Source: an uncultured archaeon (GTDB lineage: Archaea; Aenigmatarchaeota; Aenigmatarchaeia; CG10238-14). Taken from it: a stretch of 64,000 nucleotides of DNA. The DNA lies in NCBI GenBank assembly GCA_964392445.1, contig CAYMPD010000004.1, positions 1 through 64,000 on the forward strand. The letters run 5' to 3'. The position numbers and the translations under genes were made by a program. Under the pieces are notes generated by a model. That model saw only the letters and a program-made list of their open reading frames with translations, ran no database searches and was not told the origin of the DNA. Below are positions 1-64,000 of this stretch, piece after piece; position 1 is the stretch's first letter, and every line of letters begins with the position of its first letter.

Positions 1-481
1 TATTGTTTGAAAGCAACGCAAGACACTGTCAGTCTTGAGCTACTAATAACTAAAATTAAACTTAAGATTTAAATAGGGCATCTATTTATTAACCGGAGTT
101 CATTTAGATGCTGTAGCGTTTGGAAGGATTAGATGACGGAGATTGGTTAAAGAAGTTTCTGATTCTAGTCAAGGGAGAAAATTGAAGCGTGTAATAACAT
201 ATAATTCTTGAAAAGGGAGTGACCTTATAGAATTGATTTTATCCTTCTAAATACCCAAACCGGGGATTTCCTGGGGGTAGTTCACTTATATGTTTAGAAA
301 TCTATATTATTACAACATACCTTATGAATGTGAGTGAGCTAAGGTGAAATACCCTAACTTTTGGGGTTATATGCCCTAATTTATTTTAACTGAATGACTT
401 ACCGTTTACGGTACGTTTTGTTTACTACTTGAAACTTGTCAAACGATAATTTCAATAAATCATAAATAAGGAGGTGAAAAA

Positions 482-748
482 ATGACTGAATTAAAAGTTA
501 AAAAAAAGAACGGTAGTGTAGAGGATTTTAACAGAGAAAAACTAATGAAATCGCTAAGAAAAGCTGGAATGGAGTCCAAGGAAAATGTTGAAAAAATTTC
601 AGCGGAAGTGATGAATTTTGTAAAAAATCAAGCAGAGAAGGGAGCAGTAGAAACTTCAAGAATCAGAGGTAAAGTGTTAGAACAAATGAGGACATTGAAC
701 AAGGGAGCGGCAGAGAAGTTTGAAAAATTCACTGAAACATCCTCATAA
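482..748 (+). CDS. Stand-alone ATP-cone domain protein
   Basis: VKKKNGSVEDFNREKLMKSL matches the ATP-cone N-terminus; GGAGGTGA SD 4 nt upstream. Confidence 0.8.
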   Translation: MTELKVKKKNGSVEDFNREKLMKSLRKAGMESKENVEKISAEVMNFVKNQAEKGAVETSRIRGKVLEQMRTLNKGAAEKFEKFTETSS

Positions 749-884
749 AATGATCTCTTTCTTTTATTTTTTTGGTCTCTATCCTATCTCTATTCTTTCG
801 ACTCAAAGCAGATTTTTCCTCGTATGTGTAATCTGGCATATGTGTTCCTGATTAAATTTACTTTTAATATAGCCTAAATATTGG

Positions 885-1202
885 TTAATCTATATAGCCC
901 CTTTCTCTCAAGATTTTCTCTCCTTCATCTATAGTAGATTCATCGGTAGCAAATAATGTGAGCGTACCAAGAACACCTCTGGTTTTGGGTTCGTACCTTA
1001 TTTTACTAACCCCAGTAGAATAAATTAAACTCTCAACTTCCCCAGGGGGTTCTTCTCTAACTATATATCTTCGGTAGTATCTTGGAGCGAAAAATTCATC
1101 CCATCCCTCTTCGGTTGTCATAATAATCCAGTGGGGTTCAACTTTAAATATCTTACTTTCCATTTCAATTTCAAAGAGGGGTCTTATGTCATATTTTACC
1201 AC
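885..1202 (-). CDS. Hypothetical protein
   Basis: 105-aa ATG ORF with protein-like composition; 5' end overlaps 1186..1488 head-to-head. Confidence 0.5.
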   Translation of the reverse strand: MVKYDIRPLFEIEMESKIFKVEPHWIIMTTEEGWDEFFAPRYYRRYIVREEPPGEVESLIYSTGVSKIRYEPKTRGVLGTLTLFATDESTIDEGEKILRERGYID

Positions 1203-1488
1203 AAAAGCTGATAGAAACCACTGGTTCTATATAAGAGCGGAAAATATCCCAGCGCCAGACTCAATGCGTCCAGAGGATGTAAAGGAACACGTTCTTAGAT
1301 ACATTTATGTCGAGGGAATAGGTCCAGAAACAACTGACTATCTGATAAAGAAAAGAATTGTTAGAGGAACCTCATTTCATTATATGGAAACCTTGTATTC
1401 TGAAGGTATGGTAATATATGCAGATAATAGAGGTAGTATTCCTGTTTCTGAATGTGATGAAGATTTTCTAAAAGGGATATTCCAGTAA
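1186..1488 (+). CDS. Hypothetical protein
   Basis: 100-aa ATG ORF, GAGGGG upstream, T-rich tract after stop. Confidence 0.55.
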   Translation: MSYFTTKADRNHWFYIRAENIPAPDSMRPEDVKEHVLRYIYVEGIGPETTDYLIKKRIVRGTSFHYMETLYSEGMVIYADNRGSIPVSECDEDFLKGIFQ

Positions 1489-1831
1489 TTTCTCTTGTCT
1501 TTTACCTAGGAAGATATTAATTTGAGTTCAAATACACTTGACCATTATATTAGTTAGAAGGTTCTGTATTTTTTGAATATTCTTATTAGGATAAATAGGG
1601 GATTTACTTCTTATCAATTAATTCTCTCTAATTTCTTCTAAGAAGTCCTCAATTGCATATCTCTCTGATGCTCCCCAGCCATATATATCTGGAAAATTGT
1701 GATCTATTTCTCCTCCACAACTTATGCAGATTCCATAAGGGGCTATCCTAGAGGCTCTTCTTAAGGGTTTATGATTCTTACCAACACTCGAGTCCGTTTT
1801 ATAACCTTTATTAGCAAACCTTATAGGTGTA

Positions 1832-1957
1832 ATGAATTTAGAGTGTGTGTCAGGTTTGAGTGAAGCTTTTTTTAAACGTACGAAAGTAACTCCATATGAA
1901 CGGAAAATAATTGAAAATGCATTAGAAGTTATTGATCGGTTCGATGTTAGAATCTAA
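1832..1957 (+). CDS. Possible small protein (41 aa, MNLECVSGLSEAFF...)
   Basis: Hand-translated; AGGTG immediately upstream of ATG; below ORF-track cutoff. Confidence 0.3.
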   Translation: MNLECVSGLSEAFFKRTKVTPYERKIIENALEVIDRFDVRI

Positions 1958-2051
1958 ATAATTTTTTCTCTATTTTCTAAACTCGTTAAAGTATCTTTTT
2001 TCATGGAAGTTTACTGACACTGATAAATATCTTTAGTCCATATATTACTTT

Positions 2052-2288
2052 ATGAGACCATATCCCAAAGATCTACCATTAACCCCAATTGCTAGCGACT
2101 TAGAAAGATGTATCACCTGTACTTATGTTTGGTTAGATCCCCTTAGCGGTGAGCCAGATTCTAACCACTGTGTTATGATGGAGGCAGATGAATATAGTCT
2201 GGATAGATTTACACCTGAACAGAAACGTAGAATTGGTAGTATAAGTGGAGAAGTTGAATGTCCACTCTATGAGCCAAAAAAAGATTAG
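2052..2288 (+). CDS. Small Cys-containing hypothetical protein
   Basis: CxxC plus two distal Cys. Confidence 0.5.
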   Translation: MRPYPKDLPLTPIASDLERCITCTYVWLDPLSGEPDSNHCVMMEADEYSLDRFTPEQKRRIGSISGEVECPLYEPKKD

Positions 2289-2382
2289 GTATTACAGAAC
2301 TTTAGTAGGATAAAGTGCGAAATTGGGAAGTTATTAGTTATTTAAATGTAATTTTTAGAGTTATTATCAATATAGGGATAAT

Positions 2383-2745
2383 ATGGTTTACAAATTTCAA
2401 CACCTAACTCCTGTAGAGGGTGGATACGATGGTAGGAGAAAGAGAAACTTTGAGGGAGGAGATGTTGGGTATGCAATTTTCCAAGGAGAACAACCTTATG
2501 ACGATTTTGCTATGTTATTGAGGTGGTCTCCTCAGCAAGGTATATGGACCGCTAGTTTTGTGGCACTGGGTTGTGGATTTCCCGAAGAAGGTAAACCCCT
2601 TCGAGATGGAACTGAAACTGGGGAAAGAGCGTCACTAGTTCTATACCAGAATTTTGGTATGTGGGATAAGATTAGAGGAAGAATTGGTGAATATTCTCCA
2701 AGTCAAATTGGGTCTATGAGTCCAAAAAGTCTTAGGAAACTCTGA
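2383..2745 (+). CDS. Hypothetical protein
   Basis: 120-aa ATG ORF followed by T-tract. Confidence 0.55.
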   Translation: MVYKFQHLTPVEGGYDGRRKRNFEGGDVGYAIFQGEQPYDDFAMLLRWSPQQGIWTASFVALGCGFPEEGKPLRDGTETGERASLVLYQNFGMWDKIRGRIGEYSPSQIGSMSPKSLRKL

Positions 2746-3033
2746 TTTATTTTTTTATTCAATTTGTAGACTGAGGATTTTGGCCAAAGGGAACCCAAAC
2801 GCTATAGCGTTTAGAACGACTAATTTAAATGGAGTCTTTTCTCCAGCATAGGTAATTATTATGTGAGAAAACTATTAAATTATTCTTACTATATCCCTAT
2901 TTTTAGTCTGTCTGGAATTTACGATGGGAAGAAAATTCAAATCTTTTAGAGCTAAAACACACTTACAGTGTAACTACTATTATATAGTAAATTATACAAA
3001 CACTTAAATACTCGTCTTGCATATATAAAATTC

Positions 3034-3504
3034 ATGAAAAGAGATAGACCTAAAGCGCTTGATCTAGGGACAGGTAATGGAGATTATTTACTAGATTTAT
3101 ATGAAAGAGGTTATGATCCTGTGGGCGTTGACCGATCTTATTTAGGGAACAGAGAAGTAACAGAAAGTGTTAAAAGAAGGGAATTGGATTACGTTGTTTC
3201 GGATGCTTTAGAGTTTGTAAGGGACGAAGACTCTAATAGCTATAATTTGGTGAGTATCAGAAGACCAGATGGTTTACCTTTATCACTTTATATTTATGCA
3301 GCAGGGAGAACTCACCCAAAAATAGAACAACTTTTAAAAGAAATACACAGAATTTTAATCCCGAATGGCGAATTTGAGGTTCTTTTGCGCTCAAAACCTC
3401 AGGCTGTTAATTCAAGAAAATCAATAGAATACACAAATTTATTTGAGTTAGAAAGAGAGTTCACTTCAGGTAGATCCTACAATTTGCTATATACACCGAG
3501 ATAA
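3034..3504 (+). CDS. Class I SAM-dependent methyltransferase
   Basis: Motif I LDLGTGNG, acidic GVD at end of beta2, late ILIPNGEF motif. Confidence 0.8.
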   Translation: MKRDRPKALDLGTGNGDYLLDLYERGYDPVGVDRSYLGNREVTESVKRRELDYVVSDALEFVRDEDSNSYNLVSIRRPDGLPLSLYIYAAGRTHPKIEQLLKEIHRILIPNGEFEVLLRSKPQAVNSRKSIEYTNLFELEREFTSGRSYNLLYTPR

Positions 3505-3653
3505 TTTTTTTTAATTAATTCCTATTCTTTATCAGATACTTCGCGTATAAAATCAGAAAGTTCATCTAATATCTTTAGGTTTCCTTAAAAACATACTTTT
3601 TTACAGTTTGGAATTCTTTTTCACAATCCTTTCTTTTCAGAATATGGAGCTTT

Positions 3654-3875
3654 TTACTCTTCTTCTATCTTTCTGTATATTGTATGAGATATTTCTTCAG
3701 AAGGAAATTGGACTCCAGAAGATGCATAGATAGATGAATTTCTCAGATCACATGGCGCTAATATTGTTTCTAATTCTCCCCACTCTCCTGTTACTGGGAA
3801 TCCTTTGTAACTACAAGATTCACATAAATCATTATTAGTCCCATTACATTTCCTCACTAATTCTTTTGATGACAT
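3654..3875 (-). CDS. Small Cys-rich hypothetical protein
   Basis: C...CESC...C pattern; directly downstream of the CBS gene. Confidence 0.45.
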   Translation of the reverse strand: MSSKELVRKCNGTNNDLCESCSYKGFPVTGEWGELETILAPCDLRNSSIYASSGVQFPSEEISHTIYRKIEEE

Positions 3876-3908
3876 AATTATTTCAGATGAGTTTAGAACT
3901 TAAATACC

Positions 3909-4340
3909 TTACCCAGCAATCAACTGCTGTTTAGAAAATAACATAACCTTGGCAAGTTCTGCAATCAATTTAGGTTCAACAGCTATAATATCAGTTGTAG
4001 TAAGGATACCAACCAATTTCCCATCCTCGATAACTGGTAACCTTTTAATTTTATTTTCAACCATTACTTGACAGGCTTCTCCTAAATCCTTGTCTTCATC
4101 AATGGTTATTACTTCCTTGCTCATAGTTTTCTCAACCTTTGTTTTTGCGGCATCCAACCCTGTCGCAACAATTTTTCTTACAATATCACTTTCAGTAATA
4201 ACTCCAATTATATCCTTCTTATCTTTCAGAATGATTAAAGAACCAATTTTGTACTTCGACATTATTCTAGCAGCTTCTTTCACAGATATATCTTTGGTTG
4301 CCACAATTACTTTTGGATTCATCGCATCTTTGACAATCAT
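3909..4340 (-). CDS. CBS-pair protein
   Basis: Two CBS repeats (IGSLII...GVITESDI; IKRLPV...GILTTTDI). Confidence 0.9.
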   Translation of the reverse strand: MIVKDAMNPKVIVATKDISVKEAARIMSKYKIGSLIILKDKKDIIGVITESDIVRKIVATGLDAAKTKVEKTMSKEVITIDEDKDLGEACQVMVENKIKRLPVIEDGKLVGILTTTDIIAVEPKLIAELAKVMLFSKQQLIAG

Positions 4341-4515
4341 AGCATATAATATAGGGTTAATGATATTAATGATTTATACTTGGTAAATAACTAATAATTA
4401 TGAAGGACAACTACAATCTGTTCATTACTATAGCAGTTGCATTTGTGATTACTGTTTATATTCTGTTTTATTTTCTTGTGCAGAGGTATGGTGTTTGGGG
4501 AGATAGAAGATGATT

Positions 4516-7383
4516 TTAAAAACTAATCTCAACCACTTTATCCCTAAAATTCAATTTCCCTTCATTTTTACCTTCCAACTTACCAACTTCAACACTACTA
4601 GCACCAACATCTTTTTTCAAGTCATCTACGAATTTACTAAGACTCTTCTCGGTCTCAGTATCTGATTTCAATGTCAATTCTATCCTATCACTTATTTTCA
4701 ATCTCGCTTTCTTCCTGGTCGATTGAATTTTCCTTGTTAAATCCCGATAAAGTCTTTCTCCCATTAATTCTTTGTCTTCTGATAAATCTAGGAAAACTCT
4801 ACCTTTCTTGAAATCCTCACTTGCAAATTCACCTTTCGGTTCTTGGTTTACTATTTCAACAACTGTAACATTCGCTCTTTTCTTTATTATTTCCCCAAGA
4901 TTTTCCACAGCTTCTTTAACACTTTCATCTTCCGAAACTACAACCATCCTTTTAACAGGCCATCTCAATTTAAGATTAACTTTTTGTCTTGCCGAGAATG
5001 AAGTTTCAATTATATCTCGAGTCACTTTCATATCCTTTTCTAATTTTTCATCTATTAGATCCTCCTGAACTTCTGGTAATTTTTCCAGGTGAACACTTTC
5101 TTTGCCTCCCATCAAAGGTTTAACCACATCCTGATAACCCTCTTCTGCCAAGAACGGACAAACTGGTGCGAATAATTTACTCAAACTGTCCACAGCCATA
5201 CCCATCATGTAAAAAGCAGCTTTTTTATCTTCGCCCTCATACCCAGGCCATGTTCTATCCCTGACTAGTTTTATGTACCATCGGGAATAATCATCAAGAA
5301 CAAATTTCTCAAGAGCTTCGATTGATTTGTGATTTCTGTACTTGCTGAAGTAATTGTTGTACTTTTTTAACATGGAATGTAATCTTGACAATAACCACTT
5401 ATCTTCTATTTCCAAATTCGGTTTCTTTTCTGGAACTTCCTTAACATAAGTCTTAACAAATCTAAACGTATTCCTAACAATATTCAATTTTTTCTTAACA
5501 TTTTCAGCATCCTTCCAATTAAAGTAAAAGTCATTCCAAGCAGTACTTGAAAGCAAATAATACCTAAGAGCATCTCTACCATACTTCTTAATCACATCCT
5601 CGGGAGCAACTATATTCCCTTTTGACTTGGACATTTTATCTCCATGAGCATCCAGAACAAACCCGTGGAAAAGTATGTTATCATAAGATCTTCTATCAAA
5701 TGTTATCACACTAGTTATCATCTGGGAATTCCACCAGCCTCTTATCTGGTCAGGGCCTTCCAGGTTGAATTCATTAGGCCACCATTCTTCGAATAGGTCT
5801 TTTCTTTTTGGATATCCAAGACTTGCCCAACTAGCTAAGCCAGAGTCAAACCATACATCCAGGACGTCAGGTATCCTCCTCATCTTCCCTCCACATTCCT
5901 CACATTCGAGAACAATCTCATCCACATATGGTCTATGCAAATCATCCAATTCTTTTGGTAACTCGTCTGATGAACCTATGACTTTTGTTCCCCCGCACTT
6001 CTCACACTCCCAGATTGGTAATGGTATACCCCAGTATCTTTGTCTTGAGACAGGCCAATCACCTAATGATTCTAACCAATTATGAAACCTTTTCCCCGCC
6101 CAATCTGGAACCCAGTTAACTTTCTTGTTCTCTTCAATTAGTTTATCTCGTATTTCCGTTACTCTGAAAAACCACTGAGGTACTGCCATGAAAATCAAGG
6201 GAGAATCACATCTCCAACAGAAAGGATAATCGTGACTTACATTTTCTTTGGTGAAAAGTAGTCCTCTTCTTTCAAAATCTTCCATTATCTTTGGATCTGC
6301 GTCCTTGACAAACATCCCAGAATATTTCCCACAATTGCTATTGTAAGTAGCATCCATTTTCAAGGGAGAAACTACGGGTAAATTATTCTCCTTACCAACT
6401 TTATAGTCCTCTTCACCATGACCCGGGGCTGTGTGTACTAATCCTGTCCCTTCTTCAAGCGTCACAAACTGATCTGACATAACAACCCTCCAGGCATTCT
6501 TAATATCCTTGTGGAATGGGAATAGGTCTGATAGAGGATGAGTATATTCCATGCCCTCAAGGTCCTCTCCTAGAACAACTTTTTCTATATCATAATTTTC
6601 CACATCAGCTTTTTCCATTACCTGTTCAACCAATTCATGTGCAAATATCAGTGTCTCTCCGTGGACTTCTACGTAAGCATAATGTGCTCCAGGTTTAACC
6701 ATTATTCCAGTGTTTGAGGGTAAAGTCCAAGGTGTAGTAGTCCAGACCAATAAATAAGTATTTTTCTCTCCTTTAACCGGGAATTTCACATAGACTGAAG
6801 GATCTGTGACCTTGTTATACTCTATCTCGTTATAAGCTACAGCAGTTTGACAATGTGGGCAGACATGAACACTGTACTTATCCTTGTACAGGAGTCCTTT
6901 CTCATAACCTACTTTGAATGTATACCAACCACCTTCAATGTAGTCTTTTTTAAGTGTCAAATAAGGATTATCCCAATCCATCCACACTCCTAAGTTATTG
7001 AATTGATCATTCATAATATCCAAGAACTCAGTTGCGAACTTTCTACATTCTTTATTAAATTTTTCAATTCCCATTTCTTCTATTTCCTGCTTTGAACCTA
7101 TCCCTAATTTCTTTTCAACTTTATTTTCTATTGGTAATCCATGGGTATCATAACCAGGTTGCGATCTTACATTAAATCCCTTCATTCTTTTGTACCTCAG
7201 GAATGAATCTTTCAGAATTTTATTCCAAGCAGTACCTAAGTGAATATAACCAGTAGCATAAGGAGGACCATCTAGGAAATAAAATTTCCCCCCTTCTTTG
7301 TTCATATTTAATGCTTTCTTTGGAATCCCTTTTTCAGCCCAGAATTTTTGGATTTCTTGTTCTTTTTCTTTAACACTAACCAT
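4516..7383 (-). CDS. ileS: Isoleucyl-tRNA synthetase
   Basis: DGPPYATG, HIGH-like HLGT, WTTTPWTLP, GTGLVH, SRQRYWG, KMSKS. Confidence 0.97.
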   Translation of the reverse strand: MVSVKEKEQEIQKFWAEKGIPKKALNMNKEGGKFYFLDGPPYATGYIHLGTAWNKILKDSFLRYKRMKGFNVRSQPGYDTHGLPIENKVEKKLGIGSKQEIEEMGIEKFNKECRKFATEFLDIMNDQFNNLGVWMDWDNPYLTLKKDYIEGGWYTFKVGYEKGLLYKDKYSVHVCPHCQTAVAYNEIEYNKVTDPSVYVKFPVKGEKNTYLLVWTTTPWTLPSNTGIMVKPGAHYAYVEVHGETLIFAHELVEQVMEKADVENYDIEKVVLGEDLEGMEYTHPLSDLFPFHKDIKNAWRVVMSDQFVTLEEGTGLVHTAPGHGEEDYKVGKENNLPVVSPLKMDATYNSNCGKYSGMFVKDADPKIMEDFERRGLLFTKENVSHDYPFCWRCDSPLIFMAVPQWFFRVTEIRDKLIEENKKVNWVPDWAGKRFHNWLESLGDWPVSRQRYWGIPLPIWECEKCGGTKVIGSSDELPKELDDLHRPYVDEIVLECEECGGKMRRIPDVLDVWFDSGLASWASLGYPKRKDLFEEWWPNEFNLEGPDQIRGWWNSQMITSVITFDRRSYDNILFHGFVLDAHGDKMSKSKGNIVAPEDVIKKYGRDALRYYLLSSTAWNDFYFNWKDAENVKKKLNIVRNTFRFVKTYVKEVPEKKPNLEIEDKWLLSRLHSMLKKYNNYFSKYRNHKSIEALEKFVLDDYSRWYIKLVRDRTWPGYEGEDKKAAFYMMGMAVDSLSKLFAPVCPFLAEEGYQDVVKPLMGGKESVHLEKLPEVQEDLIDEKLEKDMKVTRDIIETSFSARQKVNLKLRWPVKRMVVVSEDESVKEAVENLGEIIKKRANVTVVEIVNQEPKGEFASEDFKKGRVFLDLSEDKELMGERLYRDLTRKIQSTRKKARLKISDRIELTLKSDTETEKSLSKFVDDLKKDVGASSVEVGKLEGKNEGKLNFRDKVVEISF

Positions 7384-7568
7384 AACTACACCTCATTGAC
7401 TTATCAAACAATTTAGAATTCAAAGTAAATAAAACATCAAGTTTAGAAAACAATCCGGTCAACACCCACGGAAATCACAACAATTAATAGGAAGGGAAGA
7501 TACTTAAATTTGATGGTGGGAAAATAAATCCTCGGATTATTAAAAATATAGTTATTGTTGGTGAACAA

Positions 7569-8990
7569 ATGGGTCTTTTTGGAGTGGTCACAAAAAGGAA
7601 AAATATGATTGAAGATCTACTTCTAGGAATCGATTATCATTCTCACCTTTTTACTGAAAAGGCGGGACTTGCTACATTCGATCCTGACTATGGGTTTGAT
7701 TATATGACTGATTCCATAAAAGGTTCTCAGTTTAAGGCAGTTTTCTATCCTAAGGTCGGAGATTTGTACGGAGGAAAATACGGAATTGGAGTTATTAGTG
7801 GTAGTGATTATCAACCAATTGTTTTCCAGACTCCTTTAGGTGACTTTGCTTTATGTATGAATGGGCTTGTGAGTAACGAAGAAGAAGTTTTTAGATCAAT
7901 GTTAAGAGAAAAACGCGTACTTTCTAGAACAGAAGGGAACTCACTGAATCAAGTTGAACTTATTGCGAATCTTATTGGAAGAGAATCCACATATAGCGAT
8001 GGTTTGTTAAGATTGCATGATCATATTTATGGTTCCACTTCTTTGTTACTCATGAACGAGAATGGTATATACGCATTTTCTGATAAGTTTCCTCTTACTG
8101 TTGGAAGGAGGGATGATGATTGGGCTATAGCTTCTGAGAGTTCGGCGTTTCCAAATATAGGTTTTGAAACATATAGATTTCTATCACCTGGAACAGCTGT
8201 TAGAATTGATGAAAATGGGGTCGAAGAACTAGGTAAGGTAGATGATTTGGATATTTGTACCTTTCTTTGGATATATACAGCATTTCCTTCATCGAGTTTT
8301 GATGGTGTTAATGTCGAAGAGACTAGATACAGATCTGGTGAGAAATTAGCAGAAAAACATCCTGTGGAGGATGCAGATTTAGTTTCAGGTGTCCCAGACT
8401 CGGGCACTGCTTACGCTGTTGGTTTTTCAAGAAGTGGAACTCCGTATCATAGAGCATTGATTAAATACACACCTGGCTATGGGAGAAGTTATACCCCACC
8501 CAGTCAAAAAGTAAGAGATAGGATTGCTTCAAAGAAATTAATACCAGTTTGGGATATCATTCGTGAGAAATCAATGGTTATAACAGAGGATTCTATAGTC
8601 AGGGGAACACAGTTGGGGAATATTGTAGATATGATCTGGGACAGGAATAGGAGCGGTGAACCACAAGGAGCCAGAGAAATACATGGTAGAGTTGGCTCCT
8701 CACCGTTAATTCATCCATGTCCTTATAATATTTCAACTAGAAAACCAGGAGAACTTGCTGCCGTTAGGGCTATTAGAGCTATAGAAGGGGATAATAACCC
8801 TGATTTGACTCCTTATCTCGATACCACATCTAGACAATACGAAGAGATGATAGATTGGATAAGACAAGATCTAGGTCTTACTTCTTTAGCTTATCAAACA
8901 CCGCAGGACATGGTTGAAGCAATAAGTCTACCTCCAGAAAAGTTGTGCATGTACTGTTGGATGGGTAGTCGTACTCATGAGAGAAAATAA
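7569..8990 (+). CDS. purF: Amidophosphoribosyltransferase-like protein lacking the N-terminal catalytic Cys
   Basis: GVPDSG, EDSIVRGT PRPP loop, Fe-S-type Cys (CTF, PCPY, CMYC); N-terminus is MGLFG. Confidence 0.8.
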   Translation: MGLFGVVTKRKNMIEDLLLGIDYHSHLFTEKAGLATFDPDYGFDYMTDSIKGSQFKAVFYPKVGDLYGGKYGIGVISGSDYQPIVFQTPLGDFALCMNGLVSNEEEVFRSMLREKRVLSRTEGNSLNQVELIANLIGRESTYSDGLLRLHDHIYGSTSLLLMNENGIYAFSDKFPLTVGRRDDDWAIASESSAFPNIGFETYRFLSPGTAVRIDENGVEELGKVDDLDICTFLWIYTAFPSSSFDGVNVEETRYRSGEKLAEKHPVEDADLVSGVPDSGTAYAVGFSRSGTPYHRALIKYTPGYGRSYTPPSQKVRDRIASKKLIPVWDIIREKSMVITEDSIVRGTQLGNIVDMIWDRNRSGEPQGAREIHGRVGSSPLIHPCPYNISTRKPGELAAVRAIRAIEGDNNPDLTPYLDTTSRQYEEMIDWIRQDLGLTSLAYQTPQDMVEAISLPPEKLCMYCWMGSRTHERK

Positions 8991-9022
8991 TTTTCTGTTA
9001 AGTCACTAATTTTAGAAAAAAA

Positions 9023-10456
9023 TTATATTTTTTGAACATCGTGAGAGTAACTTTCTTTTAATCCAGAACCTGTCATCATGATAAACTCTGCATTTTTTTG
9101 CATTTCTTTTATGTTCATTGCACCACAATAACTCATCCCAGATCTCAAACCACCCATCAGCTTAGAAATAACCTCGAAAACACCGCCTTTATACGGAACA
9201 CACGCTTCAACTCCTTCTGGTATTATATTAAAAATATCAATGTTCCTCCATTTCTTGGCATCTCTTCTTTGTTTTGTTGTTAGATTTGAACCTAATGAAG
9301 CTGAGCCTCGATAGATTTTATACTTTCTCCCATTTTTGATTATCTCTTTTCCGGGAGTTTCCTTTGTCCCTGCGAAGAAAAAGCCAGTCATCAAAGACGA
9401 AGCGCCTGCAGCCAAAGCTTTAGTTATATCACCCGAGGTTCTTAGTCCACCATCAGCAATTATTGGTATCTCATAATCCTTAGCAATTTTAGCAGATTCC
9501 ATCACTGCAGTTAATTGAGGAACACCAGAACCAGTAACAATTCGAGTTATACAAGTAGAACCTGGTCCCACACCTACTTTAACCCCATCAGCACCAGCTT
9601 TTATCAAGTCTTTTGTTCCTTTCGCTGTCGCCACATTACCTGCTATAACTTCAACTCCGTCAAAATTCTCTTTCACCGTTTTAATCGTATCAATACACAG
9701 ATCGGAATGTCCATGGGCAATATCAACAACAATCACATCACATCCCACATTTATCAAGGCATCGGTTCTTTCTAATACATCTACTTTCACACCAATAGCA
9801 GCACCTACTCTTAACCTCCCTTTCTTGTCTTTAGTCGCATCTGGGAATTCATTTATTTTTTCAATATCCTTGCTTGTGATAAGTCCTTTCAATTTCCCCT
9901 TTTTATCAACAAGTGGAAGTTTTTCAACTTTTTCTTTTCTAAAAATTTCCCTTGCTTCTTTCATAGTAATTTCTGGACTACTAAGAACCAAATCTTCGTA
10001 TTTTGTCATTATATCAGACACTTTTTTGTTAAGTTTATCTTCAAATATTATGTCTCTATTGGTTACTATCCCCAGAAGCTTGTTATTTTTATCGACAACA
10101 AGAATTCCGTTCACATTTTTTTCTTTCATTAAGTTTTTGACTTCTCTGATTGTAGTTTTCGGATGACAACTATATGGATTTTCAATTACTACACATTCAT
10201 ATCTTTTAACCTTTTCAACCTCCTTAGCCTGTTTTTCCGGTGTCATGAATCTGTGAATTATTCCTATCCCCCCTGCTCTTGCCAGGGCTATTGCCATACG
10301 AGATTCGGTAACTGTATCCATGTTCGCAGAAATCAGAGGTATTTTCATTTTAATTTTTGGAGTTAGAAATGTAGATGTATCAACATCCTTCCTAGACTTA
10401 ACAGGTGACTTTTTTGGAACTAGTAGAACGTCATCAAAAGTTAATGCTTTTTTCAA
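9023..10456 (-). CDS. IMPDH/GMP reductase family with CBS pair; possibly GMP reductase
   Basis: [24 protein letters not shown] catalytic loop, ADGG, PEGVE; TTG start. Confidence 0.85.
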
Positions 10457-10498
10457 GTTGTATCCTTACTAATATTTGTTGAGGGAAAAATAAATAAT

Positions 10499-11119
10499 TT
10501 AATATATTTCCAGTAGAGTTCTCGTTATATCTGTTAATGAGTCTTCGGGAGATAACACCTTTTGGAAACGCTCAAGTTCTTCTCTAGATATATCAGCTCT
10601 TTTTAATTCCTTTTCAATAACTCTAATTTCCCTTCTCATTCTCCCTTCAATTATTTCTCGGGTTGTCTCCATAACTCCCCATGGATAAATTATCCATTTA
10701 TCTGTTTGCCCTGCATAATAATTAGGAACTACTATAGATTGGGGTTTTCTATGTAATGTAGCGACCCTTGTTTCGTCTACTATTGGTATGTAATGTTCAA
10801 TTACACCATTTATGGTAGTTCCCGTATCCGCCACATCATCTGTTATGAGTACTCTTCCACCTTTTATATTATCTGGAGGACAACTAATTTCTAATTCTCC
10901 GGTTTCACCTAGTTGAGTATACAAACGAGCCACGACAGGTATGTAAGCTGTATCCCTTCCTGCTCCTCTGAATCTATCTAATATGAGTCTTAGAACAATA
11001 AAACCACCACTACCAATACCTATGATTGAATCGGGTTCATAACTAGAAGATATTATCTGTTGATATAAAGTATCGATCAACCTATGAACGTCTTCATCAG
11101 AACATCTCAAATAGTCCAT
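10499..11119 (-). CDS. Purine phosphoribosyltransferase (Hpt/Gpt-like)
   Basis: VLITDDVADTGTT PRPP loop; C-terminal WIIYPW; upstream of IMPDH/GMPR gene. Confidence 0.8.
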   Translation of the reverse strand: MDYLRCSDEDVHRLIDTLYQQIISSSYEPDSIIGIGSGGFIVLRLILDRFRGAGRDTAYIPVVARLYTQLGETGELEISCPPDNIKGGRVLITDDVADTGTTINGVIEHYIPIVDETRVATLHRKPQSIVVPNYYAGQTDKWIIYPWGVMETTREIIEGRMRREIRVIEKELKRADISREELERFQKVLSPEDSLTDITRTLLEIY

Positions 11120-11220
11120 ATCAAAACTGAAATTTTTAGATTTATAATGATTTTTATGTAGAAATCAATAATTAATCTCTTCAATCCCAAATATAATCTA
11201 ACTAACATGAGGTGATATCC

Positions 11221-11679
11221 ATACCTGAATGTACCCTCTGTGGAAAAAATGTTGAAAAACTTTTTCTTGCGAAAGTTGAAGGCTCTAAAATAGAAGTATG
11301 TGAAAAATGTGGAAAATACGGGGAAATAATAGAGGAGATAAAACCAAAAGCAAAAAAAGAGGGACCACTTCTAATAGAAAAAGAAATCCCAGAGTTAGAA
11401 GAAACAGAAGAAGAGTTAAAATCCAATTATGGAAAAATAATCATCCAAACCCGTCAAAAAAAGGGATTGGAAAGAAAAGAGTTTGCAATGAAAATAAACG
11501 AAAAAGAATCAATCATCCGGCGAGTAGAAAAACAACAAATGATACCAGATGAAAGATTAAGAAAAAAAATAGAAAATTCCCTTAACATAAAACTAACACA
11601 AATATACGAAAAAACAAAACTAAAAACCCAATCCAGAAAAACTACTTTAACCCTGGGAGATATAATAGAAATAGAGTGA
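11221..11679 (+). CDS. Archaeal multiprotein bridging factor aMBF1 (Zn ribbon + HTH)
   Basis: CTLCG...CEKC plus C-terminal HTH and TLGD tail; probable ATA start 5 nt after GAGGTGA (track starts at GTG 11212). Confidence 0.85.
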   Translation: MPECTLCGKNVEKLFLAKVEGSKIEVCEKCGKYGEIIEEIKPKAKKEGPLLIEKEIPELEETEEELKSNYGKIIIQTRQKKGLERKEFAMKINEKESIIRRVEKQQMIPDERLRKKIENSLNIKLTQIYEKTKLKTQSRKTTLTLGDIIEIE

Positions 11680-11685
11680 TTAATT

Positions 11686-12618
11686 ATGGAACTGAAAGGA
11701 AGAGATATGTTACATCTGAAAGACTACAGCTCAGAAGAACTAGGATATTTAGTTAATTTGGGAATAGAAATAAAAAAGAACCCCGAAAAATACTATGATT
11801 CATTGAAGAGAAAAACACTTGTGATGCTGTTTGAAAAATCTTCGACAAGGACTAGAACATCATTTGAAGCAGGAATGAATCAGTTAGGTGGTCACGCTAT
11901 ATTTTTGGATTGGAAGTCATCACAGTTGGCAATAGGTGCTGAATTAAAAGACGAAGCAAGATCAATCGAAAGATACTGTGAATGTATCGCGGCAAGAGTA
12001 AGAAAACATGAAACACTTCAGATGATAGCAAATTCGGTTGAAGTTCCCGTGATTAATATGCTCTGTGAGAAGTATCACCCTTGTCAAGCTCTTGGAGATA
12101 TGATGACTATAAAAGAACATCTGGGAAGCTTGAAGGGGAAGAAACTAGTTTTCACCGGGATTGCAAATAACGTAAGTAATTCGCTTGTTACTACAGGAAC
12201 AAAACTTGGGATGCAGGTCACATTAGCAGTTCCAGAAAAGGACCCTAGTGCCATTGATCCGGAACTGGAAAAAATGGCGAAAAAAACTGGATTGTATGAG
12301 GAGACAAAGGACTTGAAGTCGGTTGTTGAAGATGCAGATATTGTTTACACTGATACTTGGGTTAATATAGAGTTCATGACTGACCCAAAATTCAAAAAAG
12401 AGAAAGAAAGAAGATTCAAGGTCTTTAAACCTTACCAAGTGAACGCCCAATTACTCGAGGAAACAGGTAGTGATGCCAAACTCATGCACTGTCTTCCAGC
12501 TCATATTGGTTATGAGATTACTCGAAACGCAGTTGATCATCCCAATTCGATTATGTTTGACCAGGCTGAGAACAGGATGCACATTCAGAAAGCTATTCTT
12601 GTTAGTGTTCTTGGTTGA
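11686..12618 (+). CDS. argF: Ornithine carbamoyltransferase
   Basis: STRTRTSFE, HPCQ, MHCLP, QAENR. Confidence 0.88.
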   Translation: MELKGRDMLHLKDYSSEELGYLVNLGIEIKKNPEKYYDSLKRKTLVMLFEKSSTRTRTSFEAGMNQLGGHAIFLDWKSSQLAIGAELKDEARSIERYCECIAARVRKHETLQMIANSVEVPVINMLCEKYHPCQALGDMMTIKEHLGSLKGKKLVFTGIANNVSNSLVTTGTKLGMQVTLAVPEKDPSAIDPELEKMAKKTGLYEETKDLKSVVEDADIVYTDTWVNIEFMTDPKFKKEKERRFKVFKPYQVNAQLLEETGSDAKLMHCLPAHIGYEITRNAVDHPNSIMFDQAENRMHIQKAILVSVLG

Positions 12619-12620
12619 TT

Positions 12621-13370
12621 TCACATCTTCTTAAACAGATTAATAACAGGTTCAACTCCCACTCTTATCATGTTACTTGAATTTACTATTGTTCCATCTC
12701 TTATGAATTTATCAAGTTCTTTTTGGAATCTTTCAATAATTTTCCTGTCAAGTTCTTTTAATCTGAATCTCTTCCCTTTCTTAATCTCCCAGTTGGAATC
12801 ACCATACTTGAGTAAAGCAAATAAATCAGCTATATCTTTTTCTTTTTTGAATTTATCGGTTCTTCCTAATACTGATTCTAATTTTATTTGCACTAATATT
12901 TTTGATGATGGAATAATTATTTCTTGACCTTTGAATTTAACCAGTTCATATTCTTTCTTGAACACATCTTCTAAAATCGATAAATGCATAATTCTTTTAT
13001 CGACTTTTTTAGGACAGGCTATATCAAAATAAACAGTAAACAAGTCATATATGGGTATATCCTTTGATTTATCTTCTGATAATTCCTTTTTTGTGGAAAG
13101 TTGAACGTATTTTGCCCATCTGAAAGTGGAGTGTGGTTTGAAACCCAATGATTCTACTTTGGTTATTAAATCCTTGAAGTTAATTTCTCTGGGATTAAAG
13201 AAAATATCAATATCTCTGGATCCGATGTGACTAACTTCTAATTTCTTAAGGAAGAGATGAACTGCCCATCCGCCCATTAACCCGATATTTTTCTTTTGTT
13301 TTTGATTCAGAGACTTAAAGAATTCATAAAGATATTTTTCTGAATATTCAACTCCCAATTTTTTGATCAT
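12621..13370 (-). CDS. AbiEii-like nucleotidyltransferase (type IV TA toxin-like)
   Basis: GGWAV...SRDIDI, KEKDIADL; ATGA overlap with upstream gene at 13370-13367. Confidence 0.7.
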   Translation of the reverse strand: MIKKLGVEYSEKYLYEFFKSLNQKQKKNIGLMGGWAVHLFLKKLEVSHIGSRDIDIFFNPREINFKDLITKVESLGFKPHSTFRWAKYVQLSTKKELSEDKSKDIPIYDLFTVYFDIACPKKVDKRIMHLSILEDVFKKEYELVKFKGQEIIIPSSKILVQIKLESVLGRTDKFKKEKDIADLFALLKYGDSNWEIKKGKRFRLKELDRKIIERFQKELDKFIRDGTIVNSSNMIRVGVEPVINLFKKM

Positions 13371-13996
13371 GTTTCCAACCATTTCTTCTCAATTAATTTT
13401 CCCTGTTCTTCACCCAAACCACCAAAAGATAATAAATCAGATAAAATTAAACCGATTGAAGCTATTCTAAAACCTTTTTCCTCTCTACCTAGATCAAAAT
13501 AGAACTCATTTTCAACAGGTATAAGAATTAAATTACCTTCTGTTTCTGTGGATCTTTTCACATTTTTCTGGATAAGATAATCGTTCCATTTTTCAACATC
13601 TTCCTTTTTAACATACATGTGAACCTGTTCTGTTTTAATGTAAGGTACAAGTAATTCGCCCGCGGAGAATAGAGTGAAAGAATGTTTTAATTCAGAGTTT
13701 TTTATAATTTCCATCTTTTCTCTCATTTTTTTATTGATGAAGTAATGTCTCTTGGATTTTGCAGGGAAAGGATTTGCTAGAGAAATGAATTTAATTAAGT
13801 CTGGGGCATTTGTTAGTTGATATTTTCCATTAAGTTTGGTCACAAACCCTCCTTTTTCTAATTCCTTGACAAAATTGTAAGTCGGCGAGTAATTCAAAGT
13901 ACCCATAGATTTTTCCAGTTCGTAAATAGACCAGTCTTTATCCTTTTCTTCTAGTATCCAGAGTAATAAACCAAGTCTTTTTTGTGTTAGTTCCAT
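13367..13996 (-). CDS. AbiEi-like antitoxin/transcriptional regulator
   Basis: N-terminal wHTH; C-terminal ILSDLLSFGGLGEEQG resembles the AbiEi/DUF2186 tail. Confidence 0.65.
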   Translation of the reverse strand: MELTQKRLGLLLWILEEKDKDWSIYELEKSMGTLNYSPTYNFVKELEKGGFVTKLNGKYQLTNAPDLIKFISLANPFPAKSKRHYFINKKMREKMEIIKNSELKHSFTLFSAGELLVPYIKTEQVHMYVKKEDVEKWNDYLIQKNVKRSTETEGNLILIPVENEFYFDLGREEKGFRIASIGLILSDLLSFGGLGEEQGKLIEKKWLET

Positions 13997-14018
13997 AATA
14001 TATCTATTAAACAGATAG

Positions 14019-14026
14019 TATATAAA
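14019..14026 (-). promoter_or_regulatory. TATA box for probably leaderless AbiE-like operon
   Basis: TTTATATA 22 nt upstream of ATG 13996; no SD. Confidence 0.5.
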
Positions 14027-14247
14027 GTTAACGGTTATATCTTGACCAAGTCCTCGTATGAAGGTAGTATAATATCCGACTTTAGGAACTCCCAGAAAGT
14101 ATTTGCATTATTTAGGATTTTTAGCTATTTATTTTTTTATGAGTTGGAATTGGTTAAATTCTTTTTTAGTTGAATTACGTAAATATTGGTGGGTTTCTGG
14201 AAAAGATTCTCTCCTTCTATGAGATAGAAAAATATGAGGTGATTAGT

Positions 14248-15414
14248 ATAGTTTCACATGTTGTGGACATAAAACAATTCGATAGAGATACTTTTGAATT
14301 AGTGTTTGATGAAACTGATAGGATTTTTTCTGAACCTAAGACAACTCAAATCGACCCTTCTAGATGGACTGCTTTGTTATTTTTTGAACCTTCAACAAGA
14401 ACTGCAGGTAGTTTTGAGTTGGCTTCTATCAGAAATGGTCTTTATCCCATGCATTCTGCCGATCCCGAAAGATCTTCTGTGAAGAAAGGAGAATCTCTTC
14501 ATGACACCTTAACTATGATGGTGATGTATGAGCCTCAAATGGTTATAATGAGGCATCCCCAAGCTGGTTCGGCGAGATTTGGTTCAGAGATTCTTGACAG
14601 ATATGGGATACCTCTTATAAATGGTGGAGATGATGGTCATCAACATCCTACTCAAACTTTATTAGATATGTACACAATTCGAAAAGCTTATGGTGGTATA
14701 GATGGGTTAAATATAGCTTTAATGGGAGATCACAAGCATGGTAGAACTGTAACTTCTTTAGTTGAAGGTTTGGTTAATTATGATGTAGCTATCTCTTTTA
14801 TTGCCCCTGATGTTTTACAAATGACTCACAGACCTGAAGTTTTAAGATATTTAAAAGAAAAAGGAGTTGATTTCAATCTTCTTGATAAACCAGATTTAGC
14901 ATTACCTTATCTTGATGTTTTATATGTTACTAGGGTTCAGAAAGAAAGATTTGATGATCCTGGAGAATATAAAACTGTCGCAGATAGTTATGTGATTGGT
15001 CAGGGAGTTCTGAAAAAATTACGAGAAAATGTCGGAAATGTCTCAATAATGCACCCTTTACCTAGAATAAGAGAGATAAGACCCGAAGTTGATGATACCA
15101 CTCATAACTTATATTTCCAGCAGGCAGCAAATGGGCTTCCAGTAAGGACAGCATTGATGCATCTTCTATTGAATGGGGAATTAGAACTCGAGCCATATTT
15201 AGCTGGTGGAAATGAGGTAACTGGATGTGGGTGTTTGAATCCAAGATGCATTACATATGTAAATCCTGAGGATCCTAGTTCAAATGATAGTTCAGATGAG
15301 AGATTGAGGGGATTTGTTGAGCCTAGATTCCGAGTAGGACCTAATGGATTAATACACTGCGAATATTGTGATAATATTCAAACAGAATCTGGAGAACCTT
15401 ATAGATGGAGTTAG
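14248..15414 (+). CDS. pyrB: Aspartate carbamoyltransferase fused to a PyrI-type C-terminal zinc domain
   Basis: FFEPSTRT, HPTQTLLD, RVQKERF, MHPLPR; tail CLNPRC...CEYC; probable ATA start after GAGGTGA (track 14170). Confidence 0.9.
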   Translation: MVSHVVDIKQFDRDTFELVFDETDRIFSEPKTTQIDPSRWTALLFFEPSTRTAGSFELASIRNGLYPMHSADPERSSVKKGESLHDTLTMMVMYEPQMVIMRHPQAGSARFGSEILDRYGIPLINGGDDGHQHPTQTLLDMYTIRKAYGGIDGLNIALMGDHKHGRTVTSLVEGLVNYDVAISFIAPDVLQMTHRPEVLRYLKEKGVDFNLLDKPDLALPYLDVLYVTRVQKERFDDPGEYKTVADSYVIGQGVLKKLRENVGNVSIMHPLPRIREIRPEVDDTTHNLYFQQAANGLPVRTALMHLLLNGELELEPYLAGGNEVTGCGCLNPRCITYVNPEDPSSNDSSDERLRGFVEPRFRVGPNGLIHCEYCDNIQTESGEPYRWS

Positions 15415-15420
15415 TAATTT

Positions 15421-16494
15421 ATGAATTATAATATGGATTATAAACCGTCAGTAGATTTAAGCACGGAAATAGAGACAGATCATGGAACACTTAATTTAGA
15501 TTTTCCTGTTACTAGTGTTGCAGGTATTCTTAATCAACCAGGTATTATAAAAAGAACTAGATATTTTGGTGCATTTATCAGTAAGTCGATTGGACCAAGA
15601 CCAAGAAAAGGTTATGATGGACCTACAATTGCATATGGACCTCTTAGGGTCAGGGAAAAGTCCGTGGGCGGAATTGTATTTCCACTTTCTGAGGGAGAAC
15701 CATATTTACCTGAAGGTTCCATAGTAAATGCAGTCGGTCTCAAGAACCCAGGTTATGTGGATTTTGCGAAAGAAATGAAAGACTGGGGTTGGTATCCATT
15801 CACAGTTGAAAGAAGAACATTACCTTTTTTAATATCAGTTTTTGCTAATGAACCTCGAGTACTAGCTAGAATGGTACGTTATTTATCCGATATTTGTGAT
15901 GGATTCGAATTGAACTACAGTTGTCCAAATTCATTCAGAGATGAGGAAGGTGAAGAAAAAATTGGTCAATCAATTGGAAAATCTCATGAACTTGTGGCAG
16001 AATTTACATCAGCTTGCAGAGAAGCAACCGATAGAATATTAATAGCAAAATTGACCCCAAATGTCGATTTAGACTCAATACCCAGAATAGCTGAATCGGT
16101 AGTAGAAGCTGGTGCAGATGCTATTTCAGCTATAAATACTGTATCCACAGTTACTCCCTTATATGACAATGACACTCCTATTCTGACCCGAGAACAAGGT
16201 GGGCTCTCTGGTCCTTTGATTTATCCTTTGGCATTACAGATAGTAAGTTTGATTTCCGATAGCGTGGATGTTCCAATAATAGGAGAGGGGGGGATCAATA
16301 GCCCTGAAAGAGTTTTAGGGATGATAGAAGCAGGTGCTTCTGCAGTTGGTATAGGATCTTATCTTGCTGATAGGAATATGACTACAGAAGAAAGAACAGA
16401 ACGTTTAATTAATTTATATCGAGGTTTAGAGAGGTCTCTACATGAAAGAGGATTTAATACTTTGAGTGAGTATATGGAGGAATATAAAAGATGA
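15421..16494 (+). CDS. pyrD: Dihydroorotate dehydrogenase B, catalytic subunit
   Basis: NAVGL, ELNYSCPN, AKLTPN, GGLSG. Confidence 0.9.
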   Translation: MNYNMDYKPSVDLSTEIETDHGTLNLDFPVTSVAGILNQPGIIKRTRYFGAFISKSIGPRPRKGYDGPTIAYGPLRVREKSVGGIVFPLSEGEPYLPEGSIVNAVGLKNPGYVDFAKEMKDWGWYPFTVERRTLPFLISVFANEPRVLARMVRYLSDICDGFELNYSCPNSFRDEEGEEKIGQSIGKSHELVAEFTSACREATDRILIAKLTPNVDLDSIPRIAESVVEAGADAISAINTVSTVTPLYDNDTPILTREQGGLSGPLIYPLALQIVSLISDSVDVPIIGEGGINSPERVLGMIEAGASAVGIGSYLADRNMTTEERTERLINLYRGLERSLHERGFNTLSEYMEEYKR

Positions 16495-17345
16495 GATTTC
16501 AGAGCGGAGGATTCCAAGAATATAGGATTAACTCACTTATAGATAGAGGTGAAGATACCGCTATTCTAACCTTAGATGGGAGAATGGAAGGGAGACCTGG
16601 TCAATTTGTCTTGATTACCAGAGAAGATATTAGTGGAGAAAAACCGTTTTCAGTTGCTAAGTATGATCCCCTCACATTTGCAATAAAATCAGTCGGTCCT
16701 TTCACAGATGCTATGCGTCGTTCTAATATTGGAGATAGAGTTATGATAAGAGGTCCTTATGGTAATGGATTCCCGATTGAAGATTTCAAGGAGAATGTTT
16801 GGCTTGTAGGTGGTGGTGTTGGTGTGGCGCCCTTATTGTCATTGGCTCATGCTTTGAGAGAGGGAAGGGGAGATAATCTTGAAATTGAGAGTTATCTTGG
16901 ATTCAGGAAAGCAGAACAAGCATTATTTTTAAGAGAATTCTCTAGTATGGGGCCCACGTATGTTTCAACTGATGATGATTCATATAGGGATATTGAAGAC
17001 GTGGATTGGATAAAGGGGTGGGTAATTAATCATTTTATTGGGAAGCTACCGGATTCACCCGAGGAATATCCTTTATCAATAGCACTTTGTGGTAACGAGC
17101 GTTTAATGGAGCAGGTTTTAACAATTCTAGTTGATCACGCTTACTCAAAAGATATTTTTGCTTCAGTTGAAAGGATGATGTGTTGTGGTTGTGGTACTTG
17201 CGGTAATTGTGAAATTGATGGATTTACTTCTTGTGGGGATGGACCAGTTTTCTCTTTTGAGAAATTATACGGATTAATAGATTTTGGTAGATATCATCGG
17301 GATGAGTATTCAAGAAAAGTCCCGAATAACGGTTATGAAAGATGA
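16491..17345 (+). CDS. pyrK: Dihydroorotate dehydrogenase electron-transfer subunit
   Basis: PGQF, RGPYGNGF, GGGVGVAP, CGCGTCGNC...CGDGPVF 2Fe-2S motif. Confidence 0.9.
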   Translation: MRFQSGGFQEYRINSLIDRGEDTAILTLDGRMEGRPGQFVLITREDISGEKPFSVAKYDPLTFAIKSVGPFTDAMRRSNIGDRVMIRGPYGNGFPIEDFKENVWLVGGGVGVAPLLSLAHALREGRGDNLEIESYLGFRKAEQALFLREFSSMGPTYVSTDDDSYRDIEDVDWIKGWVINHFIGKLPDSPEEYPLSIALCGNERLMEQVLTILVDHAYSKDIFASVERMMCCGCGTCGNCEIDGFTSCGDGPVFSFEKLYGLIDFGRYHRDEYSRKVPNNGYER

Positions 17346-18634
17346 TAGGTTTTATTAATTCACAGATTTATCAAAACGGAATTTTTCAACCATTGAATAT
17401 TTACACAGAAGATGGAGTGATAGTTGAAGTTACAACAGAATCCAGGGACTGTGATCAAGTTTATGATTTATCAGGTATGATGATTCTTCCTGGGTTGGTT
17501 GATACACATGTTCATTTCCGCGGGGGAAATCAAAGTTACAAAGAAACATTTTACACTGGTTCAAGGGTTGCTAGAAAAGGAGGTGTAACTTATGTAGGTG
17601 ATATGCCGAATAATGATCAGCCAATTATTACACTGGAAAGATTAAGAAAGAAAGAAGATGTTGCTTTAAGAGACTCTGTTGTAAATTTTGGGTTATATGC
17701 TGCAGTTACTCCAGAGAGTTTACCTTATCTTGCTGAATTAGCTCCATATGTTTTGGCATTCAAACTTTTTATGGGAGAATCTACTGGTGGGATAAATTAT
17801 CTTTATGATGAACTTGAAGAAGCGTTTGAGAGAGTTGCAAGAACTGAGAAATTATTGTGTGTGCATGCTGAGGACCAGAATATATTGGATGAGGCTAAAA
17901 GAGAGTACCAAGACGATTTAAGACCTGTAGCACATATTTTGGCTCGACCACCAGAAGCAGAAATTGAGGCGATAGGATACGCATTAAAACTAGCTAAAGA
18001 TTATGAATTACCATTACACTTTTGTCATGTTTCAACAAAAGGAGGGGTTGAATTAATAAGAGAAGCAAAAGATTATGGATTGAATGTCACGGCTGAAACC
18101 TGTCCTCATTATCTATTTATGACATTAGAGGATCTTTTAAGATTAGGGCCATATGCAAAAATGAATCCACCACTGAGATCTTACGAAGACCAAGAAGCAT
18201 TATGGGAAGCGATAGAGGATGGAACATTAATTTCAATTACTAGTGATCATGCCCCACATACGAAAGAAGAAAAGAATAGAGGTCTAGATAATATTTGGGG
18301 TGCACCATCTGGTATACCAGGTGTTGAGACTACATTACCACTTATGTTGAATGCTGTTTATGAGGGGAGGCTAACTTTATCACAACTTGTTGAACTTATG
18401 CATGATAATCCTGTCGTAAGATTTAGTCTTGGTAGGTATGGTTATATAGAAGAAGGTAATGATGCTAATTTGACTGTTATTGATCCAACTAGAGAGTGGA
18501 TGATAGAAAATGATAAATTGTTAACTAAGTGTGGATGGAGTCCTTATCATGGATGGAGTGGTGTTGGTAGTCCTGTTGGTGTTGTTGTTAATGGTAGAGT
18601 AAATGGTTTGGGAGGTTACTTGGTTAGGATATGA
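17342..18634 (+). CDS. pyrC: Dihydroorotase
   Basis: HVHFR, DMPN, KLFM, HAE, SDHAPH; pyr context. Confidence 0.9.
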   Translation: MIGFINSQIYQNGIFQPLNIYTEDGVIVEVTTESRDCDQVYDLSGMMILPGLVDTHVHFRGGNQSYKETFYTGSRVARKGGVTYVGDMPNNDQPIITLERLRKKEDVALRDSVVNFGLYAAVTPESLPYLAELAPYVLAFKLFMGESTGGINYLYDELEEAFERVARTEKLLCVHAEDQNILDEAKREYQDDLRPVAHILARPPEAEIEAIGYALKLAKDYELPLHFCHVSTKGGVELIREAKDYGLNVTAETCPHYLFMTLEDLLRLGPYAKMNPPLRSYEDQEALWEAIEDGTLISITSDHAPHTKEEKNRGLDNIWGAPSGIPGVETTLPLMLNAVYEGRLTLSQLVELMHDNPVVRFSLGRYGYIEEGNDANLTVIDPTREWMIENDKLLTKCGWSPYHGWSGVGSPVGVVVNGRVNGLGGYLVRI

Positions 18635-18641
18635 TTCTAAA

Positions 18642-19304
18642 TTATAATAGATTCATTTCAACTGTTCCGTATTTATCAAAATAATCCTCTATTTTCCTTG
18701 CTATTTCTTTTCCAGGTCGGAGTTTTTCATATGCTCTTGGTAGAACCGTAGTTGCATCTGTTAATGCGTGATAGGGAGTCCCCTTTTCTTGTAACACATC
18801 TTCAACTCCCCTTGGATCTTCATCAGCCACTCTTTCCAATCTATTAACTAAGGCTATTGCTGATGCCACATAAAGTCCAGAGCTTTTCAATTGTTCTATA
18901 AATTCAATCAATGATCCTCCAGTCGTTGTAACATCTTCAAGAACACATACCCTATCTCCTTCCTCAGCTGGTCCAACGAAGAGTCTATCCCTAGATGCTC
19001 CGTGGAATTTAATTCCTTTCCTCCCCATCACTAGTTTACCCCCAAGTTTATATGATAGGAATAATCCTAGTTTTGTTGCTCCATCAGGGACTCCTATGAC
19101 ATAATCATATTCTATTCCTTCCTCTCTTAAGAAATCTTCTACATAACCCACCGTAGTATCTGTCAATGAAACTGTATTGGTAAGTCCTCTCATGTTTGCG
19201 TACCAGTCAGATTCTCTCCCGGATTTTAGTATTAGGGGTGATTCAAAGAATCCTATACATCTTTGATATATTATGAAATCTTCGTATCCTGGTCTATCAA
19301 ACAT
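18642..19304 (-). CDS. pyrE: Orotate phosphoribosyltransferase
   Basis: LKSGRES, RKGIKFHG loop, VLEDVTTTGGS. Confidence 0.85.
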   Translation of the reverse strand: MFDRPGYEDFIIYQRCIGFFESPLILKSGRESDWYANMRGLTNTVSLTDTTVGYVEDFLREEGIEYDYVIGVPDGATKLGLFLSYKLGGKLVMGRKGIKFHGASRDRLFVGPAEEGDRVCVLEDVTTTGGSLIEFIEQLKSSGLYVASAIALVNRLERVADEDPRGVEDVLQEKGTPYHALTDATTVLPRAYEKLRPGKEIARKIEDYFDKYGTVEMNLL

Positions 19305-19309
19305 TCAGA

Positions 19310-20089
19310 TCACATAAATCTCCCTACTCTTTCTCCATATCTTTGGGCTGCTTCTTTTGGATTATCAGCTCTATGTATACCAGAACCTATTATTCCGTAA
19401 TGTCCCACAGCCCCAGCATCTTGCGCAGTTTGAATAGCATTTTCTATATCTCCACCTTGTCTACCTATTCCAGGCATTAAAACGTTAGGTTTGACATCAT
19501 ATTCCCGTAAGGTTAATAACATACTTGTCAATTCCTCTGGTTTGTTTCCAGGTCCTATGAAGTGATGTACACCTGTTAATGCATATAGCTTCAATGCCCT
19601 CTGTTCAGCGTCACTGGCTATATAACCTCGGAAAATTTCATCACCCAATTCAGGGAACATATCTTTCAAGGTCACTTCTTCGGTCTCATCAAATCCTCTT
19701 TGTGTTAACCTGAAACCTCCTACAGGTGTAATCCCGTTTTTATAACATGATCTCACACATGCCGCTTGTACTCTAGGACTAGCAAAAGGGAATAAAATTA
19801 AGGACTGTACACCAGATCTTCCGTAAGCTCTTATAAAATCGGGTTCAGTGAATTCTACATCGTTTCCTTCTTTCTGAACATCCCATATCACGGGTTTGTC
19901 AGTATGTTGTCTAACAGCTCTAATACCATCAACAACAGAACCACTTATCTCATGCATTCTTCCAAGTTTATATCCTACTATACCATCAACATTATGTGTA
20001 TCTTCAACGAGTTGACCTAATCTTTCTGAGGGAACATCACATGCAACAATTATACCACTACTAGTTGAGAAAATTTCACTTTCACTCAT
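19310..20089 (-). CDS. pyrF: Divergent orotidine-5'-phosphate decarboxylase
   Basis: IVACD, GYKLG, WDVQKEGND variant of D-x-K-x-x-D, PGIGRQGG; pyr context. Confidence 0.75.
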   Translation of the reverse strand: MSESEIFSTSSGIIVACDVPSERLGQLVEDTHNVDGIVGYKLGRMHEISGSVVDGIRAVRQHTDKPVIWDVQKEGNDVEFTEPDFIRAYGRSGVQSLILFPFASPRVQAACVRSCYKNGITPVGGFRLTQRGFDETEEVTLKDMFPELGDEIFRGYIASDAEQRALKLYALTGVHHFIGPGNKPEELTSMLLTLREYDVKPNVLMPGIGRQGGDIENAIQTAQDAGAVGHYGIIGSGIHRADNPKEAAQRYGERVGRFM

Positions 20090-20226
20090 TAAAATCACCT
20101 AACTAGTTTTCAATTCCCAGACTATTATTACTTACTTAAACGCTAATAGAAAAATCTCTAATCACTTATCTGTTACAAAATAACTCTCCCCAAAACTTTT
20201 ATCATTTCATTCACAATTAATTATGT

Positions 20227-20751
20227 ATGCACGAACTAATCAAAAAACGAAGAAGTATAAGAAAATTCTCGGACAAAAAAGTAGAAGAAGAAAAACTTAA
20301 ACAAATCCTTACGGCAGCAATGATAGCACCGTCCGGTAGAAATATCCGTCCATGGGAATTTATAGTTGTAAAGGATAAAGAAAAAAGAGAAAAATTAGCG
20401 AAGTTAAGATCCAGTGGTAGGTTTATTCGAGATGCACCTGCTACAATAGTTGTTCTTGGTAAGGAAAATGAGAGTAATCTGTGGTTACAGGATTGTTCTT
20501 TGGCTGCAGGTCATATTTACCTTGAAACGGTTAATCAGGGATTAGGGACATGTTGGGTTAATGCTGTTGGGTCACAGACAGATGATGGTAGAGGTGCGGA
20601 GAAAGCTTTTAAAGAAGTACTTGGTGTTCCGGACGATATGAGAGTATTAGGATTATTTCCCATAGGATATCCTGCTGAGGAGAAAAAGAATTATGATGAA
20701 GGCCATTATGATGAGGCTATAGTCCATTCGGAGAATTATTCGACCAAATAA
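20227..20751 (+). CDS. Nitroreductase family protein
   Basis: RRSIRKF, APSGRNIRPW, GLGTCW, IGYP. Confidence 0.9.
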   Translation: MHELIKKRRSIRKFSDKKVEEEKLKQILTAAMIAPSGRNIRPWEFIVVKDKEKREKLAKLRSSGRFIRDAPATIVVLGKENESNLWLQDCSLAAGHIYLETVNQGLGTCWVNAVGSQTDDGRGAEKAFKEVLGVPDDMRVLGLFPIGYPAEEKKNYDEGHYDEAIVHSENYSTK

Positions 20752-20874
20752 TTCCTTATTTTATATGAAATAGAAAAAAATCTCCCACCTCAAATTATAA
20801 ATACTAGTTTAACTATTATGCAGTAACAAGGTGAAAACAATGCGAGGCGAAAATGTTCACATCAGGTGAATTAG

Positions 20875-21102
20875 TTCACTCGTAAGAATAGTTCTGAAGA
20901 AATTTTTGCTTCTAAGATTGCTTCTAAGGGTAGAATAACTATACCGATTAGTCTTAGGGCTAAACTTGGTTGGTTAGAGGGTAAAGAAGTTAAAATTAGA
21001 GTTTCTGGGGATAGTTTAATTCTTTCTGTTAATGGTCAGAATGGTGTAAAGGTTAGCATAGATGATTGTGGCTCATCTGGACCTGGTTCAATTCCAGATT
21101 GA
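20875..21102 (+). pseudogene. AbrB/MazE/SpoVT-type DNA-binding frame without a canonical start, running through tRNA-His
   Basis: Hand translation KIASKGRITIPISLRAKLGWLEGKEVKI; frame opens after TAG 20872 with TTC 5 nt after GGTGA. Confidence 0.6.
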
Positions 21103-21104
21103 CC
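21034..21104 (+). tRNA. tRNA-His(GTG), atypical or damaged 3' acceptor strand
   Basis: GATGA-TTGTGGC-TCATC anticodon arm, GTTCAATTC T-loop, G-1 and C73. Confidence 0.7.
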
Positions 21105-21129
21105 TTGGTAAAAATAGAGGTGAATAAAA

Positions 21130-21861
21130 ATGAAAAAAATAGGAATAATAGGTGGTATGGGACCTGAGGGAACTGCGGATTTGTACATGAAAATAGTAAG
21201 ATATTACCAGGATAATTTTGGAGCAAAGTACGATAAAGATTTCCCACCGATGATGATCTACAGTGTCCCAATACCTGATCTAGTTGAAAATCTGGAAAAT
21301 GAAAAAATAACTTTGGATATGTTATCTGAGGCAGTGAAGACATTGGAAAATGTTGGTTGCGATTTCCTAGTAATAGCGTGCAACACAGTCCAGTTTCTAT
21401 TAGATGATCTTAGAGAATCAGTTAAAATACCAATCCTGGGAATAGCCGAAATAAGTGCTAGGTTTGTGTCAAACAAAAGTTATAAAAAAGTGGGAATATT
21501 AGGAACAGAGGCAACTATATCTCAGAAAAAAGTTTATGAAAAAGATTTTCAGGAAATTGGGGTTGAATTAATTAAACCAATGAAAGATGACCAAGAAGAA
21601 TTAACTAGAATAATAATGAACCAACTTGCAGGTGAAACAACAAAAAAGGAAAAAGATAACTTGAAGACGATAATTGAAAACTTGGAAACCCGTGGAACAG
21701 AAGCTGTTTTAATAGCATGTACAGACTTACCACCAATAATAAATCAGGAAGACTTTGATATCCCGATAATCGATTGCACACAAGTTTATGCTGATGAGGC
21801 GGCGAGATTATCTACTTTTAAATCTAAATTCAATAATAATGTAGGAGATAATTATGTCTAA
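21130..21861 (+). CDS. PLP-independent amino-acid racemase (Asp/Glu/RacX family), two-Cys
   Basis: IGIIGGMGP, IACNT, IACTDLP. Confidence 0.9.
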   Translation: MKKIGIIGGMGPEGTADLYMKIVRYYQDNFGAKYDKDFPPMMIYSVPIPDLVENLENEKITLDMLSEAVKTLENVGCDFLVIACNTVQFLLDDLRESVKIPILGIAEISARFVSNKSYKKVGILGTEATISQKKVYEKDFQEIGVELIKPMKDDQEELTRIIMNQLAGETTKKEKDNLKTIIENLETRGTEAVLIACTDLPPIINQEDFDIPIIDCTQVYADEAARLSTFKSKFNNNVGDNYV

Positions 21862-23155
21862 TAAATTCCAACCACCAAGAGGGACAAGAGATTTTCTCCC
21901 AGAAGAAATGATACTTAGGGAAAAAGTGTTTGATACTGTGAAAAAGGTTTTTAAAAGATATGGTTATGATCCCGCTAAAACACCTGCTTTTGAAAATTTC
22001 GATCTTTTTGCAATGAAAGAATCAATCGGTGAAGGAGAACAGGATAAATTGTATGTATTCGAGGATAAATCTGAGCGAAAGTTAGCGTTAAGATTCGATC
22101 AAACAGTTCCATTAGCAAGATTGGTAGCCACAAATCCTCAGTTACCAAAACCTTTCAAAAGATATGAGATATCAAGAGTTTGGAGATATGAGGATACAAG
22201 AAGAGGACGTTACCGTGAATTCTGGCAATGCGATGTTGATATAGTCGGTTCAAGAGAAATGTCGGCAGATTCTGAAATAATTGATTGTGCGTTGACAATA
22301 ATGGAAGAATTGGGTTTTGAGGATTGCTACGTTAGAATTAATAACAGAAAATTATTATCAGGGATAATCCGATTTGCAGGAGTTGAAGAAAATAAAGTAA
22401 TAGAAGCATTCCGAACGATTGACAAGCTCGACAAGATTGGGATTGGTGGTGTTAAAAAAGAATTGAATGAAAGGGGAATAGAAGACCAAACCGCAGAAAA
22501 AATAATCGAAATAATAGGATTAGAAGGGGAACCGAGAGAAATATTGTCCAAAGTCAAAGATTATTTTGGTGATATCAAAGAAGGTCTGGAAGGTGTGAAA
22601 GAGCTAGAAGAATTAATTAAGAATCTTGAGATGATGGGAAAAGAAAATGTTATCTTTGACATAAGTCTCGCTCGTGGTTTGGATTATTACACTTCAACAA
22701 TTTTTGAGCTTATGGGAAAAGACGAGAAAATAGGTAGTCTGGCAGGAGGAGGAAGATACGATAAAATGATCGGTGCTTTTACTGGCAACAAGAAAGAAAT
22801 ACCTGCAGTGGGCATAGCATTAGGAATAGAAAGAATAATTGATCTTCTGAAAGAAAGGGGAGGTATTTCCCAAAAAACTTACACCAAGGTTTTCGTAATA
22901 AATGTTAATGATCAAGTAAGGGAAAAATCTGTAAAAATATCCCAAGAACTCCGTCAATCAGGAATAAACACCCAGAATGATATCATGGGAAGACCGCTAA
23001 GTAAACAGCTTGACTATGCCAATTCTCTAGGAATACCTTACACAGTTATAGTCGGTCCAAAAGAAGTGGAATCAAATAGATTCAAACTCAAGAACATGAA
23101 AACAGGAGAAGAAACAGAATTAACTCTCGAAAAGATAATCGAAACTCTTTCTTAG
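21854..23155 (+). CDS. hisS: Histidyl-tRNA synthetase
   Basis: RGTRDF, RFDQTVP, GRYREFWQCD, RGLDYY, GGGRYD. Confidence 0.96.
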   Translation: MSNKFQPPRGTRDFLPEEMILREKVFDTVKKVFKRYGYDPAKTPAFENFDLFAMKESIGEGEQDKLYVFEDKSERKLALRFDQTVPLARLVATNPQLPKPFKRYEISRVWRYEDTRRGRYREFWQCDVDIVGSREMSADSEIIDCALTIMEELGFEDCYVRINNRKLLSGIIRFAGVEENKVIEAFRTIDKLDKIGIGGVKKELNERGIEDQTAEKIIEIIGLEGEPREILSKVKDYFGDIKEGLEGVKELEELIKNLEMMGKENVIFDISLARGLDYYTSTIFELMGKDEKIGSLAGGGRYDKMIGAFTGNKKEIPAVGIALGIERIIDLLKERGGISQKTYTKVFVINVNDQVREKSVKISQELRQSGINTQNDIMGRPLSKQLDYANSLGIPYTVIVGPKEVESNRFKLKNMKTGEETELTLEKIIETLS

Positions 23156-23280
23156 AGTACCATTCCACCCGAGAACATAACGGTTGATTCAAGTACTAAC
23201 CCGCATTTTTGACAGATTAAACCTTCTGAGTTGTATTTGAGATTTGTTGAACCACATTCCGGGCACCTTCGGTCTTGCAT
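23152..23280 (-). CDS. 42-aa stand-alone TFIIB-type zinc ribbon
   Basis: Hand translation MQDRRCPECGSTNLKYNSEGLICQKCGLVLE...; AGGT SD; not in ORF track. Confidence 0.7.
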   Translation of the reverse strand: MQDRRCPECGSTNLKYNSEGLICQKCGLVLESTVMFSGGMVL

Positions 23281-23361
23281 AGTTACTACCTGTATGTGGT
23301 TATGAATAGATAGATATAAAAAGGTTTTTGTGGTGGGCTTTACAAGAAATGGATAGTGTTT

Positions 23362-23601
23362 TTATAGGACTTGCCTTGCTAAAAATTCCATCCTAAATCT
23401 TGATAAATTACTGAAATCGTATTGTGCACAAGTATAACCTGCAGTTGAAGTTCTATTATTTTTAGTATCCCTCAAAGTAACTACAATTCCATGAGGACCG
23501 TATGAAATATCTAATATATTATAACTATCTGGACCTCCAAAGGAAGCCACTTGATTTCGTACATCTCTTCTTAAATCATTTCCATTTCCCATAAAATCCA
23601 T
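23362..23601 (-). CDS. Hypothetical protein
   Basis: 79-aa ATG ORF. Confidence 0.5.
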   Translation of the reverse strand: MDFMGNGNDLRRDVRNQVASFGGPDSYNILDISYGPHGIVVTLRDTKNNRTSTAGYTCAQYDFSNLSRFRMEFLARQVL

Positions 23602-23698
23602 TTAACTTTATTTTAAGTTAGATTTAAATAATCAACAAATCCCTATTTTCCCAATTACTTATAAGTCTTCCTTTCCCTAATTAATGAACGTGATGTAA

Positions 23699-25516
23699 AT
23701 GAATGTTAAAAAAATTGTTTGTGATACTTCTATCATTATTGATGGAAAAATTACTGAAATGTTAGAAAAAGACCAATTAGAAGGTTTAGAAGAATTAATT
23801 GTACCTAATGCTGCTCTTGATGAATTACAAGCTCAAGCTTCAAAAGGAAGAAATGAAGGTTATGTAGGATTGGAAGAGTTAAAGAAGATAAGACAATTAT
23901 GTGAAGAGAAAGATATTAATCTCAGATTCACAGGTAAAAGACCTACTCTCGAGGAAATAAAACTTGCTGGTGGGGGGAGATTAGACGCAATAATTCGGGA
24001 CGCTGCAAAGTTCGAGGACGCCACCCTTTTAACAGCAGATTATGTTCAAAGTTTGGTTGGGGATGCAGAAGGTGTAAAAACAGAGTATATTCCACCTGAG
24101 GAAGAAGAGGAAGGAGAGTTAATTTTTGAAAAATATTTTACCCCAGACACAATGAGTGTTCATCTCAAGGAAAATGTTAAACCAATGGGTAAAAGGGGGA
24201 AACCAGGAAAATTCAGGTTGCAAGACATTGAAGACAAACCATTGACAAAACAACAAATGGAAAATATAATTCGAGATATTGTTGAAAGGGCTAGGAAAAC
24301 CGAAGATACATTCATAGAGGCTGAAAGAGGAGGCTCAACAGTAATCCAAATGGGAAACAACCGAATAGCAATAGCCCGTCCACCATTCTCAGACGGATTC
24401 GAAGTAACAATAGTTAGACCAATAGTAAAACTAACACTTGAAGATTACAAATTATCTGATAAGTTGAAAAAAAGATTAAAAGAAAAAGCCGAAGGGGTTC
24501 TAGTTGCAGGTCCACCAGGATCAGGAAAATCAACCTTCACCGCAAGCCTAGCAGAATTCTACTTCTCCCAGGGAAGAATAGTTAAAACACTTGAGTCACC
24601 TAGAGATCTTCAATTAGGTCCAGAAATTACTCAATACGCTCCTTTGGGTGGAGATTATTTCAAGACATCGGATGTTCTTCTTTTGGTAAGACCCGACTAT
24701 ACTATTTTCGACGAAGTGAGACAACCAAACCACTTCCGAATTTTTGCTGATATGAGGCTAGCGGGTGTTGGTATGGTTGGTGTAGTTCATGCTTCTGAGG
24801 CTGTTGATGCGGTTCAAAGATTTATTGGGAAGATTGAGTTAGGAATGATTCCCCATGTGGTTGATACTGTTATTTACATAAGAGCTGGTCAGATAGAAAA
24901 AGTTTATGAACTAGCTTTGACGGTTAAAGTACCTCATGGAATGACTGAGAAAGACTTAACAAGACCGGTTGTAGTAATAAAAGACTTTGAGACTGGTAAG
25001 TTGATATATGAAATCTATACTTATGGTGAGGAAAATGTCGTTATACCGATTGGGGATGAGGAAGAACAATTGAGTGGTCTTGAAAGTTTGGCCAAAGAGG
25101 CGATTAGAAAGGTTATGAAAAAATACGATCCTCAGGCAGAGATTGAATTTATGGGTAAAAATAAGGTTCAAGTTAGAGTCGATAACGACTGTATTGCTAG
25201 ATTAATTGGTAAGAATGGAAGTAATATCTCCCGAATTGAGGACAAGTTAGGTGTGGGAATAGATGTTGAACCTAAGGTTGCAAGTACAGGTAAGAGAGTC
25301 AAGTTCGAAATAGAGGAAGTGGGAAATAATGTTGTTTTTGACTTTTTAAGATCCTTGAAAGGCGAGATGGTCAATGTTTATATTGGTGATGATTATCTTC
25401 TTTCAGCCACTGTTGGTAAAAGTAATGATGTTAAGATAACTAAAGATTCTCCTGTTGGTAAAAAACTTGTTAAGGCTTTGTTGAGTGGGAAGGAAATTAG
25501 GGTTTTGGGTGTTTGA
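23699..25516 (+). CDS. PIN-domain ATPase with KH domain (PINA-like)
   Basis: DTSIIIDG PIN motif, GPPGSGKST Walker A, FDEVR, LIGKNG KH motif. Confidence 0.9.
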   Translation: MNVKKIVCDTSIIIDGKITEMLEKDQLEGLEELIVPNAALDELQAQASKGRNEGYVGLEELKKIRQLCEEKDINLRFTGKRPTLEEIKLAGGGRLDAIIRDAAKFEDATLLTADYVQSLVGDAEGVKTEYIPPEEEEEGELIFEKYFTPDTMSVHLKENVKPMGKRGKPGKFRLQDIEDKPLTKQQMENIIRDIVERARKTEDTFIEAERGGSTVIQMGNNRIAIARPPFSDGFEVTIVRPIVKLTLEDYKLSDKLKKRLKEKAEGVLVAGPPGSGKSTFTASLAEFYFSQGRIVKTLESPRDLQLGPEITQYAPLGGDYFKTSDVLLLVRPDYTIFDEVRQPNHFRIFADMRLAGVGMVGVVHASEAVDAVQRFIGKIELGMIPHVVDTVIYIRAGQIEKVYELALTVKVPHGMTEKDLTRPVVVIKDFETGKLIYEIYTYGEENVVIPIGDEEEQLSGLESLAKEAIRKVMKKYDPQAEIEFMGKNKVQVRVDNDCIARLIGKNGSNISRIEDKLGVGIDVEPKVASTGKRVKFEIEEVGNNVVFDFLRSLKGEMVNVYIGDDYLLSATVGKSNDVKITKDSPVGKKLVKALLSGKEIRVLGV

Positions 25517-25581
25517 GGGGACATTTTTTTATTAAAAATATTCTAAATTCGAGTGTGGAATACAGATTTAGAAATAAATAA

Positions 25582-25863
25582 TCCAGAGGCCCTAGAATTG
25601 TATTAGAAGTTATTGATTGTGACATTAAAACCCAGAAAAATTTATTAGCAACTTTAACAAATTTAGCTTATTCAAGTTTAGATGGTAGATTTCCAGATTC
25701 TTTCCAGATCGCTTATGATCCACCTGGATAAGAAGAAGTAAACAAAATAATAGATGGAATAAAGGAAACAGTGGAGAAATATGGATTAGAGTACGTTGAA
25801 GTTATACCTTCCTCACTTTTCTACCTGAGAGAAACAATAATTGATTTAAATATTATAACTTAA
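25582..25863 (+). pseudogene. Degraded hypothetical ORF
   Basis: Protein-like frame broken by TAA at 25729; no start codon. Confidence 0.3.
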
Positions 25864-25873
25864 TTATCAAATA

Positions 25874-26212
25874 ATGACAGGAATACCAAAAAGGTATAAG
25901 GGACATACACGTGGACATTTAGTATTTTATGGATCCAGTTCTAGTTCTTGGGAAGATTTAGTTGATGCTCTAGGAAGGAGGGGATATGAGATTGAATGCT
26001 ACAAAGAACTAAACGGTGTTGATAAATTACCGGAAAATCTTTCCTTTGTGAGGGGTTCAAAAATTTATGAAGCAGTAGTAATTTATCTTGGAAATGAAAT
26101 GAAAAGATGTGGTCCTTGGAACCCCTTAATCAATCTTTCAGATGCTAATAATTGGAGTGTAGCTCATAAAAATGTAGATAGAGTTCGAAAACCTGAAAGA
26201 AGAAGATTCTAA
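25874..26212 (+). CDS. Hypothetical protein
   Basis: 112-aa ATG ORF. Confidence 0.55.
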   Translation: MTGIPKRYKGHTRGHLVFYGSSSSSWEDLVDALGRRGYEIECYKELNGVDKLPENLSFVRGSKIYEAVVIYLGNEMKRCGPWNPLINLSDANNWSVAHKNVDRVRKPERRRF

Positions 26213-26490
26213 AACAAACTAAATATCCCTTTTTGAATCAAAAAAACAAAAAATACCACATTAAAGAATCCATTACTAAATCCAAGAAGCAAATAACCAC
26301 CGATACCAGCATCAATAATGCTCACAAAGTTCAAACCACCATAACCAATCCCGAGAATTATTCCGAACAGAATCCCTTTAACAACCAGATAGCCACCAAC
26401 AATTCTGTCAATATTACCTGGAAAAAAAGAAGAAGCTAGCAAGACTATTGAGCAGAAAATATCAAGCAATCCAAGTATTCTTCTTATCAT
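26209..26490 (-). CDS. Small membrane protein
   Basis: About four short hydrophobic segments. Confidence 0.65.
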   Translation of the reverse strand: MIRRILGLLDIFCSIVLLASSFFPGNIDRIVGGYLVVKGILFGIILGIGYGGLNFVSIIDAGIGGYLLLGFSNGFFNVVFFVFLIQKGIFSLF

Positions 26491-26552
26491 AACTAGTTCT
26501 TGTTAGTTAAGAGTTTTATAGATGAAAGGTCAGAATTTTGGAAATATAGCGA

Positions 26553-26852
26553 TTAGTAGCTTGTTGTTTCTATAGGCTTCGAGTCCCCTCTTTCAAATCT
26601 TATTTTATTATAAGAGAATCTTATTAATCCGTCAATATCTAGACCTCTCCTGAGTCTGGGATAGCGAGTATATAATTTATTTATTACCTCTGATTCTAGG
26701 TCTCCCCTGACTGGGAGATATAGATCATCAAATTCTGGAGCTCGTCTATCCTCAAATATTGATTCTATATATTCACCTACAACCCTAATAACAAATTCTG
26801 GTAGAAATTTATCAGAGTCTACATCAAAACTACTCATAGTAATAGATAACAA
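26553..26852 (-). CDS. Hypothetical protein
   Basis: 99-aa ORF, acidic/Arg-rich. Confidence 0.5.
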   Translation of the reverse strand: MLSITMSSFDVDSDKFLPEFVIRVVGEYIESIFEDRRAPEFDDLYLPVRGDLESEVINKLYTRYPRLRRGLDIDGLIRFSYNKIRFERGDSKPIETTSY

Positions 26853-26899
26853 GTGAAACGTTTTATCTCTAACATTTACCTTTTATAGAAAAAATAATA

Positions 26900-28756
26900 C
26901 TACCTAAACAAGAACGAATTTATCATTATCGATATTGTACTGGAAACACTCGCTGCGCATGCTAACAAGGGACTAACAGTTAACCCCAATCCCATCAACA
27001 AACCCGAGGCAATTACAACCGCAGCAAGATTATAGGTATAAGTCCAGAAAAGATTCTGTCTTATTTTGGTCTGTGTAAAATCACTTATTTTTATCAATTT
27101 TTTAACCATTGTTAGATCGTTTCTTGTAAGAACTACATCCGCAGACTCCTTGATCAAATCTAGTTCATTATTAACCGATATTCCAACATCTGCTTGGGCA
27201 AGTGATGGAGCGTCGTTTATCCCATCTCCTATCATTACCAACCGCCCTTTCTCTCTTAATTCTTTGACTATCTCGAGTTTGTTTTCGGGTGTTACTTCTG
27301 AGAATATTTTTTCGATTCCTAATTCTTCTCCTATTCTTTCAGCCTTTGTTTTTGTATCGCCAGTTAACATTATTATTTCATTGCCTCTTTTTTTAAGGAA
27401 TTCCACTAGTTCTTTTGACGCTTCTTTTAATGTATCTTGGAATTCAATCAAACCCATAGGCTTTCTATCCACACACACTATCACAGTATTTTGCAAATCT
27501 TCAGGTAACCCATCCTTTTCTATATTGAATTTATTTAGTAAACTCTCCTTCCCCACATGGATCGTGTGATCTTTGTATCTAGCATAAACACCCATCCCGA
27601 AGTATTCACGGAAATGATCGGGTTCAGGTACTCGTTTATTTTTATCGAGTTGGTCGTACAGAATTTTCACAAGTACATGCGAGGAATTCTTTTCGGCTAT
27701 CAAAAAGTATTTAATGACCTCATCACAACTAAAATCATTCAGAGTTTTTATCTGATCTACCATCCATTTTCCCTCAGTCAGTGTCCCAGTTTTGTCGAAA
27801 ACATAGGTATTAATTTCAGGCAGCATCTCCACACTTCTTGGATTTTTAACAATAATCCCATTCTTAGTCAATGTTATTATTGCGAAAATTATTGCTATGG
27901 GTGTCGCTAGGACTAATGAGGCGTTTGATGATATTACTAGGACAGTTGTTGCTTTTTGTAAGGCGTTATAAGTTGAAACACCCAAGAATTTCCAAATTCC
28001 AAATGTTGCTAGTGATGATAGGATTATGAAGAACATGAATGCTTTGTAAGATTTTGCTAGTCTTTTTTTGTTCTGAGTTTTTGATTCTTCAACATTTTTT
28101 ATCAAGTCCACTATTTGTGAGAGATAGGTATCTTCACCCAATCTTTCAACTTTAACTTTTATCATCCCGTCTATCACTATTGTTCCAGCGATAACTTTAT
28201 CACCTCTTTCCTTTTCCACTTCTTGACTTTCGCCAGTGATTAAACTCTCATCCACGCATGAACTTCCTGAGACTATTTCTCCATCGACTGGAACCTTTTT
28301 ACCTGAGGCGATTATTATGATGTCACCTTCTGATAGACTTTTGATTGATAACATCTTCTCTTTTCCATTTCTTATTACTTTGACTTTTTTGGGTAGGAGT
28401 TTGTATAAGTCGGAAAATGTTTTCTGGATTCCTTGGTAAGTTTTTTGTTCGATTAGTTTTGTAATGTAGTAAATCAGGATCAGTATTCCCGTGATGTAAA
28501 AATAGGTTTTTTGTTGGATTGTCATTCCGTAGATACTGAGAATATAAACCGAAGCTGTACTCAAGAGGACTAGTAGATCAATGTTGTAATCCCCTAAATT
28601 CTCTTTTATGATGTAGTAGGATGTTGTTATTTGGATGATTGTTGTGAGTGTGAGTAGAATAAGTATATTCTCCGGATTAACTATTCCAAGCATTATTACA
28701 GGTAAACCTACTACTAGGTTAACAAGAAACAGGCATGCCAGTAATTTCCCCCTCAT
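26900..28756 (-). CDS. P1B-type ATPase with non-canonical metal-binding site
   Basis: TGES, DKTGTLT, TGD, GDGINDAP; CPC position reads SSN; probable ATG start 28756. Confidence 0.88.
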   Translation of the reverse strand: MRGKLLACLFLVNLVVGLPVIMLGIVNPENILILLTLTTIIQITTSYYIIKENLGDYNIDLLVLLSTASVYILSIYGMTIQQKTYFYITGILILIYYITKLIEQKTYQGIQKTFSDLYKLLPKKVKVIRNGKEKMLSIKSLSEGDIIIIASGKKVPVDGEIVSGSSCVDESLITGESQEVEKERGDKVIAGTIVIDGMIKVKVERLGEDTYLSQIVDLIKNVEESKTQNKKRLAKSYKAFMFFIILSSLATFGIWKFLGVSTYNALQKATTVLVISSNASLVLATPIAIIFAIITLTKNGIIVKNPRSVEMLPEINTYVFDKTGTLTEGKWMVDQIKTLNDFSCDEVIKYFLIAEKNSSHVLVKILYDQLDKNKRVPEPDHFREYFGMGVYARYKDHTIHVGKESLLNKFNIEKDGLPEDLQNTVIVCVDRKPMGLIEFQDTLKEASKELVEFLKKRGNEIIMLTGDTKTKAERIGEELGIEKIFSEVTPENKLEIVKELREKGRLVMIGDGINDAPSLAQADVGISVNNELDLIKESADVVLTRNDLTMVKKLIKISDFTQTKIRQNLFWTYTYNLAAVVIASGLLMGLGLTVSPLLACAASVSSTISIMINSFLFR

Positions 28757-28898
28757 TATTAGAATTAATTGGAAGTGAAACTTAAATTTGGGAGTTGTTT
28801 TTGTGAAAATGTGTACAGGTGTCCATGTTTTGAATTTAAAGTAATTATACAAAAAGATAAAATTATCTAATTCTTTAATAAAACTAGTTACTTAAATT

Positions 28899-29180
28899 CT
28901 ATACGACCTTAGATTCCGTCCTTAAAGTTCTAAAACCTTTATTCCAAAAACGGTTAATCGCAGCTTGATGAAGAGAGGTTGCAAAATAACCTGTTTCACA
29001 ATAATCTCCTCCTCTATCCTGGACAGGTTCATAGCCATCTCCTTCAAAAACCATAGTTTCATATGTTCTTTCATATGTTCCATTTTGCCTCGTTGTTGAT
29101 ACTCTTACAACTCTGTCTCTAGTTCCATCATTCCTTGGTCTACTCATATAGGTTGTTATTTGTTGTATCTGTTGTATCAT
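28899..29180 (-). CDS. Hypothetical protein
   Basis: 93-aa ATG ORF. Confidence 0.45.
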   Translation of the reverse strand: MIQQIQQITTYMSRPRNDGTRDRVVRVSTTRQNGTYERTYETMVFEGDGYEPVQDRGGDYCETGYFATSLHQAAINRFWNKGFRTLRTESKVV

Positions 29181-29374
29181 AGTTTCATTCTATAATGTTA
29201 ATTATTTAAACCTATCGTTTCTCAATTATAACCTCATTATTATCGTGTTTTCACACTTTTATCCTAGTATAATTTTTAGAATACATAATTTTACACAAAA
29301 CTTCAGTCATTTATTGTTAATTATTTTTCAACTTACCCATTAACTTTTTCTTAACTCAAATCGAACTATTAACC

Positions 29375-30583
29375 ATGAGATCAAAGTCCAAAAAAATAGT
29401 GAAAAAAACTCACAAATATTGTGTTAAAGGAACTTATGTTTACCCATTGACAATAAAAACAGGTAAAGGCTGTTACATCCAAGATCACGACGGTAAATGG
29501 TATCTGGACTTCAATGCGAACGTTTCAAGTTGTAATGTTGGTTATGCTCACCCGGAAATCCAAAAGGTTATAGAAAAATACTCCAAACTCGGGGCTCACA
29601 AAATCGCGGGACAAGACTTTTACACTGAAGAACAAGCAAATTTAGCAGAAAAACTAGTTAAAATAACTCCAAGAAAACTAAGAAAAGTATTCTTATCAAA
29701 TTCAGGTGCAGAATCAGTAGAAAATGCGATGAAATTTGCTTTCCGAAAAAAAGGACCATTACCCGGAGTAGGATGTTCAAGAGGATTTCATGGAAGAACT
29801 TTGGGGGCATTGACATTCACAGACAGTAAAGCCGTGCAGAAAAAGAACTTTCCTGAGATTAATCATGAATTAATTGAGTTTTGTACCTCAGATAACGATC
29901 CCAATATCTACCAGCTCGAAAAACTAATCCAAAGAGAATCTACTCCAGCATTTGTTCTCTTGGAATGTGTCCAGGGTGAAGGTGGTTATAGGCCTGCGAG
30001 TAAAAAATTCATTAAGACCCTTAAAAAAATCAGTAAAAAACACAAATTCCCGATGATTCTGGATGAAATTCAATCAGGTTTAGGAAGGACAGGGAAATGG
30101 TGGTCGTTTGAACATTACGGCATCATCCCAGATTTAATCACTTCTGCTAAAAGTCTACAAGTGGGTGCGACAATAACATCGAAAAAATACGACCCTAACG
30201 AAAAAGGTGCGGTATCTTCAACTTGGGGAGGTGGCCATAGAATAGACATGGCTATAGGACTGAAAACAATTGAGATAATTGAAAAGGAGAATTTGCTTAA
30301 GAACTCAGAAAAAATGGGGAATTATATGCTAAAAAGGTTGAATGAGATCAAAGAAAAGTATTCGGTTGATGTAATTGATGTTCGTGGTTTGGGTTTGATG
30401 ATTGGGTTGGAACTAAGGGATGAGAAAAGAAGGAATTTTGTTGTTAAGGATTGCTTTAAGAACGGTCTTCTGCTTTTAGGGTGTGGTTTCAAGACAGTAA
30501 GATTTGCTCCTCCGTTGATAATTACTCGAAAAGAGATAGATGAAGGGTTAGAAATATTTGAGGAAGCGGTTAAGAAGTGTTAA
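29375..30583 (+). CDS. Class III PLP aminotransferase (GABA/ornithine AT-like)
   Basis: SNSGAESVE, FHGRT, QGEGG, DEIQSG, PLP lysine in SAKSL. Confidence 0.9.
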   Translation: MRSKSKKIVKKTHKYCVKGTYVYPLTIKTGKGCYIQDHDGKWYLDFNANVSSCNVGYAHPEIQKVIEKYSKLGAHKIAGQDFYTEEQANLAEKLVKITPRKLRKVFLSNSGAESVENAMKFAFRKKGPLPGVGCSRGFHGRTLGALTFTDSKAVQKKNFPEINHELIEFCTSDNDPNIYQLEKLIQRESTPAFVLLECVQGEGGYRPASKKFIKTLKKISKKHKFPMILDEIQSGLGRTGKWWSFEHYGIIPDLITSAKSLQVGATITSKKYDPNEKGAVSSTWGGGHRIDMAIGLKTIEIIEKENLLKNSEKMGNYMLKRLNEIKEKYSVDVIDVRGLGLMIGLELRDEKRRNFVVKDCFKNGLLLLGCGFKTVRFAPPLIITRKEIDEGLEIFEEAVKKC

Positions 30584-30584
30584 T

Positions 30585-31616
30585 TTACATTTTAAATCCA
30601 ATTCCTTTAACACTAATGCTCTTACCTTCAACCTTAAACTTCACAGGTAACATCTTCTCAATAACCTTAACATTAGTAACAACATGATCTGTTGCTCCTT
30701 CCACTGAAACACTTGACTTTCCGTCAGCTAGCGCCAAGAAAGGCAGTATCTGGTCAGCCATATATTTGTCCAAGCAAGCTCCTCGCTCGAGCGATTTCAC
30801 TAGTTCTTCGGCAGCTTCTCGACCAACTATTTCTGCCTTTAACCCTCGTTCTCCAAGATAAGATGCACCCAAAACCGAATTTTCACAGATGGCATAACAT
30901 GTACAACTTGATCCTCGGGATAAACTGTTAACACGTTTGTAGGTCATAGAAGCCTTAGTTTTAGAAAAATGGTACTGAAGTAGTCTTAAAGCACTCTCTC
31001 CCTGTCTTTTAGCAATACTTTTCGGTAAATCCCCACATACAGAGTCCACATACAAAGATTTAATCTCTCCCCGTGTTTCACATATCCAAGGTCTTAATTT
31101 GCGTGCAGGTTCTGATTTTACTTTAATTCTTCCTCCACCTTTGGGATAATAGCCATGTTTAATGACTTCTATCCCAAGTTTAGCTCCTAGCTTGTTTAAA
31201 ATTGGAAAAGCGACATTCTGGTAGTACTGAACTGTGGGAGACCATTTAACTTCTGTTCCACCTATTATCTCAAAAGAAACACGTTTTTTAGCGAAAATAA
31301 GGATTGGTAATAGTGTTTGAAGCAAAAGAGTAACACTTCCGGCGGTTCCTATGTTTATTTTACCAGAACTGACATCTAACTTTTTTGGAGTGAATTGTAA
31401 TTCAGTTGAACATTCCTCTAACCCATTAACAACCGCATCACAGAATTCTTTAACAATTTTTACCCCCATCATGTGCTGAGGACGAAGACCATGTTTTCCT
31501 AGGGGTTTATTAGTGCGGATATTGAACAACTTGACTGGTTCTTGGGTTAATGCTGATAGACCTATGGCTGTTCTTAAAACCTGTCCTCCCCCACCAGATC
31601 CATCTATCTCTATCAT
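30585..31616 (-). CDS. rtcA: RNA 3'-terminal phosphate cyclase
   Basis: IDGSGGGGQVLRT, GLRPQH, GYYPKGGG, ADQ, catalytic His in DHVVTN. Confidence 0.92.
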   Translation of the reverse strand: MIEIDGSGGGGQVLRTAIGLSALTQEPVKLFNIRTNKPLGKHGLRPQHMMGVKIVKEFCDAVVNGLEECSTELQFTPKKLDVSSGKINIGTAGSVTLLLQTLLPILIFAKKRVSFEIIGGTEVKWSPTVQYYQNVAFPILNKLGAKLGIEVIKHGYYPKGGGRIKVKSEPARKLRPWICETRGEIKSLYVDSVCGDLPKSIAKRQGESALRLLQYHFSKTKASMTYKRVNSLSRGSSCTCYAICENSVLGASYLGERGLKAEIVGREAAEELVKSLERGACLDKYMADQILPFLALADGKSSVSVEGATDHVVTNVKVIEKMLPVKFKVEGKSISVKGIGFKM

Positions 31617-31618
31617 GA
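31581..31618. repeat. Direct repeat copy 1 (functional rtcA 5' end)
   Basis: 37/38 nt identical to 32871..32908; weaker similarity continues about 35 nt to the right. Confidence 0.9.
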
Positions 31619-31625
31619 ATAATAA

Positions 31626-32216
31626 TTAGAAAAAATAAGTAAAATAAGTTATACACCTCAAGTTTTTTTTGGATTTCGCTTTGCTGTCTTTCTTAGATTT
31701 TTTTAATCTCTTTTTCTTATTATCCTCCATCTCTTTCAATACTATTCTAACTTTGTTAACTATTTCTTTTGAGGTTTCTTCTAATACCTCCAGTTTTTCC
31801 TTTTCAATTTCTGTTTTTGTCCCATATTGCATATCTTCTCTCATCGTCTTGGCATCGTTTTTAACTCCTTTACTAACGTTTCTTACACTTTTAACATCCT
31901 TTTTTGTAAGTTTTATCTTCTTCAGATCTATCAGATGTTCTATTGTGGTGAATGTACATTCTTGATTTCGTGACTCATAACCTACTTTTGAAAGAATTGC
32001 AAGAAATGAATGATACATCGAATAAAATCCAGCATTTACAGCCCAGTCAGTGAATCCACCTTTTATGTTGTGTTTCATTGCTTTTAAGTTATGTAAAGCC
32101 TTCTCTATGTGCTTTTTAGATTCTTCATCACTCGACTTAACTTTTTTGATACCTCTGTGGTATTTTCCTTTACCTTTTCTTAAACACCAGTTGAATTTAT
32201 CCTCTGTTCTTGTCAT
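31626..32216 (-). CDS. HEPN domain protein (TA toxin-like)
   Basis: HIEKALHNL, GFYSMYH, SRNQECT, REDMQYG; ATGA overlap with MNT gene. Confidence 0.75.
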   Translation of the reverse strand: MTRTEDKFNWCLRKGKGKYHRGIKKVKSSDEESKKHIEKALHNLKAMKHNIKGGFTDWAVNAGFYSMYHSFLAILSKVGYESRNQECTFTTIEHLIDLKKIKLTKKDVKSVRNVSKGVKNDAKTMREDMQYGTKTEIEKEKLEVLEETSKEIVNKVRIVLKEMEDNKKKRLKKSKKDSKAKSKKNLRCITYFTYFF

Positions 32217-32809
32217 TTCATCATCACCTTTTTGATTGCTTTCACTATATAACGACTTCCCCATAAAATAAAACCCTTTCTTATTATATCTAGTATCACT
32301 TGATCTTTTTCTCTGAGGTTTTGTTCCAAGTCTTTTTCTGTTTGGAAAACAGGGTGTATTTCTTTTGCTGATATAGAATTGATTTCCTCTATTTTCTTTT
32401 TTAGCTTCCTATAGTTTGAAGAATCGGATAAAACCAATATATCAATATCATTTGCTTCTTTTGGATTTTCTATGAAAGAGCCGAAAACAATTAGTGAGTA
32501 TGAAATATCTTTTAGTCCATCTAGGTTTTCCACCAATACCTCTAGATCTGGATTTTCTTTCTTTTGGGAGAGAATCAATTCTGAAACTTTAATTGCAATT
32601 TCATTATTTAGATCGATAGAATAAAATACTGAATTTCCCATCTTTTCAGGGACAAGTATTTCTTGAGCTTCTAACCTTTTGAGTATCTTATATCCTCCCA
32701 TTGGACTAAGATCAAGTTCTCTGGTTAATTGGTTGATGCTATACTTTTCTGTGAAATTTCTAATTAAAAAATTAATTACTCTTGCTTCATTCTTTGTTAA
32801 TGATATCAT
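32213..32809 (-). CDS. HTH + minimal nucleotidyltransferase (MNT antitoxin-like)
   Basis: N-terminal wHTH; VFGSF...DIDIL. Confidence 0.82.
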   Translation of the reverse strand: MISLTKNEARVINFLIRNFTEKYSINQLTRELDLSPMGGYKILKRLEAQEILVPEKMGNSVFYSIDLNNEIAIKVSELILSQKKENPDLEVLVENLDGLKDISYSLIVFGSFIENPKEANDIDILVLSDSSNYRKLKKKIEEINSISAKEIHPVFQTEKDLEQNLREKDQVILDIIRKGFILWGSRYIVKAIKKVMMK

Positions 32810-32847
32810 ATACCTCTAGTATATAATTATATACCTCTAGTATATAA
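32808..32847. promoter_or_regulatory. Tandem 19-bp palindromic operator-like repeats over the MNT promoter
   Basis: ATATACCTCTAGTATATAA at 32808 and 32829; core ATATAC-N5-GTATAT; overlaps TATA box and ATG. Confidence 0.7.
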
Positions 32848-32870
32848 AGATTTCTTTAGTGGAACTATAA

Positions 32871-32908
32871 CTGTCCTCCCCCACCAGATCCATCTATTTC
32901 TATCATGA
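32871..32908. repeat. Direct repeat copy 2 (truncated rtcA start, MIEIDGSGGGGQL*)
   Basis: Duplicate of the first 12 rtcA codons followed by TTA TAG. Confidence 0.9.
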
Positions 32909-32939
32909 TTAATTAATTGGTAAAAGAAGTAAAAGTAAG

Positions 32940-33221
32940 TTATCCATCAAAATCCTTAAGAACGGTTTCAGCATAATCCATTATTTTCTTGTTTATGTTC
33001 ATCTGTGCATCTTCTACTTTTTGCTTTATATCTGGATCGTCTCCCATAGTGTTTTCCACTGTCCACAAAACCAACAAATTACTTTGTAATTCTGACCAAA
33101 AAAAAGCTTTTTGTACAAACCTCTTCATCTTATCTGGATTATTGGCTTTTAAAGCCTCCTCTTTCCAGGTCTGGTAATGAGGTGTACATGTTTTAATTAT
33201 TTCACGTGGCTCTAATTTCAT
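32940..33221 (-). CDS. Hypothetical helical protein
   Basis: 93-aa ATG ORF with upstream TATA-like TTATATA. Confidence 0.65.
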   Translation of the reverse strand: MKLEPREIIKTCTPHYQTWKEEALKANNPDKMKRFVQKAFFWSELQSNLLVLWTVENTMGDDPDIKQKVEDAQMNINKKIMDYAETVLKDFDG

Positions 33222-33321
33222 GTGTTACTATAAGGTAGTACTCCTATATAAGTATTTCTATATTTTGTCACTTATTTGTGGTTACATAGGTTATAAGACT
33301 TCTGGACCCCAAAAATAATCT

Positions 33322-33639
33322 ATGTCCAAATCCCCTTTGCAAATAATCTTCGAACTTCTTGTTCTAATAATCCAAACAACAGTAGATGGACTAAAATTGA
33401 TCTTTGAAAAATTAGTTGAACTATTCGAATCCCTAGTTTTTCTAGCAAACAAAGGAATATCAGGACTGATTGTAGCATCGGTTATAGGAGGAATCGTGGT
33501 AATACTAATCTCGAGGTTTATTTTCGGGAACACAAAAACACTTTTAAGAGTCCTTTTAGTTTATATGGGATTTGTTCTAGTCATGATTTTACTTTTTTTC
33601 CTAACTACTTCTAAAGGTCAAACTCCTCCTGTCTCTTAG
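33322..33639 (+). CDS. Small membrane protein
   Basis: Two C-terminal hydrophobic helices. Confidence 0.6.
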   Translation: MSKSPLQIIFELLVLIIQTTVDGLKLIFEKLVELFESLVFLANKGISGLIVASVIGGIVVILISRFIFGNTKTLLRVLLVYMGFVLVMILLFFLTTSKGQTPPVS

Positions 33640-34876
33640 GAGCGACAGCGTCAATATTCTTAGAAATCAAATCTTCAGCAAAACTATGAGTATCATCCCC
33701 ATGTACACAAAAAATCTTCTCAGCTCCAGTTTTTACGATAAAATCAATCAAATCCGAGTGAGAGGCATGAGCACTGAAATCCAATTTTTTAACCATCATC
33801 TTAACCTTAAAATCAAGATCCTCATGAACATATCTACCCGTTTTCAAGAGTTTATCACCCTCAGTATCGGGAACTTGAAATCCAGTCATAATAAGTGAAC
33901 AGTCTTCACGATTATGTAGTTTTTTTAAATAATAAACAACAGCACCACCAGAAAGCATACCACTGGTCGTAATAACCACACAAGGCTTCTTAACAAGTTT
34001 TTTTCTTTGCATATGATGTTCAACATACTTAACTCCCATTCTTTTCATTGCACTTTTAAGTGAATTATACTTATTCTGAAGGTGAGGATAATCGTTAATA
34101 ATATCAGTTGCTTGTCTAGCCATCCCTTCAACATACATAGGAGACTTAATTCCATATTTATCCAGAATTAACATAACTTCTTGTGATCGGGCAATAGCAA
34201 AGCATGCAATAACCGCAATACCATCATTCGCTAGGGTATTTTTAACCGTCTCAATTAGTTTCTTCTCTTCGGCTTCTCTGTTTGGATGTTCATTCCCAAC
34301 ATAAGTAGATTCAGTTATTAGAACATCGGGTGTAGGTATATTCATATCACATCCAGCCAACAATCGAGTACTGTCTGTGTTAAAATCACCAGTGTAAAGA
34401 ATATTTTTACCACCATTTTCAACAAAAAACATACACGAACCAGGAATATGACCAGCATCATAACTTGTTATTTTGGACTTACCAATCTTAAATGGTTTTC
34501 TATAATCAACTCTTCTGAATTTTTTCACTGCTCTTCTGGTATCATGACCTGTGAATCTGATTTTTTTCCCTTCCATTTTTGCGATTTTAATCGAATCTTT
34601 CCAAAGCATTCGGGAAAAGGGTAGTGTTATTTCTTGACCTATTAACGGACAATTCTGGCCTTGATGATAAAGATAGGGAACTGCTCCTGAGTGGTCTAAG
34701 TGGGTATGAGTGAGGAGGATTGAGTTGAGTTTTTCTTTAACCTCCTCCGGATACTGAATCGGTTCTTCTTGAAGCTTCACACCATAATCCATTACTAATT
34801 TCTCGGTTCCTGTATCGACTAGAATTGCGGATGATCCTACTTCGTTACATGCTCCTAAAAAAGATATCTTTGTCAA
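33611..34876 (-). CDS. MBL-fold beta-CASP ribonuclease (aCPSF2-like)
   Basis: HTHLDH, AGHIPGS, YTGD, ESTY, FSAH. Confidence 0.9.
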   Translation of the reverse strand: MTKISFLGACNEVGSSAILVDTGTEKLVMDYGVKLQEEPIQYPEEVKEKLNSILLTHTHLDHSGAVPYLYHQGQNCPLIGQEITLPFSRMLWKDSIKIAKMEGKKIRFTGHDTRRAVKKFRRVDYRKPFKIGKSKITSYDAGHIPGSCMFFVENGGKNILYTGDFNTDSTRLLAGCDMNIPTPDVLITESTYVGNEHPNREAEEKKLIETVKNTLANDGIAVIACFAIARSQEVMLILDKYGIKSPMYVEGMARQATDIINDYPHLQNKYNSLKSAMKRMGVKYVEHHMQRKKLVKKPCVVITTSGMLSGGAVVYYLKKLHNREDCSLIMTGFQVPDTEGDKLLKTGRYVHEDLDFKVKMMVKKLDFSAHASHSDLIDFIVKTGAEKIFCVHGDDTHSFAEDLISKNIDAVAPKRQEEFDL

Positions 34877-34919
34877 ATAAACAACTCCTTGAGAATTTAG
34901 TAGTTAGTATTTAAAAGGA

Positions 34920-35924
34920 TTAACCGTTGAATAGGGGACTTAAAGCTCTTCCGTGTATTCTATTCGATATAGCAGTTGTTAAAATAGCTATTATGCTATG
35001 AATCTCGATAAACTCCCTTTCCTCTTCGGTATAATGATGAGGGATAGTATCTGTTCCTATTATTCTATATCCACCTTCTACAATTCTTTCTTTTGCGGGA
35101 CGCCCTTCTGAATCGGGTGTTAAACCTAGATGTGTTACACAAGTTTCCACGCTTCTAGCACCTCTTTCCATAAGAAGATCTGCAGCATTCATTGATGTAC
35201 CACCAGAATCAAGGATATCATCGTATTGGACAACCTTTAAACCTTCCACATTCCCTATCAAACCTACAGGCCTTGTTTTCCCAACACCCAAACGTTCTTT
35301 TATAATTACGGCTAAAGGTAGACCGAGTACATCTGCGAATCTACGACAATTTTTGATGGCTCCACCGTCAGGAGCAACAATAACAGTTTCATTTATAGAG
35401 TGATTTTCCCTATATTTTTCAGCCAAGAATCTGTATGTAGGAAAAGCTTCAAGATGACAATTCCCAGAGAATGAAGCCACAGCTTGATCAACATGGGGAT
35501 GAAAAGTAAATACTCTATCAGCCCCAGCAACTTCGTATGCATCTGAAACTAATCTAGAACTTATATCCTCTCTATCATAACTTCTATCTTGTCTTAGCCA
35601 AGGATTATAAGGTTCAATTAAAACTACCTGTGTAGCATCACATCTTTTTAGAGTTCTGATAATTGATAAAACCTGAACTAGCGATTCAGCTGCAGGTAAA
35701 GACATTTGATTTATCAAATATACTTCCTTCTTTCTGACAGTGTCACTTAAAGTGAATTTGAGTGAACCATCATTAAATAATGTTTCATATGCTTCTATTA
35801 GCGAGAAGAAATTTCTATCTTTATCTGGGAGACTCTGATAAACTCTTTCTCCTATGTAAAAGGGGACATCAACTTTACGTCTAGGATCGTATTTAGGAAT
35901 AACTATTGCGTAGGGTTGCTTCAT
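34920..35924 (-). CDS. prs: Ribose-phosphate pyrophosphokinase
   Basis: F(N)DG, PWLRQDR, APDGGA, DDILDSGGT; probable ATG 35924. Confidence 0.85.
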   Translation of the reverse strand: MKQPYAIVIPKYDPRRKVDVPFYIGERVYQSLPDKDRNFFSLIEAYETLFNDGSLKFTLSDTVRKKEVYLINQMSLPAAESLVQVLSIIRTLKRCDATQVVLIEPYNPWLRQDRSYDREDISSRLVSDAYEVAGADRVFTFHPHVDQAVASFSGNCHLEAFPTYRFLAEKYRENHSINETVIVAPDGGAIKNCRRFADVLGLPLAVIIKERLGVGKTRPVGLIGNVEGLKVVQYDDILDSGGTSMNAADLLMERGARSVETCVTHLGLTPDSEGRPAKERIVEGGYRIIGTDTIPHHYTEEEREFIEIHSIIAILTTAISNRIHGRALSPLFNG

Positions 35925-36276
35925 ATTAGTAAATTTGAAAAATAACTTTAAGTTCCAAGAAATTTTCAAAAATAAATAATTTTTTTAATATATTATATTA
36001 TTTAACAGCTTTTCTTATAAATCTTTTATTCTAATACCATCTGGATTTTCATATGCTATTCCTAAGTATTGCTCATAGTGTGTTAATGGATTTTTCCCTG
36101 TTGAATCAAGTACATATAATCTACTTTTAGGGGATTCTAGAACTGGAAATTTATGAGACTTATGAGGGAATGTGCCTCAAGTTTCTATATGGTAAACCAA
36201 TCCATTACCAAGTAAAACTTAAATTCTCTTAGTCAATCTAATTATTAATTTATTTTCCTATCACCAATAATTACCT

Positions 36277-37212
36277 ATGAACCTAACACATGGTGCAAAA
36301 ACAGCAGTTAAACAATGTATGAATATTCAGTCCAATGAAAGTGTTCTAATAATAACTGACAATGATATGCCTAGACAGATAACAGGATCACTTTTCCAGC
36401 AATCCCGAAAAATCACAAAAAGTACAGTGGTAAAAAAAATGAAAACTTTAGATAGATCTGGTCAAGAACCTCCAGAAGAAATAGCAAAATTAATGCAACA
36501 ACCCGACGTTCTATTTTTGGTAACATCCAAATCCTTGAGCCACACACAAGCAAGAAGAACAGCATCTCAAAAAGAGGTTAGAATCGCATCAATGCCAACA
36601 GTACCAGTATCATCATTCGTGGATGGAGGTTTAACCGCGGACTATAATCAAGTCAAGAAGAACTGTGAAAGAATGTTTAATGCGATCAAAGAGAAAAAAA
36701 ACATCCACCTAACCTCACCTAATGGAACAGATGTTGAATTAAAAATAGGTCAATACAAACTCGATAAGGACGATGGAATTTATCATGAACCAGGATCTTT
36801 TGGTAATCTTCCTGCGGGAGAAGTATGTACAGCTCCAAATAAATGCTCAACTAATGGGAAACTGGTCTTAGATAAAATGGGAAGGTTTGGGGAGAATATT
36901 AAAATCACAATCAAGAACGGATATGCAATAAAAATACAAGGTTCACCAGAGTTAAAATCAACCGTGATCAAGCTTGGTAAGGACGGACGAAATGTTGCTG
37001 AAATAGGTATAGGTGCTAATCCAAAGGCCAAAGTAATTGGGGTTACACTTGAGGATGAGAAAGTTTACGGTACAGTCCACATGGCACTCGGCAATAATGC
37101 TAGTTGGGGTGGAGATGTTGATGTTCAGTTTCATGATGATGGAATAATTCTTAAACCTACTTTGAAAGTTGATGGTGAAGTTTTGATTAAAGATGGCAAG
37201 TGGGCGATTTGA
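36277..37212 (+). CDS. Aminopeptidase (M29/thermophilic metalloprotease-like)
   Basis: NLPAGEV, AEIGIG, DEK...HMALG. Confidence 0.82.
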   Translation: MNLTHGAKTAVKQCMNIQSNESVLIITDNDMPRQITGSLFQQSRKITKSTVVKKMKTLDRSGQEPPEEIAKLMQQPDVLFLVTSKSLSHTQARRTASQKEVRIASMPTVPVSSFVDGGLTADYNQVKKNCERMFNAIKEKKNIHLTSPNGTDVELKIGQYKLDKDDGIYHEPGSFGNLPAGEVCTAPNKCSTNGKLVLDKMGRFGENIKITIKNGYAIKIQGSPELKSTVIKLGKDGRNVAEIGIGANPKAKVIGVTLEDEKVYGTVHMALGNNASWGGDVDVQFHDDGIILKPTLKVDGEVLIKDGKWAI

Positions 37213-37252
37213 TAAAAAATTATAAGGCCAACAAATCCTATTAATTTCCTAG

Positions 37253-38305
37253 GTGAATAACATCCAATACATACTTGACTTCATAAATGCTAATATGTAC
37301 CTAAAATCCCTGATTATACTAGTTTCATTCTTCCTAGGTTCTAAATTATTCCTGTTCATCACCGAAAGAGTCATTTACAAATTAGTCAAAAAAACAAAAA
37401 CCAGAGTTGACGACAAAATCATTCACAGAACCGGAAAACCTATCTCACTTGTCCTACTTTTAATCGGCCTCAGATTAGCAATACTACCATTGAACTTGGG
37501 AGAAAAACTAATGTCCTCCTCAACAAATTTAATCCTCTCACTAATAATACTAGCCATCTCTTACACATTTGTCATGGTTTTTGACGTTCTGATAAATAAT
37601 TGGGGACTGAAATGGGCGAAAAAAACAAAATCCACTTTAGACGATAACTTAGTCAAACTCTTACAAAAAACGTCCAAAGTAATAATCTTTTCCATAGCAT
37701 TCATTTACGTTCTTGATGTTTGGGGGATAGAAATAATTCCGTTTTTGGCAAGTATGGGTATAGCAGGTATTGCAATCGCATTTGCACTACAAGATAGTCT
37801 GGGAGATGTCTTTGGTGGATTAACACTGATACTTGACAAGTCTGTGAAGATGGGTGATGTGATTGAACTAGATGATAAAACAACTGGGACAGTGATTGAT
37901 ATTGGGTTAAGAAGTACAAAAATGAGGACCTTTGACAATGAGTTGGTAATAGTTCCTAATGGCCAGTTGTCCGATTCAAAAATAATGAACTATGCAGAAC
38001 CCGATCAGACAGTAAGATTAGTTATTCCTTTTGGGGTTGCTTATGGGTCTGATATTGATAAAGTCAAAAAAATAATTCTGAAAAAGATTAAAAATTTGGA
38101 GCATATACTAGACGATCCAAAACCTCTAATAAGGTTCGTGGAAATGGGAGATTCTTCTTTAAACTTTAAGTTGTATCTGCAGGTGGATCACTATTCTAAT
38201 AGATCCGCAACTAAGGATGAAGTAAACACTATTATTTATAACACTTTGAGAAAAGAGGGTATAGAGATACCAAATCCCCAGTTGGATGTTTGGTTAAGGA
38301 AGTAA
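37253..38305 (+). CDS. mscS: Small-conductance mechanosensitive channel
   Basis: GIAGIAIAFALQD, GLRSTKMRTFDNELVIVPN, FGVAYGSD. Confidence 0.92.
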   Translation: MNNIQYILDFINANMYLKSLIILVSFFLGSKLFLFITERVIYKLVKKTKTRVDDKIIHRTGKPISLVLLLIGLRLAILPLNLGEKLMSSSTNLILSLIILAISYTFVMVFDVLINNWGLKWAKKTKSTLDDNLVKLLQKTSKVIIFSIAFIYVLDVWGIEIIPFLASMGIAGIAIAFALQDSLGDVFGGLTLILDKSVKMGDVIELDDKTTGTVIDIGLRSTKMRTFDNELVIVPNGQLSDSKIMNYAEPDQTVRLVIPFGVAYGSDIDKVKKIILKKIKNLEHILDDPKPLIRFVEMGDSSLNFKLYLQVDHYSNRSATKDEVNTIIYNTLRKEGIEIPNPQLDVWLRK

Positions 38306-38449
38306 TACTCCAGCTTTTCCTGTACCAAAACTATTTATACCAATTATGTCATTAGTTATGAGTGAAGTGATGGTGATGAACCGCCAATATGTAACGCTAG
38401 TATAGAAGAAAAAGATTTTACTAGTGATAATAAGCTTCTTCTTGATTGT

Positions 38450-38704
38450 TTGAGGAAAGTTCTTGACGAGAGGCTAACACAAAAACAGAAATTCATTGTT
38501 AACTTTCTACGAGTGAACGGAGCAGATAATATTACACGTTTGGTTGAATTTTTAGCAAAGGAAATGGAATGTTCTGAATCTTGTGTTTGGAATAATATTA
38601 ATTCTTTGAAGAAATGTGGGTTGGTTGAGAATGGTTTGAATAGACCTGTTAAACTTTCTGGGGTTTGCAGAAGTATTTTTGGAGGAGATGATGATGAAAG
38701 GTGA
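38450..38704 (+). CDS. Winged-HTH DNA-binding protein (start uncertain)
   Basis: LTQKQKFI...SESCVWNNINSLKKCGLV; frame open back to 38366. Confidence 0.65.
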   Translation: MRKVLDERLTQKQKFIVNFLRVNGADNITRLVEFLAKEMECSESCVWNNINSLKKCGLVENGLNRPVKLSGVCRSIFGGDDDER

Positions 38705-38725
38705 ATGTTTTTACTTCTTTATTTT

Positions 38726-38841
38726 CCCGTGGTAGCTCAATCGCAGAGCGCCTGGTTGTAGATGGACATAGAATACTTCTTGTTATTCTTGAATGTCTGA
38801 TAGTGACCAGAAGGTTGGGAGTTCAATTCTCTCCCATGGGA
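38726..38841 (+). tRNA. tRNA-Tyr(GTA) with 44-nt intron at 37/38 (38762..38805)
   Basis: C1-G72 and A73; BHB helix TTGT/ATAG with 3-nt bulges; D-loop has only one G. Confidence 0.88.
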
Positions 38842-38857
38842 TCAGAGGCGATGAAAA

Positions 38858-39223
38858 ATGAGTAGAAATAAATATGGACTCAGAATACAGGGCGAAGTTA
38901 GAGATATCTATATTTTTGATTTTATGAATGCTCTTCAGGAATATACAGGAGAGAATATTGGAGTTTTGAATGGTGGTGGAGGCTTAAAGAGACTAGTAAA
39001 CAGTGATGTTGAAGGTAGAGTTAGAGGTGATTGGTATGAAATGATGGTCGAATGTGGTGAACCGAATAGTTTTATACCTTATACAAGGACTTTCCCTATT
39101 AGGTTGGATTTCAAAACCACTCCGAGAAACAAAAGAAGAGCAGATGAAACCATGGAAGATATAATTAGGATAGTGCTAGACAATGGAGGTTCAGTATTCT
39201 TCTATGGAGAGTTTGAGAGGTGA
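38858..39223 (+). CDS. Hypothetical protein
   Basis: 121-aa ATG ORF directly after tRNA-Tyr. Confidence 0.6.
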   Translation: MSRNKYGLRIQGEVRDIYIFDFMNALQEYTGENIGVLNGGGGLKRLVNSDVEGRVRGDWYEMMVECGEPNSFIPYTRTFPIRLDFKTTPRNKRRADETMEDIIRIVLDNGGSVFFYGEFER

Positions 39224-39229
39224 GGTAGT

Positions 39230-39640
39230 ATGTGGCTTGATAAAGTGAAAAAAATACTATATGGAATTTGTTTGACTTCTACAATTTCAGGTTGTGGAGA
39301 TGTGAACATGGATACAAATAGAGAAATATCTAGGTCCGTAACGAGGGAAATTAAAGCAGAGAAATTTGAATGTAAAGAGATTTTTTATCCTGGGGCGGGG
39401 GGAGTTTTTGCGAAAGAAATAATAATCTCAATAGAAGATGAGAATGGAGTATTGTACAGAAGTAATGCTGTATGGCCGACTGAAAATGAAAAATTTGGTT
39501 ACTTTGAAGAATTATGTGGTAGAATGAGAAGAGGGAAGATAGGAGCAGGAGCGGATGTAGCTCTTTACGGAGAAATAAGACCAAGAAGAGACAGTATTTT
39601 ACAAGTAGATGAAATATACCTGACTGATCTAGGTGATTAA
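39230..39640 (+). CDS. Hypothetical, possibly lipoprotein
   Basis: SD GAGGT; ISGC lipobox-like motif. Confidence 0.55.
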   Translation: MWLDKVKKILYGICLTSTISGCGDVNMDTNREISRSVTREIKAEKFECKEIFYPGAGGVFAKEIIISIEDENGVLYRSNAVWPTENEKFGYFEELCGRMRRGKIGAGADVALYGEIRPRRDSILQVDEIYLTDLGD

Positions 39641-39641
39641 A

Positions 39642-40325
39642 ATGAAAACAATAGGAATAATAGGTGGTATGGGACCTGAAACAACTTCAAAATTTTATTT
39701 AGAGCTAATTAGGTTGTCTAGAAGGGAAATGGGTCATTTACCATCAATCATAATAGAAAGCTTACCGATTAGTTTTAGTTCGGAAGAGAATTTTGTTAAA
39801 AACGGAATTAAAGAATCTGAATTCGAGAGATTAATGATTAAATCGGCGAAACGTTTCGAGGAGATAGGGGTTAATCTGGTAGTAATCCCATCAAATACAG
39901 CCCACTTTTTCATAGAAAAAGTCAGGGAAAGCACAAGTATTCCTGTGATGAATATCATAAAGGAAACTACTAAATTGTGTCTCAAAAGGGGTTTTAGGAA
40001 AGTTGGGGTTCTGGGGACTGAAATTACAATGAAAAATAGATTATATGAGAAAGAATTCGAGAAATTTAACATCGAAATTATTAAATTGGATAAGAAAAAT
40101 CAGGAAGAATTATCAAATATAATACATAGAATAGTCACTGGTGATACTAAAACAAAAGATCAAAAAAATTTAGAAAATCTAATGGAAATTTTAAAAAATA
40201 AGGGTGCAGAAGTAATAATTTTGGGTTGCACAGACCTTCAAAATCTAATCAAAGATAGTTCTAATATTGAAATAATCGATAGTATGCATACTCTTGTTGA
40301 AGCAACATTCAGGAAATTATTATGA
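39642..40325 (+). CDS. Asp/Glu/RacX-family racemase paralogue, first catalytic Cys replaced by Ser
   Basis: IGIIGGMGP, IPSNTAH, LGCTDL. Confidence 0.88.
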   Translation: MKTIGIIGGMGPETTSKFYLELIRLSRREMGHLPSIIIESLPISFSSEENFVKNGIKESEFERLMIKSAKRFEEIGVNLVVIPSNTAHFFIEKVRESTSIPVMNIIKETTKLCLKRGFRKVGVLGTEITMKNRLYEKEFEKFNIEIIKLDKKNQEELSNIIHRIVTGDTKTKDQKNLENLMEILKNKGAEVIILGCTDLQNLIKDSSNIEIIDSMHTLVEATFRKLL

Positions 40326-40356
40326 TTAAAAAAACAAAAATTATGTAGGTGATAAT

Positions 40357-40827
40357 GTGTCAAAAGTAGATCAAGTAAAACAGTTCATAGAAGAAAATAA
40401 TCTAGAAGCAGAGATAATAGAGCATGAAGAATCAGGATTAACAAGCGAACAGGCCGCAGAAGCAACAGGAGTAGATATAGAACAAATAATCAAAACACTA
40501 CTATTCATGGACAAGAAACACAGACCAGTAATAGTAATCTGTCAAGGTCATAAAAGAGTCGATATGGATAAAGTGATAAAGTTTGTCGAACTAAAAAAAC
40601 CAAGATTAGCTAGACCAGAAGAAATCAAACAATTACTGGGAACAGAACCAGGAGGAACACCACCGATATGCTTACCCGAAGATATACCAGTTCTGATGGA
40701 TAAAGGAGTCACTAAACAGAAATTTGTGGTTGGGTCAGCGGGAACAAAATTCACTGGCTTAAAACTAAAACCATATGATATTGTTAAATTTACTAATGCT
40801 AAAATAGTTAGTATAACTGAGGGATAG
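40357..40827 (+). CDS. YbaK/ProX-family aminoacyl-tRNA deacylase
   Basis: IIKTLL conserved Lys, GGTPP loop, GSAG. Confidence 0.88.
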   Translation: MSKVDQVKQFIEENNLEAEIIEHEESGLTSEQAAEATGVDIEQIIKTLLFMDKKHRPVIVICQGHKRVDMDKVIKFVELKKPRLARPEEIKQLLGTEPGGTPPICLPEDIPVLMDKGVTKQKFVVGSAGTKFTGLKLKPYDIVKFTNAKIVSITEG

Positions 40828-40831
40828 AGAA

Positions 40832-40975
40832 ATGACAGAATACTTTACAAGATACATCAAATACCCAGACGGAACACTAGAAGAATTAAAAGTTCCTAAG
40901 AAAGAAGTAAGAAAACAAATACTAGAATCTGCTAAAAGAAACAAAGAAATGTTGGACATACTTGCAAAACTTTAG
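40832..40975 (+). CDS. 47-aa hypothetical protein
   Basis: Hand translation MTEYFTRYIKYPDG...MLDILAKL; fills the gap between ybaK-like gene and tyrS. Confidence 0.55.
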   Translation: MTEYFTRYIKYPDGTLEELKVPKKEVRKQILESAKRNKEMLDILAKL

Positions 40976-40984
40976 GTGAAATTA

Positions 40985-42070
40985 ATGGATTTAGAAAAAA
41001 GAATGGAATTAATTAAAAGACCTCCAACTGAAGAGGTAATTACAGAGGAAGACCTGAAAGAATTATTGCAAACAAAAGATCATCCAGTAGCTTATGACGG
41101 GTTTGAAACTTCAGGACTTCTACACTTAGCATCAGGGCCCTTACGTGCAATTAAAGTTCAAGATATGCTTGATGCAGGTTGCGAATTCATTCTATGGATA
41201 GCCGACTGGTTTGCTTATATCAACAACAAAATGGGCGGAGATTTAGAACTCATCAAAAAAACAGGCGAATATTACATCGAAGGTTGGAAAGCGTGTGGAG
41301 TCGACATGAAAAAAGTCAAAGTTATGTGGACGAGCGATGCCGTAAAAGACCCGAATTACTGGAAAGGTGTTATAGATGTTGCCAAGAATACAACCGTCAA
41401 CCGAACAATCCGCTCAGGACCAATAATGGGAAGAAGCGAGTCAGAGATGCAATACACGGCACAGTTGTTCTACCCGATGATGCAGGCGTGGGATCCATTT
41501 TATCTCAAAGCTGATATTCTCCAATTGGGAATGGATCAAAGAAATGCTACAGTTCTTTCGCGTGAATTAACTTCAAAGTTGGGTTATTCGACAAGGGTGT
41601 GTGTTCATCATCATTTATTAGCAGGTTTGCAGGGACCAAAAGAAGGAAGAATGGGACAAGAAACAGCAACAGTTCAGTTAGAAGACAAGATGAGTAAATC
41701 CAAACCAAATACAGCAATATTCATCCACGACAGTAAGAAGGAAATCCAGGAAAAAATAAATGGTGCATTTTGCCCAGAAAAAGTTGTTAAAGGGAACCCA
41801 GTTTTGGAAATATGGAAGTACATAGTCTTCAGAAAATTTGATTCTAGAACTATAAAAAGACCGTCCAAATTCGGTGGAGATATTACAGTCGGAAATTACG
41901 AAGAACTAGAAAATAAGTTCAGAAAAGGAGAATTACACCCATTAGATCTGAAAAAAGAAACATCCGAAGCTTTAAACGAAATAATAAACCCAATAAGGAA
42001 ACATTTCGAAAGAAACAAAAAAGCTAAGAAATTGTACGAAACTGTAAAAAAGGCCAAAATAACCCGCTAA
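40985..42070 (+). CDS. tyrS: Tyrosyl-tRNA synthetase (archaeal)
   Basis: [12 protein letters not shown]-like [22 protein letters not shown]. Confidence 0.93.
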
Positions 42071-42336
42071 ATAACATTCCCATTATGTTCTTCTAACCAA
42101 TTAGTGATACCTTTCTTGATATCAATTATCACCTTTTCCCCAGAAGGCATAGTTCTTTTGATTGTCATCGCAACTTTTTTCTTTTTAAACTCTTCCTTTG
42201 CGATTTTAAGGGGATCAAATACACCTTTCGGTTTTTTAATAAGCAATGGTGCACCTAAAGAAATCTGTAAGGATCTCGCACCTATAATCCTTGCGACTTC
42301 GAATCTTGTTAATCTTTCATTTGGCCAGATTGAAAT
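42067..42336 (-). CDS. rpoK: RNA polymerase subunit K (Rpo6)
   Basis: [18 protein letters not shown]; probable ATT start after GAGGTGA. Confidence 0.93.
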
Positions 42337-42350
42337 AAAATTCACCTCAT

Positions 42351-42545
42351 TTAAGGCTGAAACTTTGCCACTTTTTTAATTAAATCAACATGTCCTATAA
42401 ACAAACCTCTACAGCAGTATCGGATTAAACCTAAATCATCCAAAACCTTCTTGGAATCTTCACCTTTTTCCACTCTTTTTTTGTATTCTTCCCATAGATG
42501 ACCTACAACTTTTCCACAGCTGAAACAACGAACTGGTATTATCAT
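42351..42545 (-). CDS. rpoN: RNA polymerase subunit N (Rpo10)
   Basis: PVRCFSCGK...RYCCR. Confidence 0.97.
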
Positions 42546-42550
42546 TTTCT

Positions 42551-42964
42551 TTACCTCTTTGACCTTTGTTTATGTCTTCTTGCCCCTTTTCTCGAACGGG
42601 ATGGTTTATGGGGCTCACATCTCCTAGCATCATACGCTAAAAGATTCCTATCATAATCAAGATACGTTTTCTTTAGTTTTTCATCTTTAAAAAATTCTAC
42701 CATCCCTTTAGCAATACTCTGACGGATGGCGTCTGCTTGTGAGGATATTCCTCCACCTGAAACATTAACTTTAACATCAACTTCTTTTGATTTGTCTCCG
42801 ACTAGGATTAACGCTTCTCTTATTTTCATCCTTACAAACTCGGGTTGGTAGATGTCTAATGGAGTGTCATTGATTTCCACTTTCCCCTTCCCTTTTTTGA
42901 ATCTCGCTCTAGCTACACTCGTCTTTCTTTTCCCAGTCGCGAATGCTAGTTTTTCTTTAGCCAT
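42551..42964 (-). CDS. rps9: 30S ribosomal protein uS9
   Basis: [27 protein letters not shown]. Confidence 0.96.
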
Positions 42965-42965
42965 T

Positions 42966-43394
42966 TTACCATCTCTTCTTTGCTCCTAACCACAATGATA
43001 ATTCTTCAACACTAATACTTTTACACTTTAATCTATTAGCATCTGCGTCTTTTAAACGAATTGGTTCTTTATTTTTTAATTCTTTTGGGACTCCCACGTG
43101 AACTTTTAACCTTTTGTAAGCCTTCTGCCCCCTTTGTATTTTTATTGGTAGCATTCCTCTTATTACCCTTCTTACTATTCCACTCGGTGTTTTTGGGTAA
43201 TGTGGACCATGTCTGGGATCCCCTCTTTGCCGTCTTTCAAGGTATTTTTGCTTTGTGTTTTTTGGATTTCCCGATATTCTTACCTTTTCACAATTAACCA
43301 CATGAACTTGTTCACCTTTAAGCAGATCTTTAGCAACACGAGTAGACAATCTTCCTAATATTTGGTTGTCAGCATCGTAAACTTTCATAATCAT
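42966..43394 (-). CDS. rpl13: 50S ribosomal protein uL13
   Basis: DADNQILGRL, GPHYPK, IRGMLP. Confidence 0.95.
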   Translation of the reverse strand: MIMKVYDADNQILGRLSTRVAKDLLKGEQVHVVNCEKVRISGNPKNTKQKYLERRQRGDPRHGPHYPKTPSGIVRRVIRGMLPIKIQRGQKAYKRLKVHVGVPKELKNKEPIRLKDADANRLKCKSISVEELSLWLGAKKRW

Positions 43395-43759
43395 CAACAC
43401 AGTATTTTAACCTTAGTCCCTTTTGGGTTATCTTTCATTAATTCTCGAATTGTTATAGCTTTTCCCTTTACTTTTTTAATCTTTTCTTCCGCAGGATTAC
43501 TAAATCTCCACGCAGAAACTGTTACAGGTTTTGTTAATTCCCCAAACCCAAGTACTACTCCTGGGACGATTACTGTTTCATTTTTTTTGGTATGTCTCTC
43601 GATGTGGCTTAAATTAACTTCTACCCTCTGCCTTCTAGGTTTGTTTAGTTTTTCGGCTATATCTTTGAGAAAATTAGAATTAACTTCAAACGATTTCTCT
43701 CTTAGATTTTGAATTAATTTTTTTAATATCGGATTTGTAGGTCCAGTGCGCTTAACCAA
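43394..43759 (-). CDS. rpl18e: 50S ribosomal protein eL18
   Basis: TGPTNP, EVNLSHI, VPGVVLG; TTG start. Confidence 0.95.
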   Translation of the reverse strand: MVKRTGPTNPILKKLIQNLREKSFEVNSNFLKDIAEKLNKPRRQRVEVNLSHIERHTKKNETVIVPGVVLGFGELTKPVTVSAWRFSNPAEEKIKKVKGKAITIRELMKDNPKGTKVKILC

Positions 43760-43792
43760 TCGCTACACCTCGGGATTTTCAACTCATTATAG

Positions 43793-44353
43793 TTGTGTGG
43801 GAAGATTTATAAAGGTTTACTCAATTTTATAAGATTAAATTTCTTAATTAACCATATGTTCAATCTTAATGATAAAAATAAGGGTTACTTAATATCAATA
43901 ATTCTTCTTATTTCTTTTTCTCTTACTACGGGACTTAATAGGGTTAAACCTAAAAATAACGAAATCGAATCAAAATCACCTAAAATGGAAGTTACAACCT
44001 CCCCCGAAATAGAGGCTACACCATTCGATTTTGATATCTATTTGGATATGACAGCAGCTTATATACTTCGTCTATATGATTTTCCTTACATAATATGTCT
44101 CTCGGGTACAGGTAGGCGCCTCGATATCGGAATTTTTGATTTCATTCATGATCCTACTAAAGCCAGTTTTAGACCTATTGAAAATGGTAAAATAGGTACT
44201 TATGTCCCCCATCCGATCAGTGGGAGGTTGGTACCTGTATATATAGGAGAGGACACCGAAATGGGAAAATGTGGTCCTATAGTGAAACAAAGATATTCTG
44301 TTCCTTCTGTTGAGTTCATTGAAGATGTGAGAGGACCTTATTTAGATTTGTAA
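43793..44353 (+). CDS. Membrane-anchored hypothetical protein (probable start about 43856)
   Basis: N-terminal hydrophobic segment after MFNLNDKNK. Confidence 0.55.
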   Translation: MCGKIYKGLLNFIRLNFLINHMFNLNDKNKGYLISIILLISFSLTTGLNRVKPKNNEIESKSPKMEVTTSPEIEATPFDFDIYLDMTAAYILRLYDFPYIICLSGTGRRLDIGIFDFIHDPTKASFRPIENGKIGTYVPHPISGRLVPVYIGEDTEMGKCGPIVKQRYSVPSVEFIEDVRGPYLDL

Positions 44354-44456
44354 AAATTATGTTAAACTTCAATTCGGTCACTTCCGAACAAAATCTTAAT
44401 GCTATTTAAACTAACCGAACTAATTGTCTTTTAGCAAATAAATGGGGTGGAAGAAT

Positions 44457-44972
44457 ATGAAAAAATTGTTAACATTTCTGCTTTTGATACCATTAGCCAT
44501 AGCATTGTCAGGATGTACGACTGAACAACCGATCGGTGGAGAAAGAGATGAGCATGGATGCCTTGGACCTGCGGGATATTCATGGGACGAGGAAATACGG
44601 GCTTGTGTAAGGACATGGGAACTGGATGAAAGCCAAAAAGAAGCAGCAGAAATAGCTGTTGAGCAGGTAGGATCAGAGAAATACCTAACCGTTACCAAAG
44701 TGGAAACTCTAAGATGTCTCGGATGTTTCATAATAGAACTGGAAAAAGGAGAAGAAAGAGATGTGATATCTGTAGAACTTAGTGATTGGGATGTTATTAG
44801 TGAAACCTTGGTAAGACATACATGTACTGAACAAGAAAGACAAGCCGAGATTTGCACGATGGAATATATGTCTGTGTGTGGATTCAAAGCGGATGGAAGT
44901 TCAAAGACCTATGGTAATGATTGTCAGGCATGTGCTGATGGAGTAGAATACTGGGAAGTCGGAGAGTGCTAG
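44457..44972 (+). CDS. Secreted lipoprotein with Cys-rich domain and C-terminal Kazal-like domain
   Basis: LSGC lipobox; GGERDEHGC...C; CTMEYMSVCG...TYGNDCQAC. Confidence 0.75.
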   Translation: MKKLLTFLLLIPLAIALSGCTTEQPIGGERDEHGCLGPAGYSWDEEIRACVRTWELDESQKEAAEIAVEQVGSEKYLTVTKVETLRCLGCFIIELEKGEERDVISVELSDWDVISETLVRHTCTEQERQAEICTMEYMSVCGFKADGSSKTYGNDCQACADGVEYWEVGEC

Positions 44973-45181
44973 TGGGAAACTATAACCAAAGGACCCTTTT
45001 AACCATTTTTTCTTTATTTTTATCCAATACTCTCGAAAAACCCCTCAACCAAAAGACTTAAATACCTATCATGACATCCTATTAGGAGTAAAGTACGAAG
45101 TGGTGACAAGTAGCGTTGGTTAATAATATACTAATTCTATTGCTTTTGTGACTTTAATAAAAAAAATAAAGAGATGATATA

Positions 45182-46558
45182 ATGAATTTTGAAAGTATGA
45201 ATATTGAGAAGTCAGTATTGGGTTCGTTAGATAATATGGGCTTTGAACAAGCAACAAGAATCCAATCAGAAACTATACCTTTGATAAAACAAGGTTATGA
45301 TGTTATTGGTCAATCCAAGACAGGTTCAGGTAAAACTGCGGCTTTTGGAATACCTTTGGTTGAAAAAGTCAATCGAGGAAAAAAAGCTCAGGCATTAATC
45401 CTAGCACCTACGAGGGAATTGGCAAAACAAATTGCAAGAGAGATTGAAAAGTTTTCGGATTTGAAAAGATTAAAAGTTCAAACCGTTTACGGTGGGGTTT
45501 CAATGAGACCTCAGATAAGGGGGTTAAAGACAGCAGAAATAATTGTTGGTACTCCCGGAAGAATTCTAGATCATTTAAGACGTGGAAATTTTGACACAAG
45601 GAATTTGGAAATCTTTGTTCTAGACGAAGCGGACAGAATGATCGATATGGGATTTATTGATGATATAAAAAAGATAGAGAGACAAATACCAAATAAAAGA
45701 CAAACACTTTTGTTCAGTGCTACAATGCCAGGAAATCTAAGGAAAGTTACACAGAAATTTACAAATAATGCAAAAAGAGTTAAGACAAAAACTAAAGTAG
45801 AGGAAACCCTTTTAGAACAATATTATTGTGATGTTAAACCTAGAAAGAAGTTCTCATTGTTAATACATTTAATTCAAGAAGAAGACCCTGAACTTGCTAT
45901 AGTTTTCTGTAAAACTAGGAGAGAAACTAGCTCTGTGGCAAGGAATTTGAAAAGGAAAGGTTTAGATGCAGAAGCTTTGCATGGAGGATTATCCCAACAT
46001 CAAAGAGAAAAGATAATAGGTAAATTCAAAAAAAGAAGATTAAGAATTCTGGTCGCGACAGACGTTGCATCAAGAGGTTTGGATATAGATGATATAACTC
46101 ACATATTTAACTACAGGTTACCTAGTAATGCAGAGGACTATGTGAATAGAATTGGAAGAACTGCCAGAGCTGGTAAGTCTGGTAAAGCGATATCTTTGTT
46201 AAGTTCAGATGATCATGGTTCTTTTAGAAGAATAATGAGGAGATACTCTTATGATGTTAAGAAGATGGAAAAATCTGATTTTAAGGATCTCCAATTTAAT
46301 AAGAGAGCTCCTAGGAAAAGGAAATCTAGGAGGAATTATAATATTCAAGGAGGTGATAATTTGAAAGGAAAAGTTAAATGGTTCAATTCCATGAAAGGAT
46401 TTGGATTCATAGAACCAGAGGGTGGTGAGAAGGACGTTTTTGTTCATCAGTCATCACTCGCGGACGAAAAAGAATACTTGAGAGAAGACGACGAAGTTGA
46501 ATTTGAAGTTGAAGAAACACCAAAGGGAAAACAAGCAGTAAATGTTAGAAAAGTTTAG
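45182..46558 (+). CDS. DEAD-box RNA helicase fused in frame to a cold-shock domain
   Basis: Q motif, TGSGKT, PTRELA, DEAD, SAT, RGLD; tail GKVKWFN...GFGFI...DVFVH. Confidence 0.93.
46361..46558 (+). CDS. Possible nested stand-alone cold-shock protein (65 aa)
   Basis: GGAGGTGA at 46349-46356 then in-frame TTG at the exact CSD boundary. Confidence 0.65.
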
Positions 46559-46602
46559 GCTTAATTAGTTTAGACTTATTTAAAAACTGGGAAAGGTTAA
46601 GG

Positions 46603-46616
46603 TTTTTTTTATTTTT
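46603..46616 (+). terminator. Oligo-T terminator candidate
   Basis: T8-A-T5 tract about 45 nt after the stop. Confidence 0.4.
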
Positions 46617-46740
46617 GTTAATTATATTTACAGATTGAAATTCTTAGATTTTAATAAATTATATAAACTAGATTCCATTTCTTTTTACTTTGTCCATGAG
46701 TGCTTGGTTGTTCAGGAGAAGGAAATAATTGAATTATTTC

Positions 46741-47004
46741 TTACGATCTAGACCAGTTACTATCAACCCAAAGCCCAATATTATTGTCACCCAAATCAGG
46801 ACTTGACTGACTTGAGATTGTAACTAGGGTCGGGTCAGAATACATACTTGCTGCAGTAAAACTTCCTTCAGCCTGTAGCATCGTACCTTTCGCAATATTA
46901 AAGGCAGCATAAAAGAAATGTCTCGACCATTGACTTAAAACTTTTGCTAATACTCCAAAACCTACCATTATACTTCCAGCTATTTTTTTCATAAAAAACA
47001 CCAC
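46741..47004 (-). CDS. Hypothetical protein, doubtful
   Basis: 87-aa ORF with hydrophobic N-terminus. Confidence 0.3.
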   Translation of the reverse strand: MVFFMKKIAGSIMVGFGVLAKVLSQWSRHFFYAAFNIAKGTMLQAEGSFTAASMYSDPTLVTISSQSSPDLGDNNIGLWVDSNWSRS

Positions 47005-47106
47005 GATAAATTGGTTTTAGTGGTTTATAAATTTTGGGGGTATTAATGGGTTTTAAGATAACAATGAGGTGTCTATTTAAAAATTAGTTTAGAAATTAAT
47101 CGATAA

Positions 47107-47688
47107 ATGATAGATTTCGATACCCAATATGCAAGAAGACATGAATCAATACAAGAAAACCTAGATATTGTTAGACATCTATTCGAAATTGCGACAAGGG
47201 AAGGTTTAAAAAGAATATCTTTTTATAGAAGAGAAAAATCATATTTCCCATGTGGACTTCATGAAGGAATTCCAATAGGTCTAGATTTAATAAGGGATCA
47301 TGTAAAATACGGTTTTCCTAACATTCTAGCCAAAATGAGATTATTGTATGAAATTTCTGAAGGAGATGTTGATATATCATCTGTATACGCATTACTTCAA
47401 GGGGGATTGGGAATCGTTTCAGAAGATATGAGTGGAGGAGGATTATATAGAGTTTCAGATAATACTCCAACGAGATTTTTAAGAATGGATCTCTTTAATC
47501 AAATATTTTTTGGGGAACCTAAAAGTGAGTTGAGAAAAACAACTTTTTGGATAGAACATGGAAAAGAGGTTAGAACCCCTATTGTCGATTTAGATCACGT
47601 TAATGTTAGTCAATCATTTAAAGATATTTATATACAGTATGTTAGTCAGTATAAGAAAGACCCAAGATTTATAATAAGACCCAGATAG
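47107..47688 (+). CDS. Hypothetical protein
   Basis: 193-aa ATG ORF. Confidence 0.65.
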   Translation: MIDFDTQYARRHESIQENLDIVRHLFEIATREGLKRISFYRREKSYFPCGLHEGIPIGLDLIRDHVKYGFPNILAKMRLLYEISEGDVDISSVYALLQGGLGIVSEDMSGGGLYRVSDNTPTRFLRMDLFNQIFFGEPKSELRKTTFWIEHGKEVRTPIVDLDHVNVSQSFKDIYIQYVSQYKKDPRFIIRPR

Positions 47689-47766
47689 GAAATTCAACAA
47701 AATTCATCATTTTATAAAATACTTTCCTATTTAAAACCTCAAGCCCGAATTCTAATTGCTAATAAC

Positions 47767-48306
47767 ATGCAAATACTCGAAGAAATAAGAAACTGGGAAG
47801 GAAAACCAAAAGAATTGATTATAAATTTATCCGAGGAAGCTAAGAAGAAACCCGAATTGCTCGAACAGGTCGAAGAAGGACTAAAACAAGGTTCTAAAGT
47901 TGAAAAAAGCATCTGCGCAGAAGTCATGGAATATGTAAGCAAAGACAAACCAGAACTAGTAGTACCATACCTTAACACAGTGATAGATTACTTGGATTCT
48001 GACGCTTCAAGGGTTAAGTGGGAGACAGCAAGAGTGATCGGAAACGTTTCAAGTGTATCCCCGGACAAAGTAACCGAAGATATTCCCAAACTTATGACTA
48101 ACACCGAGGACAAGAGTACTGTTGTTCGATGGAGTACTGCATTTGATTTGACTGAGATCGCTAAGAATAATGCTAGTGTGAGGGATGAGTTGGTATCTAA
48201 GTTCAAGGAAATTGTGAAGAGAGAAGACAATAATGGGGTTAGGAATGTTTATTTGAAGGGTTTGAAGGAGATTGATAGTGAAAAATGGGGATTATTATCG
48301 GTTTGA
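47767..48306 (+). CDS. HEAT-repeat-like helical protein
   Basis: Repeated RVKWETARVIG / VVRWSTAFDL helices. Confidence 0.7.
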   Translation: MQILEEIRNWEGKPKELIINLSEEAKKKPELLEQVEEGLKQGSKVEKSICAEVMEYVSKDKPELVVPYLNTVIDYLDSDASRVKWETARVIGNVSSVSPDKVTEDIPKLMTNTEDKSTVVRWSTAFDLTEIAKNNASVRDELVSKFKEIVKREDNNGVRNVYLKGLKEIDSEKWGLLSV

Positions 48307-48330
48307 CCCAATAAAAAACATCAAAAATCA

Positions 48331-48344
48331 TCGGTTTGAACCGA
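48331..48344. promoter_or_regulatory. Palindrome upstream of ATPase TATA box
   Basis: TCGGTT-TG-AACCGA just upstream of TTTATAAA. Confidence 0.4.
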
Positions 48345-48377
48345 AGCATTTATAAATAGATAATACAAATATGTAGT

Positions 48378-49679
48378 ATGAAAGAAATAGAAAACAGTCT
48401 AAGAAAGTGGAATCTTTGGTGGGCAGAGGATAAAATAAGTGAAGATTTAGTAGGTATACCCCGGGTGAAAACAAAAGAAGTTCTATCAGTTATGAATTTA
48501 AGGCATATTAAAGATGTTATAGGAGTTAGAAGATCTGGTAAAACAACTTTACTCTATCAGGTCATTGATAAATTAATAAATAATGGAACGGACCCGAAAA
48601 AAATAGTTTTCATAAATTTTGATGATCCAACTCTAAATATTTCCAAGTTAGATGAAATTCTAAAGACAATTTACAAGATAAATCCAGATGTGGAATATTT
48701 GTTCCTTGATGAAGCATCTGAGAAAGAAGGCTGGGAAAGATGGGTTAGAACAATTTATGACTTAAAGAAATTCAAACAGATATTTGTAACAGGGTCGAGT
48801 GCGAGTTTACTTTCAAAGGAAATTGGGAAAGTCTTGACAGGTAGACACATAACTTTTGTTCTATATCCTTTTTCTTTCAAAGAATTCTTGATTTCTAATG
48901 GATGGGGAAATTTCAATAAAAATTATCTACTTAAAGAAAAAAATAAACTCATTCATTTTCTCCACAGATATTTAAAAGAAGGAGGATTTCCGGAGACTTT
49001 AAACAAGGATGAATCAAGTTCTAAGGCTATACTTACCAACATATACAATGACATTATTGCAAGAGATATTGTGTCAAGACATGAAGTGGACTCTGATAAG
49101 GTAAATAAATTAGCTTATTACCTCTTAACCAACTTCACAAATGAGTATTCCTACAGTAAATTGGCTAAAAAAATTGGTATTGACTGGGAGACAGTTGAAA
49201 GATACATGAAATTCCTTGAAGATACGTTTCTTGTACTGAGTTTGGATTTATTCTCATTCAAAGTGGGCACTCAGTTCAAGCGAAATAAGAAAATTTATTG
49301 TATTGATACAGGATTAAGAAATACCGTTTCATTTAGATTCTCTCAGGATATAGGAAGATTGGCTGAGAATTTAGTTTTTATTGAGTTAAAGAGGAGAGGT
49401 GAAGATGTTTATTATTGGAAATCCAAGGGAGGTAAAGAAATAGATTTCTTGGTTAAAAGGGGAACGGATGTAAAACAGTTGATTCAAGTCTGTTGGAATG
49501 TAGAAAATGAGAAGACTAAAAAAAGAGAGGTTAAATCATTGTTAAAGGCTATGGATGAATTCGGTTTGAAAGAGGGTGTTATAATAACTGAAGATTATGA
49601 AGGAGAAGAAAAAATAAATGGCAAATCTATTCGGTATTTACCTCTATGGTATTGGTTATTGGAAATTTCTGAAGAGTAG
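48378..49679 (+). CDS. AAA+ ATPase with wHTH and C-terminal DUF4143/PD-(D/E)xK-like domain
   Basis: GVRRSGKT, FLDE, TGSS, KIYCIDTGL, ENLV, EIDF. Confidence 0.88.
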   Translation: MKEIENSLRKWNLWWAEDKISEDLVGIPRVKTKEVLSVMNLRHIKDVIGVRRSGKTTLLYQVIDKLINNGTDPKKIVFINFDDPTLNISKLDEILKTIYKINPDVEYLFLDEASEKEGWERWVRTIYDLKKFKQIFVTGSSASLLSKEIGKVLTGRHITFVLYPFSFKEFLISNGWGNFNKNYLLKEKNKLIHFLHRYLKEGGFPETLNKDESSSKAILTNIYNDIIARDIVSRHEVDSDKVNKLAYYLLTNFTNEYSYSKLAKKIGIDWETVERYMKFLEDTFLVLSLDLFSFKVGTQFKRNKKIYCIDTGLRNTVSFRFSQDIGRLAENLVFIELKRRGEDVYYWKSKGGKEIDFLVKRGTDVKQLIQVCWNVENEKTKKREVKSLLKAMDEFGLKEGVIITEDYEGEEKINGKSIRYLPLWYWLLEISEE

Positions 49680-49682
49680 TAG

Positions 49683-50540
49683 CTAAATTTCCGACTTCTG
49701 TGTCGACACACCACTAACTATTATCAAAGTTCCTCCAATTATTTGGAATATATTCATCGGTTCTTTTAGAAAAATCAAGCCCAACAAAGATACTATTACA
49801 GGAACCGACATGGACATCATAGTCAAATAGCTAGCACTTGATACGGATATAGTCTTGTTAAGGAATATTGCTAGTATGGCTCCGAAAATACCCGTCATTA
49901 TAACAAATCTACTCGCTTTAATCTCCAGAGGGTTGATATTTAAGATAGGTAACAAAAGTAATAAGACTAAGAGAGCAAATCCTATCCTACCAAGACTGAT
50001 AATGTCTGAATGTATTTCTTTTGTCAAAGGTTTAGTTATTATTAAAGCTGAAGAAAAACAAAGAGCCGTGATTAAAGTTAATAAATCTCCAACTTTCGGT
50101 ATTATCATTTTACCCCCAGTAGTAAGTAAGTAAATCCCAATTACAAACACAACAAGTAGAATAATTTTCCTTTGAGTGAATCTTTCTTTCAAAAAGAAGA
50201 AAGCCAATAATGTCGTAAAAAGTAATGTGCTCTTGACTAAAAATCCATAGTTTATTGATGTGGATAGTTTCAAGCCATAAAATCCCAAAATATATGCTGT
50301 TCCGACAAATAAACCTATTAAAAATAGTCTTTTAAGATGTTTGAATTTAATATTTTTCAGTTCTTTTCTCCTCGTTAGTAGATTGTATACCAAAAGTATG
50401 GTTGCGTTGATAACTGTTCCTTGAATCGTATAGGGCAAGGCTTCTGCACCTAAGTTTATTGCGTTCTTATTGAAAAATATTAACAGAGCCCAGGATAAAG
50501 AGAAGATAGAGACATAAAGTAATTTTTTATCGATTTTCAT
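49683..50540 (-). CDS. DMT/EamA family transporter
   Basis: About 10 TM helices in two repeats; LKERF and LKEP motifs. Confidence 0.85.
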   Translation of the reverse strand: MKIDKKLLYVSIFSLSWALLIFFNKNAINLGAEALPYTIQGTVINATILLVYNLLTRRKELKNIKFKHLKRLFLIGLFVGTAYILGFYGLKLSTSINYGFLVKSTLLFTTLLAFFFLKERFTQRKIILLVVFVIGIYLLTTGGKMIIPKVGDLLTLITALCFSSALIITKPLTKEIHSDIISLGRIGFALLVLLLLLPILNINPLEIKASRFVIMTGIFGAILAIFLNKTISVSSASYLTMMSMSVPVIVSLLGLIFLKEPMNIFQIIGGTLIIVSGVSTQKSEI

Positions 50541-50587
50541 AACAACTTATTAGAAGTTCAGGATTAAATCAGTTACTTCACCTAAAA

Positions 50588-51070
50588 TCAAAGTTCATTC
50601 ACATCATCAGGTAAATGGTCTATACCTCCAAATTCTTTTACAACAATGGATTTTATTTTAGATTTCACTTTTGGACTAACGTGAGTAATTGTCATCTTCT
50701 CTTCACCCCCAATACTCTCACAATCATCTTCTATTAAAATATTAGGAGAGATTCTTTCAGCAACATCTTTGTATTCTTCACCATCTTTTCTGAAAATCAA
50801 CTTACCCTGAGGAAAATTATAATTCTTCAAAACATTTCTAATCATTTCAACTTCTTTTGGTTTTCTCCTACTAGTCAAGTAAATTAATCTGATCCCTTGT
50901 TTATCCCACTTCTTTAATTTTTTTACACAATCACCCCTTGGGACATAATTCTGAAAATCTCTCACCGAACTTTCTCTATTCTTAACTTGTTCAACTATTT
51001 CCTCTCTTGAGTGTCCTTTAGCACCTGAATGCATCAACAAAGTACCTTCGGTAAAAATCATTATTTTCAT
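50588..51070 (-). CDS. HAD-like protein with degenerate motif I
   Basis: IFTEGTL in place of DxDGT; YLTSR; LIEDD. Confidence 0.6.
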   Translation of the reverse strand: MKIMIFTEGTLLMHSGAKGHSREEIVEQVKNRESSVRDFQNYVPRGDCVKKLKKWDKQGIRLIYLTSRRKPKEVEMIRNVLKNYNFPQGKLIFRKDGEEYKDVAERISPNILIEDDCESIGGEEKMTITHVSPKVKSKIKSIVVKEFGGIDHLPDDVNEL

Positions 51071-51071
51071 T

Positions 51072-51449
51072 TCAATCCTTAACTACTATCATACTTATTT
51101 CCACACTAGCTCCAAGTGGTAGTCCTTTCACACATACTGTTTCTCTTGCTGGGAATGGATCACTCATATAATTCCCATAAATCTCATTTATTTTTCCATA
51201 AGATTCCATATCAGTAACAAATATAGTTGTTTTTACGACATCATTAAAAGAAAATCCGGCTTTCTCTAAAACTGATTTCAGATTTTTCATAATTTGGTGT
51301 GTTTGTTCTTCTATATTCCCTTCTAATAATTCTCCGTCGGGTTTTAAATGAATTTGACCTGAAGTGAACAACATTTTTCCAGTTTTGATGGCTTGAGAAT
51401 AAGGTCCTACAGATTCTGGTGCTCCTTTAGTTTCGATTTTAGTTTTCAT
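51072..51449 (-). CDS. ridA: RidA/YjgF enamine-imine deaminase
   Basis: GPYSQAI, SGQI, FPARETV, LPLGASVEI; real start ATG 51449. Confidence 0.9.
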   Translation of the reverse strand: MKTKIETKGAPESVGPYSQAIKTGKMLFTSGQIHLKPDGELLEGNIEEQTHQIMKNLKSVLEKAGFSFNDVVKTTIFVTDMESYGKINEIYGNYMSDPFPARETVCVKGLPLGASVEISMIVVKD

Positions 51450-51517
51450 AATAACCAAGAAATAATAGAACTTCCAAAGATAAAACTCTTTTATTATTAA
51501 TTTACCAACAATTACCC

Positions 51518-52321
51518 ATGAAGAGAATGCAAAACAAAGTAGCTCTAGTAACCGGAGCTGCATTGGGATATAAGAACGGTGGTCCATCAATAGGCAGTGC
51601 TATAGCTTTCAAGTTGGCTTCTGAAGGAGCGAAAGTAGTAATTGTGGATATCAACGAAGAAATGGGAAAAAGGGCGGCTGAGAGGATAAGGCAAGAGAGT
51701 GGAGAGGCTGTGTTTATTGAATGTGATGTATCCAAAACTGAAGATGTTAAAAGAGCCATAGAAACAACTAAGAAAGAATTCGGTGAATTACATTGTATCG
51801 TGAATTGCGCTGCCTCATATAAAGGAGATATTTTCAAAAATGTGGTTGAAACATCTGAAAAAGACTGGAAACATATAATTGATATTAACTTGAATGGTTA
51901 TTACAGATTTGCTAAGTATGGAATACCTTTGATTCTTGAGAGTGGAGGAGGGACTGTGGTTAATATATCTTCTGCTGCCGCTTTTAAAGTGAATAAGAAT
52001 TTCAGTGTTTATCCTGTTACAAAGTCTGCGATTAACTCGTTGACAAGAACTATAGCTATAGATTTCGCACCAGAGATTAGATGTAATGCAATATGTCCCG
52101 GATTTGTTAGGATAGCTAATTCAGAGAATGATCGGACGGGAGAAGAATTAAAGGAATGGCTTGAAGGAATAGCTAAAACTTATCCATTAAAAAGAGTATG
52201 CTCGGTTGAGGAAATAGCCAATGTTGCATTGTTTTTGGCGAGCGAGGAATCTTCTTACATCAACGGGGAGTGTATAGTTGTTGATGGTGGTAGATCTGTT
52301 GCGGATAGTCATGAGTTTTAG
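51518..52321 (+). CDS. Short-chain dehydrogenase/reductase
   Basis: VALVTGA, NCAA, YPVTK catalytic motif, ICPG, VDGG. Confidence 0.88.
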   Translation: MKRMQNKVALVTGAALGYKNGGPSIGSAIAFKLASEGAKVVIVDINEEMGKRAAERIRQESGEAVFIECDVSKTEDVKRAIETTKKEFGELHCIVNCAASYKGDIFKNVVETSEKDWKHIIDINLNGYYRFAKYGIPLILESGGGTVVNISSAAAFKVNKNFSVYPVTKSAINSLTRTIAIDFAPEIRCNAICPGFVRIANSENDRTGEELKEWLEGIAKTYPLKRVCSVEEIANVALFLASEESSYINGECIVVDGGRSVADSHEF

Positions 52322-52339
52322 TAACCGGTGAGCAAGAAA

Positions 52340-52704
52340 CATCTCGACTTTAGTCAGGAGATGAATTGCGATAATTATCTTATCCTGAAAATTGAAAAAA
52401 ATAGATGGAGAGAGAATTTTCCCTATAATTCGTACTTTTGCTTAGTGATAGTTGGGTTCTCTTCCTTAAAAAAATTTCAGAGGTTTTGAATATGAGATGG
52501 ACTAGATATAACCATACGACTGGAGAATCTTATCTCCATTTGCAGTTTACACCAAAATATAGGAGAATAGTGTTTACTGAGAGAATAATAAGGAGAAGTT
52601 GTAAAATTTTATGAGATGGATAGCGAAAGATTCGGGCGGTTGGTTCAATAACAGCAGAATTGAGAAAATTTTACATTGAAAGATACCAAAACAAACATTG
52701 GTGA
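52340..52704 (+). mobile_element. IS200/IS605 remnant: end hairpin plus internally deleted tnpA pseudogene
   Basis: Hairpin CATCTC-GACTTTAGTC-AG-GAGATG 52340-52363; frame 52492-52704 with YNH...HLQFTPKYRR and AVGSITAE...FYIERYQ, broken by stops. Confidence 0.75.
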
Positions 52705-52891
52705 GGAATAGATTACTTGACCTACCTAAAGTTGAAAATTCAGGGATAAAACTTTATCACTAACTTTTGAAAGAACCTTCGAGGTCTTAAATCGAGATAT
52801 TTAGTTGCATCCTAGAAATGGTTTCACAAAAAGGTAAAAACCGAATAAAAGGTAGTTTTTGAGATTCCAAAATTATAAAAAAGAAAAAAAA

Positions 52892-53611
52892 TCATTCCTT
52901 AAACAACCATCCAAATAAACCCTTGTTCCTTTTTTCTCGATTTGCCATTTTTTGTAATCTATTTTGTTCTTGCTCTATTTGTTGAATTTGTTCCTGGAAA
53001 ATTTGTTTTATTTCCTCGTCTTCTATTCTTTCTTCTAGTTCTCTTAATGCTCGAATTCTTTCTTCGTTTCCGTTAACCTCCTGTTCTAACTCATCGGCAG
53101 CCTCTTCATCTCCACCAAGTAATAATCTTCTAAGCATCCCCCTCGTCTGGATTCTCTCTTCTACTTTTAAAGTCGCCTGAACAGAATTGTTGAACTCCAT
53201 GGCTATCTCTGAGACTTCATCTCCAATACCCCCCTTTTCTTCAAGCATCTGTCTCATGTATAATAAATTATGTACAGACTCTCTCACTCTGTTTTGATTT
53301 CTGTATATTTTCTGTATATTTTCAGGTAAACCTTGGATTTCTTCATCCATTTCCTGATATCTCTTCTGGGTTCTTTCTCTTATTTGTGATATACTCTGGG
53401 CCGCTTCTGGGATATTTTTTCGTTGTCGTTTGACTAGATCCTCCTCTTTAATTGGCTTTCTTTCTTCTGATGAAGAAGACTGATTGCCGTCGGTCGGAGG
53501 TGAATCTATATCTGGTCTGTTTCCTTCTCCACCTGGCGTTTCAACTGGTTGTGAGAGGATAAGCTGGGGTAAAAGTAGTACCAACAAAGCTAATGCAATT
53601 ATTTTTTTCAT
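52892..53611 (-). CDS. Secreted coiled-coil hypothetical protein
   Basis: Signal peptide MKKIIALALL; Glu/Gln-rich helices. Confidence 0.7.
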   Translation of the reverse strand: MKKIIALALLVLLLPQLILSQPVETPGGEGNRPDIDSPPTDGNQSSSSEERKPIKEEDLVKRQRKNIPEAAQSISQIRERTQKRYQEMDEEIQGLPENIQKIYRNQNRVRESVHNLLYMRQMLEEKGGIGDEVSEIAMEFNNSVQATLKVEERIQTRGMLRRLLLGGDEEAADELEQEVNGNEERIRALRELEERIEDEEIKQIFQEQIQQIEQEQNRLQKMANREKRNKGLFGWLFKE

Positions 53612-53690
53612 CCTTATTACCACCTACTATTATTTGTTTTCTTTCAATTAATTAATTTTCTCTTCTTTTAGAGAATCTATAAATATTAAA

Positions 53691-55031
53691 TTATAACAAT
53701 ATCCATGCATATAATACCCAAAGTATTATCACAATGAAATTCAACCATACTCCATACGAGAACATTTTCTTAAAAGTCACATGTTTATTCTTAGAAATTA
53801 TAGCATTAGGAGGAGTTGCAATTGGTAACATAAAAGCCATATCACTACACACAGCAACTGTAAATATTCCTAACAAAGGACTAAAGCCCGCTGACTTGTA
53901 AAATTGTATTATTATAGGTATAAGAGTTGCTGATAAGGCCGTGTTTGAAATCAGTTCTGTGGAGAAATTGGCTATTATTGCCGTAATGAGAAGATATGAA
54001 ATTTCATTTTTTGGAACAAAACTCATAAATTGGATGAAAAGGTCAGAGATCCCCACGCTTAAGAGGATATTGCCTAGGGCCAAAGCACCACCTAACATCA
54101 AAATAATATCCCAGGGGATTTTGACATCTTTAATTTTTAAAATTGGTTCTTTCTTGGTTCTGATTAGAAATAGTAAGGATGCACCTAATAGACCGATAAT
54201 AACATCACTAATTTCGATGGTAGATTTTTGAGATAAATATGGTCGAAGCAACCAGAACAAGACGGTTATTAAAAGGATTAAAATAGTCAATTTTGCATTG
54301 GTTTCAAGTCTGATTCTTTTTGTCTTTACTCTGATTTTCTTGGTGTTGGGAGCTCTCCAACTCATGTATATCCACAGGATCAGTAAAAGAAGTGAAGTAA
54401 AAGGCATTAAAATTTTAGCCCATCCTAAAAACCCTATATTTACACCCTCTCTCATCATATATTCCGCTCCTATAAGGTTGGTGGTTGTACCTATCAAAAT
54501 AGCTGTGCCGCCGATTGAGGCCGCATAAGCTATTGACAATAACAGAGAAACTCGATATTCTTCGTCTTCGTTCTTTATCGCTTCTAATATCCCTACACCA
54601 ATGGGAAGCATGAGCATTGTCGCAGTTGTGTTCGCCATTAAAGTTGATAAAAGGGCAGTTGATAATATTGTTCCTAGAATAACAAGTCGTGAACTTTTTC
54701 CAGATAGTTTCATTAGAGAAAAAACTATCTTTTCATCAATTTTCCATTTTGATACAGCTGAAGAAAAGATGAAACCAGAAATAAATAACAAAAGTATACT
54801 GGAATAATAATTAGATACTATTTCTCCAAATGATATCAAGTTTAGAAGAGGGCCAAAAATTAAAGGTATAAGCCCAGTTACCCCGATTGGTATTAATTTA
54901 GTTGTCCACAATATTGTACATGTAAATAATATCAGAAGTGATGCTCTGATACTTTTCTGTAAAGGTAGAAGATAGATCAATAACCAAGTTAGTAGAATTA
55001 GCAGTAACCAAAAAAGTTTTTTCGTTTTCAT
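53691..55031 (-). CDS. DASS/SLC13 sodium:anion symporter
   Basis: LMANTAT, GTTTN, SNTA, MLPIATPPNAI. Confidence 0.88.
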   Translation of the reverse strand: MKTKKLFWLLLILLTWLLIYLLPLQKSIRASLLILFTCTILWTTKLIPIGVTGLIPLIFGPLLNLISFGEIVSNYYSSILLLFISGFIFSSAVSKWKIDEKIVFSLMKLSGKSSRLVILGTILSTALLSTLMANTTATMLMLPIGVGILEAIKNEDEEYRVSLLLSIAYAASIGGTAILIGTTTNLIGAEYMMREGVNIGFLGWAKILMPFTSLLLLILWIYMSWRAPNTKKIRVKTKRIRLETNAKLTILILLITVLFWLLRPYLSQKSTIEISDVIIGLLGASLLFLIRTKKEPILKIKDVKIPWDIILMLGGALALGNILLSVGISDLFIQFMSFVPKNEISYLLITAIIANFSTELISNTALSATLIPIIIQFYKSAGFSPLLGIFTVAVCSDMAFMLPIATPPNAIISKNKHVTFKKMFSYGVWLNFIVIILWVLYAWILL

Positions 55032-55199
55032 CGAAGATAATTAGATTTCGAGTTTAATAAAACCTGTATTATTTCAAATATTTTTGGTTGATGGTGATAG
55101 ATATATTTCTGATAGTCATGAATTTTAGTCTGATAATTTACTAATTAATATCCTTTAAAGAACAATTACTTATGTAAAAACTAGGAAGAGTTGAGAATA

Positions 55200-55754
55200 A
55201 TGACAAATTTTAACATTAAAATCGAAAATATCGTTGCTACGGCCCCTTTAGGTGTAAGAATATCCCTTGAATCGTTAGTTGAATATTTAGAGGGAAGTGA
55301 ATACGAGCCTGAACAGTTTCCCGGCTTAGTCTATAGGGTAAAAGACCCCAAATCTGCAACACTAATCTTCTCAACCGGTAAAATTGTGTGTACTGGCGCA
55401 AGAAATATTGAAGATGTTACCACTGTTATTAAAAAAGTTGTTAAAGTGTTGAAAGAAAGTGGAATTGCAGATCCTAAAGGTTACAAGATTGAGGTTCAGA
55501 ACATCGTCGCTTCAGCAAGGCTACCAGCAAGGTTGGACCTGGATAAAATTGTATTTGAGGTAGAAAATTCTGAGTACGAACCAAACCAATTTCCCGGCTT
55601 AGTCTATAGGGTAAAAGACCCAAAGACCACATTGTTATTGTTTGGTTCAGGTAAAATCATCTGTACTGGTGCAAGAAAGATAAAAGAAGTGGAATACGCT
55701 ATAGAAATCATGTTTAAGAAATTGAAGAGTATAGGCGCACTTAGAAAGGATTGA
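55200..55754 (+). CDS. tbp: TATA-box binding protein
   Basis: Two NIVA...YEPxQFPGLVYR...F(S/G)xGK repeats. Confidence 0.97.
   Translation: MTNFNIKIENIVATAPLGVRISLESLVEYLEGSEYEPEQFPGLVYRVKDPKSATLIFSTGKIVCTGARNIEDVTTVIKKVVKVLKESGIADPKGYKIEVQNIVASARLPARLDLDKIVFEVENSEYEPNQFPGLVYRVKDPKTTLLLFGSGKIICTGARKIKEVEYAIEIMFKKLKSIGALRKD
55317..55621 (+). repeat. Two identical 32-nt segments inside tbp (55317..55348 and 55590..55621)
   Basis: TTTCCCGGCTTAGTCTATAGGGTAAAAGACCC twice, 273 nt apart. Confidence 0.9.
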
Positions 55755-55757
55755 TGA

Positions 55758-55832
55758 TGGACCCGATGGGATTTGAACCCATGATCTCCTCGTCCGAAGC
55801 GAGGCGCATTATCCAAACTCTGCTACAGGTCC
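55758..55832 (-). tRNA. tRNA-Arg(TCG)
   Basis: Complete cloverleaf; CCTCG-CTTCGGA-CGAGG anticodon arm; GTTCAAATC T-loop. Confidence 0.93.
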
Positions 55833-55989
55833 TCTAACACTAATAATAACTGGAATTTATAAAACTTAATCTTTAACTGCTACTAGTAAGACAAAGTAAG
55901 ATATATTAGTTTACATTTTTAATTAATATTATAGGTACCAATTTTACAATCTTTTTTTCTGGGTAGCGCAAGACTTAGAGGTTGGTCGG

Positions 55990-56163
55990 ATGAAATATTG
56001 TGAGAACTGCAAAGAATTCTTCCCTGAGAAAGACAATTACTGTCCCTTGTGCGGGAGAAAGCTAACTGAAACCAAGGGCGGGACAAAAAAAGAATCTAAA
56101 ACCAACAAATCCGATGTTTTATTGGAAGATTACAACTATGAGGACACTTTTAGGGACTGGTGA
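55990..56163 (+). CDS. 57-aa zinc-ribbon protein
   Basis: MKYCENC...YCPLCGRKL; GAGGT SD; not in ORF track. Confidence 0.7.
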   Translation: MKYCENCKEFFPEKDNYCPLCGRKLTETKGGTKKESKTNKSDVLLEDYNYEDTFRDW

Positions 56164-56218
56164 TCTTTGACTGGATTTACGCCCATTTTCTTAGATGATT
56201 CTACTTCTTGTGGATGGG

Positions 56219-56668
56219 TTAATTGTTCCATTCCAATTTATCTCCTACTTGAATGTTGTTCTCCTTTGAAAAATTCGCATTTACCTCTAGAACATATTTA
56301 GTGGGTTCGTTTGAGGGATAGCTTTCACAAGGATCTGATTCACATGGCTGAATGTTTTGCTTTATTTCTGTTATTGTACCATTTTCCGCGATAAATATCA
56401 TGTCCAGAGGTATTAGTGTATTTTTCATCCAGAATGAAACGTTTCGTTCGTTTTCGAAAATGAATAACATACCGGAATTTTGTGGTAAACTTTTTCGGTA
56501 CATCAAACCTTTACTTCTTTCTTTGGGATCATCGGCTATTTCTATATCAATCTCAACTTTCCCACCCTCACTGATTATGGAAAATGGTATAACTTTTTTT
56601 GTTATACATCCACAGAGAACTACCAATAAGGCGATTATAATCAACTGAGAGAGTTTTTTCAGTTTCAC
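56219..56668 (-). CDS. DUF192 family protein
   Basis: EIADD...GLMYR...GMLF...FWMKNTLIPLDMIF...YVLEV. Confidence 0.9.
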   Translation of the reverse strand: MKLKKLSQLIIIALLVVLCGCITKKVIPFSIISEGGKVEIDIEIADDPKERSKGLMYRKSLPQNSGMLFIFENERNVSFWMKNTLIPLDMIFIAENGTITEIKQNIQPCESDPCESYPSNEPTKYVLEVNANFSKENNIQVGDKLEWNN

Positions 56669-56820
56669 TTAATTTCCCTTACTATATTATCTGTTTTATC
56701 GGATTTAATTGTGAAATATTTTCCACAGTAAACACATTTTTTGGATTTTTTGTAAGGTGATCCTTTACTTTGGTACTTTTGTTTGTGGTGACATTTGTCG
56801 CAGATAACCCAGAATTTCAT
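56665..56820 (-). CDS. 51-aa zinc-ribbon protein
   Basis: CDKC...CVYC; GTGA overlap with the DUF192 start; not in ORF track. Confidence 0.7.
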   Translation of the reverse strand: MKFWVICDKCHHKQKYQSKGSPYKKSKKCVYCGKYFTIKSDKTDNIVREIK

Positions 56821-56870
56821 AGAATTATATTGGGATTTGAGGGTTTAAAGGATTTTGATAGTAAAATTCA

Positions 56871-56961
56871 CGCCCCGAGCAGGACTCGAACCTGCGGCCT
56901 TCTGGTTAACAGCTTCAGCCCTGAATTCAGGTCAACTGCTCTACCACTGAGCTACCGGGGC
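56871..56961 (-). tRNA. tRNA-Asn(GTT) copy A, 19-nt intron at 30/31 (56914..56932)
   Basis: Cloverleaf after intron removal; BHB helix CAGT/GCTG; begins 1 nt after the asnS stop. Confidence 0.9.
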
Positions 56962-56962
56962 A

Positions 56963-58258
56963 TCAAGGTCTCATTCTACCCATGGTTCTTGGAAATGGAA
57001 CTGTTTCACGAATATTTTCAATTCCACAAATCCACATAACAACTCTTTCCAATCCCATACCAAATCCTGAGTGAGGAACCGAACCATACTTCCTTAAATC
57101 CATATACCATTGGTAATCCTTTTTCTTCAAGCCAAATTCTTTAATTCTCTTTTTCAGTGCTTTTGGATTATCTATTCTTTGACTTCCACCTATTATCTCA
57201 CCATAACCTTCGGGGGCAATAATGTCGTTTGAAAGAGTTAATTTTGGATTTTCAGGATCAGGTTCCATGTAAAAAGCCTTAATTTTTGTTGGAAATCTGT
57301 GGATAATTATCGGTTTTTCAAACTGCTTGGAGATAAATCTTTCTTGAGGAGCACCAAAATCGTCCAGATATTCAATATCAAAATCGTTCTTTTGTAACAA
57401 CTCTATGGTCTCATCATAACTTATCCTTGGGAATGGTGGTTCTATTTTTTCGAGTTTTTCGATATCTCTTCCTAGTTCTTTTAATTGTCTTTTATTCTTC
57501 TTTAACACTCCTTTAACTATCGCTGTAATCAATCCTTCTTGAAGTTTAATATTATCTTCAAAGTCATAGAAAGCCATCTCAGGCTCAAGCATCCAGAATT
57601 CGGCCAAATGCTTTGGTGTATGAGACTTTTCCGCGCGGAAAGTAGGACCAAAGCAATAAACCTTTCCTAATGATGGAACAACAGCCTCACTGTATAACTG
57701 ACCACTTTGGGCAAGATAAACCTTACCACCAGGGTATTTTGTTTCAAATAATGTAGTACTTTCCTCACAACAGGTTGGAGTCAATATAGGAGTGTCTACT
57801 CGATAAAAACCTTGAGAATCCAAGAAATCAATCGCACTTTTAATAACGGTTGATCTTATCCTAAGAATAGGTCTTTGACTTGGGCTTCTTAACCACAAGT
57901 GACGGTTACTTAGGAGAAAATCGATTCCATGGTCTTTTTTACCTAGAGGGTAATCGTCTGCTACCTGGAGAACCTTAATATCATTAATCTCTATCTCATA
58001 CCCATCTGGAGCTCTTTCATCTTCTTTTACTTTACCTTCGATTATAACCGAGGATTCTTGTGTTAATTTCTCAGCATCTTCAAACGTTTTTTTGTCAACA
58101 TTATCTTTATGGATTGTTGCCTGAATGGTCCCAGACCCGTCTCGGATGATGAAGAATTGAACACCACCACTTGACCTCAGATTCTCTACCCATCCACCTA
58201 GTTTGACTTTGCCTTTGGTTTTATCATCGAGTATATTTTCTATTTTGTTCAGTTTCAT
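56963..58258 (-). CDS. asnS: Asparaginyl-tRNA synthetase
   Basis: OB-fold N-terminus, LAQSGQLY, FRAE, HLAEFWMLEPE, EIIGGSQR, GFGMGLER. Confidence 0.93.
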   Translation of the reverse strand: MKLNKIENILDDKTKGKVKLGGWVENLRSSGGVQFFIIRDGSGTIQATIHKDNVDKKTFEDAEKLTQESSVIIEGKVKEDERAPDGYEIEINDIKVLQVADDYPLGKKDHGIDFLLSNRHLWLRSPSQRPILRIRSTVIKSAIDFLDSQGFYRVDTPILTPTCCEESTTLFETKYPGGKVYLAQSGQLYSEAVVPSLGKVYCFGPTFRAEKSHTPKHLAEFWMLEPEMAFYDFEDNIKLQEGLITAIVKGVLKKNKRQLKELGRDIEKLEKIEPPFPRISYDETIELLQKNDFDIEYLDDFGAPQERFISKQFEKPIIIHRFPTKIKAFYMEPDPENPKLTLSNDIIAPEGYGEIIGGSQRIDNPKALKKRIKEFGLKKKDYQWYMDLRKYGSVPHSGFGMGLERVVMWICGIENIRETVPFPRTMGRMRP

Positions 58259-58340
58259 GATTATCAATTAGAATTTGTTAAGATAAGTTTAATAAATTTT
58301 GGACTAAGATTATTAATAACTGAAAGAGAATAACTTTTTT

Positions 58341-58661
58341 ATGTCAACGAACGGGCTACCTTATGATATTATGAATGCATCAACACGTGTTAGAACTCAT
58401 CCAATGATTTATATGATTGAGGAAAAAGAAGATAGAGGTTTAACATATATTGAAGTAATTGTCCCTGGGGGAAGTTATTGTGGTACTGCAGCAAAATCTA
58501 GATTAGCAAAAGGGGACCTTTCTCCAGAAACTAGTAGTCTAGATAGATTAGGAACTAGTGTTTTTCGATATTATCCTAAGACAGCCCAAGTTCAGAATTT
58601 AAGTAATAGGATAACTAGAGTAATGCAAGAAGCAGGATTTTTACTAATCTCTCGGAGTTAA
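58341..58661 (+). CDS. Hypothetical protein
   Basis: 106-aa ATG ORF. Confidence 0.5.
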   Translation: MSTNGLPYDIMNASTRVRTHPMIYMIEEKEDRGLTYIEVIVPGGSYCGTAAKSRLAKGDLSPETSSLDRLGTSVFRYYPKTAQVQNLSNRITRVMQEAGFLLISRS

Positions 58662-58729
58662 ATATATGAGACATTTGTATCATTTTTACTTGAATACATA
58701 TTAAAACTCGTCCACCAATTTCAATTAAT

Positions 58730-59212
58730 ATGATTGGAAGGACTAGAAATGGATATGGAGGAACTTTAGGGCCGAGAGAAAGTACAGAGAAATTTTCATT
58801 AGCATGGAGTTTATCTGCTCCTATTTCAAGAGACCAAGATTTTGCGATCTATGAAGTTCCTATGGGGAAAAGTGATGGTTATAGTTCACTCGTTAGACAA
58901 ATGTTTGAAAGAGCAATGGAAGGTGCTCATGTAACAGAACCTTGTAAAGAATTCTTAAGATCTATGTTCTATGTTTCTCTTAGGCAGGGAGTACCTCCAG
59001 TTAGGTGGATACCAGTAGAAAAATTTGGAATAGACCTTTCAAAAGAAAGATATGGGATATTTGGACCCGAAGAGAATTTAGGAGAGATTGAAGGAGAGCT
59101 AATAAGATTCCACGTTCATATTATAGAAGCTTATAGGATACCAGAATTAAGAGAAAGGGGGATGGAACTTAACAGAAGATGGAGAAGAGATTGGAATGAA
59201 AGATATGGTTGA
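58730..59212 (+). CDS. Hypothetical protein
   Basis: 160-aa ATG ORF, Arg/Glu-rich. Confidence 0.6.
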   Translation: MIGRTRNGYGGTLGPRESTEKFSLAWSLSAPISRDQDFAIYEVPMGKSDGYSSLVRQMFERAMEGAHVTEPCKEFLRSMFYVSLRQGVPPVRWIPVEKFGIDLSKERYGIFGPEENLGEIEGELIRFHVHIIEAYRIPELRERGMELNRRWRRDWNERYG

Positions 59213-59226
59213 AATTAAAAATAAAT

Positions 59227-59502
59227 TTAGTCAATTTCTTGTCTTTGCAGAAGTCTTTGATTGATATCAAAATAACCAACAGTTAAAACATATTTCCCAT
59301 CTAATACCGTTCTGTAATCTTCTACAGTATAATTTCTTTCCTCTACCTCATCTAATAATAATCTTGAAACTTCACCTTCCTTATTTAAAAAATATGTAAC
59401 ATTCCAGGTATCTAACATTTGTCCTATCCCAGTGTCAGAACAATCCAATACCCCTACTTTATCAAAATGAATTTTTATCATGCTGAAATCATTATTAAAC
59501 AA
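59227..59502 (-). CDS. Hypothetical protein
   Basis: 91-aa ORF. Confidence 0.5.
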   Translation of the reverse strand: MFNNDFSMIKIHFDKVGVLDCSDTGIGQMLDTWNVTYFLNKEGEVSRLLLDEVEERNYTVEDYRTVLDGKYVLTVGYFDINQRLLQRQEID

Positions 59503-59546
59503 AACTTAAATTTCTTACTTTAGACTTAAAAAAGAAAAAAATTAAA

Positions 59547-59641
59547 CGCCTCGGGTCGGACTCGAACCGACGGCCTTCTGGTTAACAGCTTCAGCCCTGA
59601 AAAAGTCAGGTCAACTGCTCTACCTACTGAGCTACCGAGGC
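59547..59641 (-). tRNA. tRNA-Asn(GTT) copy B, 22-nt intron at 30/31 (59590..59611)
   Basis: Cloverleaf after intron removal; same BHB; first 18 nt lie inside the gatB ORF. Confidence 0.9.
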
Positions 59642-61036
59642 TTGAATAATTTCACGAATTTCTCTTGGGTTTCCCGCTGATTTTATTTCTTTTAAAACCT
59701 GTCCAACCAAAAAATCCAATGCTTTTTCTTCTCCAGATTTATAATCTTTCACTGCCTCTTTGTTTTTCTGTAGTATTTTATCAACTATTTTTTTAAGTTC
59801 TTGTTTACTCACCATTTTTAGACCTTTTTTACTTAAATATTCTTCGGGGTATTCACCAGTCATGGTTATTTCTTTAATCATTTCTTTTCCTAATCTTTTC
59901 GGGATTTCACCTTTATCCATCATTTCAAGGAATTTAGCAAAGTTTTCTACAGATATTTTGGAGTTTTTAATCCTGATCCCCTGATAATTCAAGCACTTCA
60001 GAAGATGAGTAATCATCCATTTAGCAATCATCTGGGGATTTTCTAATAATTCACAGCATTCTTCGAAGAATCTAGAAAAATCCTTCCCTGTGTAAACTAT
60101 CACTTTGGCTTGATAATCTGATAAATCATACTTTTCCTGGTACCTTTCCACTAAATGATCAGGTAATTCGGGCAGAGTGGTCTTTATTCCTTGTTTCCAT
60201 TCATTATTAATTTCGATTTTAGTCAGGTCTGGCTCAAAAATGTACCCATAATCCTCTTCCATCTCCTTTGTTCTCAGAGTTTTAGTTATTCCTTGAGATT
60301 CATCAAATCCTCTTGTTTCTCTTTCAACCTTCCCTCCATTTCTAAGTACACTTTTTTGCCTAACAACCTCATAATTCAACGCTTTTTCAATCTTAGCAAA
60401 ACCACTCATATTCTTGATTTCAACCCTTTTCCCGCCTTCTATTGATATGTTGACATCTACACGCATAGATCCTTCAAGTGAAGAGTCATAAACTCCAAGA
60501 TATTCAAGCATAGTCGAAAGTTTAGTCAAGAATTCCCTTACCTCTTTCGGGTCTCTAAAATCGGGTTCGGTTACTATCTCACATAAGGGGGTCCCAGAGC
60601 GGTTATAATCGATTAGAACATACTTGGATGTAGTTATGTCTCCACCTACATGAACAAGTTTAGCAGGGTCTTCCTCCAAGTGAATCCTAGTAATGTTAAT
60701 TTTTTTCTCCTCTCCGTTTGAGTTAATTTTTAAGTAACCTTTTCTTGCGAGGGGAATTTCAAATTGAGTTATCTGGAAGTTCTTTGCCATATCGGGATAA
60801 AGATAGGATTTTCTAGAGAAGAACATTTTTGTTAATATTTCACAATTTAACGCATGAGCAATTGATATACCATAATCCAACGCTTTCTTGTTGACTTTTG
60901 GTTTTGATCCTGGGAAACCAAGACATATAGGACAGGTAGTAGAGTTAGGTTTAGAGTCTCTATAATCCGTGGAACAGGAGCAAAATAACTTTGATTTTGT
61001 GTTTAACTGTACATGAATTTCTAATCCTATTTTCAT
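59624..61036 (-). CDS. gatB: Asp/Glu-tRNA amidotransferase subunit B
   Basis: IGLEIHVQL, CPICLGFPG, YPDMAKNFQITQ, HLEEDPA, VEIKN. Confidence 0.96.
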   Translation of the reverse strand: MKIGLEIHVQLNTKSKLFCSCSTDYRDSKPNSTTCPICLGFPGSKPKVNKKALDYGISIAHALNCEILTKMFFSRKSYLYPDMAKNFQITQFEIPLARKGYLKINSNGEEKKINITRIHLEEDPAKLVHVGGDITTSKYVLIDYNRSGTPLCEIVTEPDFRDPKEVREFLTKLSTMLEYLGVYDSSLEGSMRVDVNISIEGGKRVEIKNMSGFAKIEKALNYEVVRQKSVLRNGGKVERETRGFDESQGITKTLRTKEMEEDYGYIFEPDLTKIEINNEWKQGIKTTLPELPDHLVERYQEKYDLSDYQAKVIVYTGKDFSRFFEECCELLENPQMIAKWMITHLLKCLNYQGIRIKNSKISVENFAKFLEMMDKGEIPKRLGKEMIKEITMTGEYPEEYLSKKGLKMVSKQELKKIVDKILQKNKEAVKDYKSGEEKALDFLVGQVLKEIKSAGNPREIREIIQASVAQ

Positions 61037-62457
61037 TTCATCACAGGTTGGTTTTTGTGGTAATCAGTATTTTGTTCAAATGTGTGAGCGACCTGAATCA
61101 TCTTTTTCTCTTGTAAATGATCAGCAATTATATGCATCCCAACTGGTAAACCCTCTGAGAAACCTCCTGGAACAGATATCATCGGAACACCTGCTAAGTT
61201 TGGGGGGACTGTTAGAATGTCGAGCATATAGGTCTGAAGTGGGGTCAAATCCTCAATTTCCGAGAATTTTGGTGGTAGAATTGGCATGGTCGGAGAAACA
61301 AGCACATCATACTTTTTGAAAGCTTTCTTGAAGTCTTGAATCACTAGTGTCCTTAATTTCATCGCTTTTAGGTAGAATTGATCCCTATATCCAGCCATTC
61401 TAGCATAAGTTCCCATGATTATCCGTCTTTTAGCTTCTTGTCCAAAACCTTCTTTTCTTACCCTTGAGAAATAATCGTTGAAACTCTCTCCTGTTTTAAT
61501 TTCATTTTCCAAACCATACCTTAATCCACACAGTTTCGCAAGGTTGGTAGAAGTTTCAGACATAGCAATTATGTAATAACTAGGTAAAGCAACATCTGTG
61601 TGTGGGAGAGAGCATTCTTCGTATTTAGCACCTAAATCTTCTAGAAGTTTAATGTTTTTCCAAATTTTGTTCTTGATTTTTTCGTTTACTCCACCGCTGA
61701 AATATTCTTTCGGAACCCCAATCTTCATACCTTTGACATCATTTTTCCAGTAATCAGTATAATCCTCTTTTTCAACATCAAGTGAAGTAGAATCAATGGA
61801 ATCATGACCAGAAATTACCGAAAATAACAGTGAAGAATCCTCAACTGTTTTACCAATTGTTCCAATCTTATCCAGACTATTAGCATAACTAATCAAACCC
61901 CATCTAGAAACCGTTCCATAAGTTGGTGTTATCCCCACGGTATTTGTAAAAGATGTAGGACAACTTATAGACCCACCAGTGCTCTCGGCAATAGCAATAT
62001 GTGGAAAATCAGAAATACTTGTCAAGCAACCCGCTCCCCCTGAACTTCCTCCACACGTTCGTTCGATATCCCAAGGATTTTTAGGAAATCCAAACGGAGT
62101 GTTAATGTTAAAAACACCATGACCAAATTGATCCATACTAGTTTTCCCAATTATTACTCCACCCTCTTCTTTAACTCTTCTGGTAACATAAGAATCAAAC
62201 GGAGGAACATATTTATGAAGAATCCTTGAGCCTGCAGTAGTTTTAAGTCCTTTTGTGCATATATTGTCTTTAACTGAGATTGGAAGGCCGTAAAGCTTCC
62301 CTTTTTTAAGCGATTTTACGTCGATTTTTTCGTTTATTGTAACAAATGGTAAATATTTCTCTTGAATTTTTCGAGTTTTTTCCAGAGTTTTAGTTAAGAA
62401 ATCCTCTAAATTTAATTCCCCATTCCTGACTTTTGTTAAATACTCTTTCAGTTCCAT
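61033..62457 (-). CDS. gatA: Asp/Glu-tRNA amidotransferase subunit A
   Basis: SVKDNI, GGSSGG, STGGSI amidase signature, YARMAGYRDQFY. Confidence 0.93.
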   Translation of the reverse strand: MELKEYLTKVRNGELNLEDFLTKTLEKTRKIQEKYLPFVTINEKIDVKSLKKGKLYGLPISVKDNICTKGLKTTAGSRILHKYVPPFDSYVTRRVKEEGGVIIGKTSMDQFGHGVFNINTPFGFPKNPWDIERTCGGSSGGAGCLTSISDFPHIAIAESTGGSISCPTSFTNTVGITPTYGTVSRWGLISYANSLDKIGTIGKTVEDSSLLFSVISGHDSIDSTSLDVEKEDYTDYWKNDVKGMKIGVPKEYFSGGVNEKIKNKIWKNIKLLEDLGAKYEECSLPHTDVALPSYYIIAMSETSTNLAKLCGLRYGLENEIKTGESFNDYFSRVRKEGFGQEAKRRIIMGTYARMAGYRDQFYLKAMKLRTLVIQDFKKAFKKYDVLVSPTMPILPPKFSEIEDLTPLQTYMLDILTVPPNLAGVPMISVPGGFSEGLPVGMHIIADHLQEKKMIQVAHTFEQNTDYHKNQPVMK

Positions 62458-62736
62458 CTAAACAGCCCTTGGACCTTTAAAGTAGTCATCTTCTTTATTT
62501 TCAGCATTTCCTAACGGATCCCAATCCCATTCACAAGTTTCATCTTTCCTCCAAACATTCTTAATTTCCAGAGGCTGAAATGAAGTTTCAATCTCTTCCG
62601 TATCAACTTCTTCTATTTTTCTAAACGCTTCCAGAACATCATCTATCTGTTTTGTAAATTCCTTAACTTCTTCATCTGTCAAATCCAACCTAGCTATCTC
62701 AGCAACATGTCTAATTACGTCTTCTGATACTACCAT
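62458..62736 (-). CDS. gatC: Amidotransferase subunit C
   Basis: VAEIARLDL; tail YFKGPR; abuts gatA. Confidence 0.9.
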   Translation of the reverse strand: MVVSEDVIRHVAEIARLDLTDEEVKEFTKQIDDVLEAFRKIEEVDTEEIETSFQPLEIKNVWRKDETCEWDWDPLGNAENKEDDYFKGPRAV

Positions 62737-62916
62737 AGAAATCCCCCCAAAAAGCTAGAACTAGGAAAAAACTCAAACCAGATTAAAACATTCACCGTGC
62801 ATTATTGGCACCTTAGGTAAAATATAGTGAAGTAGTATTTATAAATATGTTTATTTAAAAAAACACATTAAAAGCCTTTAAAAATGATTTTTATTGGTCT
62901 TTTGATGGTGAATTGA

Positions 62917-63525
62917 TTGGTATATAGAGTAAGAAAAGCTGAAATGAGTGACTTAGACGCAATTTTATCTCTAGAAAGAAGAAATTTCGAACCTCTTACT
63001 CAGGCTTCTGATAAAACAGTTAGAGAAAGATTTGAGAGTTACCAAGAAGGTTTTTTTATTGCGGAAATTGATTCTAATCCTGTTGGTTATATATTTGTTG
63101 CACCTTATCGTCATATTTGGGAAGATAGAGAAGAGATAAATTCTCATGAAGATTTAATACTTCCAACTCGGTATATAGATGGTGAATCAAAGATTATTCA
63201 ATTTGTTTCAATTGCAGTTCTGAACAAACATAGAGTGACCAATTTAAGTCAAAATGGATACATAGGAGAATCACCTTCACAACTTTTATTGACTAGTGCC
63301 GTAGAACATGCGATGGAGAGAGGAGCCGATCAAATATATGTTCTTGCTGTTACACCACAGGGAAATAACATTTTAAAAAATAGTGGTTTTAAGTTATATG
63401 AAGAATTTGATATAGATGATGAAGAAATAAGATTATGGGGTTATGATTTAAGAGAAGATGGAGAATCTTTAAAGAGAGGAATTGAAGATTATTATGAAAG
63501 AAAACTATCTCCTCAACTCGTTTAA
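62917..63525 (+). CDS. GNAT family acetyltransferase
   Basis: VRKAEMSDLDAILSLE, VGYI, SIAV, SGFK. Confidence 0.7.
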   Translation: MVYRVRKAEMSDLDAILSLERRNFEPLTQASDKTVRERFESYQEGFFIAEIDSNPVGYIFVAPYRHIWEDREEINSHEDLILPTRYIDGESKIIQFVSIAVLNKHRVTNLSQNGYIGESPSQLLLTSAVEHAMERGADQIYVLAVTPQGNNILKNSGFKLYEEFDIDDEEIRLWGYDLREDGESLKRGIEDYYERKLSPQLV

Positions 63526-63933
63526 GACAACGTGAGTACTGGTCTTCTCAATACCTTCCATTTGGAATAAGTTATTTATAAAGTTTGACAACTCTTCTCT
63601 ATTTTTAAATCTAGTGACTATTATCATATCCTTATCTCCAGTGATTCCGTATATGGCAAAAACATTTTTGAATTTGATTAGTTTATTAGCGATTTCAAAT
63701 TGCTTTTCCCGGTGAGCAACTATTTCTATTATAGCTGGCAAATCATAACCTATCTTCTCATAATTTAAAATGGCTTTATAGTCCCTGATAATACCATCTG
63801 ATTCAAGTTTTTTAATTCTTTCATAAGTGGAGCTTATTGACAAACCGATTTTTTTTGCTATTTTTTTAAGCTTTTGTTTACAGTTTTTTTCTAACTCCTC
63901 TAATATTTCAAGATTTTTTTCATCTAAATCCAT
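63505..63933 (-). CDS. Lrp/AsnC transcriptional regulator
   Basis: LDEKNLEILEEL...RIKKLESDGII; ITGDKD. Confidence 0.92.
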   Translation of the reverse strand: MDLDEKNLEILEELEKNCKQKLKKIAKKIGLSISSTYERIKKLESDGIIRDYKAILNYEKIGYDLPAIIEIVAHREKQFEIANKLIKFKNVFAIYGITGDKDMIIVTRFKNREELSNFINNLFQMEGIEKTSTHVVLNELRR

Positions 63934-64000
63934 ACAATCGCCGAAATCTTTTCATAATTTAATAAGAATATATTTAAGCATTTCGTTAAATATTCGTTAA

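Follow-up and report, generated by a model that had tools for sequence, protein, structure and literature searches.

Two loci in the window analysed here, a 64,000-nucleotide stretch of DNA from an Aenigmatarchaeota (DPANN) archaeon, and a third on contig C19 of the same genome each pair an amino-acid racemase with the synthetase for His, Tyr or Trp, behind a short leader in which the cognate codon follows an SD-like GGTGA and an NTT codon. The grouping exceeds chance: the genome's three racemase paralogues each lie 0-3 genes upstream of the single-copy hisS, tyrS or trpS, and the adjacency recurs in at least 8 GTDB families. We favour, at a probability of roughly 0.55, a reading in which the modules would be starvation-induced "supply and charge" operons controlled by a +1 frameshift of the prfB kind on a hungry sense codon. 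We know of no prior description of racemase and synthetase genes in such an operon context.

Both loci of the first-pass annotation were recovered with every listed feature, all on the + strand and in the order given (Table 1). Racemase 1 begins 24 nt past tRNA-His, the reported overlap of hisS with the racemase end measured 8 nt, and the winged-helix matches at the Tyr locus were weak and below cut-off. The AbrB-like regulator named there has its domain match and lacks an ATG, GTG or TTG of its own; a TAG lies just upstream in frame, the ORF listing did not include it, and it is the +1 frame of the cognate-codon leader that makes it readable. The frame runs into the tRNA-His gene, which supplies the coding sequence of its tail, and AbrB-like homologues were found in His loci of other genera. 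New relative to that annotation are the Trp locus, leaders that combine the cognate codon with a +1 frame, avoidance by operon proteins of their cognate residue, and the Ser/Cys site of racemase 2. The 15 kb separating the two loci hold unrelated content.

Table 1. Features of the His and Tyr loci, with positions in the window and the basis of each assignment
Feature	Position	Strand	Basis
His leader ORF MFTSGELVHS (stop)	20853..20885	+	Sequence read; also recovered by genome-wide motif scans
AbrB/SpoVT-like frame, +1 frame of the leader	20878..21102	+	PF04014, 34 bits (cut-off 24.7)
tRNA-His(GUG), second, divergent copy	21034..21105	+	ARAGORN; Rfam, 35.3 bits
Racemase 1, His-linked clade	21130..21861	+	PF01177, 138 bits; TIGR00035, 167.5 bits
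hisS	21854..23155	+	TIGR00442, 405 bits (cut-off 286.75)
Small HTH protein, wHTH-like, no Tyr	38396..38704	+	HTH_11, 21.7 bits, weak, below cut-off
Tyr leader ORF MMMKGECFYFFIFPW (stop)	38688..38735	+	Genome-wide motif scans and frame reading
+1 frame after the Tyr codon	38713..38865	+	50 open codons spanning tRNA-Tyr and its intron from end to end
tRNA-Tyr(GUA), 44-nt intron, second divergent copy	38726..38841	+	Rfam, 47.9 bits; ARAGORN intron mode
121-aa ORF, family-less	38858..39223	+	Pfam/NCBIfam search
136-aa ORF, signal-peptide/lipobox-like N-terminus	39230..39640	+	No family match (Pfam/NCBIfam)
Racemase 2, Tyr-linked clade	39633..40325	+	PF01177, 117.9 bits; TIGR00035, 158.5 bits
YbaK/ProX-type free-standing tRNA_edit protein	40357..40827	+	PF04073, 97.8 bits
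Conserved 47-aa protein directly before tyrS	40832..40975	+	Homologues at the same place in two congeners
tyrS, sole TyrRS	40976..42070	+	NF006330, 395 bits (cut-off 220)

hisS was confirmed as the genome's sole HisRS gene by tblastn. At the Tyr locus the HTH protein shares 72% identity with a congener's version; its start is uncertain, the conserved N-terminus lying upstream of the first TTG (38450). The intron-bearing tRNA-Tyr was missed by ARAGORN at default settings and found in intron mode; the other tRNA-Tyr copy is on contig C1, and in a congener the homologous tRNA also follows a Tyr leader. The 121-aa ORF gave no Pfam or NCBIfam match and no homologue in the related loci examined, and the 136-aa ORF comes with a separate SD and ATG, both beyond the TGA of the ORF before it. 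Racemase 2 likely starts at ATG 39642 and tyrS at ATG 40985, 5 nt after a GGTGA and with a conserved MDLEK start.

The third module comprises a wHTH protein, a racemase, two small ORFs, a YbaK-like protein and TrpRS. Racemase-synthetase adjacency was surveyed in Aenigmatarchaeota and proved conserved: among 79 racemases from ∼60 genomes of the class, 44 lie just upstream of hisS (21), tyrS (8) or trpS (15), counts that are not independent since related genomes share ancestry. Two of the 79 adjoin an AspRS of the non-discriminating type. Racemase-bearing genomes make up only ∼1/5 of the class.

The linked proteins avoid the residue that they would help to supply. The AbrB-like frame, racemase 1 and HisRS together contain no His in 750 residues where ∼11 were expected (0 in the 433 residues of HisRS, 0 in racemase 1), and racemase 2 has 2 Tyr against 9.2 expected. 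Across the class, 19 of 21 His-linked racemases are His-free, a state seen in 0 of 26 from the remaining labelled groups; Tyr-linked racemases average 1.75 Tyr compared with 6-7 elsewhere, and all 15 Trp-linked racemases lack Trp. A composition check detected no depletion of the cognate residue in TyrRS, TrpRS, ProRS, the 47-aa protein or the two Tyr-locus ORFs that lack a family match. Where present, the avoidance suggests a design for starvation.

Racemase 1 belongs to the PLP-independent Asp/Glu-racemase superfamily. The best solved match of the window's racemases was P. horikoshii Asp racemase (1JFL; E 7e-39 and 7e-36), of the same fold and family, with PF01177 and TIGR00035 above their cut-offs. 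Racemases 1 and 3 retain the two-Cys acid/base pair of 1JFL and of the broad-specificity RacX/YgeA branch, and in nearly all family members the catalytic Cys pair and the substrate-binding NT and T motifs persist. The counterparts of 1JFL Arg48 and Lys164 are hydrophobic here, in contrast to that enzyme: R and K occur there only in the AspRS-linked clade, other clades having I/V/L/F/A and L/V/N. This pattern and the conserved adjacency speak against racemases of strict Asp/Glu specificity in an unconserved setting: the AspRS-linked clade alone retains these Asp-binding positions, which hold hydrophobic residues in the clades linked to His, Tyr and Trp. RacX-type members act on Trp and many further amino acids, and racemisation of Trp and other non-acidic amino acids is known from relatives in this superfamily (PMC12838360). 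Clades in the racemase tree track synthetase type, with 16 label changes compared with 40 under shuffled labels (0 of 200 shuffles gave a value as low); unlike 1JFL and RacX/YgeA, they go with the genes for HisRS, TyrRS or TrpRS and avoid the corresponding residue. The earlier suggestion that the racemases are tuned to the neighbouring synthetase's amino acid thus gains indirect but independent support from adjacency, clades and pocket residues, and we infer such specialisation from four lines (clades, the Arg48/Lys164 positions, residue avoidance and leaders).

In racemase 2 the first catalytic Cys is replaced by Ser and the second is kept (alignment to 1JFL and 2DX7), a difference from 1JFL that is unique to this genome, the orthologues retaining Cys. 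Because asymmetric relatives with Thr/Cys or Ala/Cys either favour L-to-D or are inactive (PMC12838360), the Ser/Cys pair argues for L-to-D bias or decay in this enzyme alone. The Tyr enzyme here may therefore perform no D-Tyr salvage, or decay may be under way.

The same pair would suit an alternative that we consider unlikely, in which the racemases run from L to D to yield a D-amino-acid product (an envelope component, a peptide or a signal), possibly in a tRNA-dependent manner. The TyrRS-like partner found in relatives would then work as cyclodipeptide synthases or transferases do, with the YbaK-like protein shielding translation from the D-amino acids made. Such a pathway would accommodate both a TyrRS-fold protein without HIGH or KMSKS that is conserved beside the racemase in 29 loci, cyclodipeptide synthases being class Ic derivatives too, and the Asp-type racemases that stand, in other genomes of the class, beside two ATP-grasp ligases and no synthetase. 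However, the TyrRS-like protein gave no match to the Pfam CDPS family at E below 0.001, TyrRS ranked top in Foldseek, and the protein, kept by congeners, is wholly absent from this genome, having been lost from its Tyr locus. The linked synthetases are moreover the only copies in the genome, and there would be little point in draining a scarce amino acid, given that the modules avoid it and follow leaders predicted to react when it runs short.

Quite improbable, too, is a role for the racemase-like proteins on the aminoacyl ester or adenylate (for example, epimerising D-aminoacyl-tRNA), or as sensors of the amino acid or modulators of the synthetase. The tight packing and the overlap of racemase 1 with hisS suggest translational coupling, the synthetase-shaped partner without ATP motifs recurs beside the racemase, and editing domains occur in the same operons, all as such a role might require; the retained Cys pair and NT/T motifs are nevertheless those of free-amino-acid racemases. 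We know of no precedent for a racemase-like protein acting on an aminoacyl ester or as a synthetase partner.

The leaders share one layout, with the downstream frame at +1. At the His locus GGTGA (20865-20869) is followed by a P-site GTT (20874-20876), the His codon CAC (20877-20879) and a stop (20883-20885); at the Tyr locus GGTGA (38700-38704) is followed by TTT (38709-38711) and the Tyr codon TAC (38712-38714). The Tyr leader extends over the 3' end of the HTH gene and into the opening bases of tRNA-Tyr, and equivalents were found in three further genomes of two genera. Genome-wide scanning gave 22 motif hits. The 8 of the form GGTGAA-NNN-NTT precede ProRS, HisRS, TyrRS, CysK-CysRS and the TrpRS module (4 hits), each with the cognate codon. 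In relatives, the codon after NTT was a His codon (CAY) in 17 of 31 hits at hisS loci and Trp in 18 of 24 at trpS loci, the antisense control giving 9 scattered hits; three His-locus leaders also bear TGG at the best motif position. The search found no leader at AspRS loci, nor at most Tyr loci outside the window's own family.

The +1 frame that follows the Tyr codon closes at a TAG lying over codons 2-3 of the gene behind it; of all sense frames that cross tRNA genes in this genome, just 22% are open. For the Tyr and Pro leaders, the +1 product is not recognisable as any protein. In CysK the first ATG comes only after the conserved N-terminus LIGNTPLV, which belongs to the +1 frame and sits behind a TAG, and the cysK model TIGR01139 matched the +1 translation with 377 bits from profile position 3 (residue 7). 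The GTG within GGTGAA is a possible ordinary start in several genes, so that a frameshift is not required for those; in racemase 3 it lies 8 nt after GGAGG and is plausible. It is impossible where a TAG follows, as in the AbrB-like frame, the Trp-locus HTH gene and CysK. That the modules reflect inherited synteny without functional coupling, the leaders being ordinary SD/GTG starts that sense no amino acid, is very improbable: shared ancestry of the genomes and the racemase 3 start would allow it, but the post-NTT codon matches the downstream synthetase in five operons here and dozens of loci across families, the cassette precedes non-homologous proteins (HTH, AbrB, TyrRS-like, racemase, CysK, orphans), the TAG rules out GTG in the genes just named, and residue avoidance tracks synthetase type. 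The short cognate-codon leader appears to switch each gene set on in amino-acid shortage.

In the supply-and-charge reading, an amino-acid-dependent host would maintain one operon per amino acid, with leader codons CAC for His, TAC for Tyr and, on contig C19, TGG for Trp. When charged cognate tRNA is plentiful, the ribosome would read on and stop a few codons later. When it is scarce, the ribosome would pause with an empty A site and slip by +1, as at prfB, into the downstream frame, which would yield the AbrB-like regulator at the His locus and at the Tyr and Pro loci would carry translation across the embedded tRNA gene up to the start of the next gene. Expression would thereby be coupled to shortage of the cognate amino acid, and the module would provide an extra cognate tRNA copy and the synthetase. 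From D-His, D-Tyr or D-Trp obtained by scavenging (in relatives, D-Asp), the racemase would make the L form and in doing so lower the D pool. The YbaK-type deacylase of the Tyr and Trp loci would strip tRNA wrongly charged with the D form or with a near-cognate residue, DTD not having been found in this lineage.

The YbaK/ProX-type protein of the Tyr locus carries the KTL lysine and the Gly/Pro loop (GxxPP) of the INS superfamily, passes the Pfam tRNA_edit cut-off and has APE2540 (1WDV) and TTHA1699 (2CX5) as its closest relatives of solved structure. It differs from YbaK/ProX in that its score (81 bits) is under the YbaK equivalog cut-off of 153 and in that the paralogues accompany TyrRS and TrpRS, not ProRS; one genus has a B3_4 domain at this place instead. 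Searches of 301 genomes of the class found DTD1 in none and DTD2 in one, with no DTD in this genome. The racemases cannot be a general DTD substitute, because they occur in only that fifth of genomes and DTD is missing from nearly all. DTD1 and DTD2 are functional analogues that handle D-Tyr, D-Trp and D-Asp, the D-forms documented as charged onto tRNA (PMC1807948) and three of the four racemase-module amino acids; they share no homology with the proteins here, whose chemistry would act mainly before charging. Chirality control or D-amino-acid salvage, as first proposed, is in part supported by linkage, clades, pocket residues and the DTD searches; we infer the substrates and direction of the racemases, the substrate of the deacylase, and the frameshift with its dependence on tRNA charging.

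The leaders resemble prfB (release factor 2) in their internal SD-like element placed a few nucleotides ahead of a slippery NTT/CTT P-site codon, slow A-site codon and +1 product. Unlike in prfB, the A site would hold a sense codon for the downstream synthetase's amino acid instead of a stop, and the evidence here is in silico; the setting is also archaeal, with several cassettes per operon and, in three loci, a +1 frame across a tRNA gene. As in pheST or amino-acid operon attenuation and T-boxes, charging of the cognate tRNA, read at leader codons, would switch synthetase or supply genes. The modules differ from those systems in that no terminator or antiterminator hairpins came to light, a shift of reading frame is the proposed read-out, and the supply gene is a racemase (or CysK) in place of a biosynthetic pathway. 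An archaeon using a D-amino acid via an induced racemase is known (PMC13628549). The P. horikoshii cluster holds the BAR racemase, induced so that a D-amino acid can replace the L form, with a transporter and a small DNA-binding FFRP regulator (PMC13628549); BAR differs in being PLP-dependent, broad in specificity, regulated by ligand binding to the regulator and without a synthetase or tRNA link.

The second tRNA-His copy of the window was aligned with the other copy, on contig C17. Its acceptor stem is imperfect as assembled, and a variant in one Logan contig (+TC after 21099 and A>G at 21102) gives the canonical 8-bp His acceptor stem.

Profile, Rfam and tRNA searches recovered both loci that the first-pass annotation had described, in each of which a regulator-like frame, a tRNA gene, a racemase and a synthetase lie on the plus strand (table below). 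The 15 kb that separate the His locus from the Tyr locus have unrelated content.

Features of the His and Tyr loci in the window, with the profile or covariance-model scores that identify them.
Feature	Position	Strand	Evidence or remark
His leader ORF	20853-20885	+	
AbrB/SpoVT-like frame	20878-21102	+	PF04014 (MazE_antitoxin), 34 bits (cut-off 24.7); product of the +1 frame
tRNA-His(GUG)	21034-21105	+	RF00005, 35.3 bits (threshold 29)
Racemase 1, PLP-independent Asp/Glu family	21130-21861	+	PF01177, 138.1 bits (cut-off 31); TIGR00035, 167.5 bits (cut-off 93.1)
hisS	21854-23155	+	8-nt overlap with racemase 1; TIGR00442, 405 bits
Small HTH protein, Tyr locus	end at 38704	+	
tRNA-Tyr(GUA)	38726-38841	+	44-nt intron; RF00005, 47.9 bits (threshold 29)
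Two ORFs, Tyr locus	38858-39223 and 39230-39640	+	no family match
Racemase 2	39633-40325	+	34% identity to racemase 1; PF01177, 117.9 bits (cut-off 31); TIGR00035, 158.5 bits (cut-off 93.1)
YbaK/ProX-type editing domain	40357-40827	+	PF04073, 97.8 bits (cut-off 25.5)
Conserved 47-aa protein	between the YbaK-like gene and tyrS	+	
tyrS	end at 42070	+	NF006330, 395 bits

The two ORFs that follow tRNA-Tyr were considered as a single gene broken by a stop, which was rejected because the second ORF begins like a signal peptide, from an ATG preceded by an SD of its own. They were also considered as remnants of the TyrRS-like protein that congeners carry at that place, and this was rejected as BLAST and HMM similarity was absent. 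The 47-aa ORF was rejected as a Tyr-rich leader, being a conserved small protein whose Tyr positions are not conserved. In the Tyr-locus HTH protein a conserved N-terminus, NAS[IL].EKDFTSDNKLLL, lies upstream of the first ATG/GTG/TTG (window 38366-38450); at the place of the expected start the sequence has ATA, or else a start-stop ATG-TAA shifted out of frame by one base.

TIGR00035 has exactly three matches in the assembly (54 contigs, 1.2 Mb, 95% complete). The third belongs to a module on another contig, C19:18637-21959 (fetched locus L004:6638-9963), with an HTH gene, racemase 3, two small ORFs, a second YbaK-like protein and TrpRS (NF008927, 530 bits) in that order. HisRS, TyrRS and TrpRS all scored above the cut-offs of their equivalog models and were found by tblastn in one copy each in the genome, which makes them the housekeeping enzymes. 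On contig C1 (C1:115650-119553, L050:2651-6554) there is a third YbaK paralogue, separated from a downstream ThrRS gene by a few small ORFs; it adjoins a response-regulator receiver gene and three small ORFs, and this ThrRS carries the archaeal editing domain.

Racemases of this kind were carried by 63 of the 301 genomes examined in the class. A total of 78 racemase loci were fetched, and each was labelled with any synthetase located no more than five genes downstream on the same strand; all named relatives were Candidatus Aenigmatarchaeota MAGs, mostly from groundwater. hisS was downstream in 20 of the fetched loci, trpS in 14 and tyrS in 7. With the window genome's three included, 44 of 79 racemases were linked to one of these genes, the His linkage extending across 8 GTDB families, the Trp linkage across 4 and the Tyr linkage across 3. 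The adjacency seen in the window is conserved in the class. Two more racemases lie directly upstream of a non-discriminating AspRS (NF003483, 475 bits) and six further ones have the Tyr-type partner protein with tyrS not in view, the remainder having unrelated neighbours that include a pair of ATP-grasp ligases. A literature search for a racemase together with a synthetase in DPANN or Aenigmarchaeota found nothing.

The modules had been interpreted as a chirality-control or D-amino-acid salvage system with racemases tuned to the amino acid of the neighbouring synthetase. Four independent lines agree in suggesting that this tuning is real, namely the racemase tree, the pocket residues, the avoidance of the cognate residue and the leader codon. 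When a maximum-likelihood tree was built from the 79 racemases, synthetase labels changed 16 times on it, against a mean of 40 for shuffled labels, and 0 of 200 shuffles gave a value as low. In the pocket, the residues aligned with Arg48/Lys164 of the P. horikoshii Asp racemase (PhAspR), which we take to bind the side-chain carboxylate of the substrate, are L/L in racemase 1, F/V in racemase 2 and I/L in racemase 3. Among the clades, the AspRS-linked one alone has R and K at these positions; I/V/L/F/A and L/V/N stand there in those linked to His, Tyr and Trp. Racemases 1-3 accordingly lack the basic residues of an aspartate racemase sensu stricto (PhAspR type). The catalytic Cys pair (Cys82/Cys194 of PhAspR) is present in racemases 1 and 3. 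In racemase 2 the first of the two is replaced by Ser and the second is kept (IPSNTAH, compared with MPCNTAH in PhAspR); this Ser is unique to the window genome and the closest orthologues have Cys. The NT and T motifs and both Cys were retained nearly everywhere among the racemases compared. Members of the Asp/Glu-racemase superfamily racemise Trp and many other amino acids (PMC12838360), which makes it chemically plausible that these enzymes have specialised on the amino acid of their neighbour.

The AbrB-like protein, racemase 1 and HisRS together contain 0 His in 750 residues (∼11 expected). Racemase 2 contains 2 Tyr (9.2 expected), the Tyr-locus YbaK-like protein 1 Tyr (6.2 expected) and the five proteins upstream of TrpRS 0 Trp. 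His was absent from 19 of 21 His-linked racemases versus 0 of 26 in the other labelled groups, most of the linked HisRS of relatives were also without His, and the mean Tyr content was 1.75 in Tyr-linked racemases versus 6-7 in the others. Such avoidance offers a means of predicting, from sequence alone, which amino acid an unknown enzyme serves.

The genome was scanned for leaders consisting of a start codon followed within 15 codons by GGTG[AG], four bases, an N[TC]T codon and any codon X, with a 0-frame stop within 30 codons and a +1 frame open for 40 codons or more. There were 22 matches, 8 of them of the form GGTGAA-NNN-NTT-X, and an antisense control gave 9 scattered matches. In the 8 matches X was CAC (window 20877), TAC (window 38712), CCA before tRNA-Pro(UGG) and ProRS (C1:27200-28796, L046:2201-3796), TGT before CysK-CysRS (contig C13, C13:15412-17733, L049:1913-4234) and TGG four times in the Trp module, where all four genes before the YbaK-like gene have an ATG leader ending GE-x-[VFI]-W and a body in the +1 frame. 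Matches with Asp or Glu codons on contig C9 fell in virus-like regions without synthetases and were treated as chance. In the fetched loci of relatives X was a His codon in 17 of 31 matches of hisS loci and a Trp codon in 18 of 24 matches of trpS loci. TGG at the best motif position in three His loci was only an apparent exception to the codon rule, as an NTT-CAC site is present in each of these leaders as well. Tyr leaders (…CTT TAC) precede a TyrRS-like gene or tRNA-Tyr in three more genomes of the window's family; the AspRS loci and most Tyr loci outside that family yielded none. The proteins that follow the cassette are non-homologous, which rules out protein homology as its explanation.

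The His, Tyr, Pro, Cys and Trp cassettes share a layout of the prfB type, with a short 0-frame ORF, a downstream ORF in the +1 frame and an SD-like element placed 3-4 nt upstream of a slippery codon for the P site. The geometry is similar to that of the prfB +1 site, in which the SD-like element is followed by a 4-nt spacer, a slippery NTT codon and a slowly decoded codon. Unlike prfB, the A-site is occupied by a sense codon (CAC, TAC, TGG, CCA or TGT) and no stop is decoded by the gene product, and the likeness would be one of mechanism, not of membership. From this layout we infer a +1 frameshift at the leaders. The alternative, initiation at the GTG within GGTGAA, could be real in some genes. 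It is excluded for the AbrB-like frame, the Trp-locus HTH gene and CysK because TAG follows (GTG AAT TAG), and CysK and the AbrB-like frame have no possible start in their own frame. In CysK the conserved LIGNTPLV lies upstream of the first ATG, within a segment covered by the cysK model, and is readable only in the +1 frame. On frameshift leaders of synthetase genes in archaea, a literature search brought up general reviews only.

The embedded tRNA-His and tRNA-Tyr genes are second, divergent copies. tRNA-His recurs in the His loci of three other genomes, and in a congener tRNA-Tyr comes after the Tyr leader. From the Tyr and Pro leaders the +1 frame is open across the entire tRNA gene and stops at, or just within, the start of the next gene; of all sense frames that cross tRNA genes in this genome, only 22% are open. 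In the window's version of the His locus the +1 frame stops 3 nt before the tRNA end and the acceptor stem is imperfect. A search of sequencing runs for this DNA gave a single DNA run (microbial mat, probably the source sample) and no RNA run. Its Logan contigs agree with the window except at the tRNA-His 3' end, where one contig, of low depth and with the site near its end, differs by an extra TC after 21099 and by A>G at 21102. With these changes the His acceptor stem would become canonical, at 8 bp, and the +1 frame would end 3 nt before the racemase 1 ATG; window 21099-21102 may represent an assembly error or a strain variant. tRNA-Tyr was missed by default ARAGORN and found by Rfam and by ARAGORN in intron mode. 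At window 59547-59641 ARAGORN reported a tRNA with a 4-base anticodon (Rfam 49.6 bits), which is probably an intron-containing tRNA that was mis-parsed.

Searches of the 301 genomes of the class for D-aminoacyl-tRNA deacylase (DTD) gave DTD1 in 0 and DTD2 in 1, and both search controls worked. Both mischarging and the action of DTD are documented for D-Tyr, D-Trp and D-Asp (PMC1807948), which correspond to three of the four synthetase types with a linked racemase. The YbaK-like proteins keep the catalytic Lys (motif IIKTLLF in the Tyr locus) and are not equivalogs of the YbaK Cys-tRNA(Pro) deacylase, the Tyr-locus protein scoring 81 bits with TIGR00011 (cut-off 153.25). The nearest solved relatives of the YbaK-like proteins are APE2540 and TTHA1699. 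These proteins are confined to the window's own family; their place is taken in one genus by a B3_4 domain together with an amidase of the FmdA/AmdA type. In 29 loci of relatives (His, Tyr and Trp loci, e.g. L036:3942-4775, L065:5694-6521, L059:412-1380) a 240-360-aa protein with no Pfam match at E < 0.001 adjoins the racemase. Its predicted structure (pLDDT 95) most closely resembled archaeal TyrRS (TM ∼0.65). The HIGH and KMSKS motifs are absent from this TyrRS-like partner, which also avoids the cognate residue; the family was seen only in Aenigmatarchaeota and none was found in the window genome.

DPANN cells make few amino acids, and to our knowledge the sensing of amino-acid shortage and the regulation of synthetases in archaea are largely unknown. 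A starvation-induced supply-and-charge operon would be the most economical explanation of these loci, and growth on a D-amino acid via an induced racemase has an archaeal precedent (PMC13628549). The Ser/Cys site of racemase 2 is a caveat to this explanation, as is the possible GTG start in some genes; a further caveat is the patchy distribution of the racemases in a class that lacks DTD almost throughout. The fullest reading, to which we assign a probability of roughly 35%, combines a general archaeal counterpart of attenuation and T-box control with a radiation of the racemase fold and a stand-in for DTD. One hungry sense codon, by way of a +1 frameshift, would report how far one tRNA is charged and turn on the operon that encodes this tRNA together with the cognate synthetase and a dedicated supply enzyme. 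For that supply role, enzymes specific for His, Tyr, Trp and Asp would have radiated from the Asp/Glu-racemase fold. The racemases and their YbaK-type, B3_4-type and TyrRS-shaped partners would salvage D-amino acids and, in place of the missing DTD, keep D-amino acids off tRNA.

If this combined reading is true, frameshifting at one codon would answer, in a simple and testable way, how archaea sense amino-acid shortage and regulate their synthetases, and it would be a new natural use of hungry-codon frameshifting. His-, Tyr- and Trp-specific racemases of the Asp/Glu fold would be new enzymes, useful in biocatalysis, and would show that DPANN can live on D-amino acids from neighbours. A class without DTD raises the question of how translation polices chirality; the candidate guards are the racemase before charging and the YbaK-type, B3_4-type and TyrRS-like proteins after charging.

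In relatives, variable inserts separate the racemase and trpS (L042:6686-9195 and L035:4724-5982), one set comprising an unknown protein of 325 aa, a free-standing B3_4 domain and an amidase of the FmdA/AmdA type, and the other a GNAT acetyltransferase and a CxxCxxCC protein. In two congeners (L034:1707-3482, L038:5342-7126, L037:4602-6410) the open frames of hisS/trpS are ∼160-230 codons longer at the 5' end (591-602 aa). At L054:2144-5002 and L057:5680-8590, Asp-type racemases that keep R48 and K164 are followed by two ATP-grasp (RimK/GSH-synthetase-like) ligases and no synthetase, and this arrangement may represent a D-Asp-ligating pathway.

Follow-up and report, generated by a model that had tools for sequence, protein, structure and literature searches.

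Two tRNA-Asn genes with distinct D-loops, each joined to the genes of one Asn-tRNA route in an archaeon of the Aenigmatarchaeota

Introduction

The 64,000-nucleotide stretch of archaeal DNA analysed here (the window) contains two tRNA-Asn genes of the same anticodon, one behind the gene for asparaginyl-tRNA synthetase (AsnRS) and one behind the genes for the amidotransferase GatCAB, and raises the question of whether each tRNA is dedicated to one of the two routes to Asn-tRNA, as the original prediction for this locus proposed, or whether the two are interchangeable. In the textbook picture, as far as we know it, an archaeon follows either the direct route or the indirect one and in every case has a single kind of tRNA-Asn. 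In bacteria the two routes are known to occur together. Archaea have been described with GatCAB where AsnRS is missing (PMC2811023), and we found no prior description of a two-tRNA, two-route arrangement in the literature searched. [quoted passage not shown] AsnRS relies on the GUU anticodon and G73 (PMC9976931).

Results

Two operon-like gene sets end in tRNA-Asn genes

The minus strand carries two operon-like gene sets, gatC-gatA-gatB-tRNA-Asn(B) and asnS-tRNA-Asn(A), each with a tRNA-Asn(GUU) gene last (Table 1), and the two tRNA genes lie 2.6 kb apart on a single 90-kb contig of a genome that is 94.9% complete with 0.37% contamination. The physical tie of each route to its own tRNA-Asn, on which the original prediction was built, is borne out by the gene-tRNA junctions: nucleotides 1-18 of tRNA-Asn B are at the same time the last five codons (ASVAQ) and the stop codon of gatB, and tRNA-Asn A begins 1 nt past the stop codon of asnS. 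The minus-strand layout given there stands for both sets with their terminal tRNAs, but not for the three intervening ORFans, of which only the 91-aa frame shares the minus strand. That frame has no Pfam or NCBIfam match and no relative in the genome or in the fetched loci. We rejected the three ORFans as a mobile element behind the duplication of the tRNA, as they have no homologs wherever searched and are unlike the ORF of the insertion found in a congener (below).

Table 1. Features of the locus (positions in the window)
Feature	Position (nt)	Strand	Details
Short T-run TGAATTTT	56863..56870	-	3' of tRNA A; putative terminator
tRNA-Asn(GUU) A	56871..56961	-	Rfam tRNA 49.4 bits; D-loop AGTGGTA, 7 nt
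Intron of tRNA A	56914..56932	-	19 nt, tRNA position 30/31; architecture like that of B, hairpin loop alone differs
asnS (AsnRS)	56963..58267	-	NF003037 541.7 bits, cut-off 414; likely start ATG 58258
TATA-like AAAATTTATTAAAC	58287..58300	-	About 30-40 nt 5' of the asnS ATG (58258); candidate from sequence
ORFan, 106 aa	58341..58661	+	Positive GC skew
ORFan, 160 aa	58730..59212	+	Positive GC skew
ORFan, 91 aa	59227..59502	-	No Pfam or NCBIfam match
T-rich run (T7, T6)	59526..59546	-	Directly 3' of tRNA B; putative archaeal-type terminator
tRNA-Asn(GUU) B	59547..59641	-	Rfam tRNA 49.6 bits; D-loop AGTAGGTA, 8 nt, A17
Intron of tRNA B	59590..59611	-	22 nt, tRNA position 30/31; bulge-helix-bulge parsed by hand
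gatB	59624..61036	-	NF004012 596 bits; GatB_N and GatB_Yqey domains
gatA (glutaminase subunit)	61033..62457	-	TIGR00132 478.4 bits, cut-off 481.1; overlaps gatB by 4 nt
gatC	62458..62736	-	TIGR00135 71.3 bits, cut-off 47.1; Pfam GatC

All three GatCAB subunits match their NCBIfam models, GatA at 2.7 bits under its cut-off; the catalytic triad of GatA is intact (motifs KDN, GGSSGG and GGSI), and the protein aligns with A. aeolicus GatA (3H0L) at an E-value of 1e-121. The asnS product is a full-length class IIb enzyme with both OB-fold anticodon-binding and catalytic domains, and it scores 366 and 321.6 bits against AspRS models and 192 bits against the AsnA-like model. An identity as aspS is ruled out, as the AsnRS model scores best and the genome has a separate AspRS gene. 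In the AsnRS tree the genus forms a clade supported at 100/100. The TATA-like element upstream is possibly asnS's own promoter.

The two tRNAs differ in stems and D-loop and share the known identity elements

Both tRNA genes are full length, as first described, and score above the gathering threshold of the Rfam tRNA model (RF00005, 29). Spliced, they measure 72 nt (A) and 73 nt (B), and both have the loop CTGTTAA with anticodon GUU, the T-loop TTCGAGT and the discriminator G73; CCA is not encoded in B. The described differences proved correct throughout: the acceptor stem is GCCCCGG/TCGGGGC in A and GCCTCGG/CCGAGGC in B, the T-stem GCAGG/CCTGC and GTCGG/CCGAC, respectively, and nucleotide 17 of the D-loop is absent from A. 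Acceptor, D and T stems are fully paired in both spliced forms. The anticodon stem is weak, with a G27/A43 mismatch and a U28-G42 pair. A and B further share a 5-nt variable loop and G49; the real tRNA-Asp gene (C1:110206-110329) differs from both in a 4-nt variable loop and a long D-loop, and ARAGORN's "tRNA-Asp" at C1:40731, with A73 and two introns, is a wrong call. ARAGORN also calls the two tRNA-Asn genes Ser(tga) and "???", wrongly, because a non-canonical intron sits at position 30/31; the Rfam model and intron removal give tRNA-Asn.

These introns are predicted from sequence to be removable to yield mature tRNA-Asn. Their junction is set by the intron-less tRNA-Asn genes of two congeners (G001 and G003), which equal the predicted spliced product base for base (GAGCAGTTGGCTGTTAACC). 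In tRNA B a bulge-helix-bulge motif can be drawn by hand, with a 4-bp CAGU/GCUG helix, 3-nt bulges UGA and AAG, a 5-bp inner helix CCUGA/UCAGG and an outer helix of just 2 bp, and RNAfold recovers neither this motif nor the anticodon arm. The position-30/31 intron recurs in many relatives, and a splicing endonuclease gene is encoded in the genome. The introns of A and B are almost identical in this genome (G000), which suggests an exchange between the copies that left the D-loop difference intact; the orthologs in the congener G002 have no intron. The genome holds several same-anticodon tRNA pairs.

Asparagine appears to be made through GatCAB alone

AsnRS and GatCAB occur here in a genome in which GatCAB is dispensable for Gln-tRNA, as GatD (484 bits) and GatE genes are present. 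GlnRS was not found, the sole match being GluRS-like (311 bits, cut-off 426). A profile search of this 94.9%-complete assembly returned neither AsnA, AsnB nor the archaeal AsnA-like paralog above cut-off, the weak AsnB matches below it being frames of 594 aa (an amidotransferase) and 305 aa, and this genome therefore appears to have no way to asparagine other than GatCAB. There is one AspRS, of archaeal type (513 bits). In work by Feng from 2003, the substitution K85P reportedly turns T. kodakarensis AspRS non-discriminating. Aligned with that enzyme (1B8A), the AspRS found here carries Glu in place of W26 and Pro in place of K85, residues that are not diagnostic in this lineage: His26 or Pro85 is also seen in relatives without GatCAB, and we dropped the two positions as a marker of non-discrimination, as they fail to track GatCAB in the 41 relatives compared.

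Both gene-tRNA junctions are kept across the order

We surveyed 118 genomes of the order, all metagenome-assembled, such that a missing gene or tRNA means "not found" and is no proof of absence. In about 25 of them a tRNA-Asn gene is found downstream of asnS at a distance of up to about 150 nt, and in about 15 the same holds for gatB; both pairings, put up for checking in related genomes by the original prediction, are conserved. The nearest AsnRS sequences outside the lineage are almost all bacterial (50-57% identity), and tRNA-Asn lies within 3 kb at 0 of their 80 loci; acquisition of the asnS-tRNA unit ready-made from bacteria was discarded on this ground.

The congener G002 likewise has a type-B tRNA at its gat genes and a type-A tRNA at its asnS, with 77% (GatB) and 74% (AsnRS) identity to the genome studied and four compensatory base-pair changes between the tRNA B orthologs. 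In G002 an insertion of about 870 bp sits at the gatB-tRNA junction, bordered by an 18-nt repeat that matches the 5' end of the tRNA. The GatB tree, tried as a test of vertical descent, places the two genomes on a long, poorly placed branch, and a hand count of sites (3 versus 2) gives too weak a signal for grouping the four tRNAs either with their genome or with their gene set.

Nucleotide 17 of the D-loop follows the charging route

The D-loop difference between A and B follows the route systematically in the order, and in this respect the original emphasis on the D-loop was justified. An A17 type, with the 8-nt D-loop AGYAGGTR and usually the T-loop TTCGAGT, occurs in 27 genomes of the order, 26 of them GatB-positive, as against 1 of the 51 typed genomes without A17; in a sample of the class outside the order, GatB is present in 41/47 genomes with the A17 type and in 5/25 without it (26, 1 / 1, 50 and 41, 6 / 5, 20 as contingency tables), related genomes being non-independent, so that Fisher p-values overstate the association. 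D-loops of 7 nt or with U17 accompany AsnRS-only genomes. The T-loop TTCGAGT is found in 18 of 19 GatB-only genomes, with TTCRAAT mostly elsewhere. The D-loop nucleotide tracks the route over more than 25 genera and hundreds of related genomes, and at least seven genera (g1, g14, g18, g21, g23, g30 and g41) contain both D-loop states, always in the same direction. A17 is not an absolute requirement, because GatB also occurs with non-A17 tRNA-Asn in G104 of the order and in G123, G130, G161, G164 and G195 of the class; D-loops of 7 or 9 nt are among those observed in GatB-positive lineages.

Two sets of observations bear on how the covariation arose. In G107, A17 sits on a tRNA body resembling that of its U17 congeners, 150 kb from gatB, which argues for a D-loop change in place; A17 tRNA is likewise unlinked to gatB in G032 and G068, and the anticodon stem tracks the host family regardless of D-loop type. 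Three genomes from three families (G027, G038 and G051) have near-identical A17 tRNAs, and in the GatB tree G027 and G038 group as sisters with 100/100 support, which suggests that the gene set and its tRNA travel together. Judged from these sequences, the covariation may be partly a matter of hitch-hiking.

Every typed dual-route genome keeps an A17 tRNA

Eight genomes of the order combine AsnRS with GatCAB; tRNA-Asn could be typed in seven, none being found in G058. All seven keep an A17-type tRNA, and among them none with only a 7-nt or other non-A17 type was found. Four (G000, G002, G033 and G081) hold two tRNA types. In the other three (G016, G057 and G097) the A17 type is the only tRNA-Asn found and asnS has no tRNA-Asn behind it; AsnRS must therefore use the A17 tRNA there. 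An asymmetric partition, with tRNA B fitted to the indirect route and both tRNAs probably charged by AsnRS, would be plausible on this distribution.

Discussion

The reading that we favour, at about an even chance of being right, is that the two tRNAs are non-equivalent and that the specialisation is one-sided, with B serving AspRS and GatCAB, A serving mainly AsnRS, and AsnRS acting on both. Each tRNA would be co-transcribed with its enzyme genes, and RNase P, together with the splicing endonuclease, would release it. On the indirect route, AspRS would load Asp onto tRNA-Asn for amidation by GatCAB, which would be the cell's only asparagine synthesis, and AsnRS would reuse free asparagine, scavenged or recycled. 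With its "variable pocket" signature of A17 (and G59), probably read by the GatB tail domain, B would probably be a competent or preferred substrate of AspRS/GatCAB; A, which lacks nucleotide 17 as does tRNA-Asn in AsnRS-only relatives, would probably be served mainly by AsnRS, which probably charges A and B with no clean split.

Its most serious competitor, a possibility that we take seriously but rather doubt, is that the tRNAs are interchangeable and both charged by both routes, the copies matching tRNA supply to enzyme expression and the D-loop types being hitch-hiking markers, not recognition elements. Tight linkage would let enzyme and tRNA be gained and lost jointly, as the near-identical A17 tRNAs of three families, with sister GatB proteins in two, suggest; 7- or 9-nt D-loops occur in GatB-positive lineages; the dual-route genomes with a single tRNA type indicate that AsnRS and GatCAB can share one tRNA; and by the published rules A and B are eligible for both routes, because the AsnRS and GatCAB determinants are common to both. 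Mere hitch-hiking sits poorly, however, with A17 tRNAs unlinked to gatB, with an anticodon stem that follows the host family whatever the D-loop type, with the lack of any dual-route genome found with only a non-A17 type, and with a D-loop difference kept in both congeners despite the apparent exchange between the copies in one of them.

The opposite extreme, the dedicated tRNA per route of the original prediction, would confine A to AsnRS and B to AspRS and GatCAB, as insulated pools conjectured to switch with asparagine supply, for instance from a host. The tie of each tRNA to a single route in two congeneric species, the covariation of D-loop type with route, and the two types also held by G033 and G081 would fit such a strict partition, which we nonetheless consider distinctly unlikely: AsnRS must use the A17 type in the three genomes in which no other was found, the elements by which AsnRS identifies its tRNA, anticodon and G73, are identical in A and B (PMC9976931), as are the 5-nt variable loop and G49, and there is no known ground for AsnRS to refuse an 8-nt D-loop. 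Highly improbable, in our estimate, is that the second tRNA-Asn is an artefact or remnant, be it of mis-binning, a chimeric assembly, a dosage duplication or a tRNA-integrating mobile element. The insertion in the congener with its repeat of the tRNA 5' end, the several same-anticodon pairs and the ORFans between the gene sets might suggest as much, but both genes lie close together on one contig of a genome with little contamination, neither tRNA is truncated, their stems pair and show compensatory changes, tRNA A lies behind asnS and does not flank the ORFan segment, and each junction is kept in many genomes.

The lineage departs from the archaeal textbook picture in that both routes are repeatedly kept, each route is joined to a tRNA gene, and a D-loop nucleotide follows the route. 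The pattern hints at a tRNA recognition rule and offers a concrete hypothesis on tRNA choice by archaeal GatCAB or an AspRS-GatCAB complex. In a bolder form, which we judge unlikely, A17 (with G59) would be a positive element for AspRS/GatCAB throughout the class that tRNA-Asn without nucleotide 17 escapes, and G000, G002, G033 and G081 would carry a natural same-anticodon pair, one member feeding asparagine synthesis on the tRNA and the other reserved for direct charging and shielded from mis-aspartylation by a non-discriminating AspRS. If the hypothesis on tRNA choice holds, the locus would be a natural case in which two tRNAs with one anticodon are kept insulated, bearing on tRNA identity, on the displacement of the ancestral route by AsnRS and on orthogonal tRNA engineering; if not, the locus is still a tidy example of enzyme-tRNA gene sets passed on as units. 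Neither an A17/G59 signature tied to GatCAB nor a form without nucleotide 17 tied to AsnRS was found in the archaeal GatCAB literature searched, in which Namgoong 2007 is represented by the papers citing it.

Known systems near to this one include bacteria such as Thermus thermophilus, Deinococcus radiodurans, Bdellovibrio and Legionella, which have AsnRS, a non-discriminating AspRS and GatCAB, with no AsnA or AsnB (PMC2330236, PMC4206432). As in Thermus and Deinococcus, both routes coexist, the indirect one appears to be the sole asparagine synthesis, AsnRS would take free asparagine, and GatCAB is dispensable for glutamine (through GlnRS there and GatDE here); the bacteria, however, use one kind of tRNA-Asn (U1-A72) for both routes, whereas here there are two variants, each at the gene set of one route, and Thermus and Deinococcus carry a second AspRS, whereas this archaeon has just one. 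The co-evolution of GatCAB and tRNA-Asn in Methanothermobacter and Methanosarcina is comparable in that the first base pair is ignored and the tRNA core is read, with the GatB tail on the D-loop, but the elements published on it (PMC2330236, PMC2811023, PMC1635274) are tRNA-Asp features that block use and separate tRNA-Asn from tRNA-Asp, not two tRNA-Asn from each other. DPANN archaea and some bacteria have SepRS-SepCysS(-tRNA-Cys) operons (PMC8762117), which also cluster the genes of an indirect route, sometimes with the substrate tRNA gene and, as here, in small-genome archaea; these operons concern another amino acid and other enzymes, and no two same-anticodon tRNAs paired with rival routes are described for them. 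Helicobacter pylori, finally, likewise divides labour through tRNA features outside the anticodon, in GluRS1 and GluRS2 with tRNA-Glu and tRNA-Gln (PMC2777447), but the duplicated partner in that case is the enzyme, acting on tRNAs with different anticodons, whereas here it is the tRNA, with the anticodon unchanged.

Results

On the minus strand between positions 56871 and 62736, the genes of the indirect route to Asn-tRNA (gatC, gatA and gatB, acting with AspRS) are followed by a first tRNA-Asn (tRNA B), a spacer, the direct-route gene asnS and a second tRNA-Asn (tRNA A). The asnS product reaches 541.7 bits with the AsnRS model (cut-off 414) and 366 bits with the best AspRS model, which rules out a second AspRS, while GatA, 2.7 bits below its curated cut-off, keeps the KDN, GGSSGG and GGSI motifs in an end-to-end alignment. 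The original prediction placed three orphan genes on the minus strand of the spacer; three ORFs are indeed present, but only one is on that strand and two are on the plus strand, and none has a family match (NCBIfam, Pfam) or a relative in any sequence compared. A tRNA-Arg(UCG) lies ~1 kb 3' of the asnS-tRNA A pair; in G057, G058 and G097, relatives with a tRNA-Arg directly after asnS, the asnS...tRNA-Arg order is apparently syntenic.

Features of the window and, by contig (C), of the source genome (G000)
Feature	Position	Strand	Basis or content
gatC	62736-62458	minus	NCBIfam, Pfam
gatA	62457-61033	minus	NCBIfam, Pfam; full-length alignment to solved GatA structures
gatB	61036-59624	minus	NCBIfam, Pfam
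tRNA-Asn B	59641-59547	minus	Rfam, hand reading
Spacer, tRNA B to asnS	1.28 kb		three ORFs
asnS	58267/58258-56963	minus	NCBIfam, Pfam
tRNA-Asn A	56961-56871	minus	Rfam, hand reading
tRNA-Arg(UCG)	55758-55832
tRNA-His(GUG) with hisS	21034-23155		tRNA: Rfam 35 bits
hisS	21854-23155		TIGR00442, 405 bits
tRNA-Asp	C1:110206-110329
Rejected tRNA-Asp	C1:40731-40840		ARAGORN
GatE	C3:15343-16782		484-aa frame

ARAGORN labels the two tRNA genes Ser(tga) and "???", and Rfam recognizes both as tRNA. Hand reading gives the loop CTGTTAA in each, with an insert of 19 nt (A) or 22 nt (B) after tRNA position 30 that can be folded on paper into a bulge-helix-bulge, with CAGU/GCUG as its central helix, UGA and AAG as bulges, CCUGA/UCAGG as inner helix and just 2 bp in the outer helix. 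Its removal leaves tRNAs of 72 nt (A) and 73 nt (B) with anticodon GUU, G73, a 5-nt variable loop and G49, and the exon boundaries are fixed because the junction sequence is that of the intron-less tRNA-Asn genes after asnS in congeners G001 and G003. The 30/31 intron position is common among relatives, and the genome has a splicing-endonuclease gene. The predicted differences between A and B proved exact (acceptor pairs 4:69 and 7:66, D-loop nucleotide 17, T-stem pairs 50:64 and 51:63), and all stems remain paired, as claimed. Since the introns of A and B are alike except for the hairpin loop, and the orthologs in a third congener, G002, have another intron or none at this site, sequence comparison suggests that A and B exchanged mid-gene sequence.

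Many tRNAs of this genome carry one or two introns at noncanonical sites, and its 1.2 Mb hold further divergent same-anticodon pairs (His, Trp, Tyr and Lys-CUU, on C1, C2, C4, C6, C12, C17 and C31). An atypical tRNA-His lies 750 nt upstream of hisS on the same strand, across an Asp/Glu-racemase-family gene, and a second, quite different tRNA-His is on C17, a further synthetase/cognate-tRNA linkage with a same-anticodon pair.

The build of the locus is operon-like. One nucleotide separates the asnS stop codon from tRNA A; gatB overlaps tRNA B by 18 nt (59624-59641) and ends at a TAG formed by U16-A17-G18 of the tRNA D-loop, where the extra A17 creates the stop. A TATA-like box precedes asnS, both tRNAs have T-runs behind them, and enzyme genes and tRNA would be co-transcribed and then processed; excision of the tRNA would deprive the gatB mRNA of its stop codon. 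gatB frames also terminate within the downstream tRNA-Asn at G002:C25, G033:C38 and G057:C12. At positions 190-1100 of the G002:C25 locus (L080), a ~870-bp insertion with a 273-aa ORF separates gatB from the tRNA-Asn, with 18 nt of the 5' end of that tRNA (AAAGCTCTGGTAGCTCAG) as a direct repeat on either side; this tRNA has a 22-nt intron within its D-loop, not at 30/31.

The assembly (1.215 Mb, 54 contigs, 34.5% G+C, 0.37% contaminated) encodes GatD, GatE and a single archaeal-type AspRS; at 94.9% completeness, it yielded no GlnRS, and no AsnB, AsnA or AsnA-like paralog over cut-off. With GatDE present and no such synthetase found, GatCAB would be dispensable for glutamine and the sole asparagine-forming enzyme found. 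AspRS may be non-discriminating: in alignment with the T. kodakarensis enzyme, Pro takes the place of K85 and Glu that of W26, but Pro85-/His26-type residues also occur in GatCAB-less relatives. In the true tRNA-Asp the D-loop is long and the variable loop has 4 nt, published features that keep archaeal GatCAB from using tRNA-Asp (PMC1635274, PMC2330236). The gene that ARAGORN labels tRNA-Asp was rejected for its A73 and its introns in the D-stem and anticodon arm, and bears more resemblance to tRNA-Ile(UAU) or a similar tRNA. The GatE model matches at positions 2-263 and 397-617 only, the middle insertion domain being seemingly absent, and sizes in relatives are similar. Several AsnRS-only relatives carry, adjoining asnS, a truncated AsnRS paralog of ~310-335 aa with AsnA-like asparagine synthetase architecture (G010:C2, G013:C27, G017:C10, G024:C1, G040:C1), which the source genome lacks.

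Across 118 genomes of the order (46 genera), AsnRS exceeds cut-off in 65 and GatB in 39. Both enzyme-tRNA pairings are conserved: about 25 genomes have a tRNA-Asn no more than about 150 nt 3' of asnS (a few others directly 5' of it), and about 15 have one no more than about 150 nt 3' of gatB (several others at 1-3 kb). None was found within 3 kb in 80 loci of the most similar outside AsnRS, nearly all bacterial and 50-57% identical.

Within the order, D-loop typing covered 77 tRNA-Asn genes, plus cases read by hand. All 19 genomes with GatB and without AsnRS have the D-loop AGYAGGTR, with A at position 17 (A17 type), and 18 have the T-loop TTCGAGT; A17 is found in 0 of 52 tRNAs from GatB-negative genomes, whose D-loop is 7 nt (AGYGGTA) or AGYTGGTA and whose T-loop is mostly TTCRAAT. 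Tabulated per genome, A17 type against GatB gives 26, 1; 1, 50 in the order and 41, 6; 5, 20 among listed class genomes outside it (301-genome class sample), counts from kin that are not independent, so that the p-values make the association look stronger than it is. In the order, the only genome with A17 but no GatB is G103, whose tRNA sits at the end of a contig, the expected place of gatB; G104, the only one with GatB but no A17, has a D-loop of 9 nt. Both D-loop states occur within at least 7 genera, in the same direction every time, and the anticodon stem tracks host family rather than D-loop type.

Eight genomes of the order encode both AsnRS and GatB (G000, G002, G016, G033, G057, G058, G081 and G097), and four cluster the routes (G000, G057, G016 as gatB-tRNA-asnS and G033 as asnS-gatA-gatB-tRNA). 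G000, G002, G033 and G081 have two tRNA-Asn types, without exception A17 by gatB and one non-A17. In G002, of the same genus as G000, the asnS-linked D-loop is AGTGGTA and the gatB-linked one AG[intron]TAGGTA; given this arrangement, GatB and AsnRS identities of 77% and 74% and a monophyletic genus AsnRS, the double arrangement predates the split of the two. Four compensatory pair changes between their B orthologs show the gene to be under structural selection.

Discussion

The original prediction assigned one dedicated tRNA to each route. Such a strict partition seems to us improbable: G016, G057 and G097 encode both enzymes and show an A17 tRNA only, with nothing or a tRNA-Arg after asnS, and AsnRS evidently accepts either form, to judge from these distributions. 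The constraint appears to lie on the GatCAB side, an A17 tRNA-Asn being kept where GatCAB is in use, and none of the eight dual-route genomes shows the non-A17 type alone. We give an asymmetric specialization of the two tRNAs an even chance. Interchangeable tRNAs, with D-loop types as hitch-hiking markers, have perhaps one chance in three. The clearest case for a link of A17 with GatCAB is G107, which has GatB and no AsnRS: its A17 tRNA lies 150 kb from gatB, with a body one base pair different from its U17 congeners (T at position 17). On the other side, a near-identical A17 tRNA recurs in three families (G027, G038, G051) and the GatB proteins of G027 and G038 are sisters, so gene set and tRNA would also travel as a unit. 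An artefact is very improbable.

Positions 17 and 59 belong to the "variable pocket" in the elbow of the tRNA. The pocket positions named in PMC9976931 are 20 and 59. GatB is a plausible reader of the D-loop and this pocket, since the D-loop is touched by its tail domain (PMC2330236) and the tertiary core is described as what archaeal GatCAB recognizes (PMC2811023).

Dual routes and the co-evolution of archaeal GatCAB with tRNA-Asn are already known; our literature search found no report of archaea having both routes, of a same-anticodon tRNA-Asn pair with each gene fused to one route, or of an A17/G59 signature tracking GatCAB. An indirect-route operon with its tRNA is known from SepRS-SepCysS-tRNA-Cys (PMC8762117), and the dual-route logic of this genome is that of Thermus and Deinococcus (PMC2330236) and of Bdellovibrio (PMC4206432).
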